Assembly (NCBI GenBank): GCA_905178155.1
Contig: CAJINV010000011.1
Span: 3,009,144 to 3,073,143, forward strand
From: Amoebophrya sp. A120
Lineage: Eukaryota > Protista > Dinoflagellata
DNA: 64,000 bases
Direction: 5' to 3'
The notes under the pieces were generated by a model. The model was given only the letters and a program-made list of their open reading frames with translations, was not told where the DNA came from and made no database searches. The position numbers and the translations under genes are program-made. Shown in pieces: positions 1-64,000 of the stretch (positions are counted from its first letter, which is position 1; each line of letters starts with the position of its first letter).

Positions 1-1590
1 CGGGCACCGCAGGCGGGCGCGTTTGCGTTGCAGTCTAAAGGAGAGAGGAACCGCGCTCACGCAGATGCGAAGCGGCATCTCATACAGCCTGCCTCCGCAG
101 GCACTCCGCACGAGCGCGCTCCGCGCTCCTGTCTATTTTTGTCGCGACGAGCCATCCAGAAGATGCGCGCTTCTGATTCTTGCATAACATAGACCCAGTT
201 GGAGTCTTTTTTTCCGCGCCTCGAGCAGAGCATGCGAATTTTTTAAGTATGTTCTTGAGTATGTATTTCGTGTAGCCTTAACTTACCCAATACCCGAGCC
301 CCCCCCCGTTGCGGACGCGAGCCCGCCCATATTCAAAGCGCGCCGCCCGCCGCGCAGGCCCCCGGCCACCCGTCCCGTTTCGCTTTGCAGGCGTACGGGG
401 CCGCTCCAGATGGCCACTGCCCCCGACAACAGCACCCCCCGGGCGCCCGCGATGGGCTCCCGCGCCAACCTTTACTATCCCAGGGCCTGCTGTCGTCGAG
501 GCTCGCAATTTCGCTAAACAACGCAGCCACTATGCTCATGAGCATAGGTCTGACCCACATGATCAGGCTTGGGGGCCTGCAAACCCTATCGGACCGCAGG
601 CCCGCAATACCCGAGTGCGGGGCGCTCGTCTTGGGCTTGGTCGCCCTGCTCTTGAGCAGTTTGGGCACCTTGGCGACACTCGCGCGGCCCCAGATCGGCC
701 CCGGCCCTTACTCCCTTCCTCCGGGAAGCGCTGCGCGCGGGCGCGCTTTGGCCGCCGGCCTAGCTGCGGGCCCGCTGCGAAATTTTGCCGCCTCGCCCAG
801 CCCGTTCCTCGAGCTTGGTGGCCCGCGCGGCTTCGGCCCCGGGCGCGCCGCCCTGCTGCTCCGGCAGCGAGAGGACCCGCGCAACTATCAGCCTCGTCGG
901 TTTCTTCCCTGCGCCTTCACGCCGGCTTCTATTCACATCCATAAGCGCAAGGATGCGCCAATCGCCCGTATCTGGGACACGGCGAAGCACTGAACGATTT
1001 TACTCACTTCGACGCGCGCCACCTTTCCAAGGAGAGCCTGAACAACGTCACCCACTTCCAGCTTGGACCTCTGCCTGACGGAGCTTGTTTCATCTCTATG
1101 GCAGATATGAACAAGTGAAGAAAGTGCTACGCGGCTGAGTCAAAATTTTCCATCTTTCTGTGGAATTCGGTTCTGAGACTGGTTCTGCAAAGAGAAAGAA
1201 ATTTAGTGGCGGAAAGAGCCGACAACAGGCGAAGCGGCTACTGGTCATATTTGTGTATTGAGGTCTACAACAAAAACTGCACAAAACGCAGCGCTTTGCG
1301 ACATTGACGACGATCCAAAAATACAATGACTGCTCTTGGGAACTAGAGGTAATGGTTGCAAAGCATGCGGTTCTTTGTATAATCAGATGATAAACTTGGA
1401 GAAGCAGAAGTCGAAGTAGAGAGGTTTCAGCTTATTACAGCAAGAGGCACAGCACAAAAATGTCGTCAAAGGATAAGTTCGAGGTGTACTACTTACGGCA
1501 AGGAACCGGACTTACTGAGACGTGATTCTGGCGAGTAAGTGAAACAGAAAATCTTCAGTCTCCAAAAGCCACACTAACATCTCCGATCCC

Positions 1591-2582
1591 CTAGTCGCAA
1601 AAGCAGCACTTCTTCGGGGCTCCCCAGCTGGCGTCGACGGTCCAGAGGAAGCGGTTGGGCGGTCCGATCTGCTTTTCCGTGACCTCGTAGCCGTGGCGCA
1701 AAAAGTACGCCACCACGTCGCGCTTGCACTTTTCGCGGTTTTGCACAAAGGCCTCGATCTCGTGGTCTTCCAGCTCCAGCTCGCCGCACAGGTTCCGGTA
1801 GCTCTGCAGGTCCGACTCCGGCTGGATCCGCGCGGAGCACTGCCCGCGTTCCTTGGCGTAGCGGATCCGCAGGTTCATCAGATCCACCATGTCCTTAAAG
1901 GCCCGCACGCGTGCCTGGTACGCCCGGCAGGCCTTCTGCGGATCTTCGGTGGTCACGATACCGCTACTCCCGCGGTGCTGCTGGTGCACCACGTTAACCT
2001 GCGGCTGCGGCATTTGCTGTTGACCCCCGACGTTGATGTGCATGGTCATCGGCAAAGGCTGCTGCTGCTGCTGTGCCTGGTGTTGCTGCACGCCCTGGTG
2101 CTGTGGCACCATGTTGTTGTTCATCATCTGCGGTTGCATGCATGGCTGTTGCTGCATCGGAAACGGCTGTTGCGCGCCGTACGGCGGCTGCATGCCCTGC
2201 TGGTACATCTGCTGGTGCTGCGGCGGCTATCAAAAAGAAAAGAAGGTAGCATGATCCTCGCGTATTTGTGCTGGTGCAAAACACAACAAGACAAATGAAA
2301 ACAAAACTCCCTTGCATAGACATGCACAGCAGAACGCTGCCGCTGGGCTTTGCTGGGCCCATCCATGACAAGGATTGTGATCATCTACTTGTTTTTGCAC
2401 CACAAGTTGAACGATATGCTACTTATGCTACCTACATCTCTGTCTCGTAGCGTCGGGATCTGATTCATCGCCGGGTTCATCGCGGGCGGGTTCGCATTCG
2501 GATCCGTCTGATAGGGAAACGCGCTCGTGGCCGGAGGCGCAGTTCCCCCGTAGTACGGGTTGCCCGTCGCACTCGGGTACAT
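1591..2582 (-). CDS. Gln/Pro-rich hypothetical protein, probably 2 exons, C-terminal KKCCFCD
   Basis: ORF 1591..2208 (205 aa) preceded by a pyrimidine-rich ...TTTGATAG acceptor near 2229. Probable upstream exon MYPSATGNPYYGG... in ORF 2385..2645. Start and donor uncertain. Confidence 0.6.
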
Positions 2583-3526
2583 TTCCCTGGACACGCCGCT
2601 GGGTGTTCTTGTAGTTCTTGGCTCGGTCGACAGCTTCGGAAGCAACTTTCTTTGCTTTTCAAAATCTCGCTCACTCAGAGTTGAGTACTGAATGAAAGTC
2701 TAACAAGTTGTGTACAGAGTTTCAGAATCTACTGATGAAAGTCTAAGTTGTAGGTGCAAATTGTAAAAGTAATGATAACTACGTCGTGTGAGAAAATGTA
2801 CGCGAATATGCCCGACAAAGCACACTCTAGAGGGACAACACTATCACTATTTTCAAAACTGAAGAATGTTTTCGAATCCGTTTCACACTGTTCCAGTGAC
2901 TTTTTCGTCACAGAAACGATGAGGCACAGTCATAACACTACGTCAAAGAAATCACAATCTTCGGATGGAAGTGGAACGAATGGTGAAGTTTGCACATGGA
3001 GAACGCTTGTGTCTGTTTCGTGCTCCTTCTCGGCACATGCGAGCTAGAAATATCGAGGATCCGCAGACGTGGTGCAAGACACGCACACTGCTTGTATTGT
3101 GTCCAAGTGCGCTTGGCTTTAAAGCGGGGCTGCCACGCTAAAATACTCGAACTAAGAAAACGCTGCTTCTTGACAAACACGGCTCGTCACACTGCCCACA
3201 GCTGCAAGGCTCCTACATATGATCTTGATCTTCATCTTCGTTCAGTGGCAAATGTTTGGCCGCCTTACATGAACAATTGTCAACTCTATCTTTGAGTGGT
3301 CCGCCGTGTCGACGTGTGTCCCAAGATCAAAAACGGACAACAATACGCGCACATTTGGATTAACTTTGTGCCTTCTTGGAAACATCAATGTGCTTGCGTG
3401 CTGCAACGAACACCTACAGCTCCCCGAGATCGAGAAATTGGCGTGAATATTAGATATGGTTAAAGATGGGAATCCATGCATCAGAAAGTCACATTAAACC
3501 GCTCCTCATCTTCCACGATTCCCACC

Positions 3527-6500
3527 TCACAACCCCCCAGCACTTCCTCGCCCCCGGAGCAACTCTTGCAGCGGCGTGCCGAAGAATTCTCCCACATGCG
3601 AGCCATTATGGATTGCAAAAATATCTGGGTCTGGAAAAATGCAACGTCTGTCATGCATATTTTGCATGACCCATGAAGTCTGTGATGCATGCTCTAGCAT
3701 CACATATTTTGTAAATGCTTTCTGATGCCCATACAGCATGAGAAATTCCCTCTCCGCGTAGCGAAAACTGGACCCCTTTTGCTGTTCATGCAAAACAGAT
3801 TTTTTGGGAATCCAAAAACAGCACCACAATCTGTCGAAGATATTTCTATACTTTTCCCTCTATCTCTCTACCCCTACTGCCACCTCTACTCTCTAATTTT
3901 GTACTTCGAACAACTTACGTAAACCGAAAGCAAAGTGCCTGGCTTAAGTTACCACTGCTGCTATTTTTCGTACCCTGTGGTCGTTGCCTGTAGCAAGCGA
4001 CGAGCTTCATTAACATTGGCATGCTCGCGGGTCGTGCTGTGAAACCACTCGTAAAAATCAAAAAAAAAAACTTTCTCTGCAAAACAAAAACGGAGCTGCG
4101 CGCGCACTAGAGATCGAAAAGGCAGCATATGCGTGTTTTTACATCCGGACCAGGCGAGACGTGCAAACGATCATACCGCGCTAAGTGCAACGGCGTTGCG
4201 AAAGCGCAAGAGATCGAAAAAAGTTAGGTCAGAAGAGATCGAGCACGTGTTTTCCATCGGGACAAGGCGCGACGTACGTCTGAGAAAGATACAAACGAGT
4301 GTTAGCCCGGGGAGTTAATGACTACTACTAAAAAACGGTCGTCGATGGTCCTAGAAAACGAACCTTTTTACATCGGGACAAGGCGAGACGTATAGATTGA
4401 GAATACCGTGCTAAGTGCAAAACAGCACGAGTGAGAGATCTTGCAAAGGCCACCAGAGATCGAAAAAAGTTAGATTAGAAGCGGGACCAGGCGAGACGTG
4501 TGTCTGAAAAAAAGTTCTACCAAACAGCTAAGAACGAGCTTTAGTGTGGGGAGATATATAATAATTGTCACTACGAAAACGCCCACATCTCATGTGACTC
4601 GCTCTTTTTGAAAAAAACACAAACTCAAAAACCACTTGAACCAAGGCTCCACTACTTCTCGCGAAACGCCGTTAATGGGGTGAAAAAAAACTCGTCGCCG
4701 GGGGAAGGTGCGTTGATCAGGCTACTTTTATAGCATTTTCGGAGTTTTCGGGAATTCTTGCTCTTGCTCAGTCCGCTGCTTCCCGCCCTGCGTCGATGCG
4801 AAGCCCAGCTTCATAACACAGGCGGCCGTATTCAATTCCCCGCCGCGCAGCACTCGTGCTGTAGGATTCTATTGGGATTTGCACTTTTTGCGGCATTGCT
4901 GTCGTTGAAGTTCCGAAATAGCTCTGTGACCAGTTTACTCCTACGTATTCCCGGTCCTTCGTTGTGTCGTTCAGTGTGCAGCCAGGGTAGAAGTCGCGCC
5001 GGAGTGGCTCCACTTCCTGGCCCCGCGGTACTAGTCGCGTCATCCCGAGGTCGTCGATGTACCGCTTGTGGAAGAGGATCCGGCCGGTGTAGGTGCGATC
5101 AATGCGGCCGCCCATTTCCTGCACTATCCCGAAGCAGTTCGAGATCTCCACCATGAGCGGCGGGCCCATCGGTCCCCCGCCAGTTTGTCGAACTACCCTG
5201 CCCATCACCCTGCACACGGAAAACTTCGCGTCGATCTTCGGGCTGCGTGTGATGACGTCCGCGCGAAGGTGCCAGCACTCTTTTCCGTCTGGCTTTTTCT
5301 TGAGAAATCTGATCCCCCTTCTTGGTTTCGCGATGCTGCGCGCCATCATCGACTTCGTCTGTATCTTGTCGTTGTAAAGTTTCCCGATCCGCTTCCGCGC
5401 GTGCTCTGCCTTGTGCATTTCCACCCGCTTCAGGTGCGGACTAGTCTTCTCAACCGCAAAACACCGAACGCCGCATCTCGTATAGTCGTTTGCCCGTCGT
5501 TCTACCAGTTCAATTGCTTCTGCAACGTTGCACCGCGTGAAGAAGTCCTTCAGGTCCCCTGTCTCGAAGAGTAGGACCCAATTGGCCTTTTCGTCTGGTG
5601 TGAGTGCGTTCCAGACGCGGTTGCAATCCTCCAGAGCTTCTATCACCTCCTGCTGTGTTGCGAAGAGAAACTTGCTGCACTCCGGTGCCATGACTCTACG
5701 GATCACGCGCGCGACCTGCCGGAACCAATCCCGGTAAACATGCTTGAAGTAGGACGTGATTGGTCTGTATGCTACTGCAGCCCCGGGTAGCTCTTCCAAT
5801 GCAAAGTCCCTCTTGCCGTCTTGTTCCATCGCTTTGAACATTTTGGCCGTCAGCATTATTTTCAGGAACGGCCAGCGGTGGTTGCGTTTGCAGAAGATGT
5901 GGCTCAAAGGTTTTCCGCCCCTCCGCCTGTCCTTGTTTTCGTCAGAGAGCGCAAAAAACTCTTTGCTTTCGTCGTAGTTTTCTAGCCCTTTCCAACCGCG
6001 GATCATTTCGTAATCGTTTTCGATGTGCTTGAGGAGGCAGTGCGCGATTACGTTGTGGCATGCGAAGAAGATAGACCGCGACTTGTCAACCTCCCCCACG
6101 TACAGATGCTGAGCTAATTGCCTGGCGACGTCCGTAATGTCATCCTGCGTGGCATAAGACTTCTTCTTTTCCCATGCTGTGGACCGGGCAGAAACTAACA
6201 CATCCGCCACCTCGTTCCCTGTCTTCAGCACCCCGCTCTGCTTTTGCCACTGTTTCCGCGCTTTCGTAACGCACTGCACTACTTCTCTTCGGGTCGGTGC
6301 GAGCGTGCCAATGCGATTCCAGTTCCCTATCTCTCTGCCCCCGATGCTAACAAGCGAGAAACCAGACGTGGCGGGCTCGCAGACAGTGTGTCCGTCGATC
6401 GTGGTCAGGTCGGGATACTCGTTCTTCAGGAATTCGCGCGCGCAGTGCATGCCTTGCCCTTGTCGTAGTCTGTGCGCGGCCTGGTCGTGGAAGTGCTTCA

Positions 6501-8012
6501 AGTTTGTTCCTAGTACATCCAGCACCTTCCTCGCCCTAGTTCTCTTGACTCGTAGTACCCGTACTGGCCCGCGTAGTTCCTGGTCCACCGTGAGCGAAAG
6601 GGCGAAGTATCTCCGCACGCTATTGAGGAAGGCCGGGCTGAGATCGTTGACTTTGATTGTTGTTACAACTACTTGCCTCCCCTGTGCGTAGTGCTGGAAG
6701 TTGCTGTTGAAGATGTAGCACTTGCCGGGGTCAAGAAGCTGCTTCGCTTTTTGCTGGAAGGCCTGCGCAGTTCGTGGCTGCATCGCGCGTATCTTGTCCT
6801 GGGTTGCCTTACTGGTCCCCAACCTCTTCGACATAGCCAACATGATGCGCGTGTGCTCATTGGTGGTCTGGTCCAGGTTCCTGGCCTGCAGGAGTTGGAA
6901 AGCGTGTCGCGGTGCTGCGCTGGAGACGCCGTTGCTGCCGGTCCTTGTAGACTTGAACGCCTTGTGCTCCCGCCGTGTGATCACATACGTCTTCCGGATG
7001 TTTGCGACCTTCTTGCAGAATTCGCCCGCTATCTTCCCCTGCGAGTTTGCGCTTGCGTTAAACCAGTTGATGAGCACCAGCTCTGCGGCGTCTAGGTTCG
7101 TCCGATTCTTGACTGGTGAAACCATGAGGCGGAAAACGACCCAGCTGCAAACGCCATCTCGATGGAAGGAACCCTGCAGGAATCCCTTTCGTGTTTCATC
7201 TGCAACGCCGGCCCAGTGTGTTTCCGTGCGCTCGTACTTCGTGCAAATGGATCTCCCTACATACAGCTTGCGCATCACAAGTTACCAACCTCCAGACCCA
7301 GACATTTTTACATTTGATACCCATCCGGCATTTGCAAATCCAACAGTCCCTCCAACTTCTTCACAGCGGCCGGCAGTTTTTCAGGCTCGTCGAACGACCC
7401 TCCCAAAGGACAGCCCTCTAAGTGCAGCGTCGTCAGCGTCCTCGGAAGCTCGGTTGGAAAGTCCTCGGCAACGAGGGGGCAGCGATCTACGCGGAGACTC
7501 GCCAGTTTATTTTCCGGGAGGGCTGGAAGAATTTGTAGGTTCGTGTCGTGTACCGACAGCTGTTCTAGCTCTTTCAAGTTCGCCAGACTCGGCAACGCTT
7601 TGAACTGATTCTTGCTGGAGGACGAGTTTTGTGCGTCTACCCCTCCGAGAAAGAGGCACTTCAGGCCGGTCAAGCGCGACACACTTTCGGGCAACGCGAG
7701 AAGACCGCACCCACTCAAATCCAGCTCCTGCAACGTATGGAACTCAAGCGGAAAGTCAGGAAGGTTCCCTTCCGGCGACGGCGTCAGGGGAAAGAGATCG
7801 CAGAGAATCAACGTGGTTGGGAGATGAAGATGATCTGCACTACCACTATTGCTGTCCCATTCCTTTCCCGCAGATCCTTCAGCTCCGAGCGGGCCCGTGA
7901 GCATGCTGCCGCTGCGAGCTCGGGCTACTAGCGGCTGCCAAGCCAAGAGTTCCGCACTTCTGGCGGGACTATGGCCGCTCGCATTTTCGACGGCGGGGCT
8001 TGCGGTCGTCAT
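3527..8012 (-). CDS. Leucine-rich repeat protein, two exons (8012-7321 and 3602-3527) split by a 3.7-kb element
   Basis: LRR motifs LQELDLSGCGLLALPESVSRLTGLKCLFL and LKELEQLSVHDTNLQILP. Removing 3603-7320 joins LLDLQMPDG to SHVGEFFGTPLQELLRG in frame. Confidence 0.8.
3830..7271 (-). mobile_element. Penelope-like retroelement (N-terminal endonuclease type), apparently 5'-truncated
   Basis: Contains the RT ORF plus ~0.9 kb of repeat-rich 3' sequence. Flanked by GCACCACAA (3821-3829) and GCATCACAA (7272-7280). Confidence 0.8.
4110..4570. repeat. Imperfect tandem direct repeats (~230 bp x2) downstream of the RT ORF
   Basis: Core GGAC(C/A)AGGCG(A/C)GACGT four times (~4147, 4260, 4376, 4484). ATACCG(C/T)GCTAAGTGCAA twice and AGAGATCGAAAAAAGTTAG twice. 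Confidence 0.75.
4768..7275 (-). CDS. Partial GIY-YIG endonuclease + Penelope-type reverse transcriptase
   Basis: ~835 codons without a stop. N-terminal LYVGRS..ERTETH..AELVLINWFNASAN is GIY-YIG-like but lacks the first GIY motif. RT motifs: VDKS, YRPITS, TGDLKDFFT (A), QTGGGPMGPPLMVEISN (B), RYIDDL (C), EYVGV (E). Confidence 0.85.
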   Translation of the reverse strand: MRKLYVGRSICTKYERTETHWAGVADETRKGFLQGSFHRDGVCSWVVFRLMVSPVKNRTNLDAAELVLINWFNASANSQGKIAGEFCKKVANIRKTYVITRREHKAFKSTRTGSNGVSSAAPRHAFQLLQARNLDQTTNEHTRIMLAMSKRLGTSKATQDKIRAMQPRTAQAFQQKAKQLLDPGKCYIFNSNFQHYAQGRQVVVTTIKVNDLSPAFLNSVRRYFALSLTVDQELRGPVRVLRVKRTRARKVLDVLGTNLKHFHDQAAHRLRQGQGMHCAREFLKNEYPDLTTIDGHTVCEPATSGFSLVSIGGREIGNWNRIGTLAPTRREVVQCVTKARKQWQKQSGVLKTGNEVADVLVSARSTAWEKKKSYATQDDITDVARQLAQHLYVGEVDKSRSIFFACHNVIAHCLLKHIENDYEMIRGWKGLENYDESKEFFALSDENKDRRRGGKPLSHIFCKRNHRWPFLKIMLTAKMFKAMEQDGKRDFALEELPGAAVAYRPITSYFKHVYRDWFRQVARVIRRVMAPECSKFLFATQQEVIEALEDCNRVWNALTPDEKANWVLLFETGDLKDFFTRCNVAEAIELVERRANDYTRCGVRCFAVEKTSPHLKRVEMHKAEHARKRIGKLYNDKIQTKSMMARSIAKPRRGIRFLKKKPDGKECWHLRADVITRSPKIDAKFSVCRVMGRVVRQTGGGPMGPPLMVEISNCFGIVQEMGGRIDRTYTGRILFHKRYIDDLGMTRLVPRGQEVEPLRRDFYPGCTLNDTTKDREYVGVNWSQSYFGTSTTAMPQKVQIPIESYSTSAARRGIEYGRLCYEAGLRIDAGREAAD

Positions 8013-8443
8013 GATTGACGGAGTTTTAGTTTTTCGAGGTCGACGCTATACCTAGACGGTGAGAAAATGAAAATGGCTTTTGTCGAGAGGAAAATATCTG
8101 TATATAACGAGCAACGTCATAAAGAGCTATTCGCAAAGGTTCGGCTTCGTGACTGACTCAGAGAGGAGCATTTTGTGTCACATTCGAATTTCATCTAGAC
8201 GAGGTCACGCATCTTCACATTTCGTGCTGCATGTTGCGGTGCTAGAATAAGGATCCTATCTCGAATAAAACTCTTTGAAGCACGAATCGCGGACCAGATC
8301 AAGAAGATCTCGCAAGGAACGCTAAGAAAATCTGATCTTCGTTCACTGACTTCGACTCCTTCTTCTACCAAATAGAAATAATTAGACGAGTTCGAATTTC
8401 CATCCGACTCACAATGTGCCTATACCTAGTAGACGCAATGAGT

Positions 8444-9496
8444 TCATCCATCGTCTTGGTCCACCCGCAGCAAAGTCATGGTCATCGAGGGGAACCAGAA
8501 GGTTTCCGCCCCACTCTCTGGGTCCCGGTCCACCCAACACAGCTGCTCGCGCACGAAAAACCGCAACACCTTTTCCACGCGACTGGGGGACCACAGCTGA
8601 AACCTCTCGTCGCGCAGAAACGCGTCCCGCGGCAGCACCCCGGCTTCACGCCCTGCAAATTCCAGCACCAAGTTTTGGTCCGTGTCGAGCTCCTCGGGCA
8701 CGGACGACACCACGCGGACGTCATTCGCCAACCGCTTCACGGTCACGCCGGAACCGAAGGACGTTTCTAGCAGCTCCACCGCCATGAGAACATCCTTTTC
8801 CGTTATTTCAGTGGTTGCGGGACGAGGTCCTTCTTGCGACGCCGAACTTGGTTGTGAGAGCTGTTCTTCTGCAGCTGCTACATGTGAAGATGCTCTTGTT
8901 TGCGAAGAAGTTGTAGTAGAACAAGCCCCCGTGTTGCTCTCAATAGCCGCGTTGTTCCTCCCGCCGTTTAAAATTTGCAGCAGCTCAGTGAGCAGTAGGA
9001 GTCCCCCGTTTTGTTTTCGCGTGGTCAAACAGGTGGTCATCACCCGGACGGCCAAATCCGCGTAAAAGGCTCGTTGCGAGCGCGCTCGCCTCGCCACGGC
9101 CTCTTGCTCTTTTTTCTCTAGTACTTGCGCGCTCGAGCTGCCGCGACTTGCCGTTGTTCCGAGAAGTTTTTGCAGAAAAGCCCCCACGCCGCGGCGCTGC
9201 CGCTGTTCGTCATCAGCTTCATCTTCGCCGGGCCAGCTGCTAAACGCGAGCGGGTCCACGCCGATTGCGAGGCACATGTCGGTAAAATCTTTCCGGAGCT
9301 TCGGATCCGTGTTGATTTTGTCGCGGTACGTACTCGCGAACGCGGAAAGCTGCGTACGAAACGTTTTGCACAACTCCTTCGCCGCGTCCACCTTCATGGC
9401 AAGAATTTCCTCACCCAGCCCGGCCATCTGTAGTTTCCGCTCGCGCTCCTTTAACAAGGCGGCCTTGCCACCCGGGCCCACCATCCCACGCCGCAT
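8444..9496 (-). CDS. SNF8: ESCRT-II subunit Vps22/SNF8 (EAP30 family)
   Basis: MRRGMVG start, FRTQLSAFASTYRDKINTDPKLRKDFTDMCLAIGVDPLA, FYADLAVRV..CLTTRKQNGGL, SVPEELDTDQ, WVD..FWFPS. Confidence 0.9.
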   Translation of the reverse strand: MRRGMVGPGGKAALLKERERKLQMAGLGEEILAMKVDAAKELCKTFRTQLSAFASTYRDKINTDPKLRKDFTDMCLAIGVDPLAFSSWPGEDEADDEQRQRRGVGAFLQKLLGTTASRGSSSAQVLEKKEQEAVARRARSQRAFYADLAVRVMTTCLTTRKQNGGLLLLTELLQILNGGRNNAAIESNTGACSTTTSSQTRASSHVAAAEEQLSQPSSASQEGPRPATTEITEKDVLMAVELLETSFGSGVTVKRLANDVRVVSSVPEELDTDQNLVLEFAGREAGVLPRDAFLRDERFQLWSPSRVEKVLRFFVREQLCWVDRDPESGAETFWFPSMTMTLLRVDQDDG

Positions 9497-10144
9497 CTTT
9501 ACCTTGTTGGTGTTCTTTTTTCGCCACGGGCGGTATCAAAAAGTCGTGGAGGAGTAGCGTTTATCTTTTTCCTATTGAGCTTTATTTCGTTCTACATTTC
9601 ACAATTTCATGAGAGATGTTGACAGGAGACGAATATAGTACAGAGCTTGCATTCCTTCGAGACGAGAGCGAAGAGGATACTTTAGAAGAAAGTTGCTTTG
9701 GCTTCGTGGTTGTGATTTCGTTTCAATGATACATAGAACTGTAAAGAAGCTCTCCATCAGTTGTAAGTGACGCAGCTTGATCTTCGTCTTTATCTATCAT
9801 GATCCAGGCTAATTACACGAGCTACTTGTTCGAGCATCATGATCCGAGCAGATGTGAGAGGAAAGCGTGCTTCACAAATGTTCTGTCGGTTTTTTTCCAC
9901 AGGGATCGTCTTAGCAACCACACTTCACAGACGCGGGAGGAACATAGGTACATCGGCACCGTACACGATGAAGAACATCCACCGCTCTAAGCCCGCTTTG
10001 ACTTACTGTCACACTAAGTCACTTTCCGTGGACATCAAAGCAGTGCTGCCACATCCTTGACGAAATGGTACTTAAAGAACGAAGGTCCTGGGGGTGCTCA
10101 GAAGTTTAAGTTTTGTCATACAACAACATTGCTTCTTTTTGTCG

Positions 10145-11098
10145 TCAGTCGAAAGGCTCTTTTCCCGCTTGCAAATTCAGGAGCACGACGCGCGTCCATT
10201 TCTGCAGCGTTTCCAAGCAGTCACGGTAATCGGTTATCGGGCCGTTGTACGGGTCGCTAATGTCGTCCGAATTATCCGCGAGCAGAAACACCTTCGCCCG
10301 GCCGTCGAACGCCGCCGGACCGAGCAGGGCGAGCAGCGCCTCCCGGTGCTGGCGGGTCATGCAGAAGTAGTAGGTCTGGCTGACATTTCCTGGCTCGACG
10401 AGCAGGTGTGGCGGCGAGCTTTTGAGGTCCGTGGGCCGGTGTTTTTCCAGGTCCGGGTTCGGGATGGGAAAACCCGCGATCTCTCCCAGCGCCTGCAGCG
10501 CCGTCGGGTGCGGGACGCTTTCTCGCAGGCTGGTGCCCCGGGAGCACAGGTGCCAATGTTTCGTTTTTGCTCGGACGGCTTCATCACTGGATGCCACAAG
10601 GAACGCCTTCGCCACGTACTCGGCCATAAAAGAGCGGCACGTGTTGCCCGTGCAGACAAAGCACACCCGCAGTGCCGGCGGTGGGGCACCAGTCGTGTCA
10701 TTGCCGCTGCTGGAGGCTGCCATTTTTGTTTTCGTCGAGCGAAAGGTAGAAGAAAAATTCGGCTCTTCTTTTGACCCTGCATGGTCGGTGGCAGAGGAAG
10801 TTGCAGTATTTTTAGTAGCACCTTTATTTTTTGTATCAAAACCGGCGCGGCGGTGGGCACTGCCGTCAGCTGCTGGAATTACGCCGGTACTGCGCCACCT
10901 GTGTTCCTGCACTAGCTCGCCTGGCTCGAGGCCGACTGCCGATGAGGCTCTCTCTTTGGCAGAAAGGTGCTGTTTCAGTCGGAGTTCAAAGTCTTTCACC
11001 TTCGTCTCTGAGTAGGTGTCGACCACAGCACCCTCCGCGCCTTCAACAGTGCGCCTCTCAATACTCACCCCTCGCTCTACGCTCACGCGCAGGAGCAT
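10145..11098 (-). CDS. Low-molecular-weight protein tyrosine/arginine phosphatase family
   Basis: P-loop VCFVCTGNTCRSFMAE and acid loop DISDPY. Confidence 0.9.
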   Translation of the reverse strand: MLLRVSVERGVSIERRTVEGAEGAVVDTYSETKVKDFELRLKQHLSAKERASSAVGLEPGELVQEHRWRSTGVIPAADGSAHRRAGFDTKNKGATKNTATSSATDHAGSKEEPNFSSTFRSTKTKMAASSSGNDTTGAPPPALRVCFVCTGNTCRSFMAEYVAKAFLVASSDEAVRAKTKHWHLCSRGTSLRESVPHPTALQALGEIAGFPIPNPDLEKHRPTDLKSSPPHLLVEPGNVSQTYYFCMTRQHREALLALLGPAAFDGRAKVFLLADNSDDISDPYNGPITDYRDCLETLQKWTRVVLLNLQAGKEPFD

Positions 11099-11626
11099 TA
11101 TTGTTTTGTAAGGTCTTTAGACAAAGATAGTATGGAGGAAATGGCCGACGTGTGGTGAGCTAGTGTTGGCGTCGGCTTGGCGTAGCAAGCAAAAGGAATA
11201 CAGACATTTAGATTGGAAACCAGAATAATTCTTTAGAGACAGGGGTTCGGAGTCCTGCAAAAAGGGTTTTGGCACAACGACCTTGTGCGAACTTTACTCA
11301 AGATGTTGAAGGAACTTGAAAGACAATCTCTCATCCCTTTCAACCTTCGCGTATCAATCTTCTTCTTCAGTACAGAATGCTACTTCGTGCTTGCGTTCTG
11401 TACACCACCAGTAGCTCAAGTTCTTGCTCTGTGTCATTAGATTTATCTTTGCCAGAAAATAAAAACGACTGAGATTTGTGTTTTGTTCTGCAACAACTAT
11501 GCAAGAAGAAAACCGACGGCTCTAGTGCGCTCCTCCTCTTGCTGCCCTCTCGTCGTCCTTGAGGCTTTTCTTTCTATCTTGCATGGGCTGCGCGTCGAAA
11601 AAAACTACTCCCGAAGAAACAATTCT

Positions 11627-14600
11627 TCAGGCCGCAGCACCCACCCCGAATACGTACTCCAACCGCCGGCGCTCCAGGTCGAGCTGCTGCGCGGCCCGGC
11701 GCCGGTCCTCCTCCGTTTCTTCCGTGCGGAAAAAGGCCTGGTTCTGGGAGAGCAGGAGATCCAGCACGAAGGGGCTTGCAGCCTTCTCCAGCCCGTATTT
11801 GACGCGCAGTTGGTCCAGGACGGTGGCCACCTCCAAGTGAAAGCCGCTGGAGTCCGTCTCGTGGCCGCCCGTGTTCAGACAGTCCAACAGGGATCCGCAC
11901 TGCGCCAACTGCTTCAAAATGCTGCGCGGAAACGCGGTGAGTGGTCCCAGCATGCCGTTCAGCACGCAGGACAAAATCAGCTTGATCCGCCGGCTCGCCA
12001 AACTGGGGCGCCGCGACGCGGTCCACTGCCGGTTCACGGAAATGATGTCCAGGGCGGCGGCCAGAAGCATGAAGAAGGGGGCGTGCGATTTTGCGGCCGC
12101 AGTGGTAGCGCCAGACACAGTCGCCAAATGGTCACTGTCTGGGGATTTTGCCATGACCTCCTGCTTCAACATCTCAGAAGATGACGCAACGCATCCATTT
12201 CCGCCTGTAGGCCGCGGCATAGTCCCGCCACCCGATCCATTCTTTGAAATTGATGCAGTTCTTGCTATCCTCTCTTCTGTACCTATGCTACACGACGGCG
12301 AGGGAAACAAGTAGAGTGCCGACAGAGCGGCGGTGTGCGCCCACTCGTCTTCGTCGTCTTTTGCCTGAACGCCCAGTCGCGCCTTCCTTGCCACCTCGCG
12401 GACAAACTCGCGGTCGACCGCGGTGGGCAGGTGCAGCAGGTCCAAAAACCCCAAAGCGTAAAGAAACTGCCGGTAAAAAGTCAGTCGGGTTGATGCGCTC
12501 GTGGCTGTCGGCTTGCTAGTAGAAGTTCTTGCAGATCCACTTTGTTCGGGCCGAAGATGAGCTGGGCTAAAATGTCCAAACCACTCCTTATCCTGGTACC
12601 CCACTTCGCGCAACACCCGTTCCGCCAGTTCTTCATCCCGATACCGCAATTTCGCACAAGACCACAACAACGCAACCTTCTGCACCGAGGTCAGCGCGTG
12701 CCACTTCTTTTGTTCCAAAGGGGGCACATGCACATCAAGAGCGATACTCTCGTCATGATCCGAAACGCGCCGTTCCGGCTCGTCTTCCTGGCGGTCGTGT
12801 AGTACTTCGTCCACCAAAACCTTCATAAAATCATCATCCTCCAGATACTGGTCTGCGAAGCTGAAGGCCACGCTGACAATCTGCCGCCCGTCGAACGTCC
12901 GAATGGTCTCCTGGGTCCGCTTCGCCAGCATGAACATCCAAAACTCGTCTGTTGGCAACACGCGCCGCCCCAGCGCTGTGATCATGCGACTGCAGTCCGC
13001 GGCGGATAGCGCGTCCACGTGGTCGCACACATAATCCGAGTACAAACCGACGAACTGCCCCCCCAGCCGCGTCGCGGCGCGGCCGCGAGCCTGGAACGCG
13101 TTAATGTGGCTTCGCGGCGGACCGCAGTTCACATTGTCGTTGCTCTTCAGCATGTTGCCAAACAGCCGCTTATTCGGAACATTGGCCTGAAGACCGTCGA
13201 TCGATCTACCCGGAAAGCCCGGCGCGCACGCCGGCGCTGCGAGGTTGTCTGCGAAGTAAGCGAAGGCCTCGAGCACAGGCACCATGCCCGCACGAATGAA
13301 AGGCAGGTTGGCCTTGGACACGCAGAGCTTGACGTATTTCACCAGCATCTCGTCCCGCGTTTCGTGCTCCCGGGGCTGCACGGCGCGGGCGCCTTCCAGA
13401 TACTCCGCTGTGAGGAAGGCTACGCGCGCTTCGTCTTCATTTTCAAAATTTTTCCCCGCTGTCCGGCTTGTCGTACCCTCTTTCTCGTCTGAAATGTTGA
13501 GAAAATACGTTCGTTCCCCTCGGACCTGGTGCTGCGCGACCACCCGCAGGTCCCGTTCCAGGTTTTCCTCCCCTTTCCACAAGTGTTCGCTGTAGGAAAG
13601 GGTCTGCGTCTGCATAGATTCCGAGAGGAAGGGGACAACGAGCGGTACCGCGGTGGTGGTGGGCAGGAGCCGCAGCACTGCGTAGGCGTCGCGCTCCGTG
13701 CGGAGGGCTGCGTGCGTCAGGTTATTATTTCCTTTGGTGAGAAAAGTGCCAATCACGTCGCTCGCTGCCAGGTTTTCCACCGGGAACTGCGGGTTGATGG
13801 AGTAGTCCGGGGACGGGGCGGGAGGGTAGGAAATAGATGGCGCGCAACTTCGTTTCGCTGTTGTCGCACCGTGTACAACTTCATGACCTGTTCCAGCTCC
13901 AGCTTCGTTCGCTCGACTTACCACCCCAGAGAGCGAAGCGTCTGCACTTCCTTCCCCTGTCTCGTCTGTCGAGGGCGAAAACGAGAAGTCTTGCTGCGCC
14001 AAAAAGTAGTGCCGGTGGCGCGTCAGCACCAGGTCGAAGAGCGTGTGGGCCTTTCGATGTTGATGTTGTGTAGTTGCGGGAATGGATTGTAGTTCCACTG
14101 CATCTCCTGCACCATAATTATTCATCCCATGGAGATCGTATTCATCCAAAACGCGCTCCAGCAGGTGCAGAAATACTGGTGTCGATAGGCGACCGATGGC
14201 GTCAGGACTTAGTGTTGGAGCAGGTGTCTTTGGTCGTTCTATTGGTTGTTGTGGCTTCTTTGCTAGCACCACATCCACTTCGCGGTCCTTCTCTGTCGTG
14301 CATCCTCCAGTTCTTTCCGGCTCTTGTTGTCCCTGCTCTACTCCCGCTTGAGAGATCGATAAAACATCTCCTGGCGATGCTAGTACAACTTCTCTGCCTG
14401 ACGAGCTGCAGCTCAACATGCCCCCGATGGCTGCAAGGACGCTGTCCTGGTGCTCGTCTCGCAGCAGCTCCAAAGTTCTGCGGTCATGCTCCGAACAGAG
14501 CGCGGCGACGGCGGGGGTCAGTTGTCGGACCACGGGACGAGCAGAGGCTGCTGAACTACCGGCTCCGCTTTCGGCAGCAGCTCTGTTGCGGATCATAAAC

Positions 14601-14794
14601 GACGCTGATGCAGCTCCGTTCTTGTTGTTACGTGGTCCACCTGGGGGTGGCGGCGGTGGCGCAAACTTGCATTTGCTCGCAGCAGCCGTGGTGCTCAAAG
14701 ACCGAAGAGAACGGGCAGGAGCCGGAAAAACTACGCTACCACCAGAGGGAGCGCGCCGGAACTTGTAGAGAGGAACTGTTCTCAATCTCACCAT
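11627..14794 (-). CDS. Organelle-targeted helical-repeat RNA-binding protein with a RAP-like C-terminus (FASTK/HPR-like)
   Basis: 1055-aa ORF. Arg/Ser/Ala-rich N-terminus, repeats such as QKVALLWSCAKLRYRDEEL and QIVSVAFSFADQ, C-terminal SSGFHLEVATVLDQLRVKYGLEKAASPFVLDLLL. Confidence 0.65.
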   Translation of the reverse strand: MVRLRTVPLYKFRRAPSGGSVVFPAPARSLRSLSTTAAASKCKFAPPPPPPGGPRNNKNGAASASFMIRNRAAAESGAGSSAASARPVVRQLTPAVAALCSEHDRRTLELLRDEHQDSVLAAIGGMLSCSSSGREVVLASPGDVLSISQAGVEQGQQEPERTGGCTTEKDREVDVVLAKKPQQPIERPKTPAPTLSPDAIGRLSTPVFLHLLERVLDEYDLHGMNNYGAGDAVELQSIPATTQHQHRKAHTLFDLVLTRHRHYFLAQQDFSFSPSTDETGEGSADASLSGVVSRANEAGAGTGHEVVHGATTAKRSCAPSISYPPAPSPDYSINPQFPVENLAASDVIGTFLTKGNNNLTHAALRTERDAYAVLRLLPTTTAVPLVVPFLSESMQTQTLSYSEHLWKGEENLERDLRVVAQHQVRGERTYFLNISDEKEGTTSRTAGKNFENEDEARVAFLTAEYLEGARAVQPREHETRDEMLVKYVKLCVSKANLPFIRAGMVPVLEAFAYFADNLAAPACAPGFPGRSIDGLQANVPNKRLFGNMLKSNDNVNCGPPRSHINAFQARGRAATRLGGQFVGLYSDYVCDHVDALSAADCSRMITALGRRVLPTDEFWMFMLAKRTQETIRTFDGRQIVSVAFSFADQYLEDDDFMKVLVDEVLHDRQEDEPERRVSDHDESIALDVHVPPLEQKKWHALTSVQKVALLWSCAKLRYRDEELAERVLREVGYQDKEWFGHFSPAHLRPEQSGSARTSTSKPTATSASTRLTFYRQFLYALGFLDLLHLPTAVDREFVREVARKARLGVQAKDDEDEWAHTAALSALYLFPSPSCSIGTEERIARTASISKNGSGGGTMPRPTGGNGCVASSSEMLKQEVMAKSPDSDHLATVSGATTAAAKSHAPFFMLLAAALDIISVNRQWTASRRPSLASRRIKLILSCVLNGMLGPLTAFPRSILKQLAQCGSLLDCLNTGGHETDSSGFHLEVATVLDQLRVKYGLEKAASPFVLDLLLSQNQAFFRTEETEEDRRRAAQQLDLERRRLEYVFGVGAAA

Positions 14795-17700
14795 GGTGTA
14801 GTTGCACTAGTGGTGCCCTTTGTATTTCAACTGGTTTCTGCTTGGTTCTTCTATTGGCATATTTCATGCACTTACGCTTACCCCCTTTATCTTCACCTTT
14901 AGTGTTGATCTGCCCATCTTGCAAAGTACTTGCAAAGGAAGAAGCGTCTTGAATTGGTCCTATCTTTATACCACCTTCCTTCAACTCTTGAGCAAATGGA
15001 AAAAGTAAAAGACTTTCAGAGCACTCTTTCGGAAAGAAGGCATCAATCCCATGTTCTTGATGCTGCTCTTGCTCCTCCGCACTCCATTTCCAGCCAAGAT
15101 CCCACTAAACATCAAATGATCCAAACCAGAACGAACGAGGAGCGATCCCATGTGAAAATTATGCATAGAAGATCCTCTACTACACGGATGCGGATCGCCG
15201 TGATGTCTGAACGCCGTATTAAAGTGAACTACATGATCTATCTGCACGCAAAAGCAAAAATCAAAAGTTTTTCGACACCAGAGAGCCACAACGAAATAGG
15301 GTGAAGGACAAAGAAGATGCGGGTCTACTTACTGTCGTGGTCGTGGATGTGGATCTGCATTTTATCACCCGCTAGGTAAAAAAGCTGCTTCTTGTTCCAT
15401 TTTCGTTCGCTATCGTACCCAACACTCTCTCTCTCGTCTTCTTGAGAGTCTGCACATCCAACATGAAAGCGCGTTCAGTCATATTTTCACACAAAAACTG
15501 TGTGTTCTTCAGAAGTGATGGACTCGTTCCTTGGCTTCGCTGTAGTCGTTTTGTTTCCGTCTCGTTTTTTTTTTTATTGAGGCGTGTTGCTTCTATTTCT
15601 GCACGGTCATTATTTACGTCACGTAAGTAGAAGCACGCGTACAAAACCACGACGCCAACATATGAAAAGTTTCATAAATTTTTCATCCCTATAATTACAA
15701 CCGCCGGAAAGATGCTTCAGCGGCCGAAGTTGAGACACTTGTGTCGGGGGCGGAAGAAAATCCAGCAGACCCAGAACACAATCCCGGTAAACATGGCGTA
15801 CATGCTGTTGTGCATGGTAATCACCATCTCCATCATGGGGCACGCTGGGTCGTGACCACCTGTAGTTTTGATGTACTTCAATCTACATTTGTGGAAGTTG
15901 GAGCATTTCAATAGATGTTTCTCCTTTCTTATGTACACGACTTGCAGTAGCACCGTCAACTACATATCAGAAATGATACCCCAATCAAATCTCCATGGCA
16001 GGGGGTAGTCGCACCGCACCGGTTGTTGTCTTGCGAGCAGAGGTGATCCACCCGACGAGCGTCGTGCCTTTAACCTGACAGAGGTGCGACGAATACGTCA
16101 GAGGATTTTTTTGCTACTTGTACTTGTAGTGTAGAAGAGCAGAGCACAGGTGCACGACATTCCCATGTCATCATGCGAGTATATCGATATCCGTGTCTGT
16201 TTGGTGAATTGAATTTTCAATCTTGTCGAATTGCAAAAAACGTGTAAATTTGATACCTCGAGAACAGCCCTCCTGGAGTCTGCCACCTGAGCACCCGGCG
16301 TCCTATTTCGTCCTGCCAGTCCATGATTGCAAGGTGTCAAACGACTTTACGTTTTCAGTTTCGAATTCGATTATGTACACGCAGATCGCAGTCGCGAGTA
16401 CGGAATAAACGTCGGATAACACATCGGTTGTATGAAAAGCAGATATACGAATAAAGTCGCTTTAAGTACAAACAATTCCGCTCTGTCGCTCTCTCTCCAG
16501 TGTAGCTCGAACTTTAAATCATGTTTCGCTCCAATCAACCAAAGGAGGAGGAGGATCCTTCACACCTGTTTAAGCTATACTTATTGCTATCAAGTGGAAC
16601 ATGACTTCGCAGATCACCCGGAGGAAACGAGCAGGGAGGCACCGCTCTCAGGAGAAACACCTAATCGGCCAGCATTATCTCCCGTTCCTTGTACCAATCG
16701 CGCCATAATGCAACTACATCTCTTTGAGTCGCGGGCACTGAGGTACACTGTTGCAGCTTCGTCTCTTCGAGCCGCGGCCGGGTGCGCTCCATCTGCTCAC
16801 AAGCATGCCCTCTGTGGTGCGGCTGTCTACGCTGGGACGGTCCGGGGCTTGGGCGAGTTTAGGGTCATATTGGGCACCATATATGTTAGGTGCTTGTCCC
16901 TTAACTCTGTAGACAATTCGCTGCCTCCGCCCGGGAGCAGCTTGCGGCAGAGCTCACCTCTCCGCTTTCTTCACGATCAGGCTCTGCAGGGCGGTAACAT
17001 ATTTTTTCATGCTACTACCCTCTCTCGGATGGCTCTGGCCGGACCTTCGTCTTGTTCTACAAAGTCCGCGTCTACGGAATCAAGACACGAACTTTAGCGT
17101 CTTTGTTTGATTTGAGATTCTTCCACTTAGCGGCAGCACTGGAGGGCGGGGAATTCGAATATCTATGGATCTGTACCTTGAATCGAGATATTCGAAAGGG
17201 ATAAATCAGGAATCTCTATCTGAGAAAATCAATATCTGTATCTATCGACATCTCAGCAGCTTCTGGTCCGGATAAAAATATTTTCTCTCGCTCTTGGTTG
17301 TTTCTCCTGGACAGCCTGCCTGCTGTTTCGTGTTTTCGCCGTGGATCGTTTTCGTGTTCTGGAGCTAGTCGTGACCTGTTCGCTTTCGTTCTCTCACCTT
17401 GTTCTCTCGCGGGCCGTGGGAAAGAAGATGTGAAAGACGACTGAAAGCTGTGGATCCGTCTGGGGACATTTATGCACCCCGGTAGCACGGCGGAGTCGAA
17501 AGCTGTTGCTCCGCCATAGAGTCGTGGGACCGCCACAGACCGGCCCTCACAGTGGTTCTAATTTTCTCTCGCATTCCTGATGTTGCTAACAGCTCGCTGG
17601 TGCCCGTTTGCTTCGCTCCAATCAACCAAAGTGTCTAGCACGTGCTCTTGGTGGCGCCTTGTTGTCCAGAATGAATCACGGGCAATAAAAAAAAACAGCA

Positions 17701-18121
17701 AAATAGGCTCCTTTCATCAATCACTCTGGGAACGCAGAATTATCTCAGGGCATGTTCCAATGCACGATGAACGACGTGCGTGTGCATCATGTGCAGGACA
17801 AAAATATCACGCACGGCGTCTGTGCGCAGAGGGCGAGTAGGATGGGAATTACATTTTGAAAAAGTTTCATTTTGTCATCTTCTAGCAGCGCCAGGCGCGC
17901 AAGCGGGACGGATGGTGCAACCACATAATTCTTTTAGTCAACAGCAGTATCAACTTGATGGGAAAACGAGCTGTATATTGTTTCGGAGGGAGAGACTAAT
18001 ATTTTTCTTCAATCATACACGCCTTCGAGCGTATTTCTTCGCTCTTTTGCTTTGCGATTGCGCGGCACTCCCCGTTGGGAAGATCGCCGCGCAATAAAAT
18101 GCAAAGAATTTCATCAGTCTT

Positions 18122-19052
18122 CTACTTATCGCCAAGAGCCCGTCGCCAACACGCCACCTCGGTGCGAGCGGAGGGTCCGGTCCCGATCGCTTTGGCTGCG
18201 GTGTCGATGTGCAAGCAGGGCGGTTGCTCCATACGCCGGATGAGTTCAAAACCTTGTCGTGTTAACAACTGCTCCACGAGGCTGAAGCTGAGTTCGAAAG
18301 GCGGCCCCGTACCTGGACTTTCCGTCAAAAGTTCGTAGGATTTTGGCTCCACAGTGCCGTCCTTGTTATCCCGAATGGGAAAAATGCAAGTCCACAGCTC
18401 GCCCGTGTCTTTTCGGATCACCTCTGCGTGCCTTTTTGCCCACTTCTCCCGTGTGGCGGGCTCCAGGGCACAAAGAAAAGTGCAATCCCAGACGAGGTCA
18501 AAGCCCTCGGGGGGGAGGTGGGGAAAGTCCTGCGTTTTAGTATCAAGTTTTTAATTATCTTCGTCGTACAGTTTTGGTTTTCATTTGTATTTCGGCCGAG
18601 AAAATACAAGCGAGAGCAGTTGCATCCTTACCCCCTACCTCCATGAAAAAGAATCCAAAAAAAACACATACTTCGAAAAAGTTCCCGCAAACGGCCACGG
18701 CGTTTTCATTTTTCTCTTGCGCCCCGAGCCACTCTTTCGCCCTTTCACTCCCGGTCTGGCTCAAGTCCAGCGTGACGGCGAAGGTATTCGGAATCGTCTG
18801 CGACAGTAGCAATGCGTCGTAACCACGGCCACCGCCCGGCACCAACGCGTTTTTCTTCTCTGGTCCAGCAAAATTGTACCTTGCTTCCGTCGTGTACTCG
18901 GGCAAGGTCAACAAATGTGTCAACACGGGCGACGCACTGCCGACATCGAAGCGCTGACCCGGCTGCAGGCCCCCCGCCCAAACGTCTTCCCAGTGCGGCG
19001 AAGTGCCCGCGCGCGCGAGAGCGTCGCGATCCTCGTCCTCCGGGGATGTCAT
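18122..19052 (-). CDS. SAM-dependent thiol/halide methyltransferase (TPMT/HOL-like), one GT-AG intron
   Basis: WEDVW..FDVGSASP and ALVPGGGRGYD. Joining GAA|GTATG...CAG|GAC gives GNFFE-DFPHLPPEGFDLVWDCTFLCALEPATREKWA..IFPI..GPPF. Confidence 0.85.
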
Positions 19053-19336
19053 TAATTTAGTTGGGGATGCGGGGGTGAAGGTGGTGACAAACGTGACGAG
19101 CACGAGTATGATGAAACGAAGTTACTTACTCACTCAGTGTCACAGACTTCGTCGACAACGCAAACTTGTTGCGTTTATTCTCCGATAAAGAGCAGCCTGA
19201 GCAGAGTTCTCCACGGACCTGGCTGAATAACTCGCTCACTCTGTTTTGCACAACAAAACAGAAGATTCTAAAAGGTACACTGAACACCCCATACTTCATT
19301 CAACAGAGCTAACGTCCGCAACGACCTCTTGGCTCG

Positions 19337-21274
19337 TCAACAAAAATCGGATGTCGCAAGCACTTCTACTTCGCTGGTCTCCTCCTCAACAAGTTCTGCC
19401 TTGATTTCTGCGGAATGCTCCCCCGCCGAGAAAGTCGGGGGGCGAAGTAAAAACTCCGTGATCATGCCGGGGTTGTTCTGGAAAGCATTTCCTATCTCTG
19501 TTCTAGAATTCTTTTCTTCATTTTCGCTCCATATCCTTATTGCCGGCTCGGTCCACGCCACTTGCGACACGTATCGATTTTCCCCGATCTGCACCAATGC
19601 TTTCTGCGCTTCCGAATGTTCGAAAACTTCGCGCAAGTCGTTCACGGCGCCAGCCGGGATCCCCAGTTGCCCGCACTTCTCCAAAAGCGCCTGTCGGTCC
19701 CGCTGCGCGAAGCTTTGTTGCAGACTCCTTTTCAATGCCTCGCGGTCGGCGCAGCGCTGCACGTTGGTTTTCCACTTTTCAGGAACGTTAAGTGAGGTAG
19801 TAGCCCTATTCGGTGAAGTAGAAACTACAGCAGCGGGTAATGCTGTAGTTGGGGATGATGATGTTGCCGTCTCTTCTGTGTACAATGACCGGGTCCTCTC
19901 GGTACTGTCTGTACCAGAATCATCAACTATATCATCCTGGTCTTCTTGCAGAAATTCGCTATACAGCTTTGCGAACTGCGCGTCGGTCCCGACCGCCAGG
20001 ACAAAGGGTTTTCGCTCCTTATCGTAAAACACCGTTCCGTAGGGCGCAATCGACGGGTGATCCGACCCTAAAGGCTGCGGAATTTTCTTTTCCAGAACGT
20101 ACGCACTCGCCTGGTTCGCCAGTGCGGTGACCGCAGAACGCAGCAGAGACACCTCGACAAATTTATGGTGGGCCGCCGGTGGGTGAGGTAAAACGCGCGG
20201 CAGGTTAGGTGCATTGCGGCTTTCATCTGGGTTCGCTTTACATGATGCTCCACCTTCCCCCGCCAATTTTGAATCTGCTTCCGCTTCCTCTCGTGCAGCT
20301 CTCCCCCTACTTCCGTAGTTGTTCATCTGCTGGCGCTCGTAGAGCGCCACCAGGATCGCCTGTTTCAGCTGGTGTGCCGCGAGCAGGTCCATCAGTGCGA
20401 CGGGCATTTTCAGCGGTGTAGTATCTACCGACTCCCGATTTAGAAACATGAAGCCAGCCTCCGCTTGAATGCAGGCGTCGTAGCCCGCACGCTGGTCAGT
20501 CGTACCACCGTAACCCGTTATCGCCCCGTAGATGAGCCCAGGATGCTGGTGCTGTGGTTTGGAATAAAACGATTCTTCTTGTTGTTCCGATTTCAGTTCC
20601 TCATGATCTGGGTTCGTTCCTCGTCCACATTTGTTTATTTTCCCTTGTAGTTCATCAAGTTCTACCGCCTGCACGCACGTTTCGTAGTCGATTCTTAACC
20701 TCTGTACTTCGGCCTGCGTCTTGTAGGACGCCAGCACAATGTCCGACTTTCGGAGCAGCTTGTGGAAAATTTCGTAATCCTCACTTGCTTTCAGATCGAG
20801 CGAAATTGAGCGCTTCCCGAGGTTGCAGCCTTGGAAGTAGCTGGAGGGCTCGCACTTGCTGCCTTGCGTTTTCCATCTTCGGGTGACGTCACCCTCGGTT
20901 TTCGGATTCTCGACTTTAATCACGTCGCAACCCAGTTCCGCGAGAAACTGCCCCACCGAGGGTCCCGCGAGCACGGAACAGAGTTCGAGACACCGAAGCC
21001 CTTGGAGCGGCCGGGGGGAGGAGGGGGAGAAGGAGATAGAAGATGAAGAAAATAAACAGGATTTTTTGGCGCAGTGCAGTGTGCGAAGCGGCCAGCGTGA
21101 CCGCCTGATCGAGAGTGTTGGCCCTCGAGGGCTGGCGAAAGATGTGCACGACCGGAGCTTGTAGTCGTTCGCCGGAAAACCAGCACGTGGAATCACGCTA
21201 AGAATGCACGTGGTACCTCGCCGCACGAGCAGCTCCATCATGGCACTGTGCAGGCAAACTGCGAGCCTTTTCAC
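19337..21274 (-). CDS. CoA-transferase family III (CaiB/BaiF, SUGCT-like)
   Basis: PLQGLRCLELCSVLAGPSVGQFLAELGCDVIKVENPKTEGDVTR, NLGKRSISLDLK, ITGYG, GYDACIQAEAGFM, HPSIAPYG, GEHSAEI. Exact start uncertain. Confidence 0.92.
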   Translation of the reverse strand: MKRLAVCLHSAMMELLVRRGTTCILSVIPRAGFPANDYKLRSCTSFASPRGPTLSIRRSRWPLRTLHCAKKSCLFSSSSISFSPSSPRPLQGLRCLELCSVLAGPSVGQFLAELGCDVIKVENPKTEGDVTRRWKTQGSKCEPSSYFQGCNLGKRSISLDLKASEDYEIFHKLLRKSDIVLASYKTQAEVQRLRIDYETCVQAVELDELQGKINKCGRGTNPDHEELKSEQQEESFYSKPQHQHPGLIYGAITGYGGTTDQRAGYDACIQAEAGFMFLNRESVDTTPLKMPVALMDLLAAHQLKQAILVALYERQQMNNYGSRGRAAREEAEADSKLAGEGGASCKANPDESRNAPNLPRVLPHPPAAHHKFVEVSLLRSAVTALANQASAYVLEKKIPQPLGSDHPSIAPYGTVFYDKERKPFVLAVGTDAQFAKLYSEFLQEDQDDIVDDSGTDSTERTRSLYTEETATSSSPTTALPAAVVSTSPNRATTSLNVPEKWKTNVQRCADREALKRSLQQSFAQRDRQALLEKCGQLGIPAGAVNDLREVFEHSEAQKALVQIGENRYVSQVAWTEPAIRIWSENEEKNSRTEIGNAFQNNPGMITEFLLRPPTFSAGEHSAEIKAELVEEETSEVEVLATSDFC

Positions 21275-21550
21275 AGAGAACGCAAAGAGAATGACTCAAC
21301 GTAAGATCGGATCTTTACGCAAAAAGTCTCAATATCTCTCGTCTCTCCATGGCTTCAATTGCATGCAGACGCAAAACCAACAACAGACAAAACCGGAACA
21401 GGCCGCAGCGGAAGACTTTCTCCCATTTTCATTTTGGGACCATTTCATGAATTGTTCAATATCTAAAGCATAAGCATTGCTGCAGGGAAACAAAAACCTA
21501 CACAGCTACGTACTTTGTCCCTGCAAATCATCCTAGTATCCACCGGCGTT

Positions 21551-22558
21551 CTACTCTCGCTTCCCCACCAGCGAGAAACTGACGAAAACTGTCCTGCCAA
21601 CGGCCAACGTGGGCCAGTTGGAGAGTATGTCAAAGTCAAAGCGATTGAACTCTCCGGTCACCAAGGCCTGCACCTCCTCTTTATCCAGTTTCGTGACCAC
21701 CACATCTAATACCACCGGTTTTTCGATGCCCCGAATGCAGACCGTCCCAGGGACCCGGTGCTCGTTAAGAAGTCGCGGGTTTTTATCCGCGTTCTTCGCT
21801 TTTTCCCACTGCTCGTCGGCCGTGGGCACGTGGCTGGCCACGGAGAGAAGGGTTGTCTTGTTGGTGCTGAAGGTCATGAGCGGAAACTTCTCCACCTCGA
21901 AAAACTCGTTACGCATCCGCCGGTCCCGCAGCCAGCTCTGCGTGTCGATCGAATCCGCGTTGACCGAAACACTGACCTGCTGCAGCTCGAAATACCCAGG
22001 ATGGTCGACAGAATCCTGCTCTTCATCCTCTGCATTTTTGTTCCTCGTGAAAGAACCTTCGCTACTTTCGTCTGTTCCTGCAACAGCGCTGCTGCTGCTT
22101 TCGCTTCTTGGCGTCACGAAAGTTATCCCGGTGTCACCTTTCGTCTGCACATGCCCGCTGAAGTTCTTGAAGGTCCCGTCCACGGTCATGCCCCAGTGCG
22201 AACATTTGAAGTTCAAAGCACTGCATTCCGGCGAGAAACGAAACTTCGTCGGCTGCGGAGATTTTTTTTCCTCTGATGAAGGAGCTGGCATGATTCTCCC
22301 ATCGGTGGATGAGCCGGAACCTTCTCCGGTCTTACCCGCAAGTAACTTCTCGCCTACCATAATTTTCAACCCAGAGAGGCGCTCGGCGACGGAGCACCAG
22401 GGAAGAAGAGACGAAACTCGCTGCTCGAAATCTGAATCTTGAGAAACAACAAACTCCCGGTCGCGCAGGAGGTAATGCGTCGCTGTGCCGCCGCCAACTA
22501 CCAGAGTGGCCCCAAACGCAAATCGGTCGGCGCTCTCCTTGGTGAAGAGACGACGCAT
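21551..22558 (-). CDS. YceI-like lipid/polyisoprenoid-binding protein
   Basis: SALNFKCSHWGMTVDGTFKNFSG, SIDTQSWLRDRRMRNEFFEVEKFPLMTF, GTVCIRGIEKPV, FNRFDFDI. Confidence 0.85.
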   Translation of the reverse strand: MRRLFTKESADRFAFGATLVVGGGTATHYLLRDREFVVSQDSDFEQRVSSLLPWCSVAERLSGLKIMVGEKLLAGKTGEGSGSSTDGRIMPAPSSEEKKSPQPTKFRFSPECSALNFKCSHWGMTVDGTFKNFSGHVQTKGDTGITFVTPRSESSSSAVAGTDESSEGSFTRNKNAEDEEQDSVDHPGYFELQQVSVSVNADSIDTQSWLRDRRMRNEFFEVEKFPLMTFSTNKTTLLSVASHVPTADEQWEKAKNADKNPRLLNEHRVPGTVCIRGIEKPVVLDVVVTKLDKEEVQALVTGEFNRFDFDILSNWPTLAVGRTVFVSFSLVGKRE

Positions 22559-24290
22559 AGAAGACGGCTCTGTTCGAAATCTCGAGCAGAAAGGTGCTCA
22601 CAAAGCCAGGCAGAGGATGAGGTAGTTTCGGGAGGGTCCATAGATGGGTCGTATGAACTAAGTACTAGTTGCCACTCTCACTCTCCCAGGCACAAGCTTC
22701 ACAAAAAGACACGCAAGTGTATGTCTGGGCCGCTCGTCTGTAATCAATAATCAATTTTTTAATTCAACCAGGCACCTCATATACGTCGTCGAGATCGGAA
22801 GTAGCAGGAAAGATGCGGCTGGTAGCACCAAAAGTAACTGCAAATGCCAGCCCGGCGGGGGCAACAAAAAAAAAGAAACCGAAAAGCGAGTGGGTAGATG
22901 GGGTCCTGTACAGAGAGGTCATTCCCTTGGTGTTGAACGTCATCGCTTCAATTTTTCTGTTTGCTTCTATATCTGCTGGATTTATTGTATATTGTTGTTT
23001 GTTTTGCCGGAGTTCTCTTTCACCCTCCTCACAGTCGCAGACCATTCCGGTTAAAGGTCAAGTTCGGAGCAGACAAAAGGATCTACTTCGTGGACGCACT
23101 ACAGCCACAGCAAAATTTTTGCCTTCTCATCCGCCCCAATCAAATCAAGTCAAATAGTTTTGCAGTGTATTGTATGGGTGCCTAGTGCAATTCGAGATTC
23201 TACCACGGGCTAGAAAGAAACTAACAGAAAGTCCCACATATATAGAGTGCTGCTTTGGCAGTTTTGAAACAATATCGGCACTGCCCAAAGCACATGATCT
23301 TCCAGCTGCGCCCTCGGAGCACACCGACAAGCGGACGATCTCTCTAACGGGCAGGACAACCGCCTGGGCCTGCTCACGCTCAGTGCCAGTGGACGGTGGA
23401 AAGGAACAAAAACAAATAATAAAACTGGTTCCTACAAACTCAAACACCACATGAAAATGAAGTATAATTCTTCGAGGCAGGTGCGTCTTTTCACAATTGA
23501 TTTCCAGCATTCGGGGTCCGGCCTTGCTCCTGCAGCGTCATTTTTTTGCAGCAGCGAGATATCAAAATCGTCCTGAGCTGGATCTAGCAGATAGCGGCGG
23601 GGTTCCCGTCGTTTTCATCGGTTACATTCTATCATACCTTTCTTGTTTCATCTTGCATCCGCCACATTTCAATTGCTTCCTCAGGGTGGCAGAAAAAATC
23701 AAAAATGCTTGTGCTTTTTTCTGGGTTCTTACGCAGTGACGTGGGTGGTCACGGTTCCAATTCTGGGAGGATTTCTTTTGGGACTTGTGTGTAAAACTTC
23801 TAGGGGTGGTGCAGCTCACACTTCTCACACGGAATGAGTCGTAGTAGAGAAAAACTCCTAGTGGAAAAAAATTCAAATACTTATTTATATTGCAATGTAA
23901 AATCAAAATAGAGTAGTTCCTCGTGATACGAGAGCAGCAAAATGATGTAGAAATAGTGATACATTGTAAAGCAAAAAGAAAAAGCTGAATACGTTGCGAA
24001 GAATGAAAAGGCGACTCGAAAAACATTGCTGGACCATGATCTTGGCACTGACTACAGCGCTTATGAATGCAATCATCAAGCACGTGCTTAGCTCGCGACA
24101 GCGAGAGCGATACCACCTTCACGTTCACCCCTCCTGTCGTGCAAAATATAGAAAAAACAAAAAGAAACACGACGCAACGCGACGCTAACTACTCCTGGCA
24201 CACTTGCTTACATTTTTTTATTTTTCATACTTTATGGTGCCTTTCACCTTTGCTGTTGTTCTTCCACCTCAAGTAGGTTCCTCGCCTTTT

Positions 24291-25735
24291 CTAGCAGCAG
24301 GCGACCACAGGGGCCGGGGTCGCGAGCTTTGAAGCATCCACCGCGCCAGTGACGTGAGTGTCGGTGGCAACGTCTCCGGGCGGCGGCGAACTTTCATCAC
24401 CCGCTGGTTCGGGTCCGGGAGCCGGCGGACTGCTGTCACCCCCCGCAGGTCCGGGTCCGGGAGCCGGCGTACTGCTTTCACCCCCCGCAGGTCCGGGTCC
24501 GGGAGCCGGCGTACTGCTTTCACCACCCGCAGGTCCGGGAGCCGGCGTACCGATCCCCGTTCCACCACCCACAGGTCCGGGAGCCGTCTCGCATTTCCCG
24601 CAGTAACGACTGATCCCCGTGACTTTGTTGTTCGACGGTAATGTCGTCAATTTCAGGTCGTTTGGGCCCGCAATGCCGACGCTGTTATCAAGTGTAAAAA
24701 TGTCTGGGTCTGGAAGAATTCATGTTTGTCATGCTTGTCTGGCATGGCTCTTCAATCTGTCATGCACGTTACCCAAGAGCTCCGCTTTTCTGTGATGCAG
24801 AAGCGCAGTTTGTCATGCAGAATTGGCAACACCTAGGAGCTCAGAAACTTGTCATGCTGAGCCAGCATCTGTAGCCTCATCATGAGACGCCACCCAGCAT
24901 CACAAGTTTCCAGACCCAGACATTTTTACATTTGATAGCTGTTCTTGAGGAACATTTCACAAGGGCGAATGATGCTGCTCTTGTAGTACTGCGCGATTCC
25001 CACACACTCATCATTGTCTTCACACTCCTGCTTGCACAGCTCGCGATCTTTGTCGCCTCCTTCTCCATCTGCCAGGTGTGTCAGCATGTCTTGTAGGGGT
25101 GTGCTGCCCGCGTTCGTGTCGCCCGTGTCCTCCACCCAACACCCCGCGTCCTCTGCCGCCGCGTCCAATGTCTTCCAAGTGCCGCAATCCTCTGCCCCGC
25201 ACTCAGGCAACCACTTTTCCCGCATCGCTTCGCAGCCGCAAAACGTTTCTGGATCGCAATAGCGGCTGATACCGAACAACGGTATCGATAGTTGCAAGTT
25301 CGAAAGCTGAATGGCATTCGCCGATCCATCGATTTTAGGTTCGAAATCTTCGGCGCCACGCATCAGAGCACACGCGTCGCGCTGGGCGCGGATCCGCTGC
25401 ACGATACCGAGGCAGCCGGGGGTGTCCGCGCAGTCTTGCTCACACTTGTTACGACTTCTGATTAACGCCCCGCCCAGCACTGCCTGGTTTTTCAACCCAG
25501 AGATGGTGCACTGCTTCTGCTCGCCAATTTGCTCGATTTGTTTAAACACGCCACAGTCCTTGCCCATTTCGCAAAGCGGCAGCCATTCGTCGCTTTTGTT
25601 CTCGCACGTGTCCCCGTCATCTTGTTCCCCTGCCCGGCGCAAAACGACCTGAAAGCCCTGCGTCAGGTTGTTTTCACTGGTGTAAAAGTCGAGTAGCACC
25701 GCCGGAGCTACCCGCCGCAACGTGGACAGCGACAT
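24291..25735 (-). CDS. Cys-rich protein with two PAN/apple-like modules and Pro/Gly repeats, split by an introner
   Basis: CEQDCADTPGCLGIVQ and CKQECEDNDECVGIAQ. Removing 24686-24937 plus one TSD joins FLKNS to VGIAGPNDLKLTTLPSNNK in frame. Termini uncertain. Confidence 0.65.
24400..24590 (-). repeat. Coding tandem repeat (~42-bp unit, APGPGPAGGESSTP)
   Basis: About 4-5 copies of CCCGCAGGTCCGGG..CCGGGAGCCGGCGTAC. Confidence 0.85.
24686..24937. mobile_element. Family-A TIR introner (252 bp)
   Basis: ~30-bp TIR TATCAA(G/A)TGTAAAAATGTCTGGGTCTGGAA; TSD GCTGT; frame restored on removal. Confidence 0.95.
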
Positions 25736-26467
25736 GGTCGTGCTTGTTTATTTTCTCCTTCGCGTAGTACTAAAAAGCGCTGTTCCTTCTGTCTCCTGAC
25801 GGTGCAGAACAAGTCGAAGAAGATGGTACTTACTGAAGGTGAAGAACAAGTCGAAGGTGAAGACCAAGTCTGTCTCCTGACGATTCAACAAGAAAAAGCA
25901 AATTCGTGAAGATGGTACTAGTGGTACAGTTGGCGGATATCTATAAAAATAAAGTCTTGTCACTGCGACGAGCAAATAAGCAGTTGCTGGGAGGAGCAAA
26001 ATGGTGATTTGATGGTCGGGCTGCGAGAAAATTTGCTCAGGTGTCCTGTGCTTTTTTGATATCGCGATACAGAATTTTCATTGGGTACTTCTACCAAACA
26101 AAACCGCATGGAAGTTGTATTCGCATCGTTTATTACACTTGTGTGCTGCACGAAGACGAAGGTCTGGGTATATTAATTACTCTGAACGATTTGTACGACA
26201 TTGAACGACGATCGGTTTGTACGATGTGTAAGTGCTGCCTTTGTTGACGCCGTAGACGTACACGACGCAGTGAAATATGGATAACAGCTCGTGCGTATCA
26301 GCACAAGCTGACTTCTTCGAAGATGTTCATGGACCTATTATCAATGTCATTGGAAAATGCATTCAGGATTCAAATTTCTTCCGTTTCTCTCGTCCTCCAC
26401 AACATTTTTCAACAACTAGAGCTACATCTACATCTACATCTACGAGGATATTAATTACGACCTTCTA

Positions 26468-29400
26468 TTATTCCACAAACAGATTTGTGAAAATTCCCGT
26501 CGCCATGGCGTGTTTTCCGGGTACGGTCGGCGACGTCTGTAGACACTCCGCGTATCAAATGTAAAAATGTCTGGGTCTGGAAATTTGTGATGCATGTCAG
26601 TGAAACGAAAGCACACTGCAATGCGCCGCCAGGCATGACAAATTTACCCTTTCCCTTGGCTCCCTGTTGCGTATTCCGCATGACAAACAGCGTTTTTGCA
26701 TGACAGATAAGAGGAGCTCTTGCTGGCCACGCAATACAGAGCTCCGTGTCATGCCCGACTAGCATGACAAATCCCGCCTTCTTCCAGACCCAGACATTTT
26801 TGCATTTGATACCGCGGCCTCGGAAGCTATCCGCGCAAACACGTGCCTCCACGGTAACTCGTAGGGCTCGTTTCGCAGGCACCGCGGCAGCTTCTCGTGC
26901 ATGTTCGCCTTCGTGAGGTATGGCACAGCACCAGCAGTGTCCGCGGCTTTTTTGGCTGCATTAGGGGCAGCTGCTGCATCTGCGGTAGTTGTAGTTTCGC
27001 CAGCAACCCCCGGAGGGGTATCAAGTGTAAAAATGTCTGGGTATGGAAGACGCCCAGAAAAGCGCCGCAAATGCATGCTTTTTATTTGCGTGAGATTTGC
27101 GCGAGATTTGCGCGAGATTTCCAAAAATATTAGGAATATTGCCAAATCCGTCGAAAGTTCCTGAATATTCACAATATTGCCAAGCCGGGCAGCTTCTTGA
27201 GGCGAGAACCCCCCCCGTGAATATTTTCAAGTATATTCGCCAGCAAATATTCCTGAATATTAACAATATTGCCAGCTCCCTCGGGCAGCTTTTTGAGGCG
27301 AGAACCCCCTCCGTGAATATTTTCAAGTATATCCGCCAATAAATATTCCTGAATATTAATAATATTGCCAACTTGGGCAGCTTTTTGAGGCGAGGACCCC
27401 CTCCGTGAAGTATATTCGCCAATAAATATTCCTGAATATTAATAATATTGCCAACTCGGGCAGCTTTTGGAGGCGAGAACCCCCTCCGTGAATATTTTCA
27501 AGTATATTCGCCAATAAATATTCGCGAATATTAGTAATATTGCCAAATCGGGCAGCTTTTTAAGGCGCGAACCCCCTCCGTGAATATTTTCAAGTATATT
27601 CGCCAATAAATATTCGCGAATATTAATAATATTGCCAAATCGGGCAGCTTTTTGAGGCGAGAACCCCCTCCGTGAATGTTTTCAAGTATGTATATTCGCC
27701 AATAAATATTCCTGAATATCAACAATATTGCCAACTCGGGCAGCTTTTTGAGGCGAGAACCCCCTCCGTGAATATTTTCGAGCATATTCGCCAATAAATG
27801 TCCCTGAATATCAATGATCTTGCCAACCCGGGCAGCTTCTTGAGGCGAGAACCCCCTCCGTGAATATTTTCAAGCATCTTCGCCAATAGATATTCCTGAA
27901 TATTAATAATATTGCCAAATCGGGCAGCTTCTTAAGGCGAGAACCCCCTCCGTGAATATTTTCAAGTATATTCGCCAATGAATATTCCTGGACATTAATA
28001 ATATTGCCAACTCGGGCAGCTTTTTGAGGCGAGAACCCCCTCCGTGAATATTTTCAAGTATATTCGCCAATAAATATTCCTGAATATTAATAATATTGCC
28101 AAATCGGGCAGCTTTTTGAGGCGAGAACCCCCTCCGTGAATATTTTCAAGTATATTCGCCAATGAATATTCCTGAATATTAATAATATTGCCAACTCGGG
28201 CAGCTTTTTGAGGCGAGAACCCCCTCCGTGAATATTTTCAAGTATATTCGCCAATAAATATTCCTGAATATTAATAATATTGCCAAATCGGGCAGCTTTT
28301 TGAGGCGAGAACCCCCTCCGTGAATATTTTCAAGTATATTCGCCAATAAATATTCCTGAATATTAATAATATTGCCAAATCGGGCAGCTTTTTGAGGCGA
28401 GAACCCCCTCCGTGAATATTTTCAAGTATATTCGCCAATAAATATTCCTGAATATTAATAATATTGCCAACTCGGGCAGCTTTTTGAGGCGAGAACCCCC
28501 TCCGTGAATATTTTCAAGTATATTCGCCAATAAATATTCCTGAATATTAATAATATTGCCAAATCGGGCAGCTTTTTGAGGCGAGAACCCCCTCCGTGAA
28601 TATTTTCAAGTATATTCGCCAATAAATATTCCTGAATATTAATAATATTGCCAACTCGGGCAGCTTTTTGAGGCGAGAACCCCCTCCGTGAATATTTTCA
28701 AGTATATTCGCCAATAAATATTCCTGAATATTAATAATATTGCCAACTCGGGCAGCTTTTTGAGGCGAAAACCCCCTCCGTGAATATTTTCAAGTATATT
28801 CGCCAATAAATATTCCTGAATATTAATAATATTGCCAACTCGGGCAGCTTTTTGAGGCGAGAACCCCCTCCGTGAATATTTTCAAGTATATTCGCCAATA
28901 AATATTCCTGAATATTAATAATATTGCCAACTCGGGCAGCTTTTTGAGGCGAAAACCCCCTCCGTGAATATTTTCAAGTATATTCGCCAATAAATATTCC
29001 TGAATATTAATAATATTGCCAACTCGGGCAGCTTTTTGAGGCGAAAACCCCCTCCGTGAATATTTTCAAGTATATTCGCCAATAAATATTCCTGAATATT
29101 AATAATATTGCCAACTCGGGCAGCTTTTTGAGGCGAAAACCCCCTCCGTGAATATTTTCAAGTATATTCGCCAATAAATATTCCTGAATATTAATAATAT
29201 TGCCAACTCGGGCAGCTTTTTGAGGCGAAAACCCCCTCCGTGAATATTTTCAAGTATATTCGCCAATAAATATTCCTGAATATTAATAATATTGCCAACT
29301 CGGGCAGCTTTTTGAGGCGAAAACCCCCTCCGTGAATATTTTCAAGTATATTCGCCAATAAATATTCCTGAATATTAATAATATTGCCAACTCGGGCAGC

Positions 29401-32400
29401 TTTTTGAGGCGAAAACCCCCTCCGTGAATGTTTCCAACTCAAGCACATTCGCGAACATACTCTCAGACGGACGAGGCGGGGCGGTGTAACGCGCTAAATT
29501 TGTTCTATTTTCCCGCTAAATAGTTTGGCCCCAAAGACAGGAAACTGCCTAAGAGGCAAAGCAGAAAAAGCCCGCGGGAAAACAACCGCCGCCCCCGCTC
29601 TGCCAAGCGCCGCAGAGCGGGCGCCGGGGCCTTCGCTCGGCCCGGGCCGTGCGGCGCGGCCACCCGGCCATCACGCCCGGGGAGCTTGGAACCTTGCTGC
29701 GGACCTTGCTTGCCGGGAGCGGCCGGGCAACTTCAAGTCAACGCCCGCCGACCTACCCAAGCTTGCGCGCGGAGCTTACGTCCCGCGCTCGACGGAAGAA
29801 CACCTTGCCCTTCGCCCCCGGAGAGTCAGCTGGACCTTTCACACGCGATCGGATCGCGGGTGGAAGGTGCGGCTGAAATCCACTTGGAATGCTTCTAAAT
29901 ATGTGTCTAAATATGTGTCTAAATATGTTTCTAAATATCGTTTTAAATGTGTTCTAAATTCCGACCGGGAATCTTCTAAATTTGGTCCGCGGATCCAAAT
30001 CCAGTGGGATTTCCCTGCTGTCGGATTTAGCAGCACATTTAGCGCGATATTTAGCGACATACTTAGCGACATATTTAGCGGGGAAGTTAGCGCACTTTTA
30101 GCGGCATTTTAGGCGTCCGGTTAGCCAAATTTCTGCGGAAAATCACGAAGATTTATCCGTCCGATTTAGCTTCCCCGAATTCCGGATCCGGGGGTCCGGC
30201 AGCGCGGCGAACTCGCCCGGCGGGCGGTGGCGCGGGGCCGCGAAGCCGGCAGGGGCGCGGGCCGGCCTTTGCAAAATTTAAAAATTCGGACGGAAACCAC
30301 TCCGAATTTTTAAATTTTAAATCGCACGAGGGCGGCGCCACGGGGGGCACCGCCGAAAAAGGAGCGCAAAGGGCCTCGCGCGAAGCCGCGGAACGCCCCC
30401 GGCGCCCGGCCGCCCCACGCACGAGGCGGGCGCAGGCCGGGCAAAGGCGCGCGGCCCATCAATGTGGGGCCGAAAAGCTGCGCGGCCTGCGGAAAAATTT
30501 AGCCAGATTATAGCGCGAATTTAGTCAGCACCCCCGCCCCGGGCCGTCCGCCTGAATACTCGAAAATATTCACGGAGGGGGTTCTCGCCTCAAAAAGCTG
30601 CCCGACGGATTTGGCAACATTCCTACTATTTTCTAAATCTCGCGCAAATCTCGCGCAAATCTCACGTAAATAAAAGCGACGCACTTCCGGCGCTTTTCTG
30701 GGCGTCTTCCATACCCAGACACTTTTACACTTGATAAGGGGTACCGTTGGACAACTCGTCTTCCTTTTTGGAGGTCGTCATCATCTGCAAAGAGTCTTCC
30801 TGCAGGCGCAAACAGGCCTGGTTCGCCCGCTGCACGAACCGCAGCCCGTTGGCGATTTCCCACATCGCATTTTCGTCTTTCTTCAAATTGGCGCAAAATT
30901 TGTTTCCCTTGTCTCCCTCCTTGGCCTGCGCCGCGGCGGAATCCTGGGCCCGCAGGTTCAGCCCCAAGCCACGGGCCTGGTCCACCAGGTCGCGCATGAC
31001 GTTGCGCGCGGCCCGGATCGCGCGGCTGACCCGCGTGAGCCGCTTGCCGGGTTTCGCGAGTCGCGGGTCCTCGCCGAGCCACTGGCGGTGCGAGATCGGC
31101 CGCAGATACCGACTGCCCTGGATGTAGGAGACCATGTTGTGCTGCCACGTGTTATCCGTGATTCCCGGAAGTCCGGTCCGCAGGTCCCCCGGGTAGTGCC
31201 GACGCACATGCAACGTCGGGTTCGCAGCTTTCGTCTCCGAGGAGTCCGCACTTTCGCCTCCTTGTTCCTCCTCGTCCCCCGAGTTCATTTCTGGTATATC
31301 CACCGCCGTTTTCTGTCCCTTCAAACCGGATTCCCTGGCGAAGGGGACTTCCTTGTCGGCGCCACCGCCCGTCTCTAGCTTGTAGTTCACGTTTTTGGCA
31401 ATCGCCTGCTGCTCCCCCGCCACCGCCGGCAGCAGGAACTCCCGCGTGCCCGCGCGGTTCTGCGCGCCCGGGGACTCAACCGCACTGTTCTTCAGCACGC
31501 ACACGCATCCGGTCACGCCCCCGTGGGTGCATATGGATTGCAAATATGTCTGGGTCTGGAAGAGTGCCAGACTTGTCATGCAGGTTTCCCATGACCCATG
31601 AGGTCTGGTACGTAGGACATAGCATGACAGATTCTGTGAGCATTCTATCATGCCTATCCTGCATGAGAAACTGCCTCTCGATTAGGTCCAAAGTGTAAGT
31701 GGACAGCTGCTTTTGGTAATCATACATGCAACACAGACTTTATACACTATTCAGATTTAGCAAGACAAGTTGCTTCGTTCCAGACCCAGACATATTTGCA
31801 CTTGATAGTGCAGGCAGGCTCGTCAAACCCCTTCGTGCTCCACGTCTGGCACGGCCGAAACTCGTCGCGACTCTTGATCGGCGCCGGGTCGTTGGTCTGT
31901 ATCAATTGTTACTAGTGGACTTTCTCAATAAAGGACCATTTGGCCTAAGTGATTCCTAAGTGTAGCCCCCTCGTGTTTCGCTCCAAAAGCCGATTGATAT
32001 CTGGACTCTGTTCTGATTATGTTGGGTTGCCATACGTAGACCGATGGCATTTTGATGCGTTCTGCACATTTCCATCGGTCTTCTTTCCAACATGCCAACC
32101 AGCATAGACTAGACCCAACACAAATGAACCTCGCGACAACGGCTCGGCGCAAAATCGCGCCTACGAATCAGGGAAATAGCGGGGCAAAGAACGAAAAGAG
32201 ACGCCGCGCGATGAGCTTCTTTGCGCGGCGGTTGCACTGGAGAAGAGCTGGGCCGTTTGCTACTCTTGCTTTTGGGAAATTTGCAAAAGCCCCAGCCCCC
32301 CCTTGCGGGAGAAAGCACAAAATGGCTGCCCACGTAGTGCCGTCGTGTGGCAGCCAGCGCTTACACGTTGGCACTACGGCCGCAGCCATTTTGTTCTTTC

Positions 32401-33462
32401 CCCCGCGCGCGGGAGCTGGATTTGTTGCGACATTTCCACTCCCTTTTGGAAAAGTTGCAAAATAGCGCCCCAGCGCCCGCCTGCGGGAGAGAGAACAAAC
32501 TGGCTGCCCACCTACTGCCGTCGCTCGACGCCGTTTACACGGTGGCACTACGGTCACAGCCAGCTGCATCCTTCCCCCACGAACGGGGGCTGAAACTCGT
32601 CGCGACTCTTGATCGGCGCCGGGTCGTTGGTCTGTATCAATTGTGAGCAGTGGGCCGTCAAGTAGACGAGAGAACAATTGTTGTCGCTGTCGCTGGTTCG
32701 TTCTGTGGATACATCAAGTACAACTACATAGAAAGCAAAAAGCTTGGTGTTGTTCAAGTTGTACATCATGAAACATAAATTTATACCGGCACACAAATGT
32801 TCCGCGCGTTCAGGTATCCGTTTGCGGGACAACCCTCTTCGAACGTGAAGGGGTTTTATGGAACTGTCAGGATCGACATCGACAAAATCGAAAAACTTGT
32901 AATGCACAAAATGCAGAGCACGCATGGCCTGTCTTGGGGAGCAAGCAAATGAGACCGGTTGCAAGCCTGTTTAGGGGAAGGCGATGCGCTGCCAGAGTAG
33001 CATCACAGGAGCAGTCTTCTTTGCCCAAACAGCATGACAGACCGGATTCTGGTGCTTGCGAAATTTGCCATGTGCCACTTGGAAACTAAGGCCCCAATTG
33101 GTATCGATTTTGTGCATCACAAATTACTTATTTCGATTCTGTTGATTTCGATCCTGCCGCTCTCATAGGTTTTCCTCGTTGATCACACCGGACTCCTTCT
33201 GCCCCTCGACGTGCCCCGGCGCGATGACTCCGATCTGGGAGGCGCACATGTAGCCTTGGGGGCACTTGATGAAAAACGAGGTCCAGGGATGTTGGAGGTG
33301 GCGCGCACCATGACCGTGGTGTGCAGGGGGCGCCATAGAAACAAAACGCTCTTGCGGAAGAGCGACATGTTCTTGATCATGCGAAGGAGCAGGAGATGAC
33401 AATGCGAAGAATTGTTCGCCCCGGCTCGTAGACGAAGGTGACGATCGGTGAGCCCTCGTCAT
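26468..33462 (-). CDS. Multi-exon Cys-containing hypothetical protein interrupted by five insertions
   Basis: Reconstructed joins: INEEN-PFTFEEGCPANG, LIQTNDPAPIKSRDEF-RPCQTW, EPACT-HGGVTGC, SNGTP-PGVAGET, SEAA-ECLQTSP. Start codon and the junction near 32705-32790 are unresolved. Confidence 0.55.
26553..26811. mobile_element. Family-A TIR introner (259 bp)
   Basis: Family-A TIRs at both ends; TSD CCGCG. Confidence 0.93.
27185..29430. repeat. 92-bp tandem satellite, ~24 copies; one inverted partial copy at ~30550-30620
   Basis: Unit CGGGCAGCTTTTTGAGGCGAGAACCCCCTCCGTGAATATTTTCAAGTATATTCGCCAATAAATATTCCTGAATATTAATAATATTGCCAACT. Period confirmed by starts at 28381 and 28473. Confidence 0.97.
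29894..30110. repeat. Short 12-bp-period arrays inside the foldback element
   Basis: TCTAAATATGTG-type copies at ~29894-29960 and ATTTAGCGACAT-type copies at ~30025-30110. Confidence 0.75.
31532..31807. mobile_element. Family-A TIR introner (276 bp)
   Basis: Family-A TIRs; TSD GTGCA; interior similar to 49445-49706. Confidence 0.93.
31857..32644. mobile_element. Hairpin-rich insertion flanked by a perfect 53-bp direct repeat of exon sequence
   Basis: 31857-31909 is identical to 32592-32644. The interior holds two related stem-loop units. Confidence 0.75.
32857..33167. mobile_element. Family-B TIR introner (311 bp)
   Basis: TATGGAACTGTCAGGATCGACATCGACAAAATCG / CGATTCTGTTGATTTCGATCCTGCCGCTCTCATA; TSD GGTTT. 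Confidence 0.88.
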
Positions 33463-34141
33463 GGTGATTGATGCGGGAGAACTGCGAGGAGAACCGAAAC
33501 AAGAACCAGTATAGAGTCACTGCATCGACAGCAGGCTCAGTGGTCCAGTACTGTAGAAGATGAACAACATAGTACGAACAAACTAGTCGTAGTCCCGATT
33601 CATTTTTATCTTTCTTGTGAAGCTCTCCGCCACGTCGCCGCATCTTTCGGCGACGAAAGACCGAAGGTCTTGCCATTCAACCTAGCAGCGAATGTACGAT
33701 AGCGACAGTCACGATAACTCGATTCCGACCTACCACAAGATGACAAGGAGCGCTAGCCCTCGATAATCAAAGCTAACCTCAAAGAAAGACGAGAGTGAAG
33801 CCATGAGTTGCCAACATCGAACGTTCGAATGTTAAATCAAACACGACCTGCGCGACGAAACCGAACTACCAACAAGCGATAAGGCGATTGAGTGCGAAGC
33901 TTTCTTGTAACACTGAACACATCCAAGAATGCATAATTTCATGCAAATCAACTGTAGCTGAGTCGCCTTCATGTAGTTGCGCGCGATGGTGTTTCTTGTC
34001 TTTGTTGATCTCTACACTGACAGTTCTCACAGCAACAAGTGCTAGTCGAATTTAAACCGTCTGCTGATCGATTCGTTGTGCATGATGCCTAAATGGAAGA
34101 AGTAGTAGAAGCCACACATGGTAGCTCCTCATATTTCCTCT

Positions 34142-34693
34142 CTACTTCTTCCCGGCTCGGTTCTGTCCCACCCCGACGGAGAGGGACTTCTGCTTTTTTC
34201 CCTTGATACTTGTGGCCTGGAATTTGGCGTCGATCTTCACGACGCTCATGCCCGGTCCTGCTCCCGGCGCCACGGCTGCCTGGGAGATGATGTGCTCGAT
34301 ACCCTTGTTGATCTATCAAATGTAAAAATGTCTGGGTCCGGAAACTTGTGATGCTGGATGGCGTCTCATGATGAGGCCACAGATGCTGGCTCAGCATGAC
34401 AAGTAAGTTTCTGAGCTTCTAGGTGTTGCCTATTCTGCATGACAAACTGCGTTTCTGCATCACAGAAAAATGGAGCTCTTGGGTAACGTGCATGACAGAT
34501 TTAAGAGTCATGCCAGACAAGCATGACAGACATGCACTCTTCCAGACCCAGACATTTTTGCACTTGATATGATCCCCCGTGTGGCGATCTTCTCGATGGT
34601 GTTTCGCTTCTTGTTCTTCTTCACGTTAACGTGCGCCTTCCGTGCCGTGAAAGCGGCGTTCTTGCTCGCCTTTATCTTGAAGCCCTGCGGCAT
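34142..34693 (-). CDS. Small basic protein, UPF0390/DUF2462 (C19orf53-like), split by an introner
   Basis: After removal: MPQGFKIKASK...IEKIATRGI-NKGIEHIISQAAVAPGAGPGMSVVK...NRAGKK*. Family assigned from motif resemblance only. Confidence 0.7.
34314..34569. mobile_element. Family-A TIR introner (256 bp), reverse-complement sibling of 24686-24937
   Basis: Family-A TIRs; TSD TGATC; frame restored. Confidence 0.95.
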
Positions 34694-35428
34694 GGTGGTC
34701 AGGTTAGTACTGCGGCAAAAAAATGGGATTTCGTAAATCTTGTATAGGATGCTGTCCTGTTTGATGTTCTAGTTTGTCGTTCCTAGTCCTCGTTAGCGTA
34801 TGATGAAAGCAAAAAATTTTCAAGTAGTTTACTTTTTTAGTGCACCTGTGAGTTACATTTCGGGAAAGTATCCTCAAAAGATAATTTTCAGTGGAAGAGC
34901 GATCAATCTTCATGTTGATGCGCGATGGCGCACTGTCCTAGTGATCCTCAGATTTTTCCGGATAATTTGCCATCATCTTTACACCTTTCATTCCATACGT
35001 TTCGGATCGGAAAGATTTCTCTTGGCTGTTGATCAAGATCCTCGTATCAATTTTCTATGTTCTTGACGAGTGAATCTCGAGATGGCTTTCCTTGTTCATA
35101 CAGAAAACAGATCCGGAGCGAAAAGACCACATTTATTATAGCACACTATGTGTGAGTCTGTAGATTTTTCGCAAGAAGATCTTCGCCGGATAAAAGGCAG
35201 TACTTAACACTCGCGTCCTCACACGTGATTGTTCTCCGGGATATTTTTCACCATCCGTAATTGAAAAAATTCTCCATTCTTGTTCTTTCAGAAATGAAAC
35301 TGACCCGAAAAGAAGTCTGGAAGGTGTGAGCGTCGCTGATATTGATGGGGACTTAAATCGCATTGACTGGTACAACTATCGCACGAAATTCAAATAAGTA
35401 AGAACGCGGCAACTGAATTGCCCAGCAC

Positions 35429-38405
35429 TCAAATCCATCCCTGTACCCTGGTCCTATTTCTTTTCAACTTTTGGTAGCAGGCTTCGTTCAAGCTGATGCC
35501 CTTCTTGCCGGGCTTCATCTCGCCGTTATGGGAGTGTCAGAATCGAAATCGTCAGAATTGAAATGATTTGTCAACATGCATAAAATGGATGCCAGTTGGA
35601 ACCCAGTTTCTAAGTGGCGCATGACAAATTTTGGTGGTCCTTCAATCCAGTTTGTCATGCTGTTTAGGCAAAGAAGACGGGTTTTCTCATGCTACTTTAG
35701 CAGCTCGAGCTCTAACCCCAAACAGGCTTACAATCGGCCTCACTTGCCTGCTCTGCAAGACACATACCTCGCGTCGTGCATTTTATGCATCACAAATTTT
35801 TCGATTTTGTCGATTTCGATTCTGACACTTCCATAGCCGTCGGCCTGGTAGTATTCCCGGATGTCGACGAGTTTTTTTCCCTTGAAAATGTTGTAGCTGA
35901 CTATAACCCGCTCAGTCGTTACAATCTCAAACGTTACAATAGAATCTGAGATTTGTCTTGCATGATGAGCATGATCTACATCTAGCCAACTCTCATAGGG
36001 TTGCGCATGACAAGTTCCGGACCTCCAAACCCCACTACAATCTGGGTAAATTTGTATTGCAAAAGGTGGAACGCTGTGCGAGTCTGTCATGCCGATCATG
36101 CAACACAAATTCCAGATTCTATTGTAACGCGTGAGATTGTAACGTTTGAGCAAGTCATACTGACCCGCTTCGCGTTGTCCAGCTCCCTGAACTTTCCGTC
36201 GGTGGATGAGGCTGGATGGTAGAAATGAAATTTAAGTGGAGAGTTCCAAATTTCTCGAAGATTTCAATTCGGTCCCGCAGCACAGGGTGAAAAAGCGGAA
36301 AAAAGAACTACCCTATGATGCAAAGTATTACTTTGCATTGTAAAGACAGGAGGGTATAGCATCTTTTCCTGTTTGAGTAGTTCCAAAAAAAACTATAAAT
36401 TACCAATAATAGCCGCCTCAGCGGGGGTAGTGAGGTCATGGCTGTTTTTTTGTCTTCACGCCAAAAAAAGACGCGACTTCTTTGCCCGCCATGCCATCGC
36501 GAGTAATGTTATGCACGACGGCACGGCGGTCACTGAAAATCTCGACCCAGGGCTGGCCTCCATTTGTTTTCGAGTCGAAAAGCCTTTCCCGCATGCTATG
36601 GCCCCGCCAGGGCCCCCGCCAGGGTTGGCCCCTTGGGAGCCCCAAATCTGGCCCGTAGCATGCGGATTGGCTTTTCGCCTTTGGCGGATTTTGTTTTTTT
36701 TTGTTCTTTTTGTCAAAATGCCGCATCTTCTGGCCTTGAGTCCGCCTCTGAAATGGCGGATTTTGGTGGCGTCTTTTACGGGGCCCGAATGTGAGCCAAA
36801 ACGAGGCCCATACCATGCGGATTCGCTGTTTTTTTCGGACTGCTGCTTTTTGGGCGCCCCTTTTTGGGCGCCCCAAATCGCCAGAAACTAAGGCGGCGGG
36901 CGCCTCAGAAGGGCGCCCCTTTTGCCGGCTCCCCTGCGTCGTTTTATCAAGCGGGAATCGATAGAATCCGCCCGGGCTACTTTGCCGCTAAAGCCCCGGC
37001 CGCTTAATAATTGAAAATCTTTTTCGTCAAAAAACACTTCCGCCCGCTTGAAAACTGCCGGCCATTTTGCAGGTGAGGTGGCAAAAAAACAACTAGGATA
37101 GAACGTTCGTGACCTCACTACATATCATTACGGGCAAACTATTGTAATCCGTAGTTGTTCAAAAATCGCAATTATACTTCCGAGCCATGCGTCGATGTCC
37201 GGGACGAATTCCACGAATTTGTCAAAGGCCGACTTTGTCAATGATATGCCCTTTTATCCTGAGTAAAAACGTACCCACACCAGAGTCAGGATGGGGATTT
37301 TGCAACACAAACCTAGGAGGTTTGTGAGTCACGCATGACAAGTTGCACTCTTCAGTGTAGTGCAGGTTAGCAAGTGCAGCCGCATCACAGATTCATCTGC
37401 TGACCCTGTTCACAGCATCACAAATTCCAAAACACGATTGGAAATAGCTCTCATGCGGATGCGCACTACAAGTCTTCCTGTCTTTGCAAATCTGCATTAC
37501 AACTCTGGTGTGGGTACGTTTTTACTCAGGATACCTTTTTTCCCGGCTTCATCTCTCCGTCCGCCTGGTAGTACTCCCGGATGTCGATGTATCGCAAGAA
37601 AAAACTGTTACAGTTACACATTGTGTTGCAGGCCAAGCAAGACAGACCAGCTCTGTCATGCCGGATACGCATAGAAGCCTCCTTTCATAGGTGTTTTCCC
37701 GTAGGATTTCTGCATTACAAGTTTTCTCTCTCATGCAGAGAAATTTTCTGTGTTGCTGATTTCACTACAAATGTGTATATTGTAACACTTTTTTCGTGGG
37801 ATACGATGAATTTCCGGCCCTTGAAATTTGACAGCGAAACGCGCTTCGTGGAATCCAGGGGGATGTAAGTGTTGCCGTCATCCTCGTCCTCCTCTTCTTC
37901 CTGCTCGGCGGGGGGGCGCTTGGGAGAGGACGCGCCCTGCTTGCTGGATTTGGAGGTCGTGCTGGCTGCGGGAGCGCCTGTAGGTGGGAAGTATGCGTAG
38001 GTATGTTGTGTGGCGCGGGATTTATTTCATTTTTTTTGTGTAAAAAGAATCTCCATTTTGATTTTCTTTATCATAATTATCTGTCGTAAACGAATCTACT
38101 GTACTTTTGGAAGCTGCCGCGGGCTTCTCTTTCTCCTCTACTTTTTGTTTTTTCAACGCCGGCAGTGGCTCTTCACCCGTGTCCTCGGCTTCCTCGTTGT
38201 GTTTCGCGGTGAAATCGGCAACGACTTCTTTAACAAACGGCTTGTACTCTTCCCACGATGGCACGTTGTGCGCTTGGAGAATTTGGTACAGACTCTTCAT
38301 CCGCAACTCCTCCAGCGTGCCGTTCACCTTCGAGTCTTCCAAAAAACCCAAAATCCAGGAACGGATTTTCGCTTCCATCTCGGGCTTATTACCGGTGCTG
38401 GACAT
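35429..38405 (-). CDS. KELP/Sub1-like coactivator: DEK_C-like N-terminus plus two PC4 ssDNA-binding domains
   Basis: Reconstructed [47 protein letters not shown] and [47 protein letters not shown]. Four introners plus probable GT-AG introns (37979-38104 and ~36212-37178). Confidence 0.9.
35527..35835. mobile_element. Family-B TIR introner (309 bp)
   Basis: TATGG(G/A)AGTGTCAGAATCGAAATCG TIR; TSD GCCGT; removal restores [11 protein letters not shown]. Confidence 0.95.
35902..36159. mobile_element. Family-C TIR introner (258 bp)
   Basis: ~50-bp imperfect TIR containing CGTTACAATCTCA..CGTTACAATAGAATCTG; TSD CTGAC; removal restores [10 protein letters not shown]. Confidence 0.93.
37255..37533. 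mobile_element. Family-D TIR introner (279 bp)
   Basis: Perfect 32-bp TIR TATCCTGAGTAAAAACGTACCCACACCAGAGT; TSD CCTTT; removal restores GKK-GISL. The only copy readable as GT-AG. Confidence 0.96.
37590..37803. mobile_element. Family-E TIR introner (214 bp)
   Basis: TATCGCAAGAAAAAACTGTTACA vs TATCCCACGAAAAAAGTGTTACA; TSD CGATG; removal restores KFI-DIREYY. Confidence 0.93.
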
Positions 38406-39404
38406 CTTGATGTATAATAACTTTGTCGTAATCGTATCGATTAAGAAAAAACAAAAACTCGGTTGAAAATAGAAAATCTCATTCACTCTTCCTCTTGTTT
38501 TGAACTCTTCTATTAGTTCTCGAGATCGGCTGTTAATACATGGAACGGAAAGTCATTCATAGGAACCATCACAAAAATGTCAAGAAAGATTCTCATCCTC
38601 ATGAATTCATTGAGGATCTAGTACCAGGATAGGAAAGGACTAAAGGCGTTTCAAAATGCAATTTTGCGAGCCTACCGGATCGATTCCGATCAAATTATGC
38701 ATACGCTGATTTTAAACCAATTTGTCTGTCTCCTCTCCAAAAAAAATTGCCAAAAAATGAAATCGTTCTCACGTATCGAAAAACTAAAAGCAGAATGAAA
38801 AAGCGTACACCTATCGATATCTAGTTGTAGCGGCTTGTGCGGAAGACGATGGTGTTTTCATCGTTCTTGGGTTCATTTGTATCATCGGCTACTCTCCGCT
38901 CGAAACTCACAAGGAGAAGAACGCAATCACGAGAACAAGAACCTACGCAACAATGCGAAACAGGCATGGGCAGGGCTAAGCAACAATGCATGACGTTTGA
39001 CAAACGAAGAAAACGCTCTTCCCGAGTGCTGAATGTACTGGGCCGATCGTGATCGCAATCGCAATCTCAACAGATTTAAAAGGAAACATATAGATCAAAT
39101 GTTTTCTTCCTGGTCTCAAAACCTATTCACAAGTGGTCGTAATGGGGCTTTTAACAAACTGGTCGCTATGGCATTTTGGTGAGGCGGGTTGTCGAGCGTC
39201 AATACGGTGCAGCAGCTCGTGTCGTTTTGTCTTTTGCAATTGCAATAAATCTAAATATAATCCAGGTCGCTAAATATAACATTCTTGTTTTCCGTTTTTC
39301 AATACCAACAGATGGATTTCAATTTCAAATCGAAATAAACTCATCAACATGGCCTCCACACTATTTCCAGCGAAGTCCACCCGCCTTCACGAGCAGCAAT
39401 TCTA

Positions 39405-40391
39405 CTACTTCCTGTCCCAACTGTACTGGTAATTTTTCCCGTAGTGGATGAAGAGTTCCTCGTCTTCCTCAATGTCGCGCAACGCTTTGAACAGCGCAAA
39501 CCGCCGGATAAAGTACCCAGAATCCACGTTGTTCTCTTCCGCATGGTTCATGTAGCTGCCGAAACCCATAATCACCAGCGAGTGGTCATTGACCTGCGAG
39601 GGACGGTGAGGTAAAGGCTTGGACCGACGAGGACCATTTTTCTCGCCATTTTTATCCTCCACGTCGTGGACCTCGTCCGTATCCTCTTCTTCCACGGGTG
39701 GTAAGATTGCCCCGCCGGAGAACGTGAAGTCGTCGAACTTGTAGGGCGAAAATTCCATTGGGATTCTTTTGTCCTCGATCCGCATGAACGGGTTGATTTC
39801 CACCGGCTCGCCCTTCTTGTATTTTCTGCCCGCAAACACCCCGTCCCCCGCGCCGGGTACCGTGGACTTCGCGAGGTAGTTTACCGACTGAATCCGGTCC
39901 GGCAGCTCCTGGCGCCACACGAGAAAGTCGACGGACCGCGGGGCCCAGAGCGCGCGGGCCGTGGCATCCTGGACGAGGGAGGACACTTTGGAAAGGAGGA
40001 TGTCCGACTGGTGGTGTTTGTCCTTTTCTTGTTGTGATGTAACGGAGGAGGACGCAGAGGAGGCCGTAGGACGGTCTGCGGTGGAGATGTTCCGTCGGAA
40101 ATTCATCGGTTGTGCGGGGCGACGCCGAAGCAGCATTTTTGGTAGGCTTTCCGTGGGACGGATTGCCTTGTGATCTCCTGTTAAGGAGGTTGCACCAGTT
40201 TCATCCAGGTACGGGATGCGTGGTACTGCTCCACCACGTGATGTGTATCGCACCGTTTTCACCCGCCTCGCGATGGAATGAACAAGGACTCCGGAGCCGA
40301 GCGTCATTTTTTGGAGCTCAACTCGTGTGTTGTTGCGATAGTGATAGTCAGTGGCCGCTAGACACAATGACAATAAGCAGACGCTACACAA
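39405..40391 (-). CDS. SET-domain protein
   Basis: STVPGAGDGVFAGRKYKKGE, GSYMNHAEENNV, ALRDIEEDEELFIHYG. True start probably downstream of the ORF start. Confidence 0.9.
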   Translation of the reverse strand: MCSVCLLSLCLAATDYHYRNNTRVELQKMTLGSGVLVHSIARRVKTVRYTSRGGAVPRIPYLDETGATSLTGDHKAIRPTESLPKMLLRRRPAQPMNFRRNISTADRPTASSASSSVTSQQEKDKHHQSDILLSKVSSLVQDATARALWAPRSVDFLVWRQELPDRIQSVNYLAKSTVPGAGDGVFAGRKYKKGEPVEINPFMRIEDKRIPMEFSPYKFDDFTFSGGAILPPVEEEDTDEVHDVEDKNGEKNGPRRSKPLPHRPSQVNDHSLVIMGFGSYMNHAEENNVDSGYFIRRFALFKALRDIEEDEELFIHYGKNYQYSWDRK

Positions 40392-40579
40392 ATCTGGAGC
40401 AAAGCCAGGATTAGTTTCTCGACTTTGGTTTCATCCCTCGTCAGTGTGCTCATTTTTCCCAAGCACTGTTTGCGCTCTGCACGGACTCGGCTTTGGCGCG
40501 GACTCGTCACGAATGCCCTATCGTTTTCGCTTGTCCTGGTCAAACTCGGTATCTCACTTGTCACACACGGTTTTTTTTC

Positions 40580-41464
40580 TTACGACCCTCCTCCTCGAGC
40601 GTTAGACGTAATACCACCACCTTTAGGGATTTTTACACCTCTGTCGCCCACGTATTTCACATAGCCCTTCGCGTCCAATGTTACCTTCGATTTGTCGGAA
40701 CACGTCACGCTGTCAGCGTGTTTCGCTTTAGACGGATACTTCTTTCGCCCGATGCGCAGGTCCGGGAGATGATCGTTCCGACCCTTGTGGTCTCCGCGAC
40801 CAGAACTTTTTTCCGATTTGTTCCCACCACTACCGCTCGCAGCCTTATTCGTCTTCGGCTCGGACCACTCAGCTCGAAGAGTCAGCTGCAGGGCGTCTTC
40901 TTCTTCTTCAGCAGTAGTATATTCGCGTACCTCCTCCGCAGGCTTGGATGCATCCTCAGGGCTGACTCGCTCGTTCTCTGATAAAGATGCGGCCCCCGCC
41001 GTGTGATCTCCTGTCATCTTCTTGTTGTTGTTTGACTTGCTCAAATATTTCCTCCCAGATATTTCGTTCACACAGTTTCGAAATCGCTCCTGCTCCTCAT
41101 CGGTTTTCCCGAGCAGTGTGACGAACGCGTAGCCCTTGCACGCAGTAGTCTCGCGGTCCCGCACCACACGCAGGTCGAAGTGGTCCTGCCAGTGCTGCTC
41201 TTGTTGTGAGAGCGCGGCGGTTCTTGAGCAGGTTGTGCTCGAAGGTGGCGAGGGATGCGATTCGTGTGATTCCGGTTTACTTGGTGCAGCTTCAGTACCA
41301 CTGGCCTCCTCGTCTGGTAGTACAGTCCCTGCAGTGCTGTCGATGTTGTGCACCGCCAAATGGGACAGCAACAAAGCACCAATCTCCTCATCGGACAATA
41401 CAGACGCGGGTGCGCGAGGAAAGCCGCTCACGTGTAGGCAACGCAGCGCGCCACTGGCGGACAT
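40580..41464 (-). CDS. RRM-domain RNA-binding protein
   Basis: RNP2-like LHVSGFP and RNP1 VVRDRETTACKGYAFVTL. Confidence 0.8.
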   Translation of the reverse strand: MSASGALRCLHVSGFPRAPASVLSDEEIGALLLSHLAVHNIDSTAGTVLPDEEASGTEAAPSKPESHESHPSPPSSTTCSRTAALSQQEQHWQDHFDLRVVRDRETTACKGYAFVTLLGKTDEEQERFRNCVNEISGRKYLSKSNNNKKMTGDHTAGAASLSENERVSPEDASKPAEEVREYTTAEEEEDALQLTLRAEWSEPKTNKAASGSGGNKSEKSSGRGDHKGRNDHLPDLRIGRKKYPSKAKHADSVTCSDKSKVTLDAKGYVKYVGDRGVKIPKGGGITSNARGGGS

Positions 41465-42512
41465 TTTGAATTTATCAGTGTGTACGAGTTCGCTAGGTGT
41501 GCTGCTGCTTCGTTCAAAATGCTTTGATTACGCGAGGCACTGCTTAGGTTGCTTGAAAAACTACTTTTGCGAAGTGCTAAATTTGTCTTCCAGCGGCCAC
41601 GATCATGCGTTCTTTCGAGAAGTCGCTACATATTCATCGCTTTCCTGTCTATATTTTCAAGTACTTTTACACGACTACGCATCTGATCACGATCATGACA
41701 TCAAAAATTATGGGACGCTCCGGCTGGAATTTCCTCCACCGTGGCATTATTTGATACGTGCCACCACGGTTGTATCTGTGATCACCAGCTTCGCAAGCAC
41801 AAAAATTCTTCGTTATGGATGATAATCGTGAACAAATCTCTTGGCTGCATTACGAATAGTGGTCATAGGTTACTTTATATCAGCACCGTTGCACAAGCAC
41901 ATATATTTTCCCAGAAGTTGATCCTCTTCGTTACTAGCGCTGGATCATTGTCAGTACCACAGCTGTTGAACTGCAAGTTTATTTCCATTTCATCTTGGGA
42001 CGAAGAACAAAACTGTGTAGTTAACTTGTGTGTGCGAAATTCAAATTCTTTGCAAATCTGCGGGTCGTGCGTCAATGCCAAATCTGGTCTGAGCGTTTGC
42101 CTTCGACGAAAGACCTTCAAAGAACCAAGCGTGACAATATTCTGCGTCGTTAAAGAACTGTACCACTACCAGCAAGAACGGTTGATTGAAAATAGAGTAA
42201 AGATAGAGCTTAACCAATAAGCCTGGACCTTCGATCAGAACCGGAAGCTGCGCCTCTCCATTTCAGGTCAGGACCAGGACCACGACAATGCGTCTACATT
42301 AAATTGGGGACCGCAATACGGACAGCGATGATGAGATTGTTTCATCAAGAGAATGAATTTATGAACCACTCACAGAGATGAAAAAGCGGCAGCGGCATTG
42401 GCACTTTGGCCGGATGGACCGCTTTCGAAAACGCTTTTTCCTCTTGTTATTTCCTCCACCAAAAATAATCGCGTAACCGCTTATTTGACTTGTGACGTAT
42501 AATCGGTGAATT

Positions 42513-44846
42513 TTACCACACGCCGAGCATTGCGGCGACGAGCGCAGTGCCGTAGCCGGTGGCCCGCTCCCCCTTGTAGGCCGGACTGGCCATGTCGATA
42601 TGCACCCACGCGCCGCTCCACTTCTCCTCAATGTGCGCTCGGATGAAGGAGGCGGCGCAACTTACCTGAAAGAATGTGAGTGTTGTGTGTCTCGTACTTT
42701 TCAAAAAATTCTCCCGACAAAACAACCAAGTTTTGTAGTTCCTTCACATTGCAGCTACTTACGTTTGAGTTCTGATCATAACTGGGTTTCGTAATCGTAT
42801 ATGCGTAACCATGCTGCTACATATTCCACATTCTACAACTCACATCAATACCTGTGCATTCGCCCGGTTTGCGACCGAATTTTTCATGTCTGCGCAGCTG
42901 GACTTGAACTCTTCCATGTGGAGCTCCGGGCAGTAGGGCAGCGGCCACACGAGTTCTCCGCTCTTCTGCGCCGCGGCCAGCACTTTTTCCTCCCACACTT
43001 CGCTGTCCGAGACCATGCCGGCGTGAAGCTGCCCGGTGGCGATGCCCTGCGCTCCGGTGAGCGTGGCCATCGTGAGAATCAAATCCGATTTCAAGTCCTT
43101 ACTGGCGTACGCCACGCCGTCGCCCAGGACCAGTCGGCCCTCTGCATCAGTGTTGTTCACTTCCACCGTTTTCCCGCTGTACATGTGCAAGATGTCGTCG
43201 TTCCGAAACGCGGTGGCCGACACGGAATTCTCCGCGATGCAGAGCAAACAGCAGATGTTTTCCTTCACCTCCGCGCGGACGGTGGCGAGAAAGCCGGCGA
43301 AGACCCCCGCAGACCCACCCATATCGCGCTTCATCCCGCACATGCCGTCGCGCGGCTTGATGGCAAGTCCGCCCGTGTCGTAAATGATACCTTCAATTTA
43401 TCGTAGATAGTTGGAGATGGACTATATTGACTCGCTTCCACACACCAGTTGGCGTTCTCTCATTCTAGTACGACCAACCAGGACCGATGACCATGCCGAT
43501 GGCTCGCACACGAAACAAGAGCTGATCCAGGAGCTACTAGTACCTTTCCCGACTAGCGTCTTGAAGGGCTTCGTGCTGTCCCCACTGCCGGCATACTTCA
43601 TGATCAACAGCCTGGGCGCCCGCCCCTCGTTGAATTGCGCACCCTTGCCGACTCCCCAGAGGCCGCCGAAACCCCGCTTCTCGAGCTCCTTCCCCTCGAT
43701 CTTGTCGATTTGCACGGTCAGGTAGGACTGCAGTGCCTCCCGCACAAAGTCCTCGAAGGTCTGTGCGGTCAGGTGGCTGGGCGGCAGGTCCACCAGGACC
43801 TGGGCTATTCTGATGCTCTCGCCCACAATCTGCACGCTCTTCGGCACACCAGTGGTAAACGTGATCATCTGGTCTTTGATCTCGCTGGTCTTCAGGTTGC
43901 AGGACGGGAACGCACGGTAGACGGACAGTGCCCAAATCGCGTCTTTTACCGTGTTGGTTTTCGCGATTATCACTCCGATCGCGGCGCTGCAATACGGTCG
44001 TGTTTTTACATCAAGTGCTGCTATCACGCGCCGCGTCGTAGGTGTCGCAAACACAAATTTGCTTTACTAGAGCGTACTATGATCTTCACAGGTAAATCGC
44101 AAGAGCAACGAAAGCGGAGATCTTTCTGAAAGAAACCACGGAAGTTGTTCAATCGGCCTGTCGTGTTTGAAACAAACAAGTGCTAATACAAAACCTGCCT
44201 GCAAGGCTCCACATTCGAATTAAGTAAGTCATTACGAATTGTTCATACCTGGAATTCAGCAGCGGATCGGCCTGCAGGGCTTTGACGACAAAGTCAGGTC
44301 TCGCGGTGGAGTTGTGTCTACTGGTGTCATTGGGGACCACAATCACCGACACGCTTTTTTTCGCGGCCACTAAATGCACGCCCTTGAAGTCCACACGCAC
44401 CCCCAACAGGCCGCGCTCCTTCGCCAGCGCTTCTGCGGCCTCCTTGGAGTCCGCTATGATGATGTTGTGCTCGTAGGAGGTCTATCAAATGCCAAAATGT
44501 CTGGGTCTGGAAACTTGTGATGCTGAATTGCGCATGATTGAAGCGCTTTCAATGGCAGCCAAGCATGACAGGTTTTTGAGAGGCCTGCTGATCATGCCTA
44601 GCACGCATTACAAATTGCGTTTTCGCATGACAAAGAAAGCTTCTCTTTTGCTGCTTATGCAACACAGATTTTCCAGGAATGCATGACACGCATTACAAGT
44701 TCCACTTTTCCAGACCCAGACATTTTCACATTTGATAAGGTCACCTCCGGGACCACTCTTATCTTGGCCCCATTCTCCACCTCACGCTGCACGATGCCGA
44801 GGGTCCGCTGCCGCTTGGGCTTGGGACCCGGACTCAAGTTCGCCAT
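42513..44846 (-). CDS. NPEPL1: M17 leucyl aminopeptidase, NPEPL1-like, multi-exon
   Basis: LVGKG-IIYDTGG, GMKRDMGGSA, NNTDAEGRLVLGDGVAYA, MATLTGAQGIATG, ADMKNSVANRANAQ-VSCAASFI, WVHIDMASP..ERATGYG. GT-AG introns plus one introner. Confidence 0.92.
44483..44737. mobile_element. Family-A TIR introner (255 bp)
   Basis: Family-A TIRs; TSD AGGTC; removal joins PEVT-SYEHNIII. Confidence 0.95.
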
Positions 44847-46147
44847 TTTTCGGGTGAGAAGAAGTTGCGCTCGATGTGATGTGTGGTTGACGTTTTTCCA
44901 ATAAAGCCTGCAACCGGCGGAAAATAAATTGAAAGTAGGTGTTGACAAAGAAAAGGGTAAGCTAGAAATAGCACGAAAATAAGCCCGTCGGTTTGTTGAC
45001 CATGCGAGGATTCTTGCGGTGCACATGCAGGGAGTGGGAGAAAGCAGCGCTCTATATCAACTCCTAGGAACGGAAGGAAAATTTGCAATCACACCTTCGC
45101 TGTGATTTGTGAAAAGAGGAAGAAAAAGACACTACTTCTTTTACATGCGTCAAAACTGAAGAATAAGACTGACTCGAAAAATGCATGTGGAGGTACGACC
45201 GGTGCTTATAGCAGTGTCCAGCGTGCGCCTGCTGCAACATGGGGATCTATTGAAAATTTTTCGATGACGATGAGAAACTACAGATCTTCTATCTTCGGTG
45301 TGGTGCGGCTCCAAGGCTACTGTGACTACTCGATCCTGAGAGAACCAAAAAGGAAAATAACGACACCTGACAGAGTCTTCACATCACTTCTGCGAGAAGA
45401 AGATCTTGGCGCCGAAATAAATGGCGTCACAGCGGCAAGTAAGACGACAAACTGCCATTGCTAACGTTGATCGTAGTCACAACACGAGGGGCAGCCCAAG
45501 AACACTGTGGTTCTGTTGCTCTTCGAACGCGGTCGCCCGCTTGATGGAGAGCCAGCAGCTCGTGATGCTGGAAAACTACATCTTTTCTGGCTTAAAATCG
45601 AAATCAAGAACTTTTAAACTCTCTTCACCGTCAAGTGCAAATCGCAGTTCACAGGGAATAATACATCGTACAAGAATCACCATTATTTTCAGGGGCGAAA
45701 AGAAGCGAACCTTTTCGAAAATTCGTCAATAATTGGAGTCACCGAATCAAGTGCGTCGAGACTTGAAGGCTCGTTCCCTCTCCGGGAATAAACCTTAAGC
45801 TCCTGTCATTGATATTTTGTCACCTAATCATAACAGTTCTAGTACTTTATTGCGTCAATGGACACAATGTTGTTTCTCACCTAATGCTAATTTCGTCACC
45901 TAATCTCTTTAGCTTTACGTAAAAGTTGGACAATGCTTCAAACAGCGAAACGATAGCGAAACGCGAAACGGGGTTCTTGTTGTAATGGGAAGATACGAAC
46001 GTTGGTACACAGGCATGCAGCCTAGAACGAAGAACGCCTAGAGTCGGCGCCTAGGTCGTCGTGTAATAAGTGCAAAATGAAGTAGCAAAAAAGGAGTTCC
46101 GGAGACGAGACGGGACAAACCCAGACTGCAGGTGCCACAAACAAAAA

Positions 46148-49100
46148 CTAGCCGATCTTGTATTGGTTCATCCTGCGAATGTTTTCCCGAATTTTGGTCT
46201 GAATCCGCACGCAGAACTCCCGCGAAACCTTGACCAACTTCGGCGGGAACAGGGACAGGTTCTGTCCCCGGTACCGCTTCTCCTCCTGCGGCAGCCCGCC
46301 CGCCGCGATGCGCACGATGGCCTCGCAGAACTCGGGGTAGGTCATCCGCGTGCACTCATGCTCAGTTTGCTCGCACGCCCGCGGCTTGTACTTCTGCGCC
46401 AGGGCAAAAATGCACGCGAGGTGCCGCGCGGTGAAATTTCGGTCGTTAATGCGCAGGATGTAGATCAGCTGCATAAAACCCGCCTTGTGCGTGCCGTACC
46501 GCAGATACCTGATTTATTAACATGTGACAAGGTCGTGTTTGGGTTCCACGTACTTACATTTGTCCTTGTCTGTCGTGTTTTGCAAGGTATGATCGATTAT
46601 GATTAGCTGCAAGTCGTTGTCGTGCAACACAAGAACCTTGAGGAAAAGTAAAACACGTAAAAACCAAACTCGATAGTACGCGTCCTTGAGAATGTCCATG
46701 CAATCGTAGGTCATTTTGTTCACGATGGGGTTCTGCATGACGCTTTTGCTGAACGGGTTGAGTGGGTACCCAATGGCCTTCCGCAACCTCTTTTCGACCA
46801 ACAGTGTCAGCGACTTCGGCGCGTCCTTGGTGCTCGGCTGGGGGTACAGGGTGATCCCCACGAGGAGACAGAGATGCACGAACTCGTGGCGGAAAAAGCG
46901 GACGGCCGAGTGCCCGACGGACTCGATGAACTTCATCAGTTCCAGGGAGGAAACCTCCGCACTCACCATCTCGTCAAAAAAAGCCATCACGTCGACGGAC
47001 CGCACGTACAGCTCGCCGCCCGTCAGGAGCGCTGTTATAATGACGAATTGTATAATTTTCAATCTCCGGAATGGGAGTCATGCTCAACACACGACCGGCG
47101 CATTTCTTCATTTTCATGGCTCTATGTACATGCAAGGAGCTGGTTATCGCAGTTGTGCCATGTGTTGAGTGACATCAAAAAGAAGGCGACCATCTTCATC
47201 AGAAATAAACGAAACCAAAAAAACAAAATCTAAATCTAGCGAAATCATTGTCATACAGAACTGCATGATTTATACCGTAGCTCTGGTAGAGCTCCAGGTA
47301 GTGTTTCTTGATGGTTTTCCGGAACAGTTTATCAAATGCAAAAATGTCTGGGTCTGGAAGATTCCGGGATTTGTCACGCAGTTTCTCAAAGCTCCGCCAG
47401 GTCTGGAATGCAGGGAGTAGCATCACACGTTCTGCAGCCCCTTGGTAATGCCTATTAATTCTGCATGAGAAATGTCCTCTCCGCATGGCCAGAAGTGCGG
47501 ACCTTGTGCAAGTCATGCAACACAGATTTTTGTATGATCCGCAACACGCATCACAAGTTCGCATTCTTCCAGACCCAGACATTTTTACATTTGATACAAT
47601 TTCTCCTCGTTTTCGCCGCAGATCCCTTCGAGCGAGATCTTTTTCATGTCGTAGTCGTAGCATTCGTCGAGCCGGTCATGTTCCTCATCGTCCACGTACT
47701 CGCGCTGGAAATGCTCCAGCGACTTGTCGTGAACTTCCCCGATCATCGGCGCCCGGTGGTGCAGCTGCACCTGCGCCACGGGGCTCGCGGTGGGGTAGTG
47801 GAAGTGGTGGATTCGGCGGTAGTTTACGAAGTCGGGCATATCGTCGTCGATGTCGAAGAGGCCGAAGATCGACTCGTATCAAATGCAAATATGTCTGGGT
47901 CTGGAAACTTGTCATGCTCATACACGAATGAAAAAATGACTAGAGTATGCAGCCTAGCATGACAGATTTTTCAACGGTCCTGTGGTGTGCAACACGCATG
48001 AGAAACTGCGTTTTTGCATGACACAGAAGCAGCGCTATTCCGCAACACGCATTACAGAGTTTGGGAGTATGCGAGTTCAGCATTACAAGTCTTGCATTCT
48101 TCCAGACCCAGACAGTTTTACATTTGATAACTCGATCGACGTGACGTTTTCCGCCATCCCCCCGGGCGCGTTCGAGGGCTTTTCCAGGTTCGCCTCCGAG
48201 GCTTTGGACACGGACTTCAAAAAGTACTCCCGGTACCACTTGCCCTTGTTGCGAATCTTCAGGTGCGGCTGGTCCTGCGCGTGGAACATCTTCCGCGTCG
48301 CCGGGTCGTAGAAGAAGTAGTAGACGAATTCGCAGTAGCTGGGCACCCGGCAACCCACCCGGAAAACGTGATTGCGGTTCGTCTGGAGGACCAGGTTCAT
48401 CGGCACGATGCAGTAGTCGTAGAACGAGGCGCAGTATGCACTGCAAATATGTCTGATGTCTGGAAGAATGCAACTTGTGATGCGATTTTTGGAATCTAAA
48501 AAAATCTGTATTGCATGAGCAGCAAGAGGCGTCCAGTTTTTGCTCCGTGGAGAGGGCATTGATTTCTCATGCGGTTTAGACATCAAGATGCCCCCCGCAA
48601 AACATCAATCTTTGATGCTGGGGCATGCATCACGGACATCACGGGTCATGCGAAAGGTGCAGGCAATCTTCCAGACCCTCCAGACAACATATTTGCATTT
48701 GATACGCAGAGGTGCACCGAGTGGCCGCTCTGGCTGCCCGACCGGGGGAAGTTCCACACGAACTCCTGCATCTGCACGCGGTCCGCCACCCAGGACCGGC
48801 TCAGCTTGATCGTGTTGTGCGGTTTGGCGCAGTGGATCGGGTGTGGTACCACCTGCCGCTCCAGCGCGTGAAAGTCGCTGTGCTGCCCCAGCGGGACGCC
48901 CGAGGAACTGTCCCCCGTGGCCCCGGACCGCACGCTGTGGTCCAGCGAAGTTGTGGTTTGGTCCATCTTGTTCATCTGGGTCGTGGTGGAAAAAAGCGTC
49001 GGCGCAGCAAGCAACGAATTGTTCTCCTGTTCTTTGTTAAAAAGCGGCGAGTTGTTATCTCCTGCACCGCCGACCAGACTGGGGTCCTGCGCCAGGGTGC

Positions 49101-52100
49101 TCAACTCTGAGGACAGGTCGAAGGTCCCGAAACTGTGGTTGTGGGCGGAGGACTGCTGTTGGCGTAAGAGTTGCTGCTGCTTCAGCAGTTCCTTCTGCTT
49201 TTCCTGTTCCTTTTTCTCGTATCCAACAGAAAAAAGCTGGCAGCGCATCTTTCTCTTTGTAATGCGAAAATAAATACACAAAAAGATCTCTATTGCATAT
49301 CCGAAACAGCATGCTCCGGGCCACCCATGACAAGTTTTTCTGTGTCTTTATTTTTGCATTACAGAAATGCCCTGCCAGTTTTTTTCTGTGTGATATCTCG
49401 TTCTGCTTGGCCATGATACGCTCGATTTGCTCCTGCTTGGTCATTATGAAATGCGAAAGTGTCTGGGTCTGGAAGAGTGCGCGATTTGTCATCCTGCTTT
49501 TCCATGACCCATGAGGTCTGGAATGCAGGGCCTAGCATGACAGATTCTGCGCGCTCTCTCTCATGCCTATCCTGCATGAGAAACTCCCTCCGGACTTGGT
49601 CAAAACTGGACGACTTTTGGTAATCATGCAACACAGATTTTTGCATGCTTCAGATTTAGCATGACAAGTTGCAACCTTCCAGACCCAGACATATTTGCAT
49701 TTCATAGTCACCTGCGGCGGCCGGTTTTTGAAGTAGTCCTGCGGCGCGTTTCTCTTCCCCGGCCGCTTGGTCACGACGTGCCGGGATTTCTTTTTACTCG
49801 GACTCACGCTCAGGGAGTGCATCGAGCTGTTCAGCGAGGAGGCGGAGTCCCGGTGCCGCGAAGTCGCGTCCCCGAGAAGTTGTCCCGGCGCGCCGGCACT
49901 CGTCGTGTGGTTCTGCATCAATCCGCCAGCACCTATCGTGCCGCTCCCCGACGCGGTAAAGCTCGTGTTCATCGGGTTGCTGTTCGAAAGCAGCGTGCTG
50001 TTTGTCGCGTTCATCGTGCCGTCTCCTGCCCCGGTCTGCGAGTCCACGCTGGTGGACCGCTTCTGCCGGCCGTCCCGCCCGCGGCGGCCCTGCCGCGACC
50101 CGCTGGTCTGGTACGACGTCTCAAAGTAGTCCACGGCGCGCTGATGCTCCAGGTTCGAGGTCGCCGTGCTGGTCCCGGCGTCTGTGAAGGAGGTCGTGGT
50201 GTTGGCCGCGCCTGTTGCCGAAAGTTGCTGGGCTGTCAGAGCTACAACTGGACCACCTCCAGCACCGGTGGTCGAACTGGCCGCGGCGAAGGCGCTGTTC
50301 ATCATCCGCCCCCGTGTGCTGATACCCGCCCCGGAGTTGTTGATGGTACCAGCTGCCGCATGATCGGGGGGAAAACCGACGGTGCTGGTGGTAGAGGGCG
50401 GCGTGTACAGGGAATCCGACGACACCGCGGCGTGCGATTGCAAAAACTGCTTGCACGCCTCCAAGTGCGGCACGGTCAGCAGGGGCGCGGGCGCCTCCAG
50501 TGCGTCGCAGTACCACACGCAGAAATCCTTGTTCGCCGCCTCGAAGATTCCCGAGTCCGGGATCCCCAGCATACCGCTCGTCGGGGAGTGCGGCGAAGAT
50601 GAACTCGTGGTCTTCACGGCGTCGGCTTGGTGGTGGTGCGCAGCGGCCGCTGTTGATGTATTTTTCATCTTCGATGGTGCACCTCCACCAGCTGTTGAAT
50701 TGTGATGCTGCGGTCCTCCTGTTGCGTCCTTCCCCGCGGTCGTGCCACTCATCAGGGCGTGCGCCTCAGCCTGCTCCGCCGCGACTACCGCGGACTGCAA
50801 CAAGCCCGTCGCGTTCGTCACGTTCGTGACCAGGTCCCGGTACCCGCCCCGGATCCAGTGCGCCTCCCGCGTAGCGACGCCCGCGAGCTGCTTTCGCTCC
50901 GCCTCGGCAACCACCCGCGTGCGGGGGTAGTGGTAAAAGTCCCGGCAAAACAGCGCGCGCCAAATCACGACGTTCTCCGTCCCGCGCTCCTTGAAGTGGT
51001 TGTGCCACCCGCGTTCCTTCAGCAGACTCTGCTGCAGCGTGCACTCCGGGAGACTGGCGTGGATGCAACTAAGGAGCACCGCGCGGTTGAGGAGACTCCG
51101 AAACGCCCCAATCACCGTGTGTCGTTCCTCCTCGACTTTATTGACGGCCCCGCCGCCGTCGGAGTTTAGCTTCGACTTGTTGCGCTCGGTCGGACTGAGG
51201 GAGGACGACGTGTGGTGCGACCCGCGGTTCGTGGTGGCCCACATGTCCGAGGTGGAATTTGGGTCCTTGAGCGTTCCGCCGGAGGTTGTGTTCGCGAAGC
51301 CGCCGGTCGAGGAGCTACCCGCGGTCCGGACCACCGTGGCGACCGTTTTCGCGTCGTCTTCGGACGTGAGGCCCAGCATCTTCTCGCCCCACCCGTTGTC
51401 CAAGTAGTTCCAGAACACGAGCGCCGGGTGCTTCTCGAGTGTTTGGAGGAGTAAAATCAGACTGTCGTCGCGCAGCAGCATCACCGACCGCATGGAAAGC
51501 GACTTGAGCGAGACGTTGTGCCGCAGCCCGGCGCAGAACGGGTGGATGCAGAGGTCCGACAGACCGGTCTCGTCCAGCACCAGCACCTCCAGCGACTTGG
51601 TGCGGCCCAGGAGCTGCTCGAACACCGACCACCCGCGCGGACTGAGCACGTTGGCCGTCAGGTCCAGCGTGTTCAGGTGCGTGACCATGGAGAGCGCGAG
51701 CACCGGCATCACCACGGGGTAGCCCTCCAGGTGCTCCACCTCCTCCTCCTCGCGGTGCCAGATGTCCGGCGGGTAGCCGTTCCAGTCCTTCCGGACTCGC
51801 AGCACGTCCAGCGCGTGCGAAAACATGCCGAACCCGTCCGGCACGGCACGTACCCGCACGCCGCGGTAGAACTTGCGCTCCTTCTTCAGCTGGTTGCGGG
51901 TGGCAACTAACGCCAGGTCCTGCTTACCCCGGTCCTTGCGCACGGTGTAGTGGTGCACCATGGAAAAGTCCCCGTCCTGCGGCGCGCCCACGTCCCCCCA
52001 CTCGTCCTCGTTCCAACCCAGGTTCGGCCGGATGCCCATGCCCTTGGCCGTCTGCAGGTACCGCCGAAGCTCGCCCCAAAGCTTCGTGCCGCGCGTGCGG

Positions 52101-55100
52101 TTCGGCTCCTCGTGCAAACGGTGCCGCCGGACGCCGGGCACGTTCACGTCGCCCGCGACGACGTCGCGCCTGTCTGCCAGAGTGGAAGCCGAGCGGCTGG
52201 AAGCTGTGTGTTTGTAGGAGACGGAATCAATTTTCTTTATCACATAATTCCGTTCGAAGAAACCATTTGTTCTCGACCATGTTCATGGAGACCTGCATGC
52301 ACTAACAAACTACAACTAGCATGTATGGTGCGCGCGCGCAGTTAACGTTATGCAAGAAAATAAACGCGTAGTACCCGAAGTTCCCTGTCGACTGGGAACC
52401 CGGCTTCCCCCGGTTCCGGATTCCAACAGGTGCTTGGGCACATCCCCCGCCTCGATCTGCGACTTCTTTTTGTACTTGGGGAGCGTGGTGGGTACCACCA
52501 CACCCTTGGTGGGCGACTCGGCCTGCAGCTTCTTGCACTCCGGGGACTTCGCAAAGTCCAACAGCGGCGACTTGCTGTACTCCGCATCCGCCCGCGGGTC
52601 GTTTGCCGCGAGCGGCGACCGCGGCTCCTCCGGAATGCCGCCCAGATGGTGGAGCTTCTTCAGAAAGCGGCCGTCGTCCGGCACGTCAGAAGGGTTGCTG
52701 CCCGCGGGCGGCATGGCGCGCTGCGAGGGGTCCTTCGGGTTGGGTCGGTACTTCGACGTGGCGTTCACCACCTGCACCGTGGCGGTCGGCGCCTGCTGCG
52801 AGGGCGCCTATCCACAGGAAATTATGGTTCATCCCCGTTCACGTACTACAAACGTCGCGGTCTCTGCAAGACAAAACTTGGCTCCGATCCTACTTTAGCA
52901 TCACAAGTGTTACATCACTCCAAAGTGGTGAAATTTGTCATGCATCTCGTACATATACGGGATGAAATTTGTATTGCATAGCGGCCGCGACGCGGTCACC
53001 TCGCTGGGGTCGTTCGCAGTGGTCGCGGCGGACCCGGCCTGGTCACCCGTGTTGGGCCTGTCCGTCCCTGTGCGACTGGAAGGCGACGCGGACACCTGGT
53101 ACCCCCGCGCGCGGTCGAGTAGCTCCGCCTCCTCCTCCTCTTGCTCCACCGTCTCAATCCAGTATCGCCCCAGCTGGTGGTCCTCGTAGCAATTCGCCCC
53201 GAGGCCCTGAAACACCGACTTCTCCCGCCGCGTCGCGTAGTCCGCCACGGCGCTGCGCGCGTGCTGCTGGTGGCGGGGCGAGGAAGCGGCGGCCGACCGC
53301 CGGTCGTCGTGCATGGGGCTGATGGGAACCACGGTGTCACTGTCACCCCGAGGATCGAACCCGTGGTCTTCGTAGGTGGTGGCCATTTTTCCCCGACTGT
53401 TTATCCCGCCACCCCGGCTGTGGCCACGGGACCCCCCGCGCGAGCCCATGATCTCGCGCCGCGTGGACTCCGGATCGGGGCCAGCACTTGGACCATGCGG
53501 TGCAGCTGCAGCTGTTGTTCCCCCGCCCGGGTGCTCCTCCACGCTGAACAGGGGTCCGCTGAGCATGCTGTCCTCGGCCGCGAGGGAGTCCTCCTCCCGC
53601 AAAATGTTCTCCCGCCGCGTGGGGTCGTTGTCCGTGTAAGCCGTCGTCTCGCCGGTCGCAGCCGCCTCCTCGCGCAACTGCTGCGTGAGTGCGTCTGTAC
53701 CGGAACCACCCCGCAGCGTCGGCGGCGGAAAATTCTCCTCGTCGTCGAGGGCTGCAGTTGTAGGTGCACCACCGCCAGCACCGCCCACATACGTGTCCGG
53801 TGTGCGCTCCACGTAGTCGTCGTTATGACCCTCGTCGTCGTAGTAATCCTCCTCCTCGTCGTCGTCGCGGTTATGGTAGTCGTCCTCGTTTAGTGGCCGC
53901 CTTCGCTCGTCCTCCGAATCGTCATATTCGTCCGGGTCCTCGTCGTCGGAGTCCCAGGCCTTGTACCCGGGGATCTCGTCCTCGGAGCCCAGGCCGCACC
54001 CCTTAAGGAACAAGTGTTGCAGGACGCAGTGCCGCCGCCGGGGGTACAGGGCTTTATACAAAAGCTGGATGCTCTGCAGGGACAGGTTCACGTTTTCCAG
54101 GTGCAGCGACGTGAGGGACTCCAGACAGGTGTTCAGCAGCAGTTCGATGCCCTTGTCGGGGATCAGGCAGTTGGTAACGGACAGAAACTGCGCACTCGGC
54201 ATGGTTATGCACCGCAAAAGGAAAAGCATCGCCCTAGTGTGATTCGCATTTACAAATTTGCTCAACATGAAATTTACCATGCAGAATTTGAATTACCTAA
54301 TGGTAATGCAAGACTGGCATATACGATAATTCTTTTGCACTGGATACTGGTCTCCAGCACCTTGCAGATGCTGTGGCAGTGCAGGACGGAGAGCTCCAGG
54401 TTCTTCAGCGTCAGGTTGCGGTACTTCTCGACCTCTGTGAACACTTTTTGCAGGTCCAGCCGGGGCAGTTCGTTTTTGTCGCAGTGCTTCTTGTACTGCG
54501 CCATGGGCCCGCTCAGGTCCGCGTCCGGGTCCAGCAACTTCACATTGGGGTCCTCGAGCAAAATCGTCGCTGCCTCGGCCAGCGCGGTGTGGCTGGTCTG
54601 CAACTTCTTTTCGCTCGACAGCTTCGCCACCGCGTTGGTCCACCTGCGTTTCGCCGGCGAGGTCGCGGCTGTTCCGTCGGTATTGCTGGTCGTGTTTGCA
54701 GCCAGTAGTTCCGGGCTCGACGGAGCAGCGGCGCCTTCTTCTACACTCGTCTCGCCGGGTTGTGTTGCAGCATGTGCTCCTGCTCCCGACGCGGAGGACT
54801 CAGCGGGTAATATTATCGAAGAGGACTGGACCGCATGTTGATCCCCAACAGATGGTCCCGCTGCAGCGCCGGATGTTGAACCCCCTTGAAGATGCTTACT
54901 GCTACTCCCCTCCGCATGAACAAGAGGACTTGGCGGTACCAATTGGTCCTTGCTGGCTCGCTCGCGACTGGGCGGCGGACGCGTGGTGCGCGTAGGGCTG
55001 TTGCGCTGGAAAATTCGCCGTTCCTCTTCCTTTCGATAGCGCGTGTGCACGTTCTTCGGGACCCTGCTTTCGCGCTCCGCGCGCGCGTCCAGCCGGCGGC

Positions 55101-56353
55101 ACAGCATTTGGGCCTCGAAATCCTCGTCCCCGAGAGATGCGAGCAGGTCGCTGCTGGTCGCCTTCTGCTTGGTTGGCGACTGCGCCTTCTTCTTCCCGAG
55201 CAGGATAGCCAGCGTCTCCGTGCCGGCGTCGCGCTCCTGCTCCTTCTTCGCGGACGCTTTTTGCTTGATCAGCATCTGCCGCTCGCGCTGCGCCGCCTCG
55301 ACGCTGGGTCCGTAGTTCGCTTCGAATTCCTCCATCGACGGGACACTGGGACGTGTTGTTTATGGACTTGACTCTTTTTACACCAACGATAACTGCTCCT
55401 AAAACTGCTCCTAAAAATAAATCTCAATTCGGTTACGTTTGGAATTGACCTCCAAGAATTCATCCATATGATACATCTATACCCTTTCCGTAGCCCACCC
55501 GGTTTCACGATGCTGTATTGGTCGAGACGGCGGTCCAAGGCTCGTGCATTCACGTCGCCCTTCTTTTCGCCGTGCAACCGCAGATACCGCCTCTCTTCGT
55601 TGACCCTGTGGAACAAAATGTGAAAATACGGATAACAGATTGCAATATGCGCTTTTTAGATGCAACTTAGACTTGCACAAGCGGAGCGAGTTAAGTCCAA
55701 AGGGCGAAATTCGGATTCATTTTCATTCATGGATTTGCAAAAACATCGTATCATTTTTCCTCGACATCATCACGATCACAACTAGGTCGTCCCCCATAGT
55801 ACCATTCTGGCGTTTTTGTCCCGGTTGCGATTTTCATGTCGGAATGGGCCCGGTTCAGCTTTGTCTCGTCCCCATCGTCTCGCACGCCGCCCGGAAGAAG
55901 TTCGCTCGCGAGTAGCGCGGCGTCCTCCGACAGGATTACAGCCTCGCCAAGCGCGCCCGCCGAGACGCTTGTTCCGATAATTGCTGTTCTACTACTTCCC
56001 GTCAGCAGGACAGGCGTTTTAGGCCGCGATGAAGCTGCACCACCTCCCTGCTGGTGCCCGTGGACCGCACCGCCTCCGACTCCTGCAGACCCGGCCGCGG
56101 ACACAATGCCCGCACCGGCCTCCTGCAGCCGCGCGAAGGTCTTGGAAAACGCGTGCTTTGGAAAGTGGCGCCGCAAGAGCTCGGTCTTTTGCGCGAACCG
56201 GTCAATGGTGCTCGATTCCGATGTGCGGACCACGCCCTCCGCCCGCGCCATGTCCAGCACCGGCCGCTCCTGCTCGGTCGGCGGCTCCCGCGGGCCCGGG
56301 GGCCGCCACGGCCGCGGGCTCGTGGAAGAGTGCGACCCTCCTTTCTGCTCCAT
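46148..56353 (-). CDS. Large multi-exon protein with RNI-like leucine-rich repeats and low-complexity linkers
   Basis: LRRs (LNTLDLTANVL, SLEVLVLDETGLSD, LTSLHLENVNL). ORFs 54274-55335, 52910-54280, 52316-52777, 49532-52243, 48646-49281, 48083-48586 and 47585-47839 link in frame after removing seven introners and a probable conventional intron. Both ends uncertain. Confidence 0.7.
47330..47596. mobile_element. Family-A TIR introner (267 bp)
   Basis: TSD CAGTT/CAATT; removal joins EEKL-FRKTIKK. Confidence 0.92.
47877..48129. mobile_element. Family-A TIR introner (253 bp)
   Basis: TSD ACTCG; removal joins TSIE-SIFGLFD. Confidence 0.94.
48435..48704. mobile_element. Family-A TIR introner, degenerate (270 bp)
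   Basis: TIRs with small indels; TSD CGCAG; removal joins VHLC-ASFYDYC. Confidence 0.9.
49220..49395. mobile_element. TIR introner, family-E-like (176 bp)
   Basis: TATCCAACAGAAAAAAGCTGGCAGCGCAT vs TATCACACAGAAAAAAACTGGCAGGGCAT; TSD TCTCG; removal joins QNE-KKEQEK. Confidence 0.92.
49445..49706. mobile_element. Family-A TIR introner (262 bp)
   Basis: TATGAAATGC ends; TSD GTCAT/GTCAC; removal joins PQVT-KQEQIE. Confidence 0.92.
52809..52980. mobile_element. Degenerate TIR introner (172 bp)
   Basis: TAT..ATA ends, weak TIR around TTCATCCC, TSD GCGCC/GCGGC; removal joins SRP-PSQQAP. Confidence 0.75.
54206..54346. mobile_element. Degenerate TIR introner (141 bp)
   Basis: TATGCACCGCAAAAGGA vs TATCCAGTGCAAAAGAA; TSD ATGGT/CTGGT; removal joins VLET-MPSAQF. 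Confidence 0.78.
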
Positions 56354-57289
56354 GGATGTTGAGGAGGTGAGATGTTTCTTAAAAATCAGCTGGTGTAGAA
56401 GTTGCTAAAAGACGATCTTTTTCTTGTTCCGGATGAACACTCGCTGGTCCCCACCTAATATTCGGCTCCGAAGCAACGACGGGCTGAGCTTATCTCCCTC
56501 GTCCACTCAGGAACTGACGACATGCCTGGACGACGAGTTCTTGGCACCACACGCAATCGCACACGACGTGTGCTGTGCGTCGAACAAAGACCGGACGACA
56601 TGGACGAGCGCGGCAAGGGCGAGAGATTCCTCTTTTACTTCATCTTTCTTGGTTGTAATTGCTTTTCTAGCATGTTCATGTATCTAAGCATTCCTAAAGA
56701 AGTACGCGACTCTTCAGTCAGTTTCTCGGATCTGAAGAAGCATTATCGTTGAACCGCATGTTGCTGTAGTAGGTTGACTTTACTTAGCCTCTCTCATTCC
56801 GACATCTTCATCATCTCTCTGCACCACTCAACTAAGTATCTATGTCGCTCGAAGGACTCAAACGCGATCATGCTGAAAGCGATCGGTCTCACTCCTACGA
56901 GAGAAGTCCGCACGGGACTTTCACGACATTACAGAACAAGTGCGCGATTTCTTCATACGTATCTCATATCAATCGCCAAAAAGCCACGTTGGCAACGAAG
57001 GTCGACAGGGGCCTGGCTTTCCATCGTCGAGTGCGCTTGGTCCTTATCTTGTTCATTTTGTACTTCTATCAGAAGCTCGGCATACAATCTGGACAATTCT
57101 GAATTTCCGCTCTGGCTTCAAACATGATAGAAATTTCACCTGCTTCCTGATTGATAGATCATGCAGCGAACAAGAAGTATCTATTTGAATTTGACGACCG
57201 GTATCGGATGTCAAATACAGAAGAATTTCTTCTGAGAAAAGGTTTCTTCATAGTATATTGGCCGTTCGTTTTTTGAAAAAGGTTTTCAA

Positions 57290-60200
57290 CTAGAACTTGA
57301 ACTTCCTCATTTGACCGTGAGCGCATTTTGCATGCGTAGACTCCCGCCCGCAAGTGACGGACTGCCGTCGGTTATGGGGAGAAAAAGCAAAAGGACCCTT
57401 GCTACCACGAATTTCGCTTGAGGTCAAATACCAAATTTGATGATGAACTACCACCTGGAAGGCTTGCAAAATCTGTTTTGAGAAGTGCTCTAACATGGTC
57501 CACCGACGGCGACGTTCTGGTCGCATGATCAGGAGCAGAAACGCCAACACAAACATGCAAGAACAGGCAAACTCTAATCGTGGTCCTTTGTGTCCTCTTT
57601 TTTTTCTCATACTGGCCCGCGGGGGAATGACGGTGAACACATCCACCAAGTGGGGCTCGCTGACCTTGTTGGACAAATACTTGGAGGGCGCGGCGTCGTT
57701 CCAGGGATCTTCCTTCCTCGTGCGCGCGAGGGCGTCGACCTCCCAGTGCGGGCCGATGCCGTCGCCCGTTTGCTCGATCCCGATGGCCCACCCTTTGAGC
57801 ACGCCGTCGCGGCCGATTCGGCACCGCAGGAAGGACTTGTGGTCGGGGTCGCGGAGGGACACGAAGGCCTCCCCCTGGTGAATCCCGAGGAAGTACATGC
57901 CGAGGAACAGGAAAGATCCCATAATGAAGGCCGCCGTGGGGACGGCCGTGGCGTAGAAGTAGATCGACATGCCCAGGTTGTACAACAGCACCCACTCCCG
58001 CGCGACCGGTTCCGCGGCGCACATGGCGTGCTTGGTGGACACCAGCAGGTTTGGGAGCTCCACCGCCTGCATCAGGTTCAACAGGAGCGGCTGCAGCACC
58101 CCGCCGCTGTAGAAATCCAGCGTCTCCACGATGGCGGGGTGGGCGGAGATGGGCTTGCGGTTCTGCGGGGACAGCTCGAGCAGGGTTTCCAAAAACACGA
58201 CGAAAAACACGATGCAGAAGCTGTGCACCAGCGCGTGCGCCAGCCCCACGGCCCAGCGGACGGAATCATGCTTGCAGACCCCACACTGCTGCCCGTCGGT
58301 GAAGACGATGCCGGTGATGAGCAGAAAAACGTGGGTTGCCAACGCGACCGTGGTGGTCTGCCACATGTGGTGGTAGGCCTCGAGGAGGAGGAGCAGAAAC
58401 TGGTAGGCCGTCGTCAAGTACGAAGTCGTACCGATAAAACTGAGCCGCTCGCTGGTCAAAAAGCAGCAGGGGAACAGCCCGAGGGCCGCGCAGAGGTAGG
58501 CGATGCCGATCACAATGTCCGCCTGGTAGTTGCTCTTGCGCCACTTATATCAACTGCAAATATGTCTGGGTCTGGAAGATTGCCAGGTTTGTCATGCATA
58601 TATGGCATGACCAAGGTTGTCTGTAATGCATGACCTAGCATCACAGAATTTTACAGGGCTTCCTGATGCCTATTCCGCATGACAAATGCCTTCCCCGCGC
58701 AGCACGAACTCGACTCCTCTTGCACTACTTGCTGGTCATGCAATGCAAATTTTTTTAGAATCCAAAGCTAGCATCACAAGTCCCAACTTTCCAGACCCAG
58801 ACATATTTGCAATGCATAACTTGAACGGGATGGTTTTCGCCATTTGCTTCGTGGTTTCCGCACTGGGGTACATGGCCGCGGCGCGGTAGCTATCCTGTGC
58901 AAAAGTATCGTGCTCGTATTGCAGTCATGCATATACAAATCTTTTTTCTTGAGGTAAATCTGCATTACAAATTCAAATTTTCTCTCTCAGGCTGAGAACA
59001 TAATTTGTAATGCATTTATACGAGTACGATACTTTTGCAATTCATAGTAGCCCGCGTAGGGCATCTTGGGCTCGGTCGGGTAGGGCTGGTAGTTCTTGGT
59101 CAGCAGCTCCGGGTCCCCCCAGGGCGTGGGGTGCGTGAACGCACCCCCGCCGCCGGCCACGATCAGCGGGACCGCGTCCGCCTTGCTCTTCAGCGGCTGC
59201 CCCAGCCCGTCGCGCGTGACCATCTTCAGGTCGGGCTCGTACCGCATGTAGTGGTGCAGGTCCCCGGTCCACCGCATGGCCAGCACGTCCTTCATCACGC
59301 CGTGCAGCAACTGCATCAGCCACGGCCCGGTCTTCTCCCGGCTGGAGGCGTCGAAGCTGAAATTCGGGCGGTATCCTATATAAAAACGTCCCCACCCGAT
59401 AGTCAAGAAGATGGGGAATCGGCTAGACAAATCCACAAGTTTTTGCTGTTTCGCATGACAAATTTGGACTCGTAGTGTAGTGCTGTTTGGGCTAGTTCAG
59501 CAGCATCACAAATCTAGTGTATCACGCTGATTTAAGCATGACAAATTCCAGCACACGAACGAAAAATGCTTCTCATGGGGCTCCGCATGAGAAACACTGT
59601 CAGCATGCAAATTTGCATATACAACTATGAGGTGGGGACGTTTTTAAATACGATAGCCGGTGGGTGATCGCGATCACCCGGGAGACGTTCGGAATCAAGT
59701 CGTTCTCCACAAAGGTTTTGAAGTAGAGAAACTGCGTGGAGTCGATGTCGTTGGTCAGGCTGATGTCCAGCCCGAACACGAACCAATTCGGGTGCACCTG
59801 CGTGATGAAGTAGCTGTGGGTCTGCGGCATGTACCAACCCCCAAGCCACGCGCGGTTGCAGATCAGGTCCTGAAACGTGTCCAGGTTGTCGTACCAGTCG
59901 TGGTTCCCCGGCACCAGGAAACACAGCGGCCCCTCGTGCCCCTTCAGTTCTTCCGCCGTCAGCTTGTCGGTGGGCATCTGGATGGGCGACTTCTTCGCGA
60001 TCTTGCCCTGGTGGTCCTTGTTCTTCAGGAATTGGGCGTAGTAACCGCGCCGGGAGGCGATCTGCAGGCCGCCGTTGGACCGCCCGCACTTCCGGGAGTA
60101 CTCGTTCTCCTTCTTCAGCATGCACTCCAAGTGCACGGAGGTGCTGCCGCGCCGTATTATGCTCGCGCGGTTATTTCCGGCGAACCTGGTAGAACTACTA

Positions 60201-63200
60201 AAAGTACCGGACCGGCTATTGACGGGAGAAGTAATCGCCGTAGTTGGGCCGCCGGGCGGTTGCTGTACTAAGGATGTTGTCAATGGGCTGCTAGAACTGC
60301 TCGTGGTCCCGTCGTTGTTTTTCGGATCCAGAATCGATACAGAAGCACCACCACCTCCGGGTTTAGAAGAAGTTTGGTTCTGCCCCTTTTCTAGCACATT
60401 GTCCTTTTCTGTCTGCTCTTCGCTTATGGTGTCTATGGCCTGTGTGAGTTTGTTGAGCGCGCCACTACTCCCCCCGCCTGAGCCTGTAAGCTGCACAGCC
60501 GAGGCATTATTGGTACTACCCGCCGTGGTGCCGTCTAACGCGCTGCTTCCCCGGTTTGTCGTACTCTGACCCCGCGGCGAAAACGAACTACTCCTGGCCT
60601 TCAACTCGCCAATAATGCTGACGCTGGGCTTCGTTTGCGTTTCCCGGATCGCCGCTAACTGCATCGTAGTTGTAATTCCGGAGGCGTCGTTAGTACAACC
60701 TTCGCCAAGGCTTTCTTCGACTTCCCGCGGTGACAACGGCGCCGGAAGTTCTCCGTGGTCCGTGGGCTCGCTACTGGACGTGGCGCGTGGCGATCCCGCC
60801 TCAGAGCTACTGGTGGAGGCCGTGGAGTCCTCAGACAGCTTGTTTTCATCCGTCGCGTGCAAATTCGCGAGCTGCGGGATGTGAAAAAAGCTCGACAGGA
60901 GGGACGTCGCCTTCTTCAGTCCCACCACCTCAGTCTCGCGGGCCTTACTCTCTTCGACGTCTTGCTCCTGCTTCGTTACTGTGGCGTCGTTTGTTCCCTG
61001 CTGCTGCGTCACCCCCGTATTAGCAAGGGACGCTAGTTCTACGTTGGAAGAGGAAAGAATTGTTGGCGACGAATTCACCGCCTTCACCGGCGCAAAACTC
61101 GAATTATTCGGCATGATATCACCTTGCTGGTCTTGCACTATCAATGCGGCAGGTAACGCACCGCTCACGCGCCGTTCTCCAAAACTTCCTGTACTGCCAC
61201 TATTCACGGGACTGCCCGTCGACACAGCGGACGACCCCGTCGGTGAGGTGGACGCGGCTAGCTGACTATCCAGGCGCAGGCTCGTCGCTCCATTGGAAGT
61301 CGACGAACTTGTCCCATTAATCTTCGACTCGCCTTGCGGCACCTTGGGTTCGCGCAGCGCCAGGTGGTAGGGGAAGAAAAAGCGTTCCAGAAACTCCTCC
61401 CGCGTCGGACTCGGGTAGGCTATGTCGCCCCCGTGGAAATAGTACTTCGGCCGCGGCAGCGTGACGTAGCTCCCCGCGCCCCCGACCCGTGCCTTTTTCG
61501 ACGCGGACCCGCTGGTCGCCTCGCTGATCATGGCCGCGCCGCGGGGCAGGTCGGTCGGGACCCGCACCCGGAGTTGGGGTTGCGCCTGCGCCCGCGCGAT
61601 GGCGTACTGCGCATTGAAGCCGTCCCCGGTGTCCGCCACAAAATCAATCCACACCGTCGCGAACGGATCGTCCTCCTCGTCGGTCTCCGGCCTCTCCACC
61701 TCGCGCACGTTCCCCCGCCGTTGCAGCGAGCTCAGCGGCGAGCTGGCGGGAAACTCAATCGCCGACTCCGTTTTGTGCCGGTCCACCACCGGCTTGCCGC
61801 CGGTGGACAATAAATGTGGCGACTTTGGCTGCGAACTGGTCCTGGTGCTCTCGCCGTCTTTGTTCGCAGGCGACGGTACTTGCAGTTGGTCCGAATTGTC
61901 GAAGGACTTCGTTCGGCCGCCGAGAAACTTTCGCGGCCGCCTTGCTTCATTGGACGTACTGCTCGCTGGATTAGCTGCAGTCGTGTTGGTACTGCTGTAG
62001 AGCATGGAGCTGCTGTTGATCGATGCTGCTGCTGTCCCACCACCGGTGCTCACAGCACTCCTTTCGCTAATTTTACTGTCCCCCCGTTGCAAAAGCGGAG
62101 GTAATAGGAGACCACTGCTTCCATTCTGCAGCAAGTCCCCTTGTTGATGTTGTTCGTAGGTTTTGAAAAAGGAAAACACCCGCGGCGGGCCCTTGAGCGC
62201 GGTGAGCAGTTGGCGCACGTCGAAGCGACCCATGAAGATGCTGGTAATGCCGATGTCCATGACGGTCAACACCTGCATCATCGCGTACCACGGCACCATC
62301 TCCTTCAGCGTCGCCGGGTCCAGAAACCGATTGTTCTTTTCCCACTTGGGCCCGAAGGAGAGTAATAGCTTCTGTCCGAGGAACCGCTCGCTCACCAGAC
62401 TGACGAGCAACAGCCCGAAAAAGTCCACCGTGCAGAGCAACTGCAGGCCGACCGGGTGCGACAGCAGCGTGTCGGTCACGCTGTCCTTGCAGAAAAAATG
62501 GTGGATCCAGCCGCCGCGCAAACTGCTGCTGCTTTCGTCCTCCGCGAGCATCAACAGCGTCAGCCAGTACTGCAGGGCGACGAGCGAGGTGAGCAGCGTG
62601 GCATTGCTCACAAACTCTCGGCCGGTGCGGTGCGCGGAGAAAATCACGGTGGTCTTCGCCGAGGTGAGCAGGGTGTAGGTCGCCGTGTTTGGGTTCGCGG
62701 CCGCCGTGATCTGGTCCTTCATCTGTTTACCGACAGTCCGGGCCAGGTCATCCAGGTTTTTCAGGTTCAAAGCATTTTTGACATCATCTTCTTCGCCGTT
62801 GTTGTAATTATTATTCACTGTATCGCGGACGGAGCTTGTGCTACTTGTCTGACTCCTGGCCTCGCTGCCTCCGCTCGGTCTATCATCTGTCTTGAAATCA
62901 TGATTATCCTCTCCGTCGTCAAACATAGACTTCGTGAGCCCTCGCCGAGAGCCCGGCGCTGTCGCTGATGATGCATTGGCAGTCTCAGTTCCCGCTGTGG
63001 GTCTACCGGAGTTTTTACTCTCCGCTCGTCCTCCTCCTGTGCTGCTAGTTACAATGTGTCCGGATTGCGGGGTTGAAGGGCCCCGCTGCAAAGAACTCGG
63101 CTTCTTCGTTCCACTTCCACCTCCCGAAGTAGACCTGCCGAGGTACACAGCGTTGCGGTGCTGCTTGACGAATGATTTCCCTAAATAAACCGCGCTGAAG

Positions 63201-63598
63201 GCCCAGTCTCCAAAGTAGACGGTAAAACAGGAGAACGGGGTGGCCGCCAGGGCGAAATAGATGGTGTCGCGGATCCCGAAATTCTTGAACAGATCGAAGT
63301 TCTTGATCTTCGGCGTGTGCGCGATCACCGTGAGGACCAAAAACAGGGTCAGGTAGTTCACGAAAAAGAAGTACCGGTTGCCCTGGTCGCGCCGCTCCGT
63401 GTGGGGAAAGGTGAGAAACCGGAAGGCGGCATACAGAATCGCGTGCCCGCCGAGGAACAAAAACAGGTCCTCGACCGTGTCGCCGTGGGAGAATATTAAA
63501 GCGGAGGGGAGCCAGCCGGAAGTAGATGTCGTGTCGTGAGAGTCTGATGCTGGTCCCATCAGGCCGGCAGACCAGCTACTGGTCGAGGAGGATAACAT
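57290..63598 (-). CDS. Membrane-associated calcineurin-like metallophosphoesterase, three introners
   Basis: DFVADTGDG, GGDIAYPSP, PGNHDWYD, GGWYMPQTHSYF, GDLHHYMR, VAGGGGAFTHPT and hydrophobic segments. 3' end uncertain. Confidence 0.9.
58548..58818. mobile_element. Family-A TIR introner (271 bp)
   Basis: TSD ACTTA/ACTTG; removal joins IPFK-WRKSNYQAD. Confidence 0.92.
58891..59046. mobile_element. Family-F TIR introner (156 bp)
   Basis: TATCCTGTGCAAAAGTATCGTGCTCGTAT vs TATGAATTGCAAAAGTATCGTACTCGTAT; TSD GTAGC; removal joins YAGY-RAAAMYPS. Confidence 0.92.
59372..59655. mobile_element. Family-D-like TIR introner (284 bp)
   Basis: TATCCTATATAAAAACGTCCCCACC vs TATCGTATTTAAAAACGTCCCCACC; TSD GGCGG/GCCGG; removal joins ITHR-PNFSFD. 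Confidence 0.92.
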
Positions 63599-64000
63599 GC
63601 TGGATGCCCCGCTGGAGAGGATTTGATAGTACGATGCAGGTTCTTCGATGGCAGGAGAAACCTCAAGGTGTTCGTGTTGGCATGAATGTGTGTTCAGATT
63701 GATAAAAATGTCAGTCGTTGAGAGGGTTATTGGAAGTCGCCATGGTGCGGGGCAGTAGCGGCAGGAGCATGTTACAACATGTGGACGAGTAAAAAGTGGA
63801 ACAGGGTAGAATGTAGGAAATGTGTGAGTATGAAGGACGAATGGCTTTATGATTACACGTAGAAAAAATTTCGTTCGCCTAGGGTGGGAGTACGACCGGC
63901 AAGATGGTATGGAGGAGATAGAACTAAAGGGAGAACTTCTAAAAAAGGCTGGACTCCTACCTTTTCCATTGCTGGGGTAAAAATCATGCCACGACAGAAC

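Follow-up and report, generated by a model that had tools for sequence, protein, structure and literature searches.

Introners make up 17% of the assembly of Amoebophrya sp. A120 (Farhat et al. 2021, PMC7789003). In the window analysed here, a 64,000-nucleotide stretch of one A120 contig, an introner within an LRR gene holds a long reverse transcriptase (RT) ORF. Does this ORF belong to the introner as a potential source of its mobility, or did a retroelement land in an introner that was already in place?

The host introner and its family

The LRR gene lies on the reverse strand, with an upstream exon at 7321..8045 (first ATG at 8012) and a last exon at 3153..3602 that contributes 24 codons, a stop at 3527 and then a likely 3' UTR. 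Between the exons, the left TIR (3607..3635, forward strand) and the right TIR (7291..7319, reverse strand) of a family-A introner bracket 3.7 kb. This arrangement had been recognized in an earlier note made from the sequence, and it belongs to a family whose 11 left and 11 right arms pair cleanly across the window. The 5-bp target-site duplication (TSD) described at the intron ends is present, but its copies match at only four of five positions. The left copy (GCCAT, 3602..3606) is retained in the spliced RNA, and the mismatched base of the right copy (CCCAT, 7320..7324) permits a GT donor at 7320; 4 of the 11 family members in the window have one mismatch. The paired intact TIRs of the host introner have an energy of about -44 kcal/mol.

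Nine of the 11 family members in the window are 252-276 bp long, and the other members are short TIR/TSD elements without ORFs, the insert being absent from 10 of the 11. The left body of the host introner (3607..3820) aligns to members of 252-276 bp, and its two halves, overlapping by a 9-bp motif only, sum to a normal 262-bp member, which grew to 3,713 bp by an insertion 39 bp from the donor-side end. TIRs, 3-5-nt direct repeats and membership of a repeated family, the features that define Amoebophrya introners, are all found in the host introner. Like the A120 introners in the accessible text of Farhat et al. (PMC7789003), it has inverted repeats opening with TAT + 7 nt + AAA, boundary direct repeats of 3-5 nt, non-canonical splice sites and co-oriented genes. 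In contrast to those introners, which are described there as free of internal transposase genes, it carries a 3.4-kb retroelement.

Anatomy of the insert

The insert (3830..7271, reverse strand) is 3,442 bp long, occurs as a single copy and is best described as a putative 5'-truncated Chlamys-like Penelope-like element (PLE). It is flanked by a 9-bp duplication, likely its own TSD, with one copy at the 3' end of the retroelement (GCACCACAA, 3821..3829) and the other at the truncated 5' end (GCATCACAA, 7272..7280), the latter being the last subterminal motif of the introner. The duplication of this motif, claimed previously, is therefore real, but the two copies match at 8 of 9 positions. The 3' non-coding region of the element (3830..4767, reverse strand) contains four degenerate 27-nt repeats spaced 108-116 nt apart (4136, 4249, 4365 and 4473), and neither a poly(A) tail nor a hammerhead core was found in it. 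TRF detected no tandem array, and blastn and tblastn detected no second piece of the insert within the window. The segment 3830-3853 was also considered as a decayed TIR that would complete an introner on the left, a reading that was rejected because 16 of 336 control windows score equally well.

The ORF encodes a telomerase-like RT and a GIY-YIG remnant

The ORF, put at about 835 uninterrupted codons on the host-sense strand by the earlier note, spans 4768..7281 (reverse strand), 837 codons from stop to stop, and its in-frame ATG at 7275 indeed lies inside the duplicated introner motif, which supplies it. The RT core (5050..5556, reverse strand) extends from motif A (D576) via motif B to YIDD (741-744). 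The claim that the RT motifs are full holds for motif A and YIDD, which are intact, but not for motif B, which reads GPMGPP and so lacks the Ser that 11 of the 13 other aligned sequences covering the motif carry, nor for the CxC position (6436..6444, reverse strand), which reads C-A-R.

A Pfam search of the ORF detected neither RT nor GIY-YIG, and a single-sequence PDB search returned no RT or nuclease match. With an AlphaFold model of the RT, Foldseek ranks 1-15 are all telomerase RTs (best E 4.5e-8); with a sequence profile of 21 relatives against PDB, the best match is DRT2 (E 1e-7), and TERT appears at E 0.04-0.09. In its modelled structure the RT comes nearest to telomerases, which is what a PLE RT should show.

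Upstream of the RT, a GIY-YIG endonuclease remnant (7036..7272, reverse strand) keeps Y7, G9, R18, H22, E67 and N79 and has lost the first GIY strand together with the upstream extension, in agreement with the partial N-terminal domain lacking its first motif that had been proposed. None of these six residues varies among the 10 aligned sequences, of which the 837-codon ORF is one, and the nearest relative, P0002 (45% identical), retains the first nuclease strand and about 120 extra N-terminal residues. When modelled, the nuclease domain of one full-length relative resembles I-TevI (Z 8.5, rmsd 3.4, 88 aligned), and its top 10 structural matches are all GIY-YIG proteins. Pfam GIY-YIG hits in two relatives (E 0.0007 and 0.003) both fail the cut-off.

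Relationship to Chlamys and Naiad elements

RT and GIY-YIG share one ORF, a PLE feature, with the nuclease truncated in this copy, and the endonuclease is N-terminal to the RT, as in Naiad and Chlamys elements. Self-comparison revealed no pseudo-LTR or tandem structure in the truncated copy; a free-standing but distant relative, L001, has 972-bp direct repeats (99%), an upstream ORF and an EN-RT ORF of about 1,200 aa. CxC between EN and RT is present in all nine full-length relatives covering the site, and the C-A-R of the insert is one base away from it. The DK motif before the RT core occurs in 15 of 15 aligned sequences covering the site and reads DKS in the ORF. The spacing between motifs A and B is 106-126 aa in 14 sequences and 126 aa in the ORF, which is long against the roughly 70-90 aa of ordinary RTs, the comparison being with these rather than with a canonical PLE. 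The CCHH that Naiads carry inside the GIY-YIG core is missing, as no cysteines are conserved across nine sequences and three of the nine have none. No hammerhead ribozyme was matched in Rfam at E up to 5, and neither the 3' region nor the L001 repeat contains a CTGANGA...GAAA core. A CxxC...CxC motif lies 100-150 aa upstream of the nuclease in five of six relatives with long N-termini, a region lost in the insert.

Many of these features are those of Chlamys elements as presented in the accessible text of Craig et al. 2021 (PMC8557442), namely an N-terminal GIY-YIG with R, H, E and N and no CCHH, a CxC linker (here in the relatives), DK without a conserved third residue, what looks like long A-B spacing, 5' truncation and no hammerhead, together with the direct repeats and upstream ORF seen in the full-length relative. 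Several differences stand beside them. The host here is an alveolate, whereas that text mentions no dinoflagellate or alveolate; Chlamys is described in it without an upstream Zn-finger linker, whereas five of six relatives here carry CxxC...CxC; and the target here is a transposon motif, not (CA)n or (C)n. Moreover, the family has diverged beyond what Pfam RVT_1 recognizes, and the 20 relatives found include no named Chlamys. Naiads, in the same text, share the domain order, CxC, an apparently long finger insertion and a possibly comparable upstream cysteine motif, but they have CCHH in the nuclease and DKA, whereas the ORF here has DKS and core cysteines are not conserved. Motifs and structural models thus support reading the insert as a putative 5'-truncated Chlamys-like PLE whose endonuclease is N-terminal and which lies inside an introner. 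The core of the option favoured in the earlier note is upheld by the telomerase-like RT, the nuclease remnant and the nested anatomy.

Six of the 20 relatives come from Amoebophrya proteomes, and in the family tree the ORF groups with Amoebophrya P0002, P0005 and P0003 (support 94/90). This tree comprises 19 rows of family members only, with no outgroup and with long branches, including one long-branch row, and it omits P0007, P0008, P0014, P0022 and P0023, which duplicate other sequences or are too short. No further relatives came from homolog searches based on the alignment or on P0013, P0001 had no relatives in metagenome or viral contigs, and P0002 had none in viral contigs.

Gozashti et al. 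2025 (PMC12130899) have already described retroelement ORFs in TIR-flanked introners (A120 family 38) as well as introner families classified as non-LTR, and in their dataset one haptophyte introner family has a Chlamys element as its best match. Family 38 is described there with several near-identical copies and Copia/Gypsy-like ORFs, whereas the insert here is single-copy and PLE-like. The names Penelope, PLE, Chlamys, Naiad and GIY are absent from all Amoebophrya rows in 12 of the 14 supplementary files of that paper, and the accessible text of PMC7789003 makes no mention of Penelope elements. According to the accessible part of a 2025 paper (PMC12477816), PLEs were unreported in the TSAR supergroup before Ectocarpus, and our literature search for PLEs in alveolates found no report. 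The insert therefore points to an unreported PLE branch in parasitic dinoflagellates, which may have been overlooked because it is too diverged for Pfam.

The enlarged introner is apparently spliced

As removed in contigs, the intron is 3,718 nt long (3603..7320, reverse strand) with GT...GG at this cut, four other cuts being equivalent. Four of the 11 listed runs were examined for splicing, 8 of the 11 being covered once the DNA comparison is included, and the 7321/3602 junction that had been predicted is present in the contigs of two of the four, both from one sample, on LRR-exon contigs at depths of 13.8 (X3) and 10.6 (X4), with a shorter side of 26 nt; the RNA nature of these two runs is probable, as judged from two other intron-like joints, no listed run being recorded as RNA. 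The raw-read RNA runs X9 and X10 have 0 and 2 reads across the whole stretch, too few to test the joint. The contigs of this one sample suggest that the LRR mRNA loses the whole 3,718-nt intron by splicing. The statement that removal restores the frame is correct in that the spliced frame stays open over the 24 codons to the stop, but it does not discriminate, the other two frames being open for about 37 and 41 codons. Since the enlarged introner is still apparently removed, its paired ends, rather than its body or length, are indicated as the splice signal.

The ORF itself is covered in the contigs of the probable RNA runs by short pieces at a depth of about 1-3.5, and contigs give no expression level.

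Copy number, age and decay

In DNA run X1, one unbranched contig covers 3753-7318 at depth 46, versus 42-43 in the flanks, and the TIR bins reach 150,000-450,000. No second copy of the insert at 80% identity or above was found in the contigs of this run, which can drop rare variants, and no close parent element was seen in it. The parent of a young copy must therefore be lost, segregated away or filtered out.

At 47 columns at least 80% conserved, the ORF carries three radical single-base changes (C282R, K478T and S707P), a deviation rate not above that of several relatives (range 0-23%). These altered residues suggest that the retroelement may be decaying, and the copy is likely inactive. Under simulated neutral divergence without indels, an ORF of this length is still open in 43% of cases at 1% and in 7% at 3%. 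We propose that the ORF is open because the copy is young, about 1-3% diverged.

Origin of the nested element

The explanation that we consider probable is a single arrival, by target-primed reverse transcription, of a 5'-truncated PLE that was dead on arrival. A full-length parent, as exemplified by L001, would have cut one strand of the introner and started reverse transcription at its own 3' end; synthesis would have halted inside the GIY-YIG domain, with loss of the promoter, N-terminal extension and first nuclease strand, and repair would have duplicated 9 bp. The intact TIRs would still pair and define the splice, so that a 14-fold larger intron is tolerated, while the copy would be decaying with its ORF open owing to its youth, and the in-frame ATG would be an accident of the duplication. 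The retroelement likely survived because the TIR-bounded introner is still apparently spliced from the LRR mRNA, and the nesting is likely a one-off event.

The duplication falls exactly on the motif, which favours some site preference over random landing. In its strongest form, an undescribed alveolate PLE lineage with an N-terminal nuclease would target the subterminal motif of TIR introners (GCATSACAA), parasitising a transposon that splices itself out and using the thousands of self-removing introners of the genome as a safe harbour; the route would be nuclease preference, or annealing of the 3' end of the element's RNA to the nicked motif, in which case the one mismatched base would be that of the RNA. 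We regard such targeting as doubtful, and it keeps this standing because the duplication coincides exactly with the motif, as about 2% of positions within an introner would allow: with at most one mismatch, the motif occupies 47 of 2,279 nine-base windows of nine short introners (2.1%) and 6 of 254 in the host introner. The rest of the window has 38 matches in about 59,700 unmasked positions, a density about 30-fold below that of introners; Chlamys and Naiad elements are described as preferring targets such as microsatellites and 28S rDNA (PMC8557442), and several family members occur in Amoebophrya proteomes. However, this is a single case with a motif singled out post hoc, and selection purges exon insertions, so survivors in introns are enriched regardless, given the share of introners in the assembly. 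Further points against targeting are that the DNA run contigs hold no second copy and that L001, distant as it is, is flanked by a short duplication of unrelated AT-rich sequence.

An 837-codon ORF open in a single copy with no visible parent, with catalytic D576 and YIDD intact and GC3 (0.69) near that of host genes (0.63-0.66), could also reflect selection on a domesticated or functional RT, translated from the retained or excised intron via the motif-derived ATG. Yet this start lies exactly at the truncation and duplication boundary within the nuclease fold; CxC, K478 and the motif-B Ser are altered; a young copy would be expected to have an open ORF anyway; and the exact ORF is missing from the protein collection searched, in which the neighbouring EAP30 protein is present. 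We consider this reading very improbable.

Even less credible is a composite mobile intron, the other option of the earlier note, in which TIR-RT-TIR moves as a unit or the RT encoded by the excised RNA mobilises introners. A fixed 5-bp TSD together with TIRs is the hallmark of cut-and-paste transposases. The whole unit, with its ORF in the sense direction, apparently leaves the transcript as a single intron, and in one DNA contig the TSD bridges the two ends, right to left (7321 to 3604, depth 82), but the simplest account of that joint, whose side is 31 nt long at 80% stringency and which falls in a huge repeat family, is a head-to-tail pair at another place. The accessible text of PMC7789003 identifies no transposase for A120 introners, and the multi-copy family with retro-like ORFs in PMC12130899 offers a precedent. 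The idea fails because, in the contigs of the DNA run, the TIR family is massively repeated while the insert forms one unbranched contig as deep as its flanks, and no second copy of it, and hence no second composite, was found there at 80% identity or above; in addition, the nuclease is truncated, conserved residues are altered, the other window members are ORF-less, and the free relative has direct repeats and no TIRs.

Implications

If motif targeting were true, this would be the first retroelement specialised on introners, and its significance would be much greater. Even on the plain reading of a dead-on-arrival insertion, this putative PLE extends the range of these elements, the sister group of telomerase, to alveolates. 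The locus also cautions that an RT ORF found within a TIR introner can be a passenger rather than a driver, and the enlarged introner provides a natural experiment on how Amoebophrya splices non-canonical introns.

Structure of the host introner

Genes in the window share one orientation (minus strand), and short inverted-repeat elements abound throughout. A degenerate terminal inverted repeat (TIR) pattern identified 11 left and 11 right family-A arms that pair without crossing, delimiting nine elements of 252-276 bp and two of about 3.7 kb. The terminal repeat matches the A120 introner description (TAT + 7 nt + at least 3 A) in the available text of PMC7789003, where introners of this organism were already described. 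A 5-bp flanking duplication (TSD) is found in all 11 elements, exact in seven and with one mismatch in four; the TSD noted earlier around the composite introner (3607-7319) is indeed present but inexact (GCCAT/CCCAT). The composite aligns with family A from 3607 to 3829, as far as the last subterminal motif, and again from that motif to the end (7272-7319), so the host is 262 bp long with a 9-bp overlap. On sequence comparison, the overlap copies at 3821-3829 and 7272-7280 read GCACCACAA and GCATCACAA, and thus are not the identical duplication claimed in the earlier note. Since their match cannot be extended beyond 9 bp, the insert spans 3830-7271 (3,442 bp). The nested insertion is real and well defined.

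A second 3.7-kb family-A introner (27019-30736, 3,718 bp), with an exact AGGGG TSD and 108-nt inverted ends, contains a 92-bp repeat in about 24 copies together with a GC-rich segment, and has no long ORF; large cargo is therefore not unique among family-A introners. Two other members, 24686-24937 and 34314-34569, are 93-97% identical in opposite orientation, apparently through recent duplication or transposition. Introners 32857-33160 and 35535-35835, mutually opposite in orientation, belong to another TIR family (TATGGAACTGTCAG-like ends). Their GCATSACAA subterminal motif is that of family A, which may point to a binding protein common to the two families.

Identity and state of the insert

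The insert ORF (4768-7281, minus strand) comprises 837 open codons and had no match in Pfam or in a single-sequence PDB search. Twenty relatives (E ≤ 0.001), six of them from Amoebophrya proteomes, emerged from an exhaustive comparison with 1.84 billion representatives, and their profile matches reverse transcriptases of solved structure (best E 1e-7, DRT2). With an AlphaFold model of mean pLDDT 70 (below 50 for residues 1-140), Foldseek ranks 1-15 were telomerase reverse transcriptases, and the nearest clusters in a language-model atlas were unnamed or had GIY-YIG or RVT_1 in only a minority of their members. All 10 aligned sequences, the insert ORF among them, share the same N-terminal Y, G, R, H, E and N residues. 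In the full-length relative on metagenome contig L001, the nuclease region models as a GIY-YIG domain, with I-TevI and UvrC at Foldseek ranks 1-7 (E only 0.3-1.2) and a VIA-align match to I-TevI of Z 8.5 and rmsd 3.4 over 88 residues. The nearest relative (45% identity over 528 columns) extends upstream through the first nuclease strand, indicating that the insert copy is cut inside the GIY-YIG domain.

By the Chlamys/Naiad clade criteria in the available text of PMC8557442, the insert family appears Chlamys-like, a placement by motifs and not by phylogeny. Features that it has in common with Chlamys are a nuclease at the N-terminus that lacks CCHH, CxC (in the relatives), DK, a seemingly long distance between motifs A and B, and the lack of a hammerhead. 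An apparent difference is that five of six long relatives have a CxxC...CxC motif ahead of the nuclease. On L001, the only relative examined with genomic context, an apparently complete 10.4-kb Penelope-like element (PLE) of this family occupies 1457-11825. It has ORFs of 245 codons, 797 codons (upstream; coiled-coil-like, no Pfam match) and 1,224 codons (GIY-YIG-RT). Its direct repeats are 972 bp long and 99% identical, its flanks carry a short duplication, and the listed repeat pairs include no terminal inverted repeats. This layout is ordinary PLE architecture. The nuclease is absent from the element's database protein, P0007.

Of 47 columns with at least 80% agreement among the other sequences, the insert ORF deviates at three, namely the second Cys of CxC, the otherwise invariant Lys 478 and motif-B Ser 707, each a single base away from the consensus residue. 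Because more distant relatives deviate at up to 23% of these columns (the closest Amoebophrya relatives at 0-2), the changes are only a hint of possible decay. Under simulated neutral substitution (1,000 trials, without indels), the ORF was still open in 64%, 43%, 15%, 7% and 1% of trials at 0.5, 1, 2, 3 and 5% divergence, so that its uninterrupted state needs youth alone and not selection. The insert is likely a dead, Chlamys-like PLE fragment.

Target site and copy number

The insert's 9-bp duplication coincides exactly with the introner subterminal motif. Allowing up to one mismatch, the nine short introners match that motif in 47 of 2,279 nine-base windows and the host introner does so in 6 of 254; elsewhere there are 38 matches in about 59,700 unmasked positions. 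The coincidence, of about 2% of introner positions, is real, but it is single and was noticed after the fact. The earlier proposal that this PLE lineage targets the motif is unlikely, although it keeps some probability because known Chlamys/Naiad elements have target preferences, as the available text of PMC8557442 states. Speculatively, the element's RNA end would pair with the nicked motif; such pairing could account for the mismatch between the duplication copies too, but ordinary point mutation explains that mismatch equally well. Nesting of the PLE in the introner is probably ordinary.

In contigs of the DNA run X1, with matches counted from 80% identity upward, depth was 42-43 in the flanks, 46-60 in the insert interior and 150,000-450,000 in the TIR bins; such summed depth does not translate strictly into copies, and rare variants are lost from contigs. 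The small excesses in the insert are short matches; the match at 5881/6076, for example, points to a diverged relative elsewhere. One 3,566-nt contig (3753-7318) covers the interior with zero differences and spans both insert junctions. An unbranched contig would be unexpected with a second close copy, and no second composite or close parent was visible among X1 contigs at ≥80% identity; mobility of the TIR-RT-TIR composite is thus not supported. Another X1 contig (depth 82, 31-nt side) joins a right TIR via the TSD to a left TIR (7321 to 3604), probably because two introners lie head to tail elsewhere, although a circular excision product would give the same joint.

Splicing of the composite introner

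The predicted junction was found in contigs of X3 and X4, probable RNA runs of one sample, which join 3602 to 7321 and skip 3,718 nt at depths of 13.8 and 10.6, equal to that of the LRR-exon contig. The check covered four runs, including two raw-read RNA runs with 0 and 2 reads. Both X3 and X4 also have intron-retaining contigs from 3577 onward (depth 6-7) and two further intron-like joints (one of them GT-AG), features that speak for these runs being RNA; X5, from the same sample, has identical contig break points. As the shorter side of the joint is 26 nt against the 31 nt advised, the evidence that the composite is removed from LRR mRNA is good but not final. Five cut positions are equivalent, one yielding GT...GG with its GT arising from the mismatched TSD base, and base pairing between the two intron ends amounts to about -44 kcal/mol. 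Restoration of the LRR frame is not evidence for removal: this frame continues for 24 codons beyond the joint when spliced versus 3 unspliced, but other frames likewise stay open for about 37-41 codons.

X3 and X4 also show splicing of a 227-nt non-canonical intron (2222-2450) in the gene downstream of the LRR gene. Upstream, probable-RNA contigs link an EAP30/Vps36-family gene with the LRR gene (8045-8420 and 8444-9535) through a 374-nt GT-AG intron that lies just past the EAP30 stop and whose two ends carry a 10-nt direct repeat; overlapping UTRs, or a transcript that is bicistronic or arises by read-through, would account for the link.

Relation to earlier reports

For A120, PMC12130899 reports both non-LTR introner families and introners with flanking TIRs that contain retro-like ORFs. 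PLE terms are absent from Amoebophrya rows in 12 of its 14 files searched, with row-by-row reading of the first 19 of 118 for Amoebophrya and of the non-LTR rows returned; the text supplement of PMC7789003, figures aside, has no mention of Penelope, PLE or LINE. The first TSAR report of PLEs, according to the available text of PMC12477816, concerns a brown alga. A literature search, with most subscription papers beyond its reach, returned no report of Penelope in Amoebophrya, dinoflagellates or alveolates. The PLE-bearing introner appears to be still spliced, and the PLE lineage that it carries looks new for alveolates.

Follow-up and report, generated by a model that had tools for sequence, protein, structure and literature searches.

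Introners of Amoebophrya sp. A120: removal from RNA and a putative single cut register within the target duplication

Elements with TAT…ATA ends that occupy a 64,000-nt stretch of Amoebophrya sp. A120 DNA (hereafter the window) are removed by RNA splicing, and the informative joints point to a single register, in which the cuts would fall 1 nt ahead of TAT on the 5' side and 4 nt past ATA on the 3' side, giving an intron of the form N-TAT…ATA-NNNN. Because 1+4 equals the length of the 5-bp target duplication, the exon would be restored at any target. Introners of this organism with TAT ends and 5-bp repeats have been published (PMC7789003, Farhat et al. 2021), and the available text of that paper marks the splice position as unknown; the single 1+4 register is what is new here, unless figures S19–S25 of the same source already show it. 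By a modest margin of belief we favor removal by a relaxed spliceosome that keeps to one register, with the stem assisting, after insertion by an integrase-type transposase.

Anatomy of the elements and their relatives

All 22 elements were recovered by an independent rebuild within the window. They are listed below with the lengths skipped by RNA-like contigs (runs X3–X6, classed as RNA from their missing GT-AG introns and not from run annotation).

Element 1, 3607–7319: introner of about 270 bp, largest family, split by a retroelement, in a minus-strand LRR gene; the mismatch in its duplication is the fifth base on the coding strand
Element 2, 24686–24937: largest family
Element 3, 26553–26811: largest family
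Element 4, 27019–30736: 108-nt inverted ends and an internal tandem array, without the common internal motif
Element 5, 31532–31807: largest family; no RNA joint among the rows listed
Element 6, 32857–33167: same family as element 8; no RNA joint among the rows listed
Element 7, 34314–34569: skip of 261 = 256+5, three runs
Element 8, 35527–35835: skip of 314 = 309+5, four runs
Element 9, 35902–36159: skip of 263 = 258+5, four runs
Element 10, 37255–37533: skip of 284 = 279+5; the sole GT-AG case, at the 1+4 register
Element 11, 37590–37803: skip of 219 = 214+5, four runs
Element 12, 44483–44737: in an M17 aminopeptidase gene; skip of 260 = 255+5, two runs
Element 13, 47330–47596: skip of 272 = 267+5, four runs; upstream copy retained at the mismatched third base
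Element 14, 47877–48129: skip of 258 = 253+5, four runs
Element 15, 48435–48704: loss of 275 = 270+5, from contig coordinates
Element 16, 49220–49395: removed with one duplication, 44 nt being left between elements 16 and 17; one DNA contig crosses the whole element
Element 17, 49445–49706: mismatch at the first base, where RNA retains the upstream copy
Element 18, 52809–52980: ends 14/30 identical, no predicted pairing; exact removal, with the upstream copy at the second base; one DNA contig crosses the whole element
Element 19, 54206–54346: ends 16/30 identical, no predicted pairing; skip of 146 = 141+5, two samples, RNA retaining the downstream copy at the fifth base; a DNA contig crosses the element
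Element 20, 58548–58818: an RNA-like contig piece stops at the predicted place, one side only
Element 21, 58891–59046: no RNA joint among the rows listed
Element 22, 59372–59655: an RNA-like piece begins at 59656 with zero differences (one side, one run), and the upstream copy is therefore retained at the fourth base

TAT starts all 44 element ends. The flanking 5-bp duplication is exact in 15 of the 22 elements and carries one mismatch in seven (those starting at 3607, 47330, 49445, 52809, 54206, 58548 and 59372), so that the rule read earlier from the sequence alone, TAT…ATA ends with a 5-bp duplication, stands for every element as to the ends and for 15 as to exactness. The sizes in that sequence-only reading were reproduced: 20 short elements measure 141–311 bp, and the two long ones 3713 bp (3607–7319) and 3718 bp (27019–30736). 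In a chance test with end identity set to 19/30 or more and no more than one mismatch allowed in the repeat, 21 pairs were found in the window (20 true, one spurious) versus none in each of 30 dinucleotide shuffles; at a threshold of 14/30 there were 26 pairs versus a shuffle mean of 0.9. Given their weak ends, elements 18 and 19 rest on RNA and not on this test.

Deletion in silico of each element plus 5 nt left a minus-strand frame that continues for 25 codons or more to either side in 22 of 22 cases, as expected from the earlier claim of restored frames; at element 6 (start 32857) the test is weak, two frames being open. On the coding strand GT-AG borders are available to element 10 only, the same transcripts also contain ordinary GT-AG introns (seven joints), and the base composition of the targets is flat, without GT or AG bias. 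All three observations agree with the sequence-only reading.

At least six end types were confirmed by BLAST. They had been taken to be unrelated, which they are not, since certain end positions and an internal motif are common to them. All 44 ends have A at position 13 (A at positions 11, 12 and 13 in 35, 38 and 44 ends, respectively), position 4 is C or G in 43 of 44, and a common 8-nt internal motif, chosen by eye within the window, reaches a density of 18.9/kb in the 20 short elements versus 0.23/kb outside. This motif was found in 287 of the 288 oriented elements (271 from other loci). Relatives at 75–96% were present in the fetched loci for 20 of the 22 elements, elements 4 and 19 having none at E 1e-10. 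Elements 7 and 2 are 93% identical and lie in opposite orientations. The elements are usable in either orientation: the relatives 15 and 17, likewise opposed, are both removed from RNA. The 5-bp duplication rule generalizes beyond the window to related loci. A survey of 144 loci gave 297 short end pairs, found without demanding a duplication, and the 5-bp repeat was exact in 225, carried one mismatch in 45 and was absent in 27; no other repeat length from 3 to 9 gave more than six exact cases among the 297 (none at 6, one at 4).

By their features, the elements are the known Amoebophrya A120 introners, and the earlier link to the repeat-bounded introners of this genus was correct (PMC7789003). 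Shared traits are the TAT ends, followed about 8 nt inward by a run of A, direct repeats of 5 bp over the exon borders (3–5 nt for the class), a mean length of about 240 nt, many repeated families, and RNA support alongside GT-AG introns, with absence from RNA at non-GT-AG borders in 13 of the 22 elements here. The 5-bp/TA rule is thus not a novelty, being already in print (PMC7789003, PMC12130899); the accessible part of the latter files A120 family 38 as Ginger with "5-bp TSD, TA/TA termini" (Gozashti et al. 2025). No difference in kind was found, but where the available text of these papers gives the splice position as variable or unknown, the present data add one register, a cross-family motif and end damage that depends on direction.

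Removal from RNA and retention in DNA

Exactly the element plus 5 nt is missing from RNA-like contigs at 13 of the 22 elements, as seen in joints for elements 7–14 and 19 and in contig coordinates for elements 15–18; elements 20 and 22 are covered from one side, 5, 6 and 21 have no listed joint, and 1–4 lie outside the read comparison. Since the X3–X6 contigs also drop seven GT-AG introns, they represent spliced RNA. The predicted removal of an element with one duplication copy is thereby observed at these 13, with duplication-exact joints. The raw RNA run X9 gave only 63 partial reads, on repeats. In line with exact removal, among 137 elements whose duplication is intact, 126 have separately called flank frames that demand the keeping of 5 nt (modulo 3).

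By contrast, DNA contigs cross elements 16, 18 and 19 unbroken and without differences, at a depth of 23.6–25.3, like that of the flanks. Removal is therefore RNA splicing. The sequence-only reading had left room for excision from DNA in some life stage, in the manner of ciliate IESs, which now appears extremely improbable. The contigs are compatible with a rare excised form, and nothing in favor of one was found among the joints listed; the elements are retained in three of three cases spanned by the listed DNA pieces, without an element-free form among these contigs, the contigs that skip elements skip GT-AG introns too, and damage to element ends depends on the direction of transcription.

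The long elements and the search for a transposase

Element 1 insert, 3830–7271, minus strand: Penelope-like, at the introner's internal motif
Element 1 open frame, 4768–7281, minus strand: 837 codons, with a truncated GIY-YIG start and then reverse-transcriptase motifs
Element 4 array, 27158–29429: tandem, 24.7 copies of a 92-bp unit

Judged from its sequence, element 1 is an introner carrying a putative 5'-truncated Penelope-like retroelement. The insert is flanked by its own 9-nt duplication (3821–3829 and 7272–7280, 8/9 identical), and the first ATG of the frame (7275–7273) is supplied by introner sequence. The predicted protein is 45% identical to P0001, whose GIY-YIG domain aligns over residues 4–70 (E 0.003, below the cut-off), and its Atlas matches are GIY-YIG/RVT_1 at 0.92–0.97, with GIY-YIG N-terminal to the reverse transcriptase; it gave no direct Pfam reverse-transcriptase match and no PDB sequence match. 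Homology begins inside GIY-YIG, the first motif being absent, and the CxC linker is reduced to a single Cys, whereas P0001 and most full-length homologs have both. The insert resembles the Naiad/Chlamys Penelope-like elements (Craig et al. 2021, PMC8557442) in GIY-YIG before the reverse transcriptase, the DK motif, the reverse-transcriptase motifs, 5' truncation and the lack of a hammerhead match, and differs in its single Cys and in that no pseudo-LTR was seen; the main text of that paper does not contain the words dinoflagellate, alveolate or Symbiodinium.

An unbroken 837-codon frame between introner ends could make element 1 an autonomous introner, mobilized by this reverse transcriptase. 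We consider this very unlikely. The retroelement is inserted at the internal motif of a normal introner and has a duplication of its own, it is recognizable by homology only from within GIY-YIG onward, without the first motif, and a tblastn search of 601 kb of related loci gave no match. A duplication fixed at 5 bp, together with inverted ends, suits an integrase and not target-primed reverse transcription.

Element 4 contains, besides its array, a partial inverted copy of the 92-bp unit near its right end; its longest interior frame had no Pfam match, and no match of at least 60 nt was found in related loci. The suggestion that long elements might carry a DDE transposase is not supported by the two 3.7-kb elements, no integrase-like DDE frame having been found in 1 or 4. 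Within the scope of the search (the window and 0.6 Mb of related loci), eight longer elements (457–1148 bp) yielded eight frames from five of them, none of a transposase family, and 212 unpaired ends gave no further long element with a matching duplication besides a weak 7.4-kb pairing in one locus (L012). The element end motif had no match in viral contigs, and Rfam none in the window. Among known transposons, GingerRoot is bounded by TA…TA and encodes an integrase-like transposase, according to the available description (PMC6839031). The present elements share with it the TA…TA termini, inverted ends and a target without sequence specificity; the duplication is 6 bp in GingerRoot and Ginger2 and 4 bp in Ginger1, Ginger ends being TG…CA, versus 5 bp here.

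Cut register and the machinery of removal

Duplications with one mismatch are natural markers of the cut position, and the six mismatched duplications with informative joints (13, 17, 18, 19, 20 and 22) are compatible with one register. The intronic share of the upstream copy must be 1 nt or more at element 19 (two samples), and at most 1 nt at element 22, 2 at element 13, 3 at element 18 and 4 at elements 17 and 20; the tight bounds come from one element each (19 and 22), the latter from one side of one contig. We infer, with moderate support, the 1+4 register. It places TAT at intron positions +2 to +4, resembling the host GTAY donors (seven of seven canonical donors defined by RNA, and an eighth by arithmetic), and element 10, the only GT-AG element, yields GT-AG precisely there. 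Codon scores over registers were nearly flat (−256.7 at 0, −257.8 at 1, −262.6 at 5; n=27). The available part of Table S4 of PMC7789003 gives NT-NN for all nine top A120 sites, which was not counted as independent support because mappers slide within repeats. Mismatches in the duplication were commoner at its first base (15 vs. 8–10).

Damage to the ends was surveyed in 288 oriented elements by comparing transcript 5' and 3' sides; 13 of 143 strand calls conflict, some of the damaged ends may be copies that were inherited, and of 35 damaged elements five lacked an orientation and were left out, ORF length placing one of these five as a 5' second-base change. The first T was altered at no 5' end and at seven 3' ends (p 0.016), the second base at none and two, the third at eight and two, and position 13 at two and ten (p 0.039), the p-values being uncorrected for four positions. 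Six of the eight 5' third-base changes give TAC, a canonical donor form. Five of the seven 3' first-base changes are A to G, which preserves a G-U pair, and a stem-based explanation therefore also suits them. The A-tract at the 5' end is more conserved than the T-tract at the 3' end, which speaks against a pyrimidine-tract role.

RNA splicing by either kind of machine might also proceed without a single register, the cut sliding inside the duplication. Six random junctions would match some single register 40% of the time, contigs display the majority form only, and the legend of Fig. 3 of PMC7789003, in the part available, draws the position as "variable" with the border unknown. Yet the register that fits is the very one with T at +2, GT-AG at element 10 and donor-like damage, and a sliding cut is accordingly rated improbable.

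In the favored reading, a transposase of integrase type encoded elsewhere would insert the non-coding element and make the 5-bp duplication; TAT at +2 to +4 would mimic the host GTAY donor, with +1 free. The U2/U5/U6 core might then perform the chemistry without a recognizable U1, and spacing from the stem or from the element end, instead of AG, could define the 3' site. The accessible section 10 of PMC7789003 describes the Amoebophrya spliceosome as nearly complete, with U1 snRNA not detected. At the inferred register the donor agrees with the host consensus (7/7 canonical introns), but the GT-AG borders of a U2-type intron are found in one of the 22 elements here and in nine of the 288 oriented ones (G at +1 in 96, AG in 28), without GT/AG enrichment. 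Predicted pairing of TAT (15 of 20 short elements, with probability of at least 0.7 at the third pair) would mask the donor site and counts against the spliceosome.

A second, spliceosome-independent RNA machine, convergent with that of Euglena, may instead read the paired ends and cut at fixed stem offsets, 1 nt upstream and 4 nt downstream; we hold this to be the less probable course. In its favor, end-to-end pairing is predicted for the majority of short elements (element 22 having z −7.1), the borders lack GT or AG bias, the 3' first-base changes are mostly wobble-compatible, and U1 was not detected in the published survey. The nonconventional introns of Euglena, for which the available text of PMC12501133 proposes a MITE-like origin and prefers non-spliceosomal factors, likewise have paired ends, occur alongside GT-AG introns and are cut at fixed asymmetric offsets from the paired motif. 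There the motif is CAG/CTG, the offsets are 3 and 5–6 and a purine comes first in the next exon, whereas here the motif is TAT/ATA, the offsets are 1 and 4, the exon shows no preferred base and a 5-bp duplication is present. Against such a machine, elements 18 and 19 are removed exactly though their ends are not predicted to pair. The transcribed strand shows no surplus of G-U over A-C pairs (243 vs. 272, in 85 vs. 103 elements), there is no sense-strand folding advantage (153 vs. 134), 5' third-base changes break a pair and yet are tolerated (8 vs. 2), and the register sets TAT on the host donor consensus. The second pathway proposed from the sequence alone, reading paired ends, is thus the weaker fit at the RNA level, given the exact cutting of elements without predicted pairing, the absence of a G-U excess and the donor-like, directional damage. 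Another comparable system is found in the available accounts of Fritillaria borealis (PMC11282704, PMC13326754), where transposon-derived introns with inverted ends and duplications occur alongside a U2-type spliceosome whose selectivity is altered. In that species the element ends supply the splice dinucleotides (AG-AC, AG-AT), position +2 is rich in G and U1 has been conserved, whereas in the present elements the host target contributes the terminal bases and T occupies +2.

A fixed 1+4 register would make a rule of what was "no clear splice signature", with T fixed at +2 and with +1 and the 3' dinucleotide free. It could be tested genome-wide in existing stranded RNA-seq, guide lariat and U6 work and correct gene models in such genomes, and it would account for the tolerance of tens of thousands of exonic insertions and for an introner sheltering another mobile element. 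Should a stem-reading machine be at work, any TAT…ATA transposon with a 5-bp duplication would become a seamless intron whatever its target or orientation, as would kilobase-long elements, even those with retroelement cargo.

As a lead only, the terminal ATA might supply the branch A: that A was altered twice at the 3' end versus eight times at the 5' end (p 0.11), its neighbors being variable.

Introners of the window and their families

A scan for elements with matching TAT…ATA ends, bordered by a 5-nt repeat, recovered 15 with an exact repeat in the window, and 7 more once one mismatch was allowed and the sequence inspected; these are the 22 elements, with the lengths reported, of the sequence-only reading. 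At 19/30 end identity, 21 pairs were found in the window versus 0 in each of 30 shuffles. Elements are numbered 1–22 from left to right:

3607-7319: element 1, long introner with a nested insert
27019-30736: element 4, long introner, foldback-like; a 92-bp array lies towards one end and a partial inverted copy towards the other, and the interior is GC-rich with short 11-12-nt repeats
34314-54346: elements 7-19
37255-37533: element 10
58548-58818: element 20
59372-59655: element 22
24391-24581: 42-bp unit repeated four times within coding sequence, adjoining element 2
31857-31909 and 32592-32644: direct repeat of ~52 bp around ~680 bp, within which lies an inverted repeat of 76 nt (32273-32438); the whole (31857-32644) is possibly a different kind of mobile element
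36212-37177: GT-AG intron of 966 nt with a 549-bp repeat that matches part of two related metagenome loci (L061/L062) at 79% identity
35243-38628: single transcript with two similar exon sets, which we take to be PC4-like (no Pfam match on a 55-aa piece); its four introners lie at differing places in the two repeats, each repeat being the other's empty site

Host frames lie on the minus strand and are reopened by removal of the element plus one copy of its 5-bp duplication (hereafter element+5). GT-AG borders on the coding strand were obtained solely for 37255-37533, as previously claimed. The minus strand carries all genes examined in the window, a pattern consistent with unidirectional gene clusters; their products include an M17 aminopeptidase, a SET-domain protein and an LRR protein.

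The largest BLAST family comprises elements 1, 2, 3, 5, 7, 12-15, 17 and 20, with which element 4 has its ends alone in common; other groups are the pairs 6+8 and 10+22, plus singletons. The proposal that the families are unrelated did not hold, given that position 13 is A in all elements, position 4 is C or G in nearly all, and an 8-nt internal motif is common to 19 of the 20 short elements. Judged by these shared traits, all families would be better seen as a single superfamily.

Element 1 contains an 837-codon frame with no Pfam RT match and no PDB match, which Atlas groups with GIY-YIG/RT clusters (scores up to 0.97). The closest of 20 relatives of its product, P0001 (45%), matches GIY-YIG weakly, and the first motif of that match is absent from the element-1 protein; RT motifs are common to the relatives aligned. 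Aligned to its own relatives, the introner matches in its left part as far as 3829 and again from 7272, and a 9-nt duplication flanks the intervening sequence. The insert is a putative Penelope-like element of the type with an N-terminal endonuclease, truncated at its 5' end and lying inside an ordinary introner. Within 3830-7271 the RT frame of this N-terminal GIY-YIG, Penelope-like sequence is unbroken, and its first ATG comes from the internal motif of the introner. In its main text, the 2021 paper on this Penelope clade mentions neither dinoflagellates nor alveolates (PMC8557442). Element 4 has inverted ends of 108 nt and a 92-bp unit repeated 24.7 times, and lacks both a recognised frame and the internal motif; perhaps it derives by deletion from a large element, and it is a possible probe for the autonomous one. 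The suggestion that long elements encode a DDE transposase thus fails: it was rejected for element 1, whose insert is a nested retroelement of GIY-YIG/RT type, and element 4 lacks a recognised frame.

Removal from RNA and retention in DNA

Contigs of sequencing run X1, which behaves as DNA, read through elements 16, 18 and 19 without a break or a single difference, and their depth there matches that of the flanks. Contigs of runs X3-X6, which represent two samples of one study and whose RNA status is a guess, lack seven GT-AG introns and skip element+5 at elements 7-14 and 19; from their record coordinates, element+5 is missing at elements 15-18 too. At elements 20 and 22 one side is visible, at the predicted place, and for elements 5, 6 and 21 there was no joint among the matches listed; read alignment covered elements 5-22. 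The predicted exact removal from RNA was therefore borne out at elements 7-19, with one fitting side at 20 and 22, and at these elements the refuting outcome, transcripts that retain elements or use cryptic GT-AG sites, did not occur. Excision from DNA, the other route envisaged, is unsupported because X1 contigs keep elements 16, 18 and 19 and the RNA-like contigs skip them; rare excised forms could go unseen in contigs.

Splice register and candidate machinery

An exact repeat hides the position of the cut, whereas a mismatch reveals which copy enters RNA. Read on the coding strand, the RNA carries the upstream copy at base 1 in elements 17 and 20, base 2 in 18, base 3 in 13 and base 4 in 22; at base 5 it carries the downstream one, in element 19 and in two samples. 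A single register fits, in which the intron is N + TAT…ATA + NNNN (1+4, that is, cut 1 nt before TAT and 4 nt after ATA), each tight bound being set by one element (19, 22). Element 10 reads GT-AG at exactly this register. Independent support comes from the canonical donors defined by RNA, which are GTAY in 7/7; at the 1+4 register TAT therefore lands on +2..+4.

The elements are a genuine feature of an already known class, the match to introners of Amoebophrya being one of features. In Amoebophrya A120 such introners are described as RNA-supported, with ends beginning TAT, 5-bp repeats (Fig. S19) and splice sites drawn as variable, and that account reports U1 as not detected and A120 as without transposase (PMC7789003); an introner family elsewhere designated 38 is given integrase-like homology, a 5-bp TSD and TA/TA termini (PMC12130899). 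Comparison systems were taken from PMC12501133, PMC11282704, PMC13326754, 10.1101/2025.08.15.670264, PMC6839031 and PMC8557442. Among the papers listed by the literature searches, none was seen to fix the register, Roy 2023 and Henriet 2019 being covered through a citing review. The gain is a testable splice rule and the nested retroelement.

A relaxed scan gave 348 elements, 35 of them with one damaged end, 30 being orientable by a codon model that was right for 17/17 window elements and agreed with frame length in 130/143. Changes at the 5' versus 3' end numbered 0 and 7 at the first T (p 0.016), 0 and 2 at the second base (p 0.5), 8 (6 TAC, 2 TAG) and 2 at the third (p 0.11), and 2 and 10 at position 13 (p 0.039), all p-values being uncorrected and copies possibly non-independent. 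A symmetric DNA-level process would predict no effect of direction, and end damage does show direction. The A-run of positions 11-13 was better preserved at the transcript 5' end than the mirror T-run at the 3' end (2 vs 10, among the 288 elements oriented).

On balance, introners are probably spliced by a relaxed spliceosome. Against this count the absence of G or AG bias at the inferred splice borders, the lack of an observed branch point, and the retention of a wobble pair in 5/7 first-base changes. The last point favours a separate machine that reads the stem, as does the end-to-end pairing predicted for most short elements. Such a machine is nonetheless rather doubtful, since elements 18 and 19 were removed exactly with no end pairing predicted, G-U pairs of the transcribed strand showed no surplus over their A-C mirrors (243 vs 272), and folding was no better for sense than for antisense strands. 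The two ends differ at positions 4-7 in 25-55% of elements, which could allow the three A-U pairs at the terminus to open. A cut sliding within the duplication gains from the 40% chance that some single register would accommodate six random junctions, and is considered improbable.

Related loci and elements without a duplication

A search of metagenome contigs with the main end motif gave at least 148 loci, of which 144 (601 kb) were analysed. From these, 297 short end pairs were collected without requiring a duplication; the 5-bp repeat was exact in 225, had one mismatch in 45 and was missing in 27. With elements oriented by host frame, repeat composition was flat and the two ends symmetric. 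When frames were called separately on each flank, 126/137 elements with an intact repeat needed 5 nt kept modulo 3, as did 4/7 of those without one.

End pairs without the duplication include L005 10802-11125, L019 282-591, L056 7990-8301, L064 55-363, L032 5475-5802 and L043 1804-1957, and several belong to the 6+8 family. Should these be spliced, the repeat would be dispensable and the register directly visible. Mismatches in the duplication were commonest at its first base (15 vs 8-10 elsewhere; 288 oriented elements from related loci).
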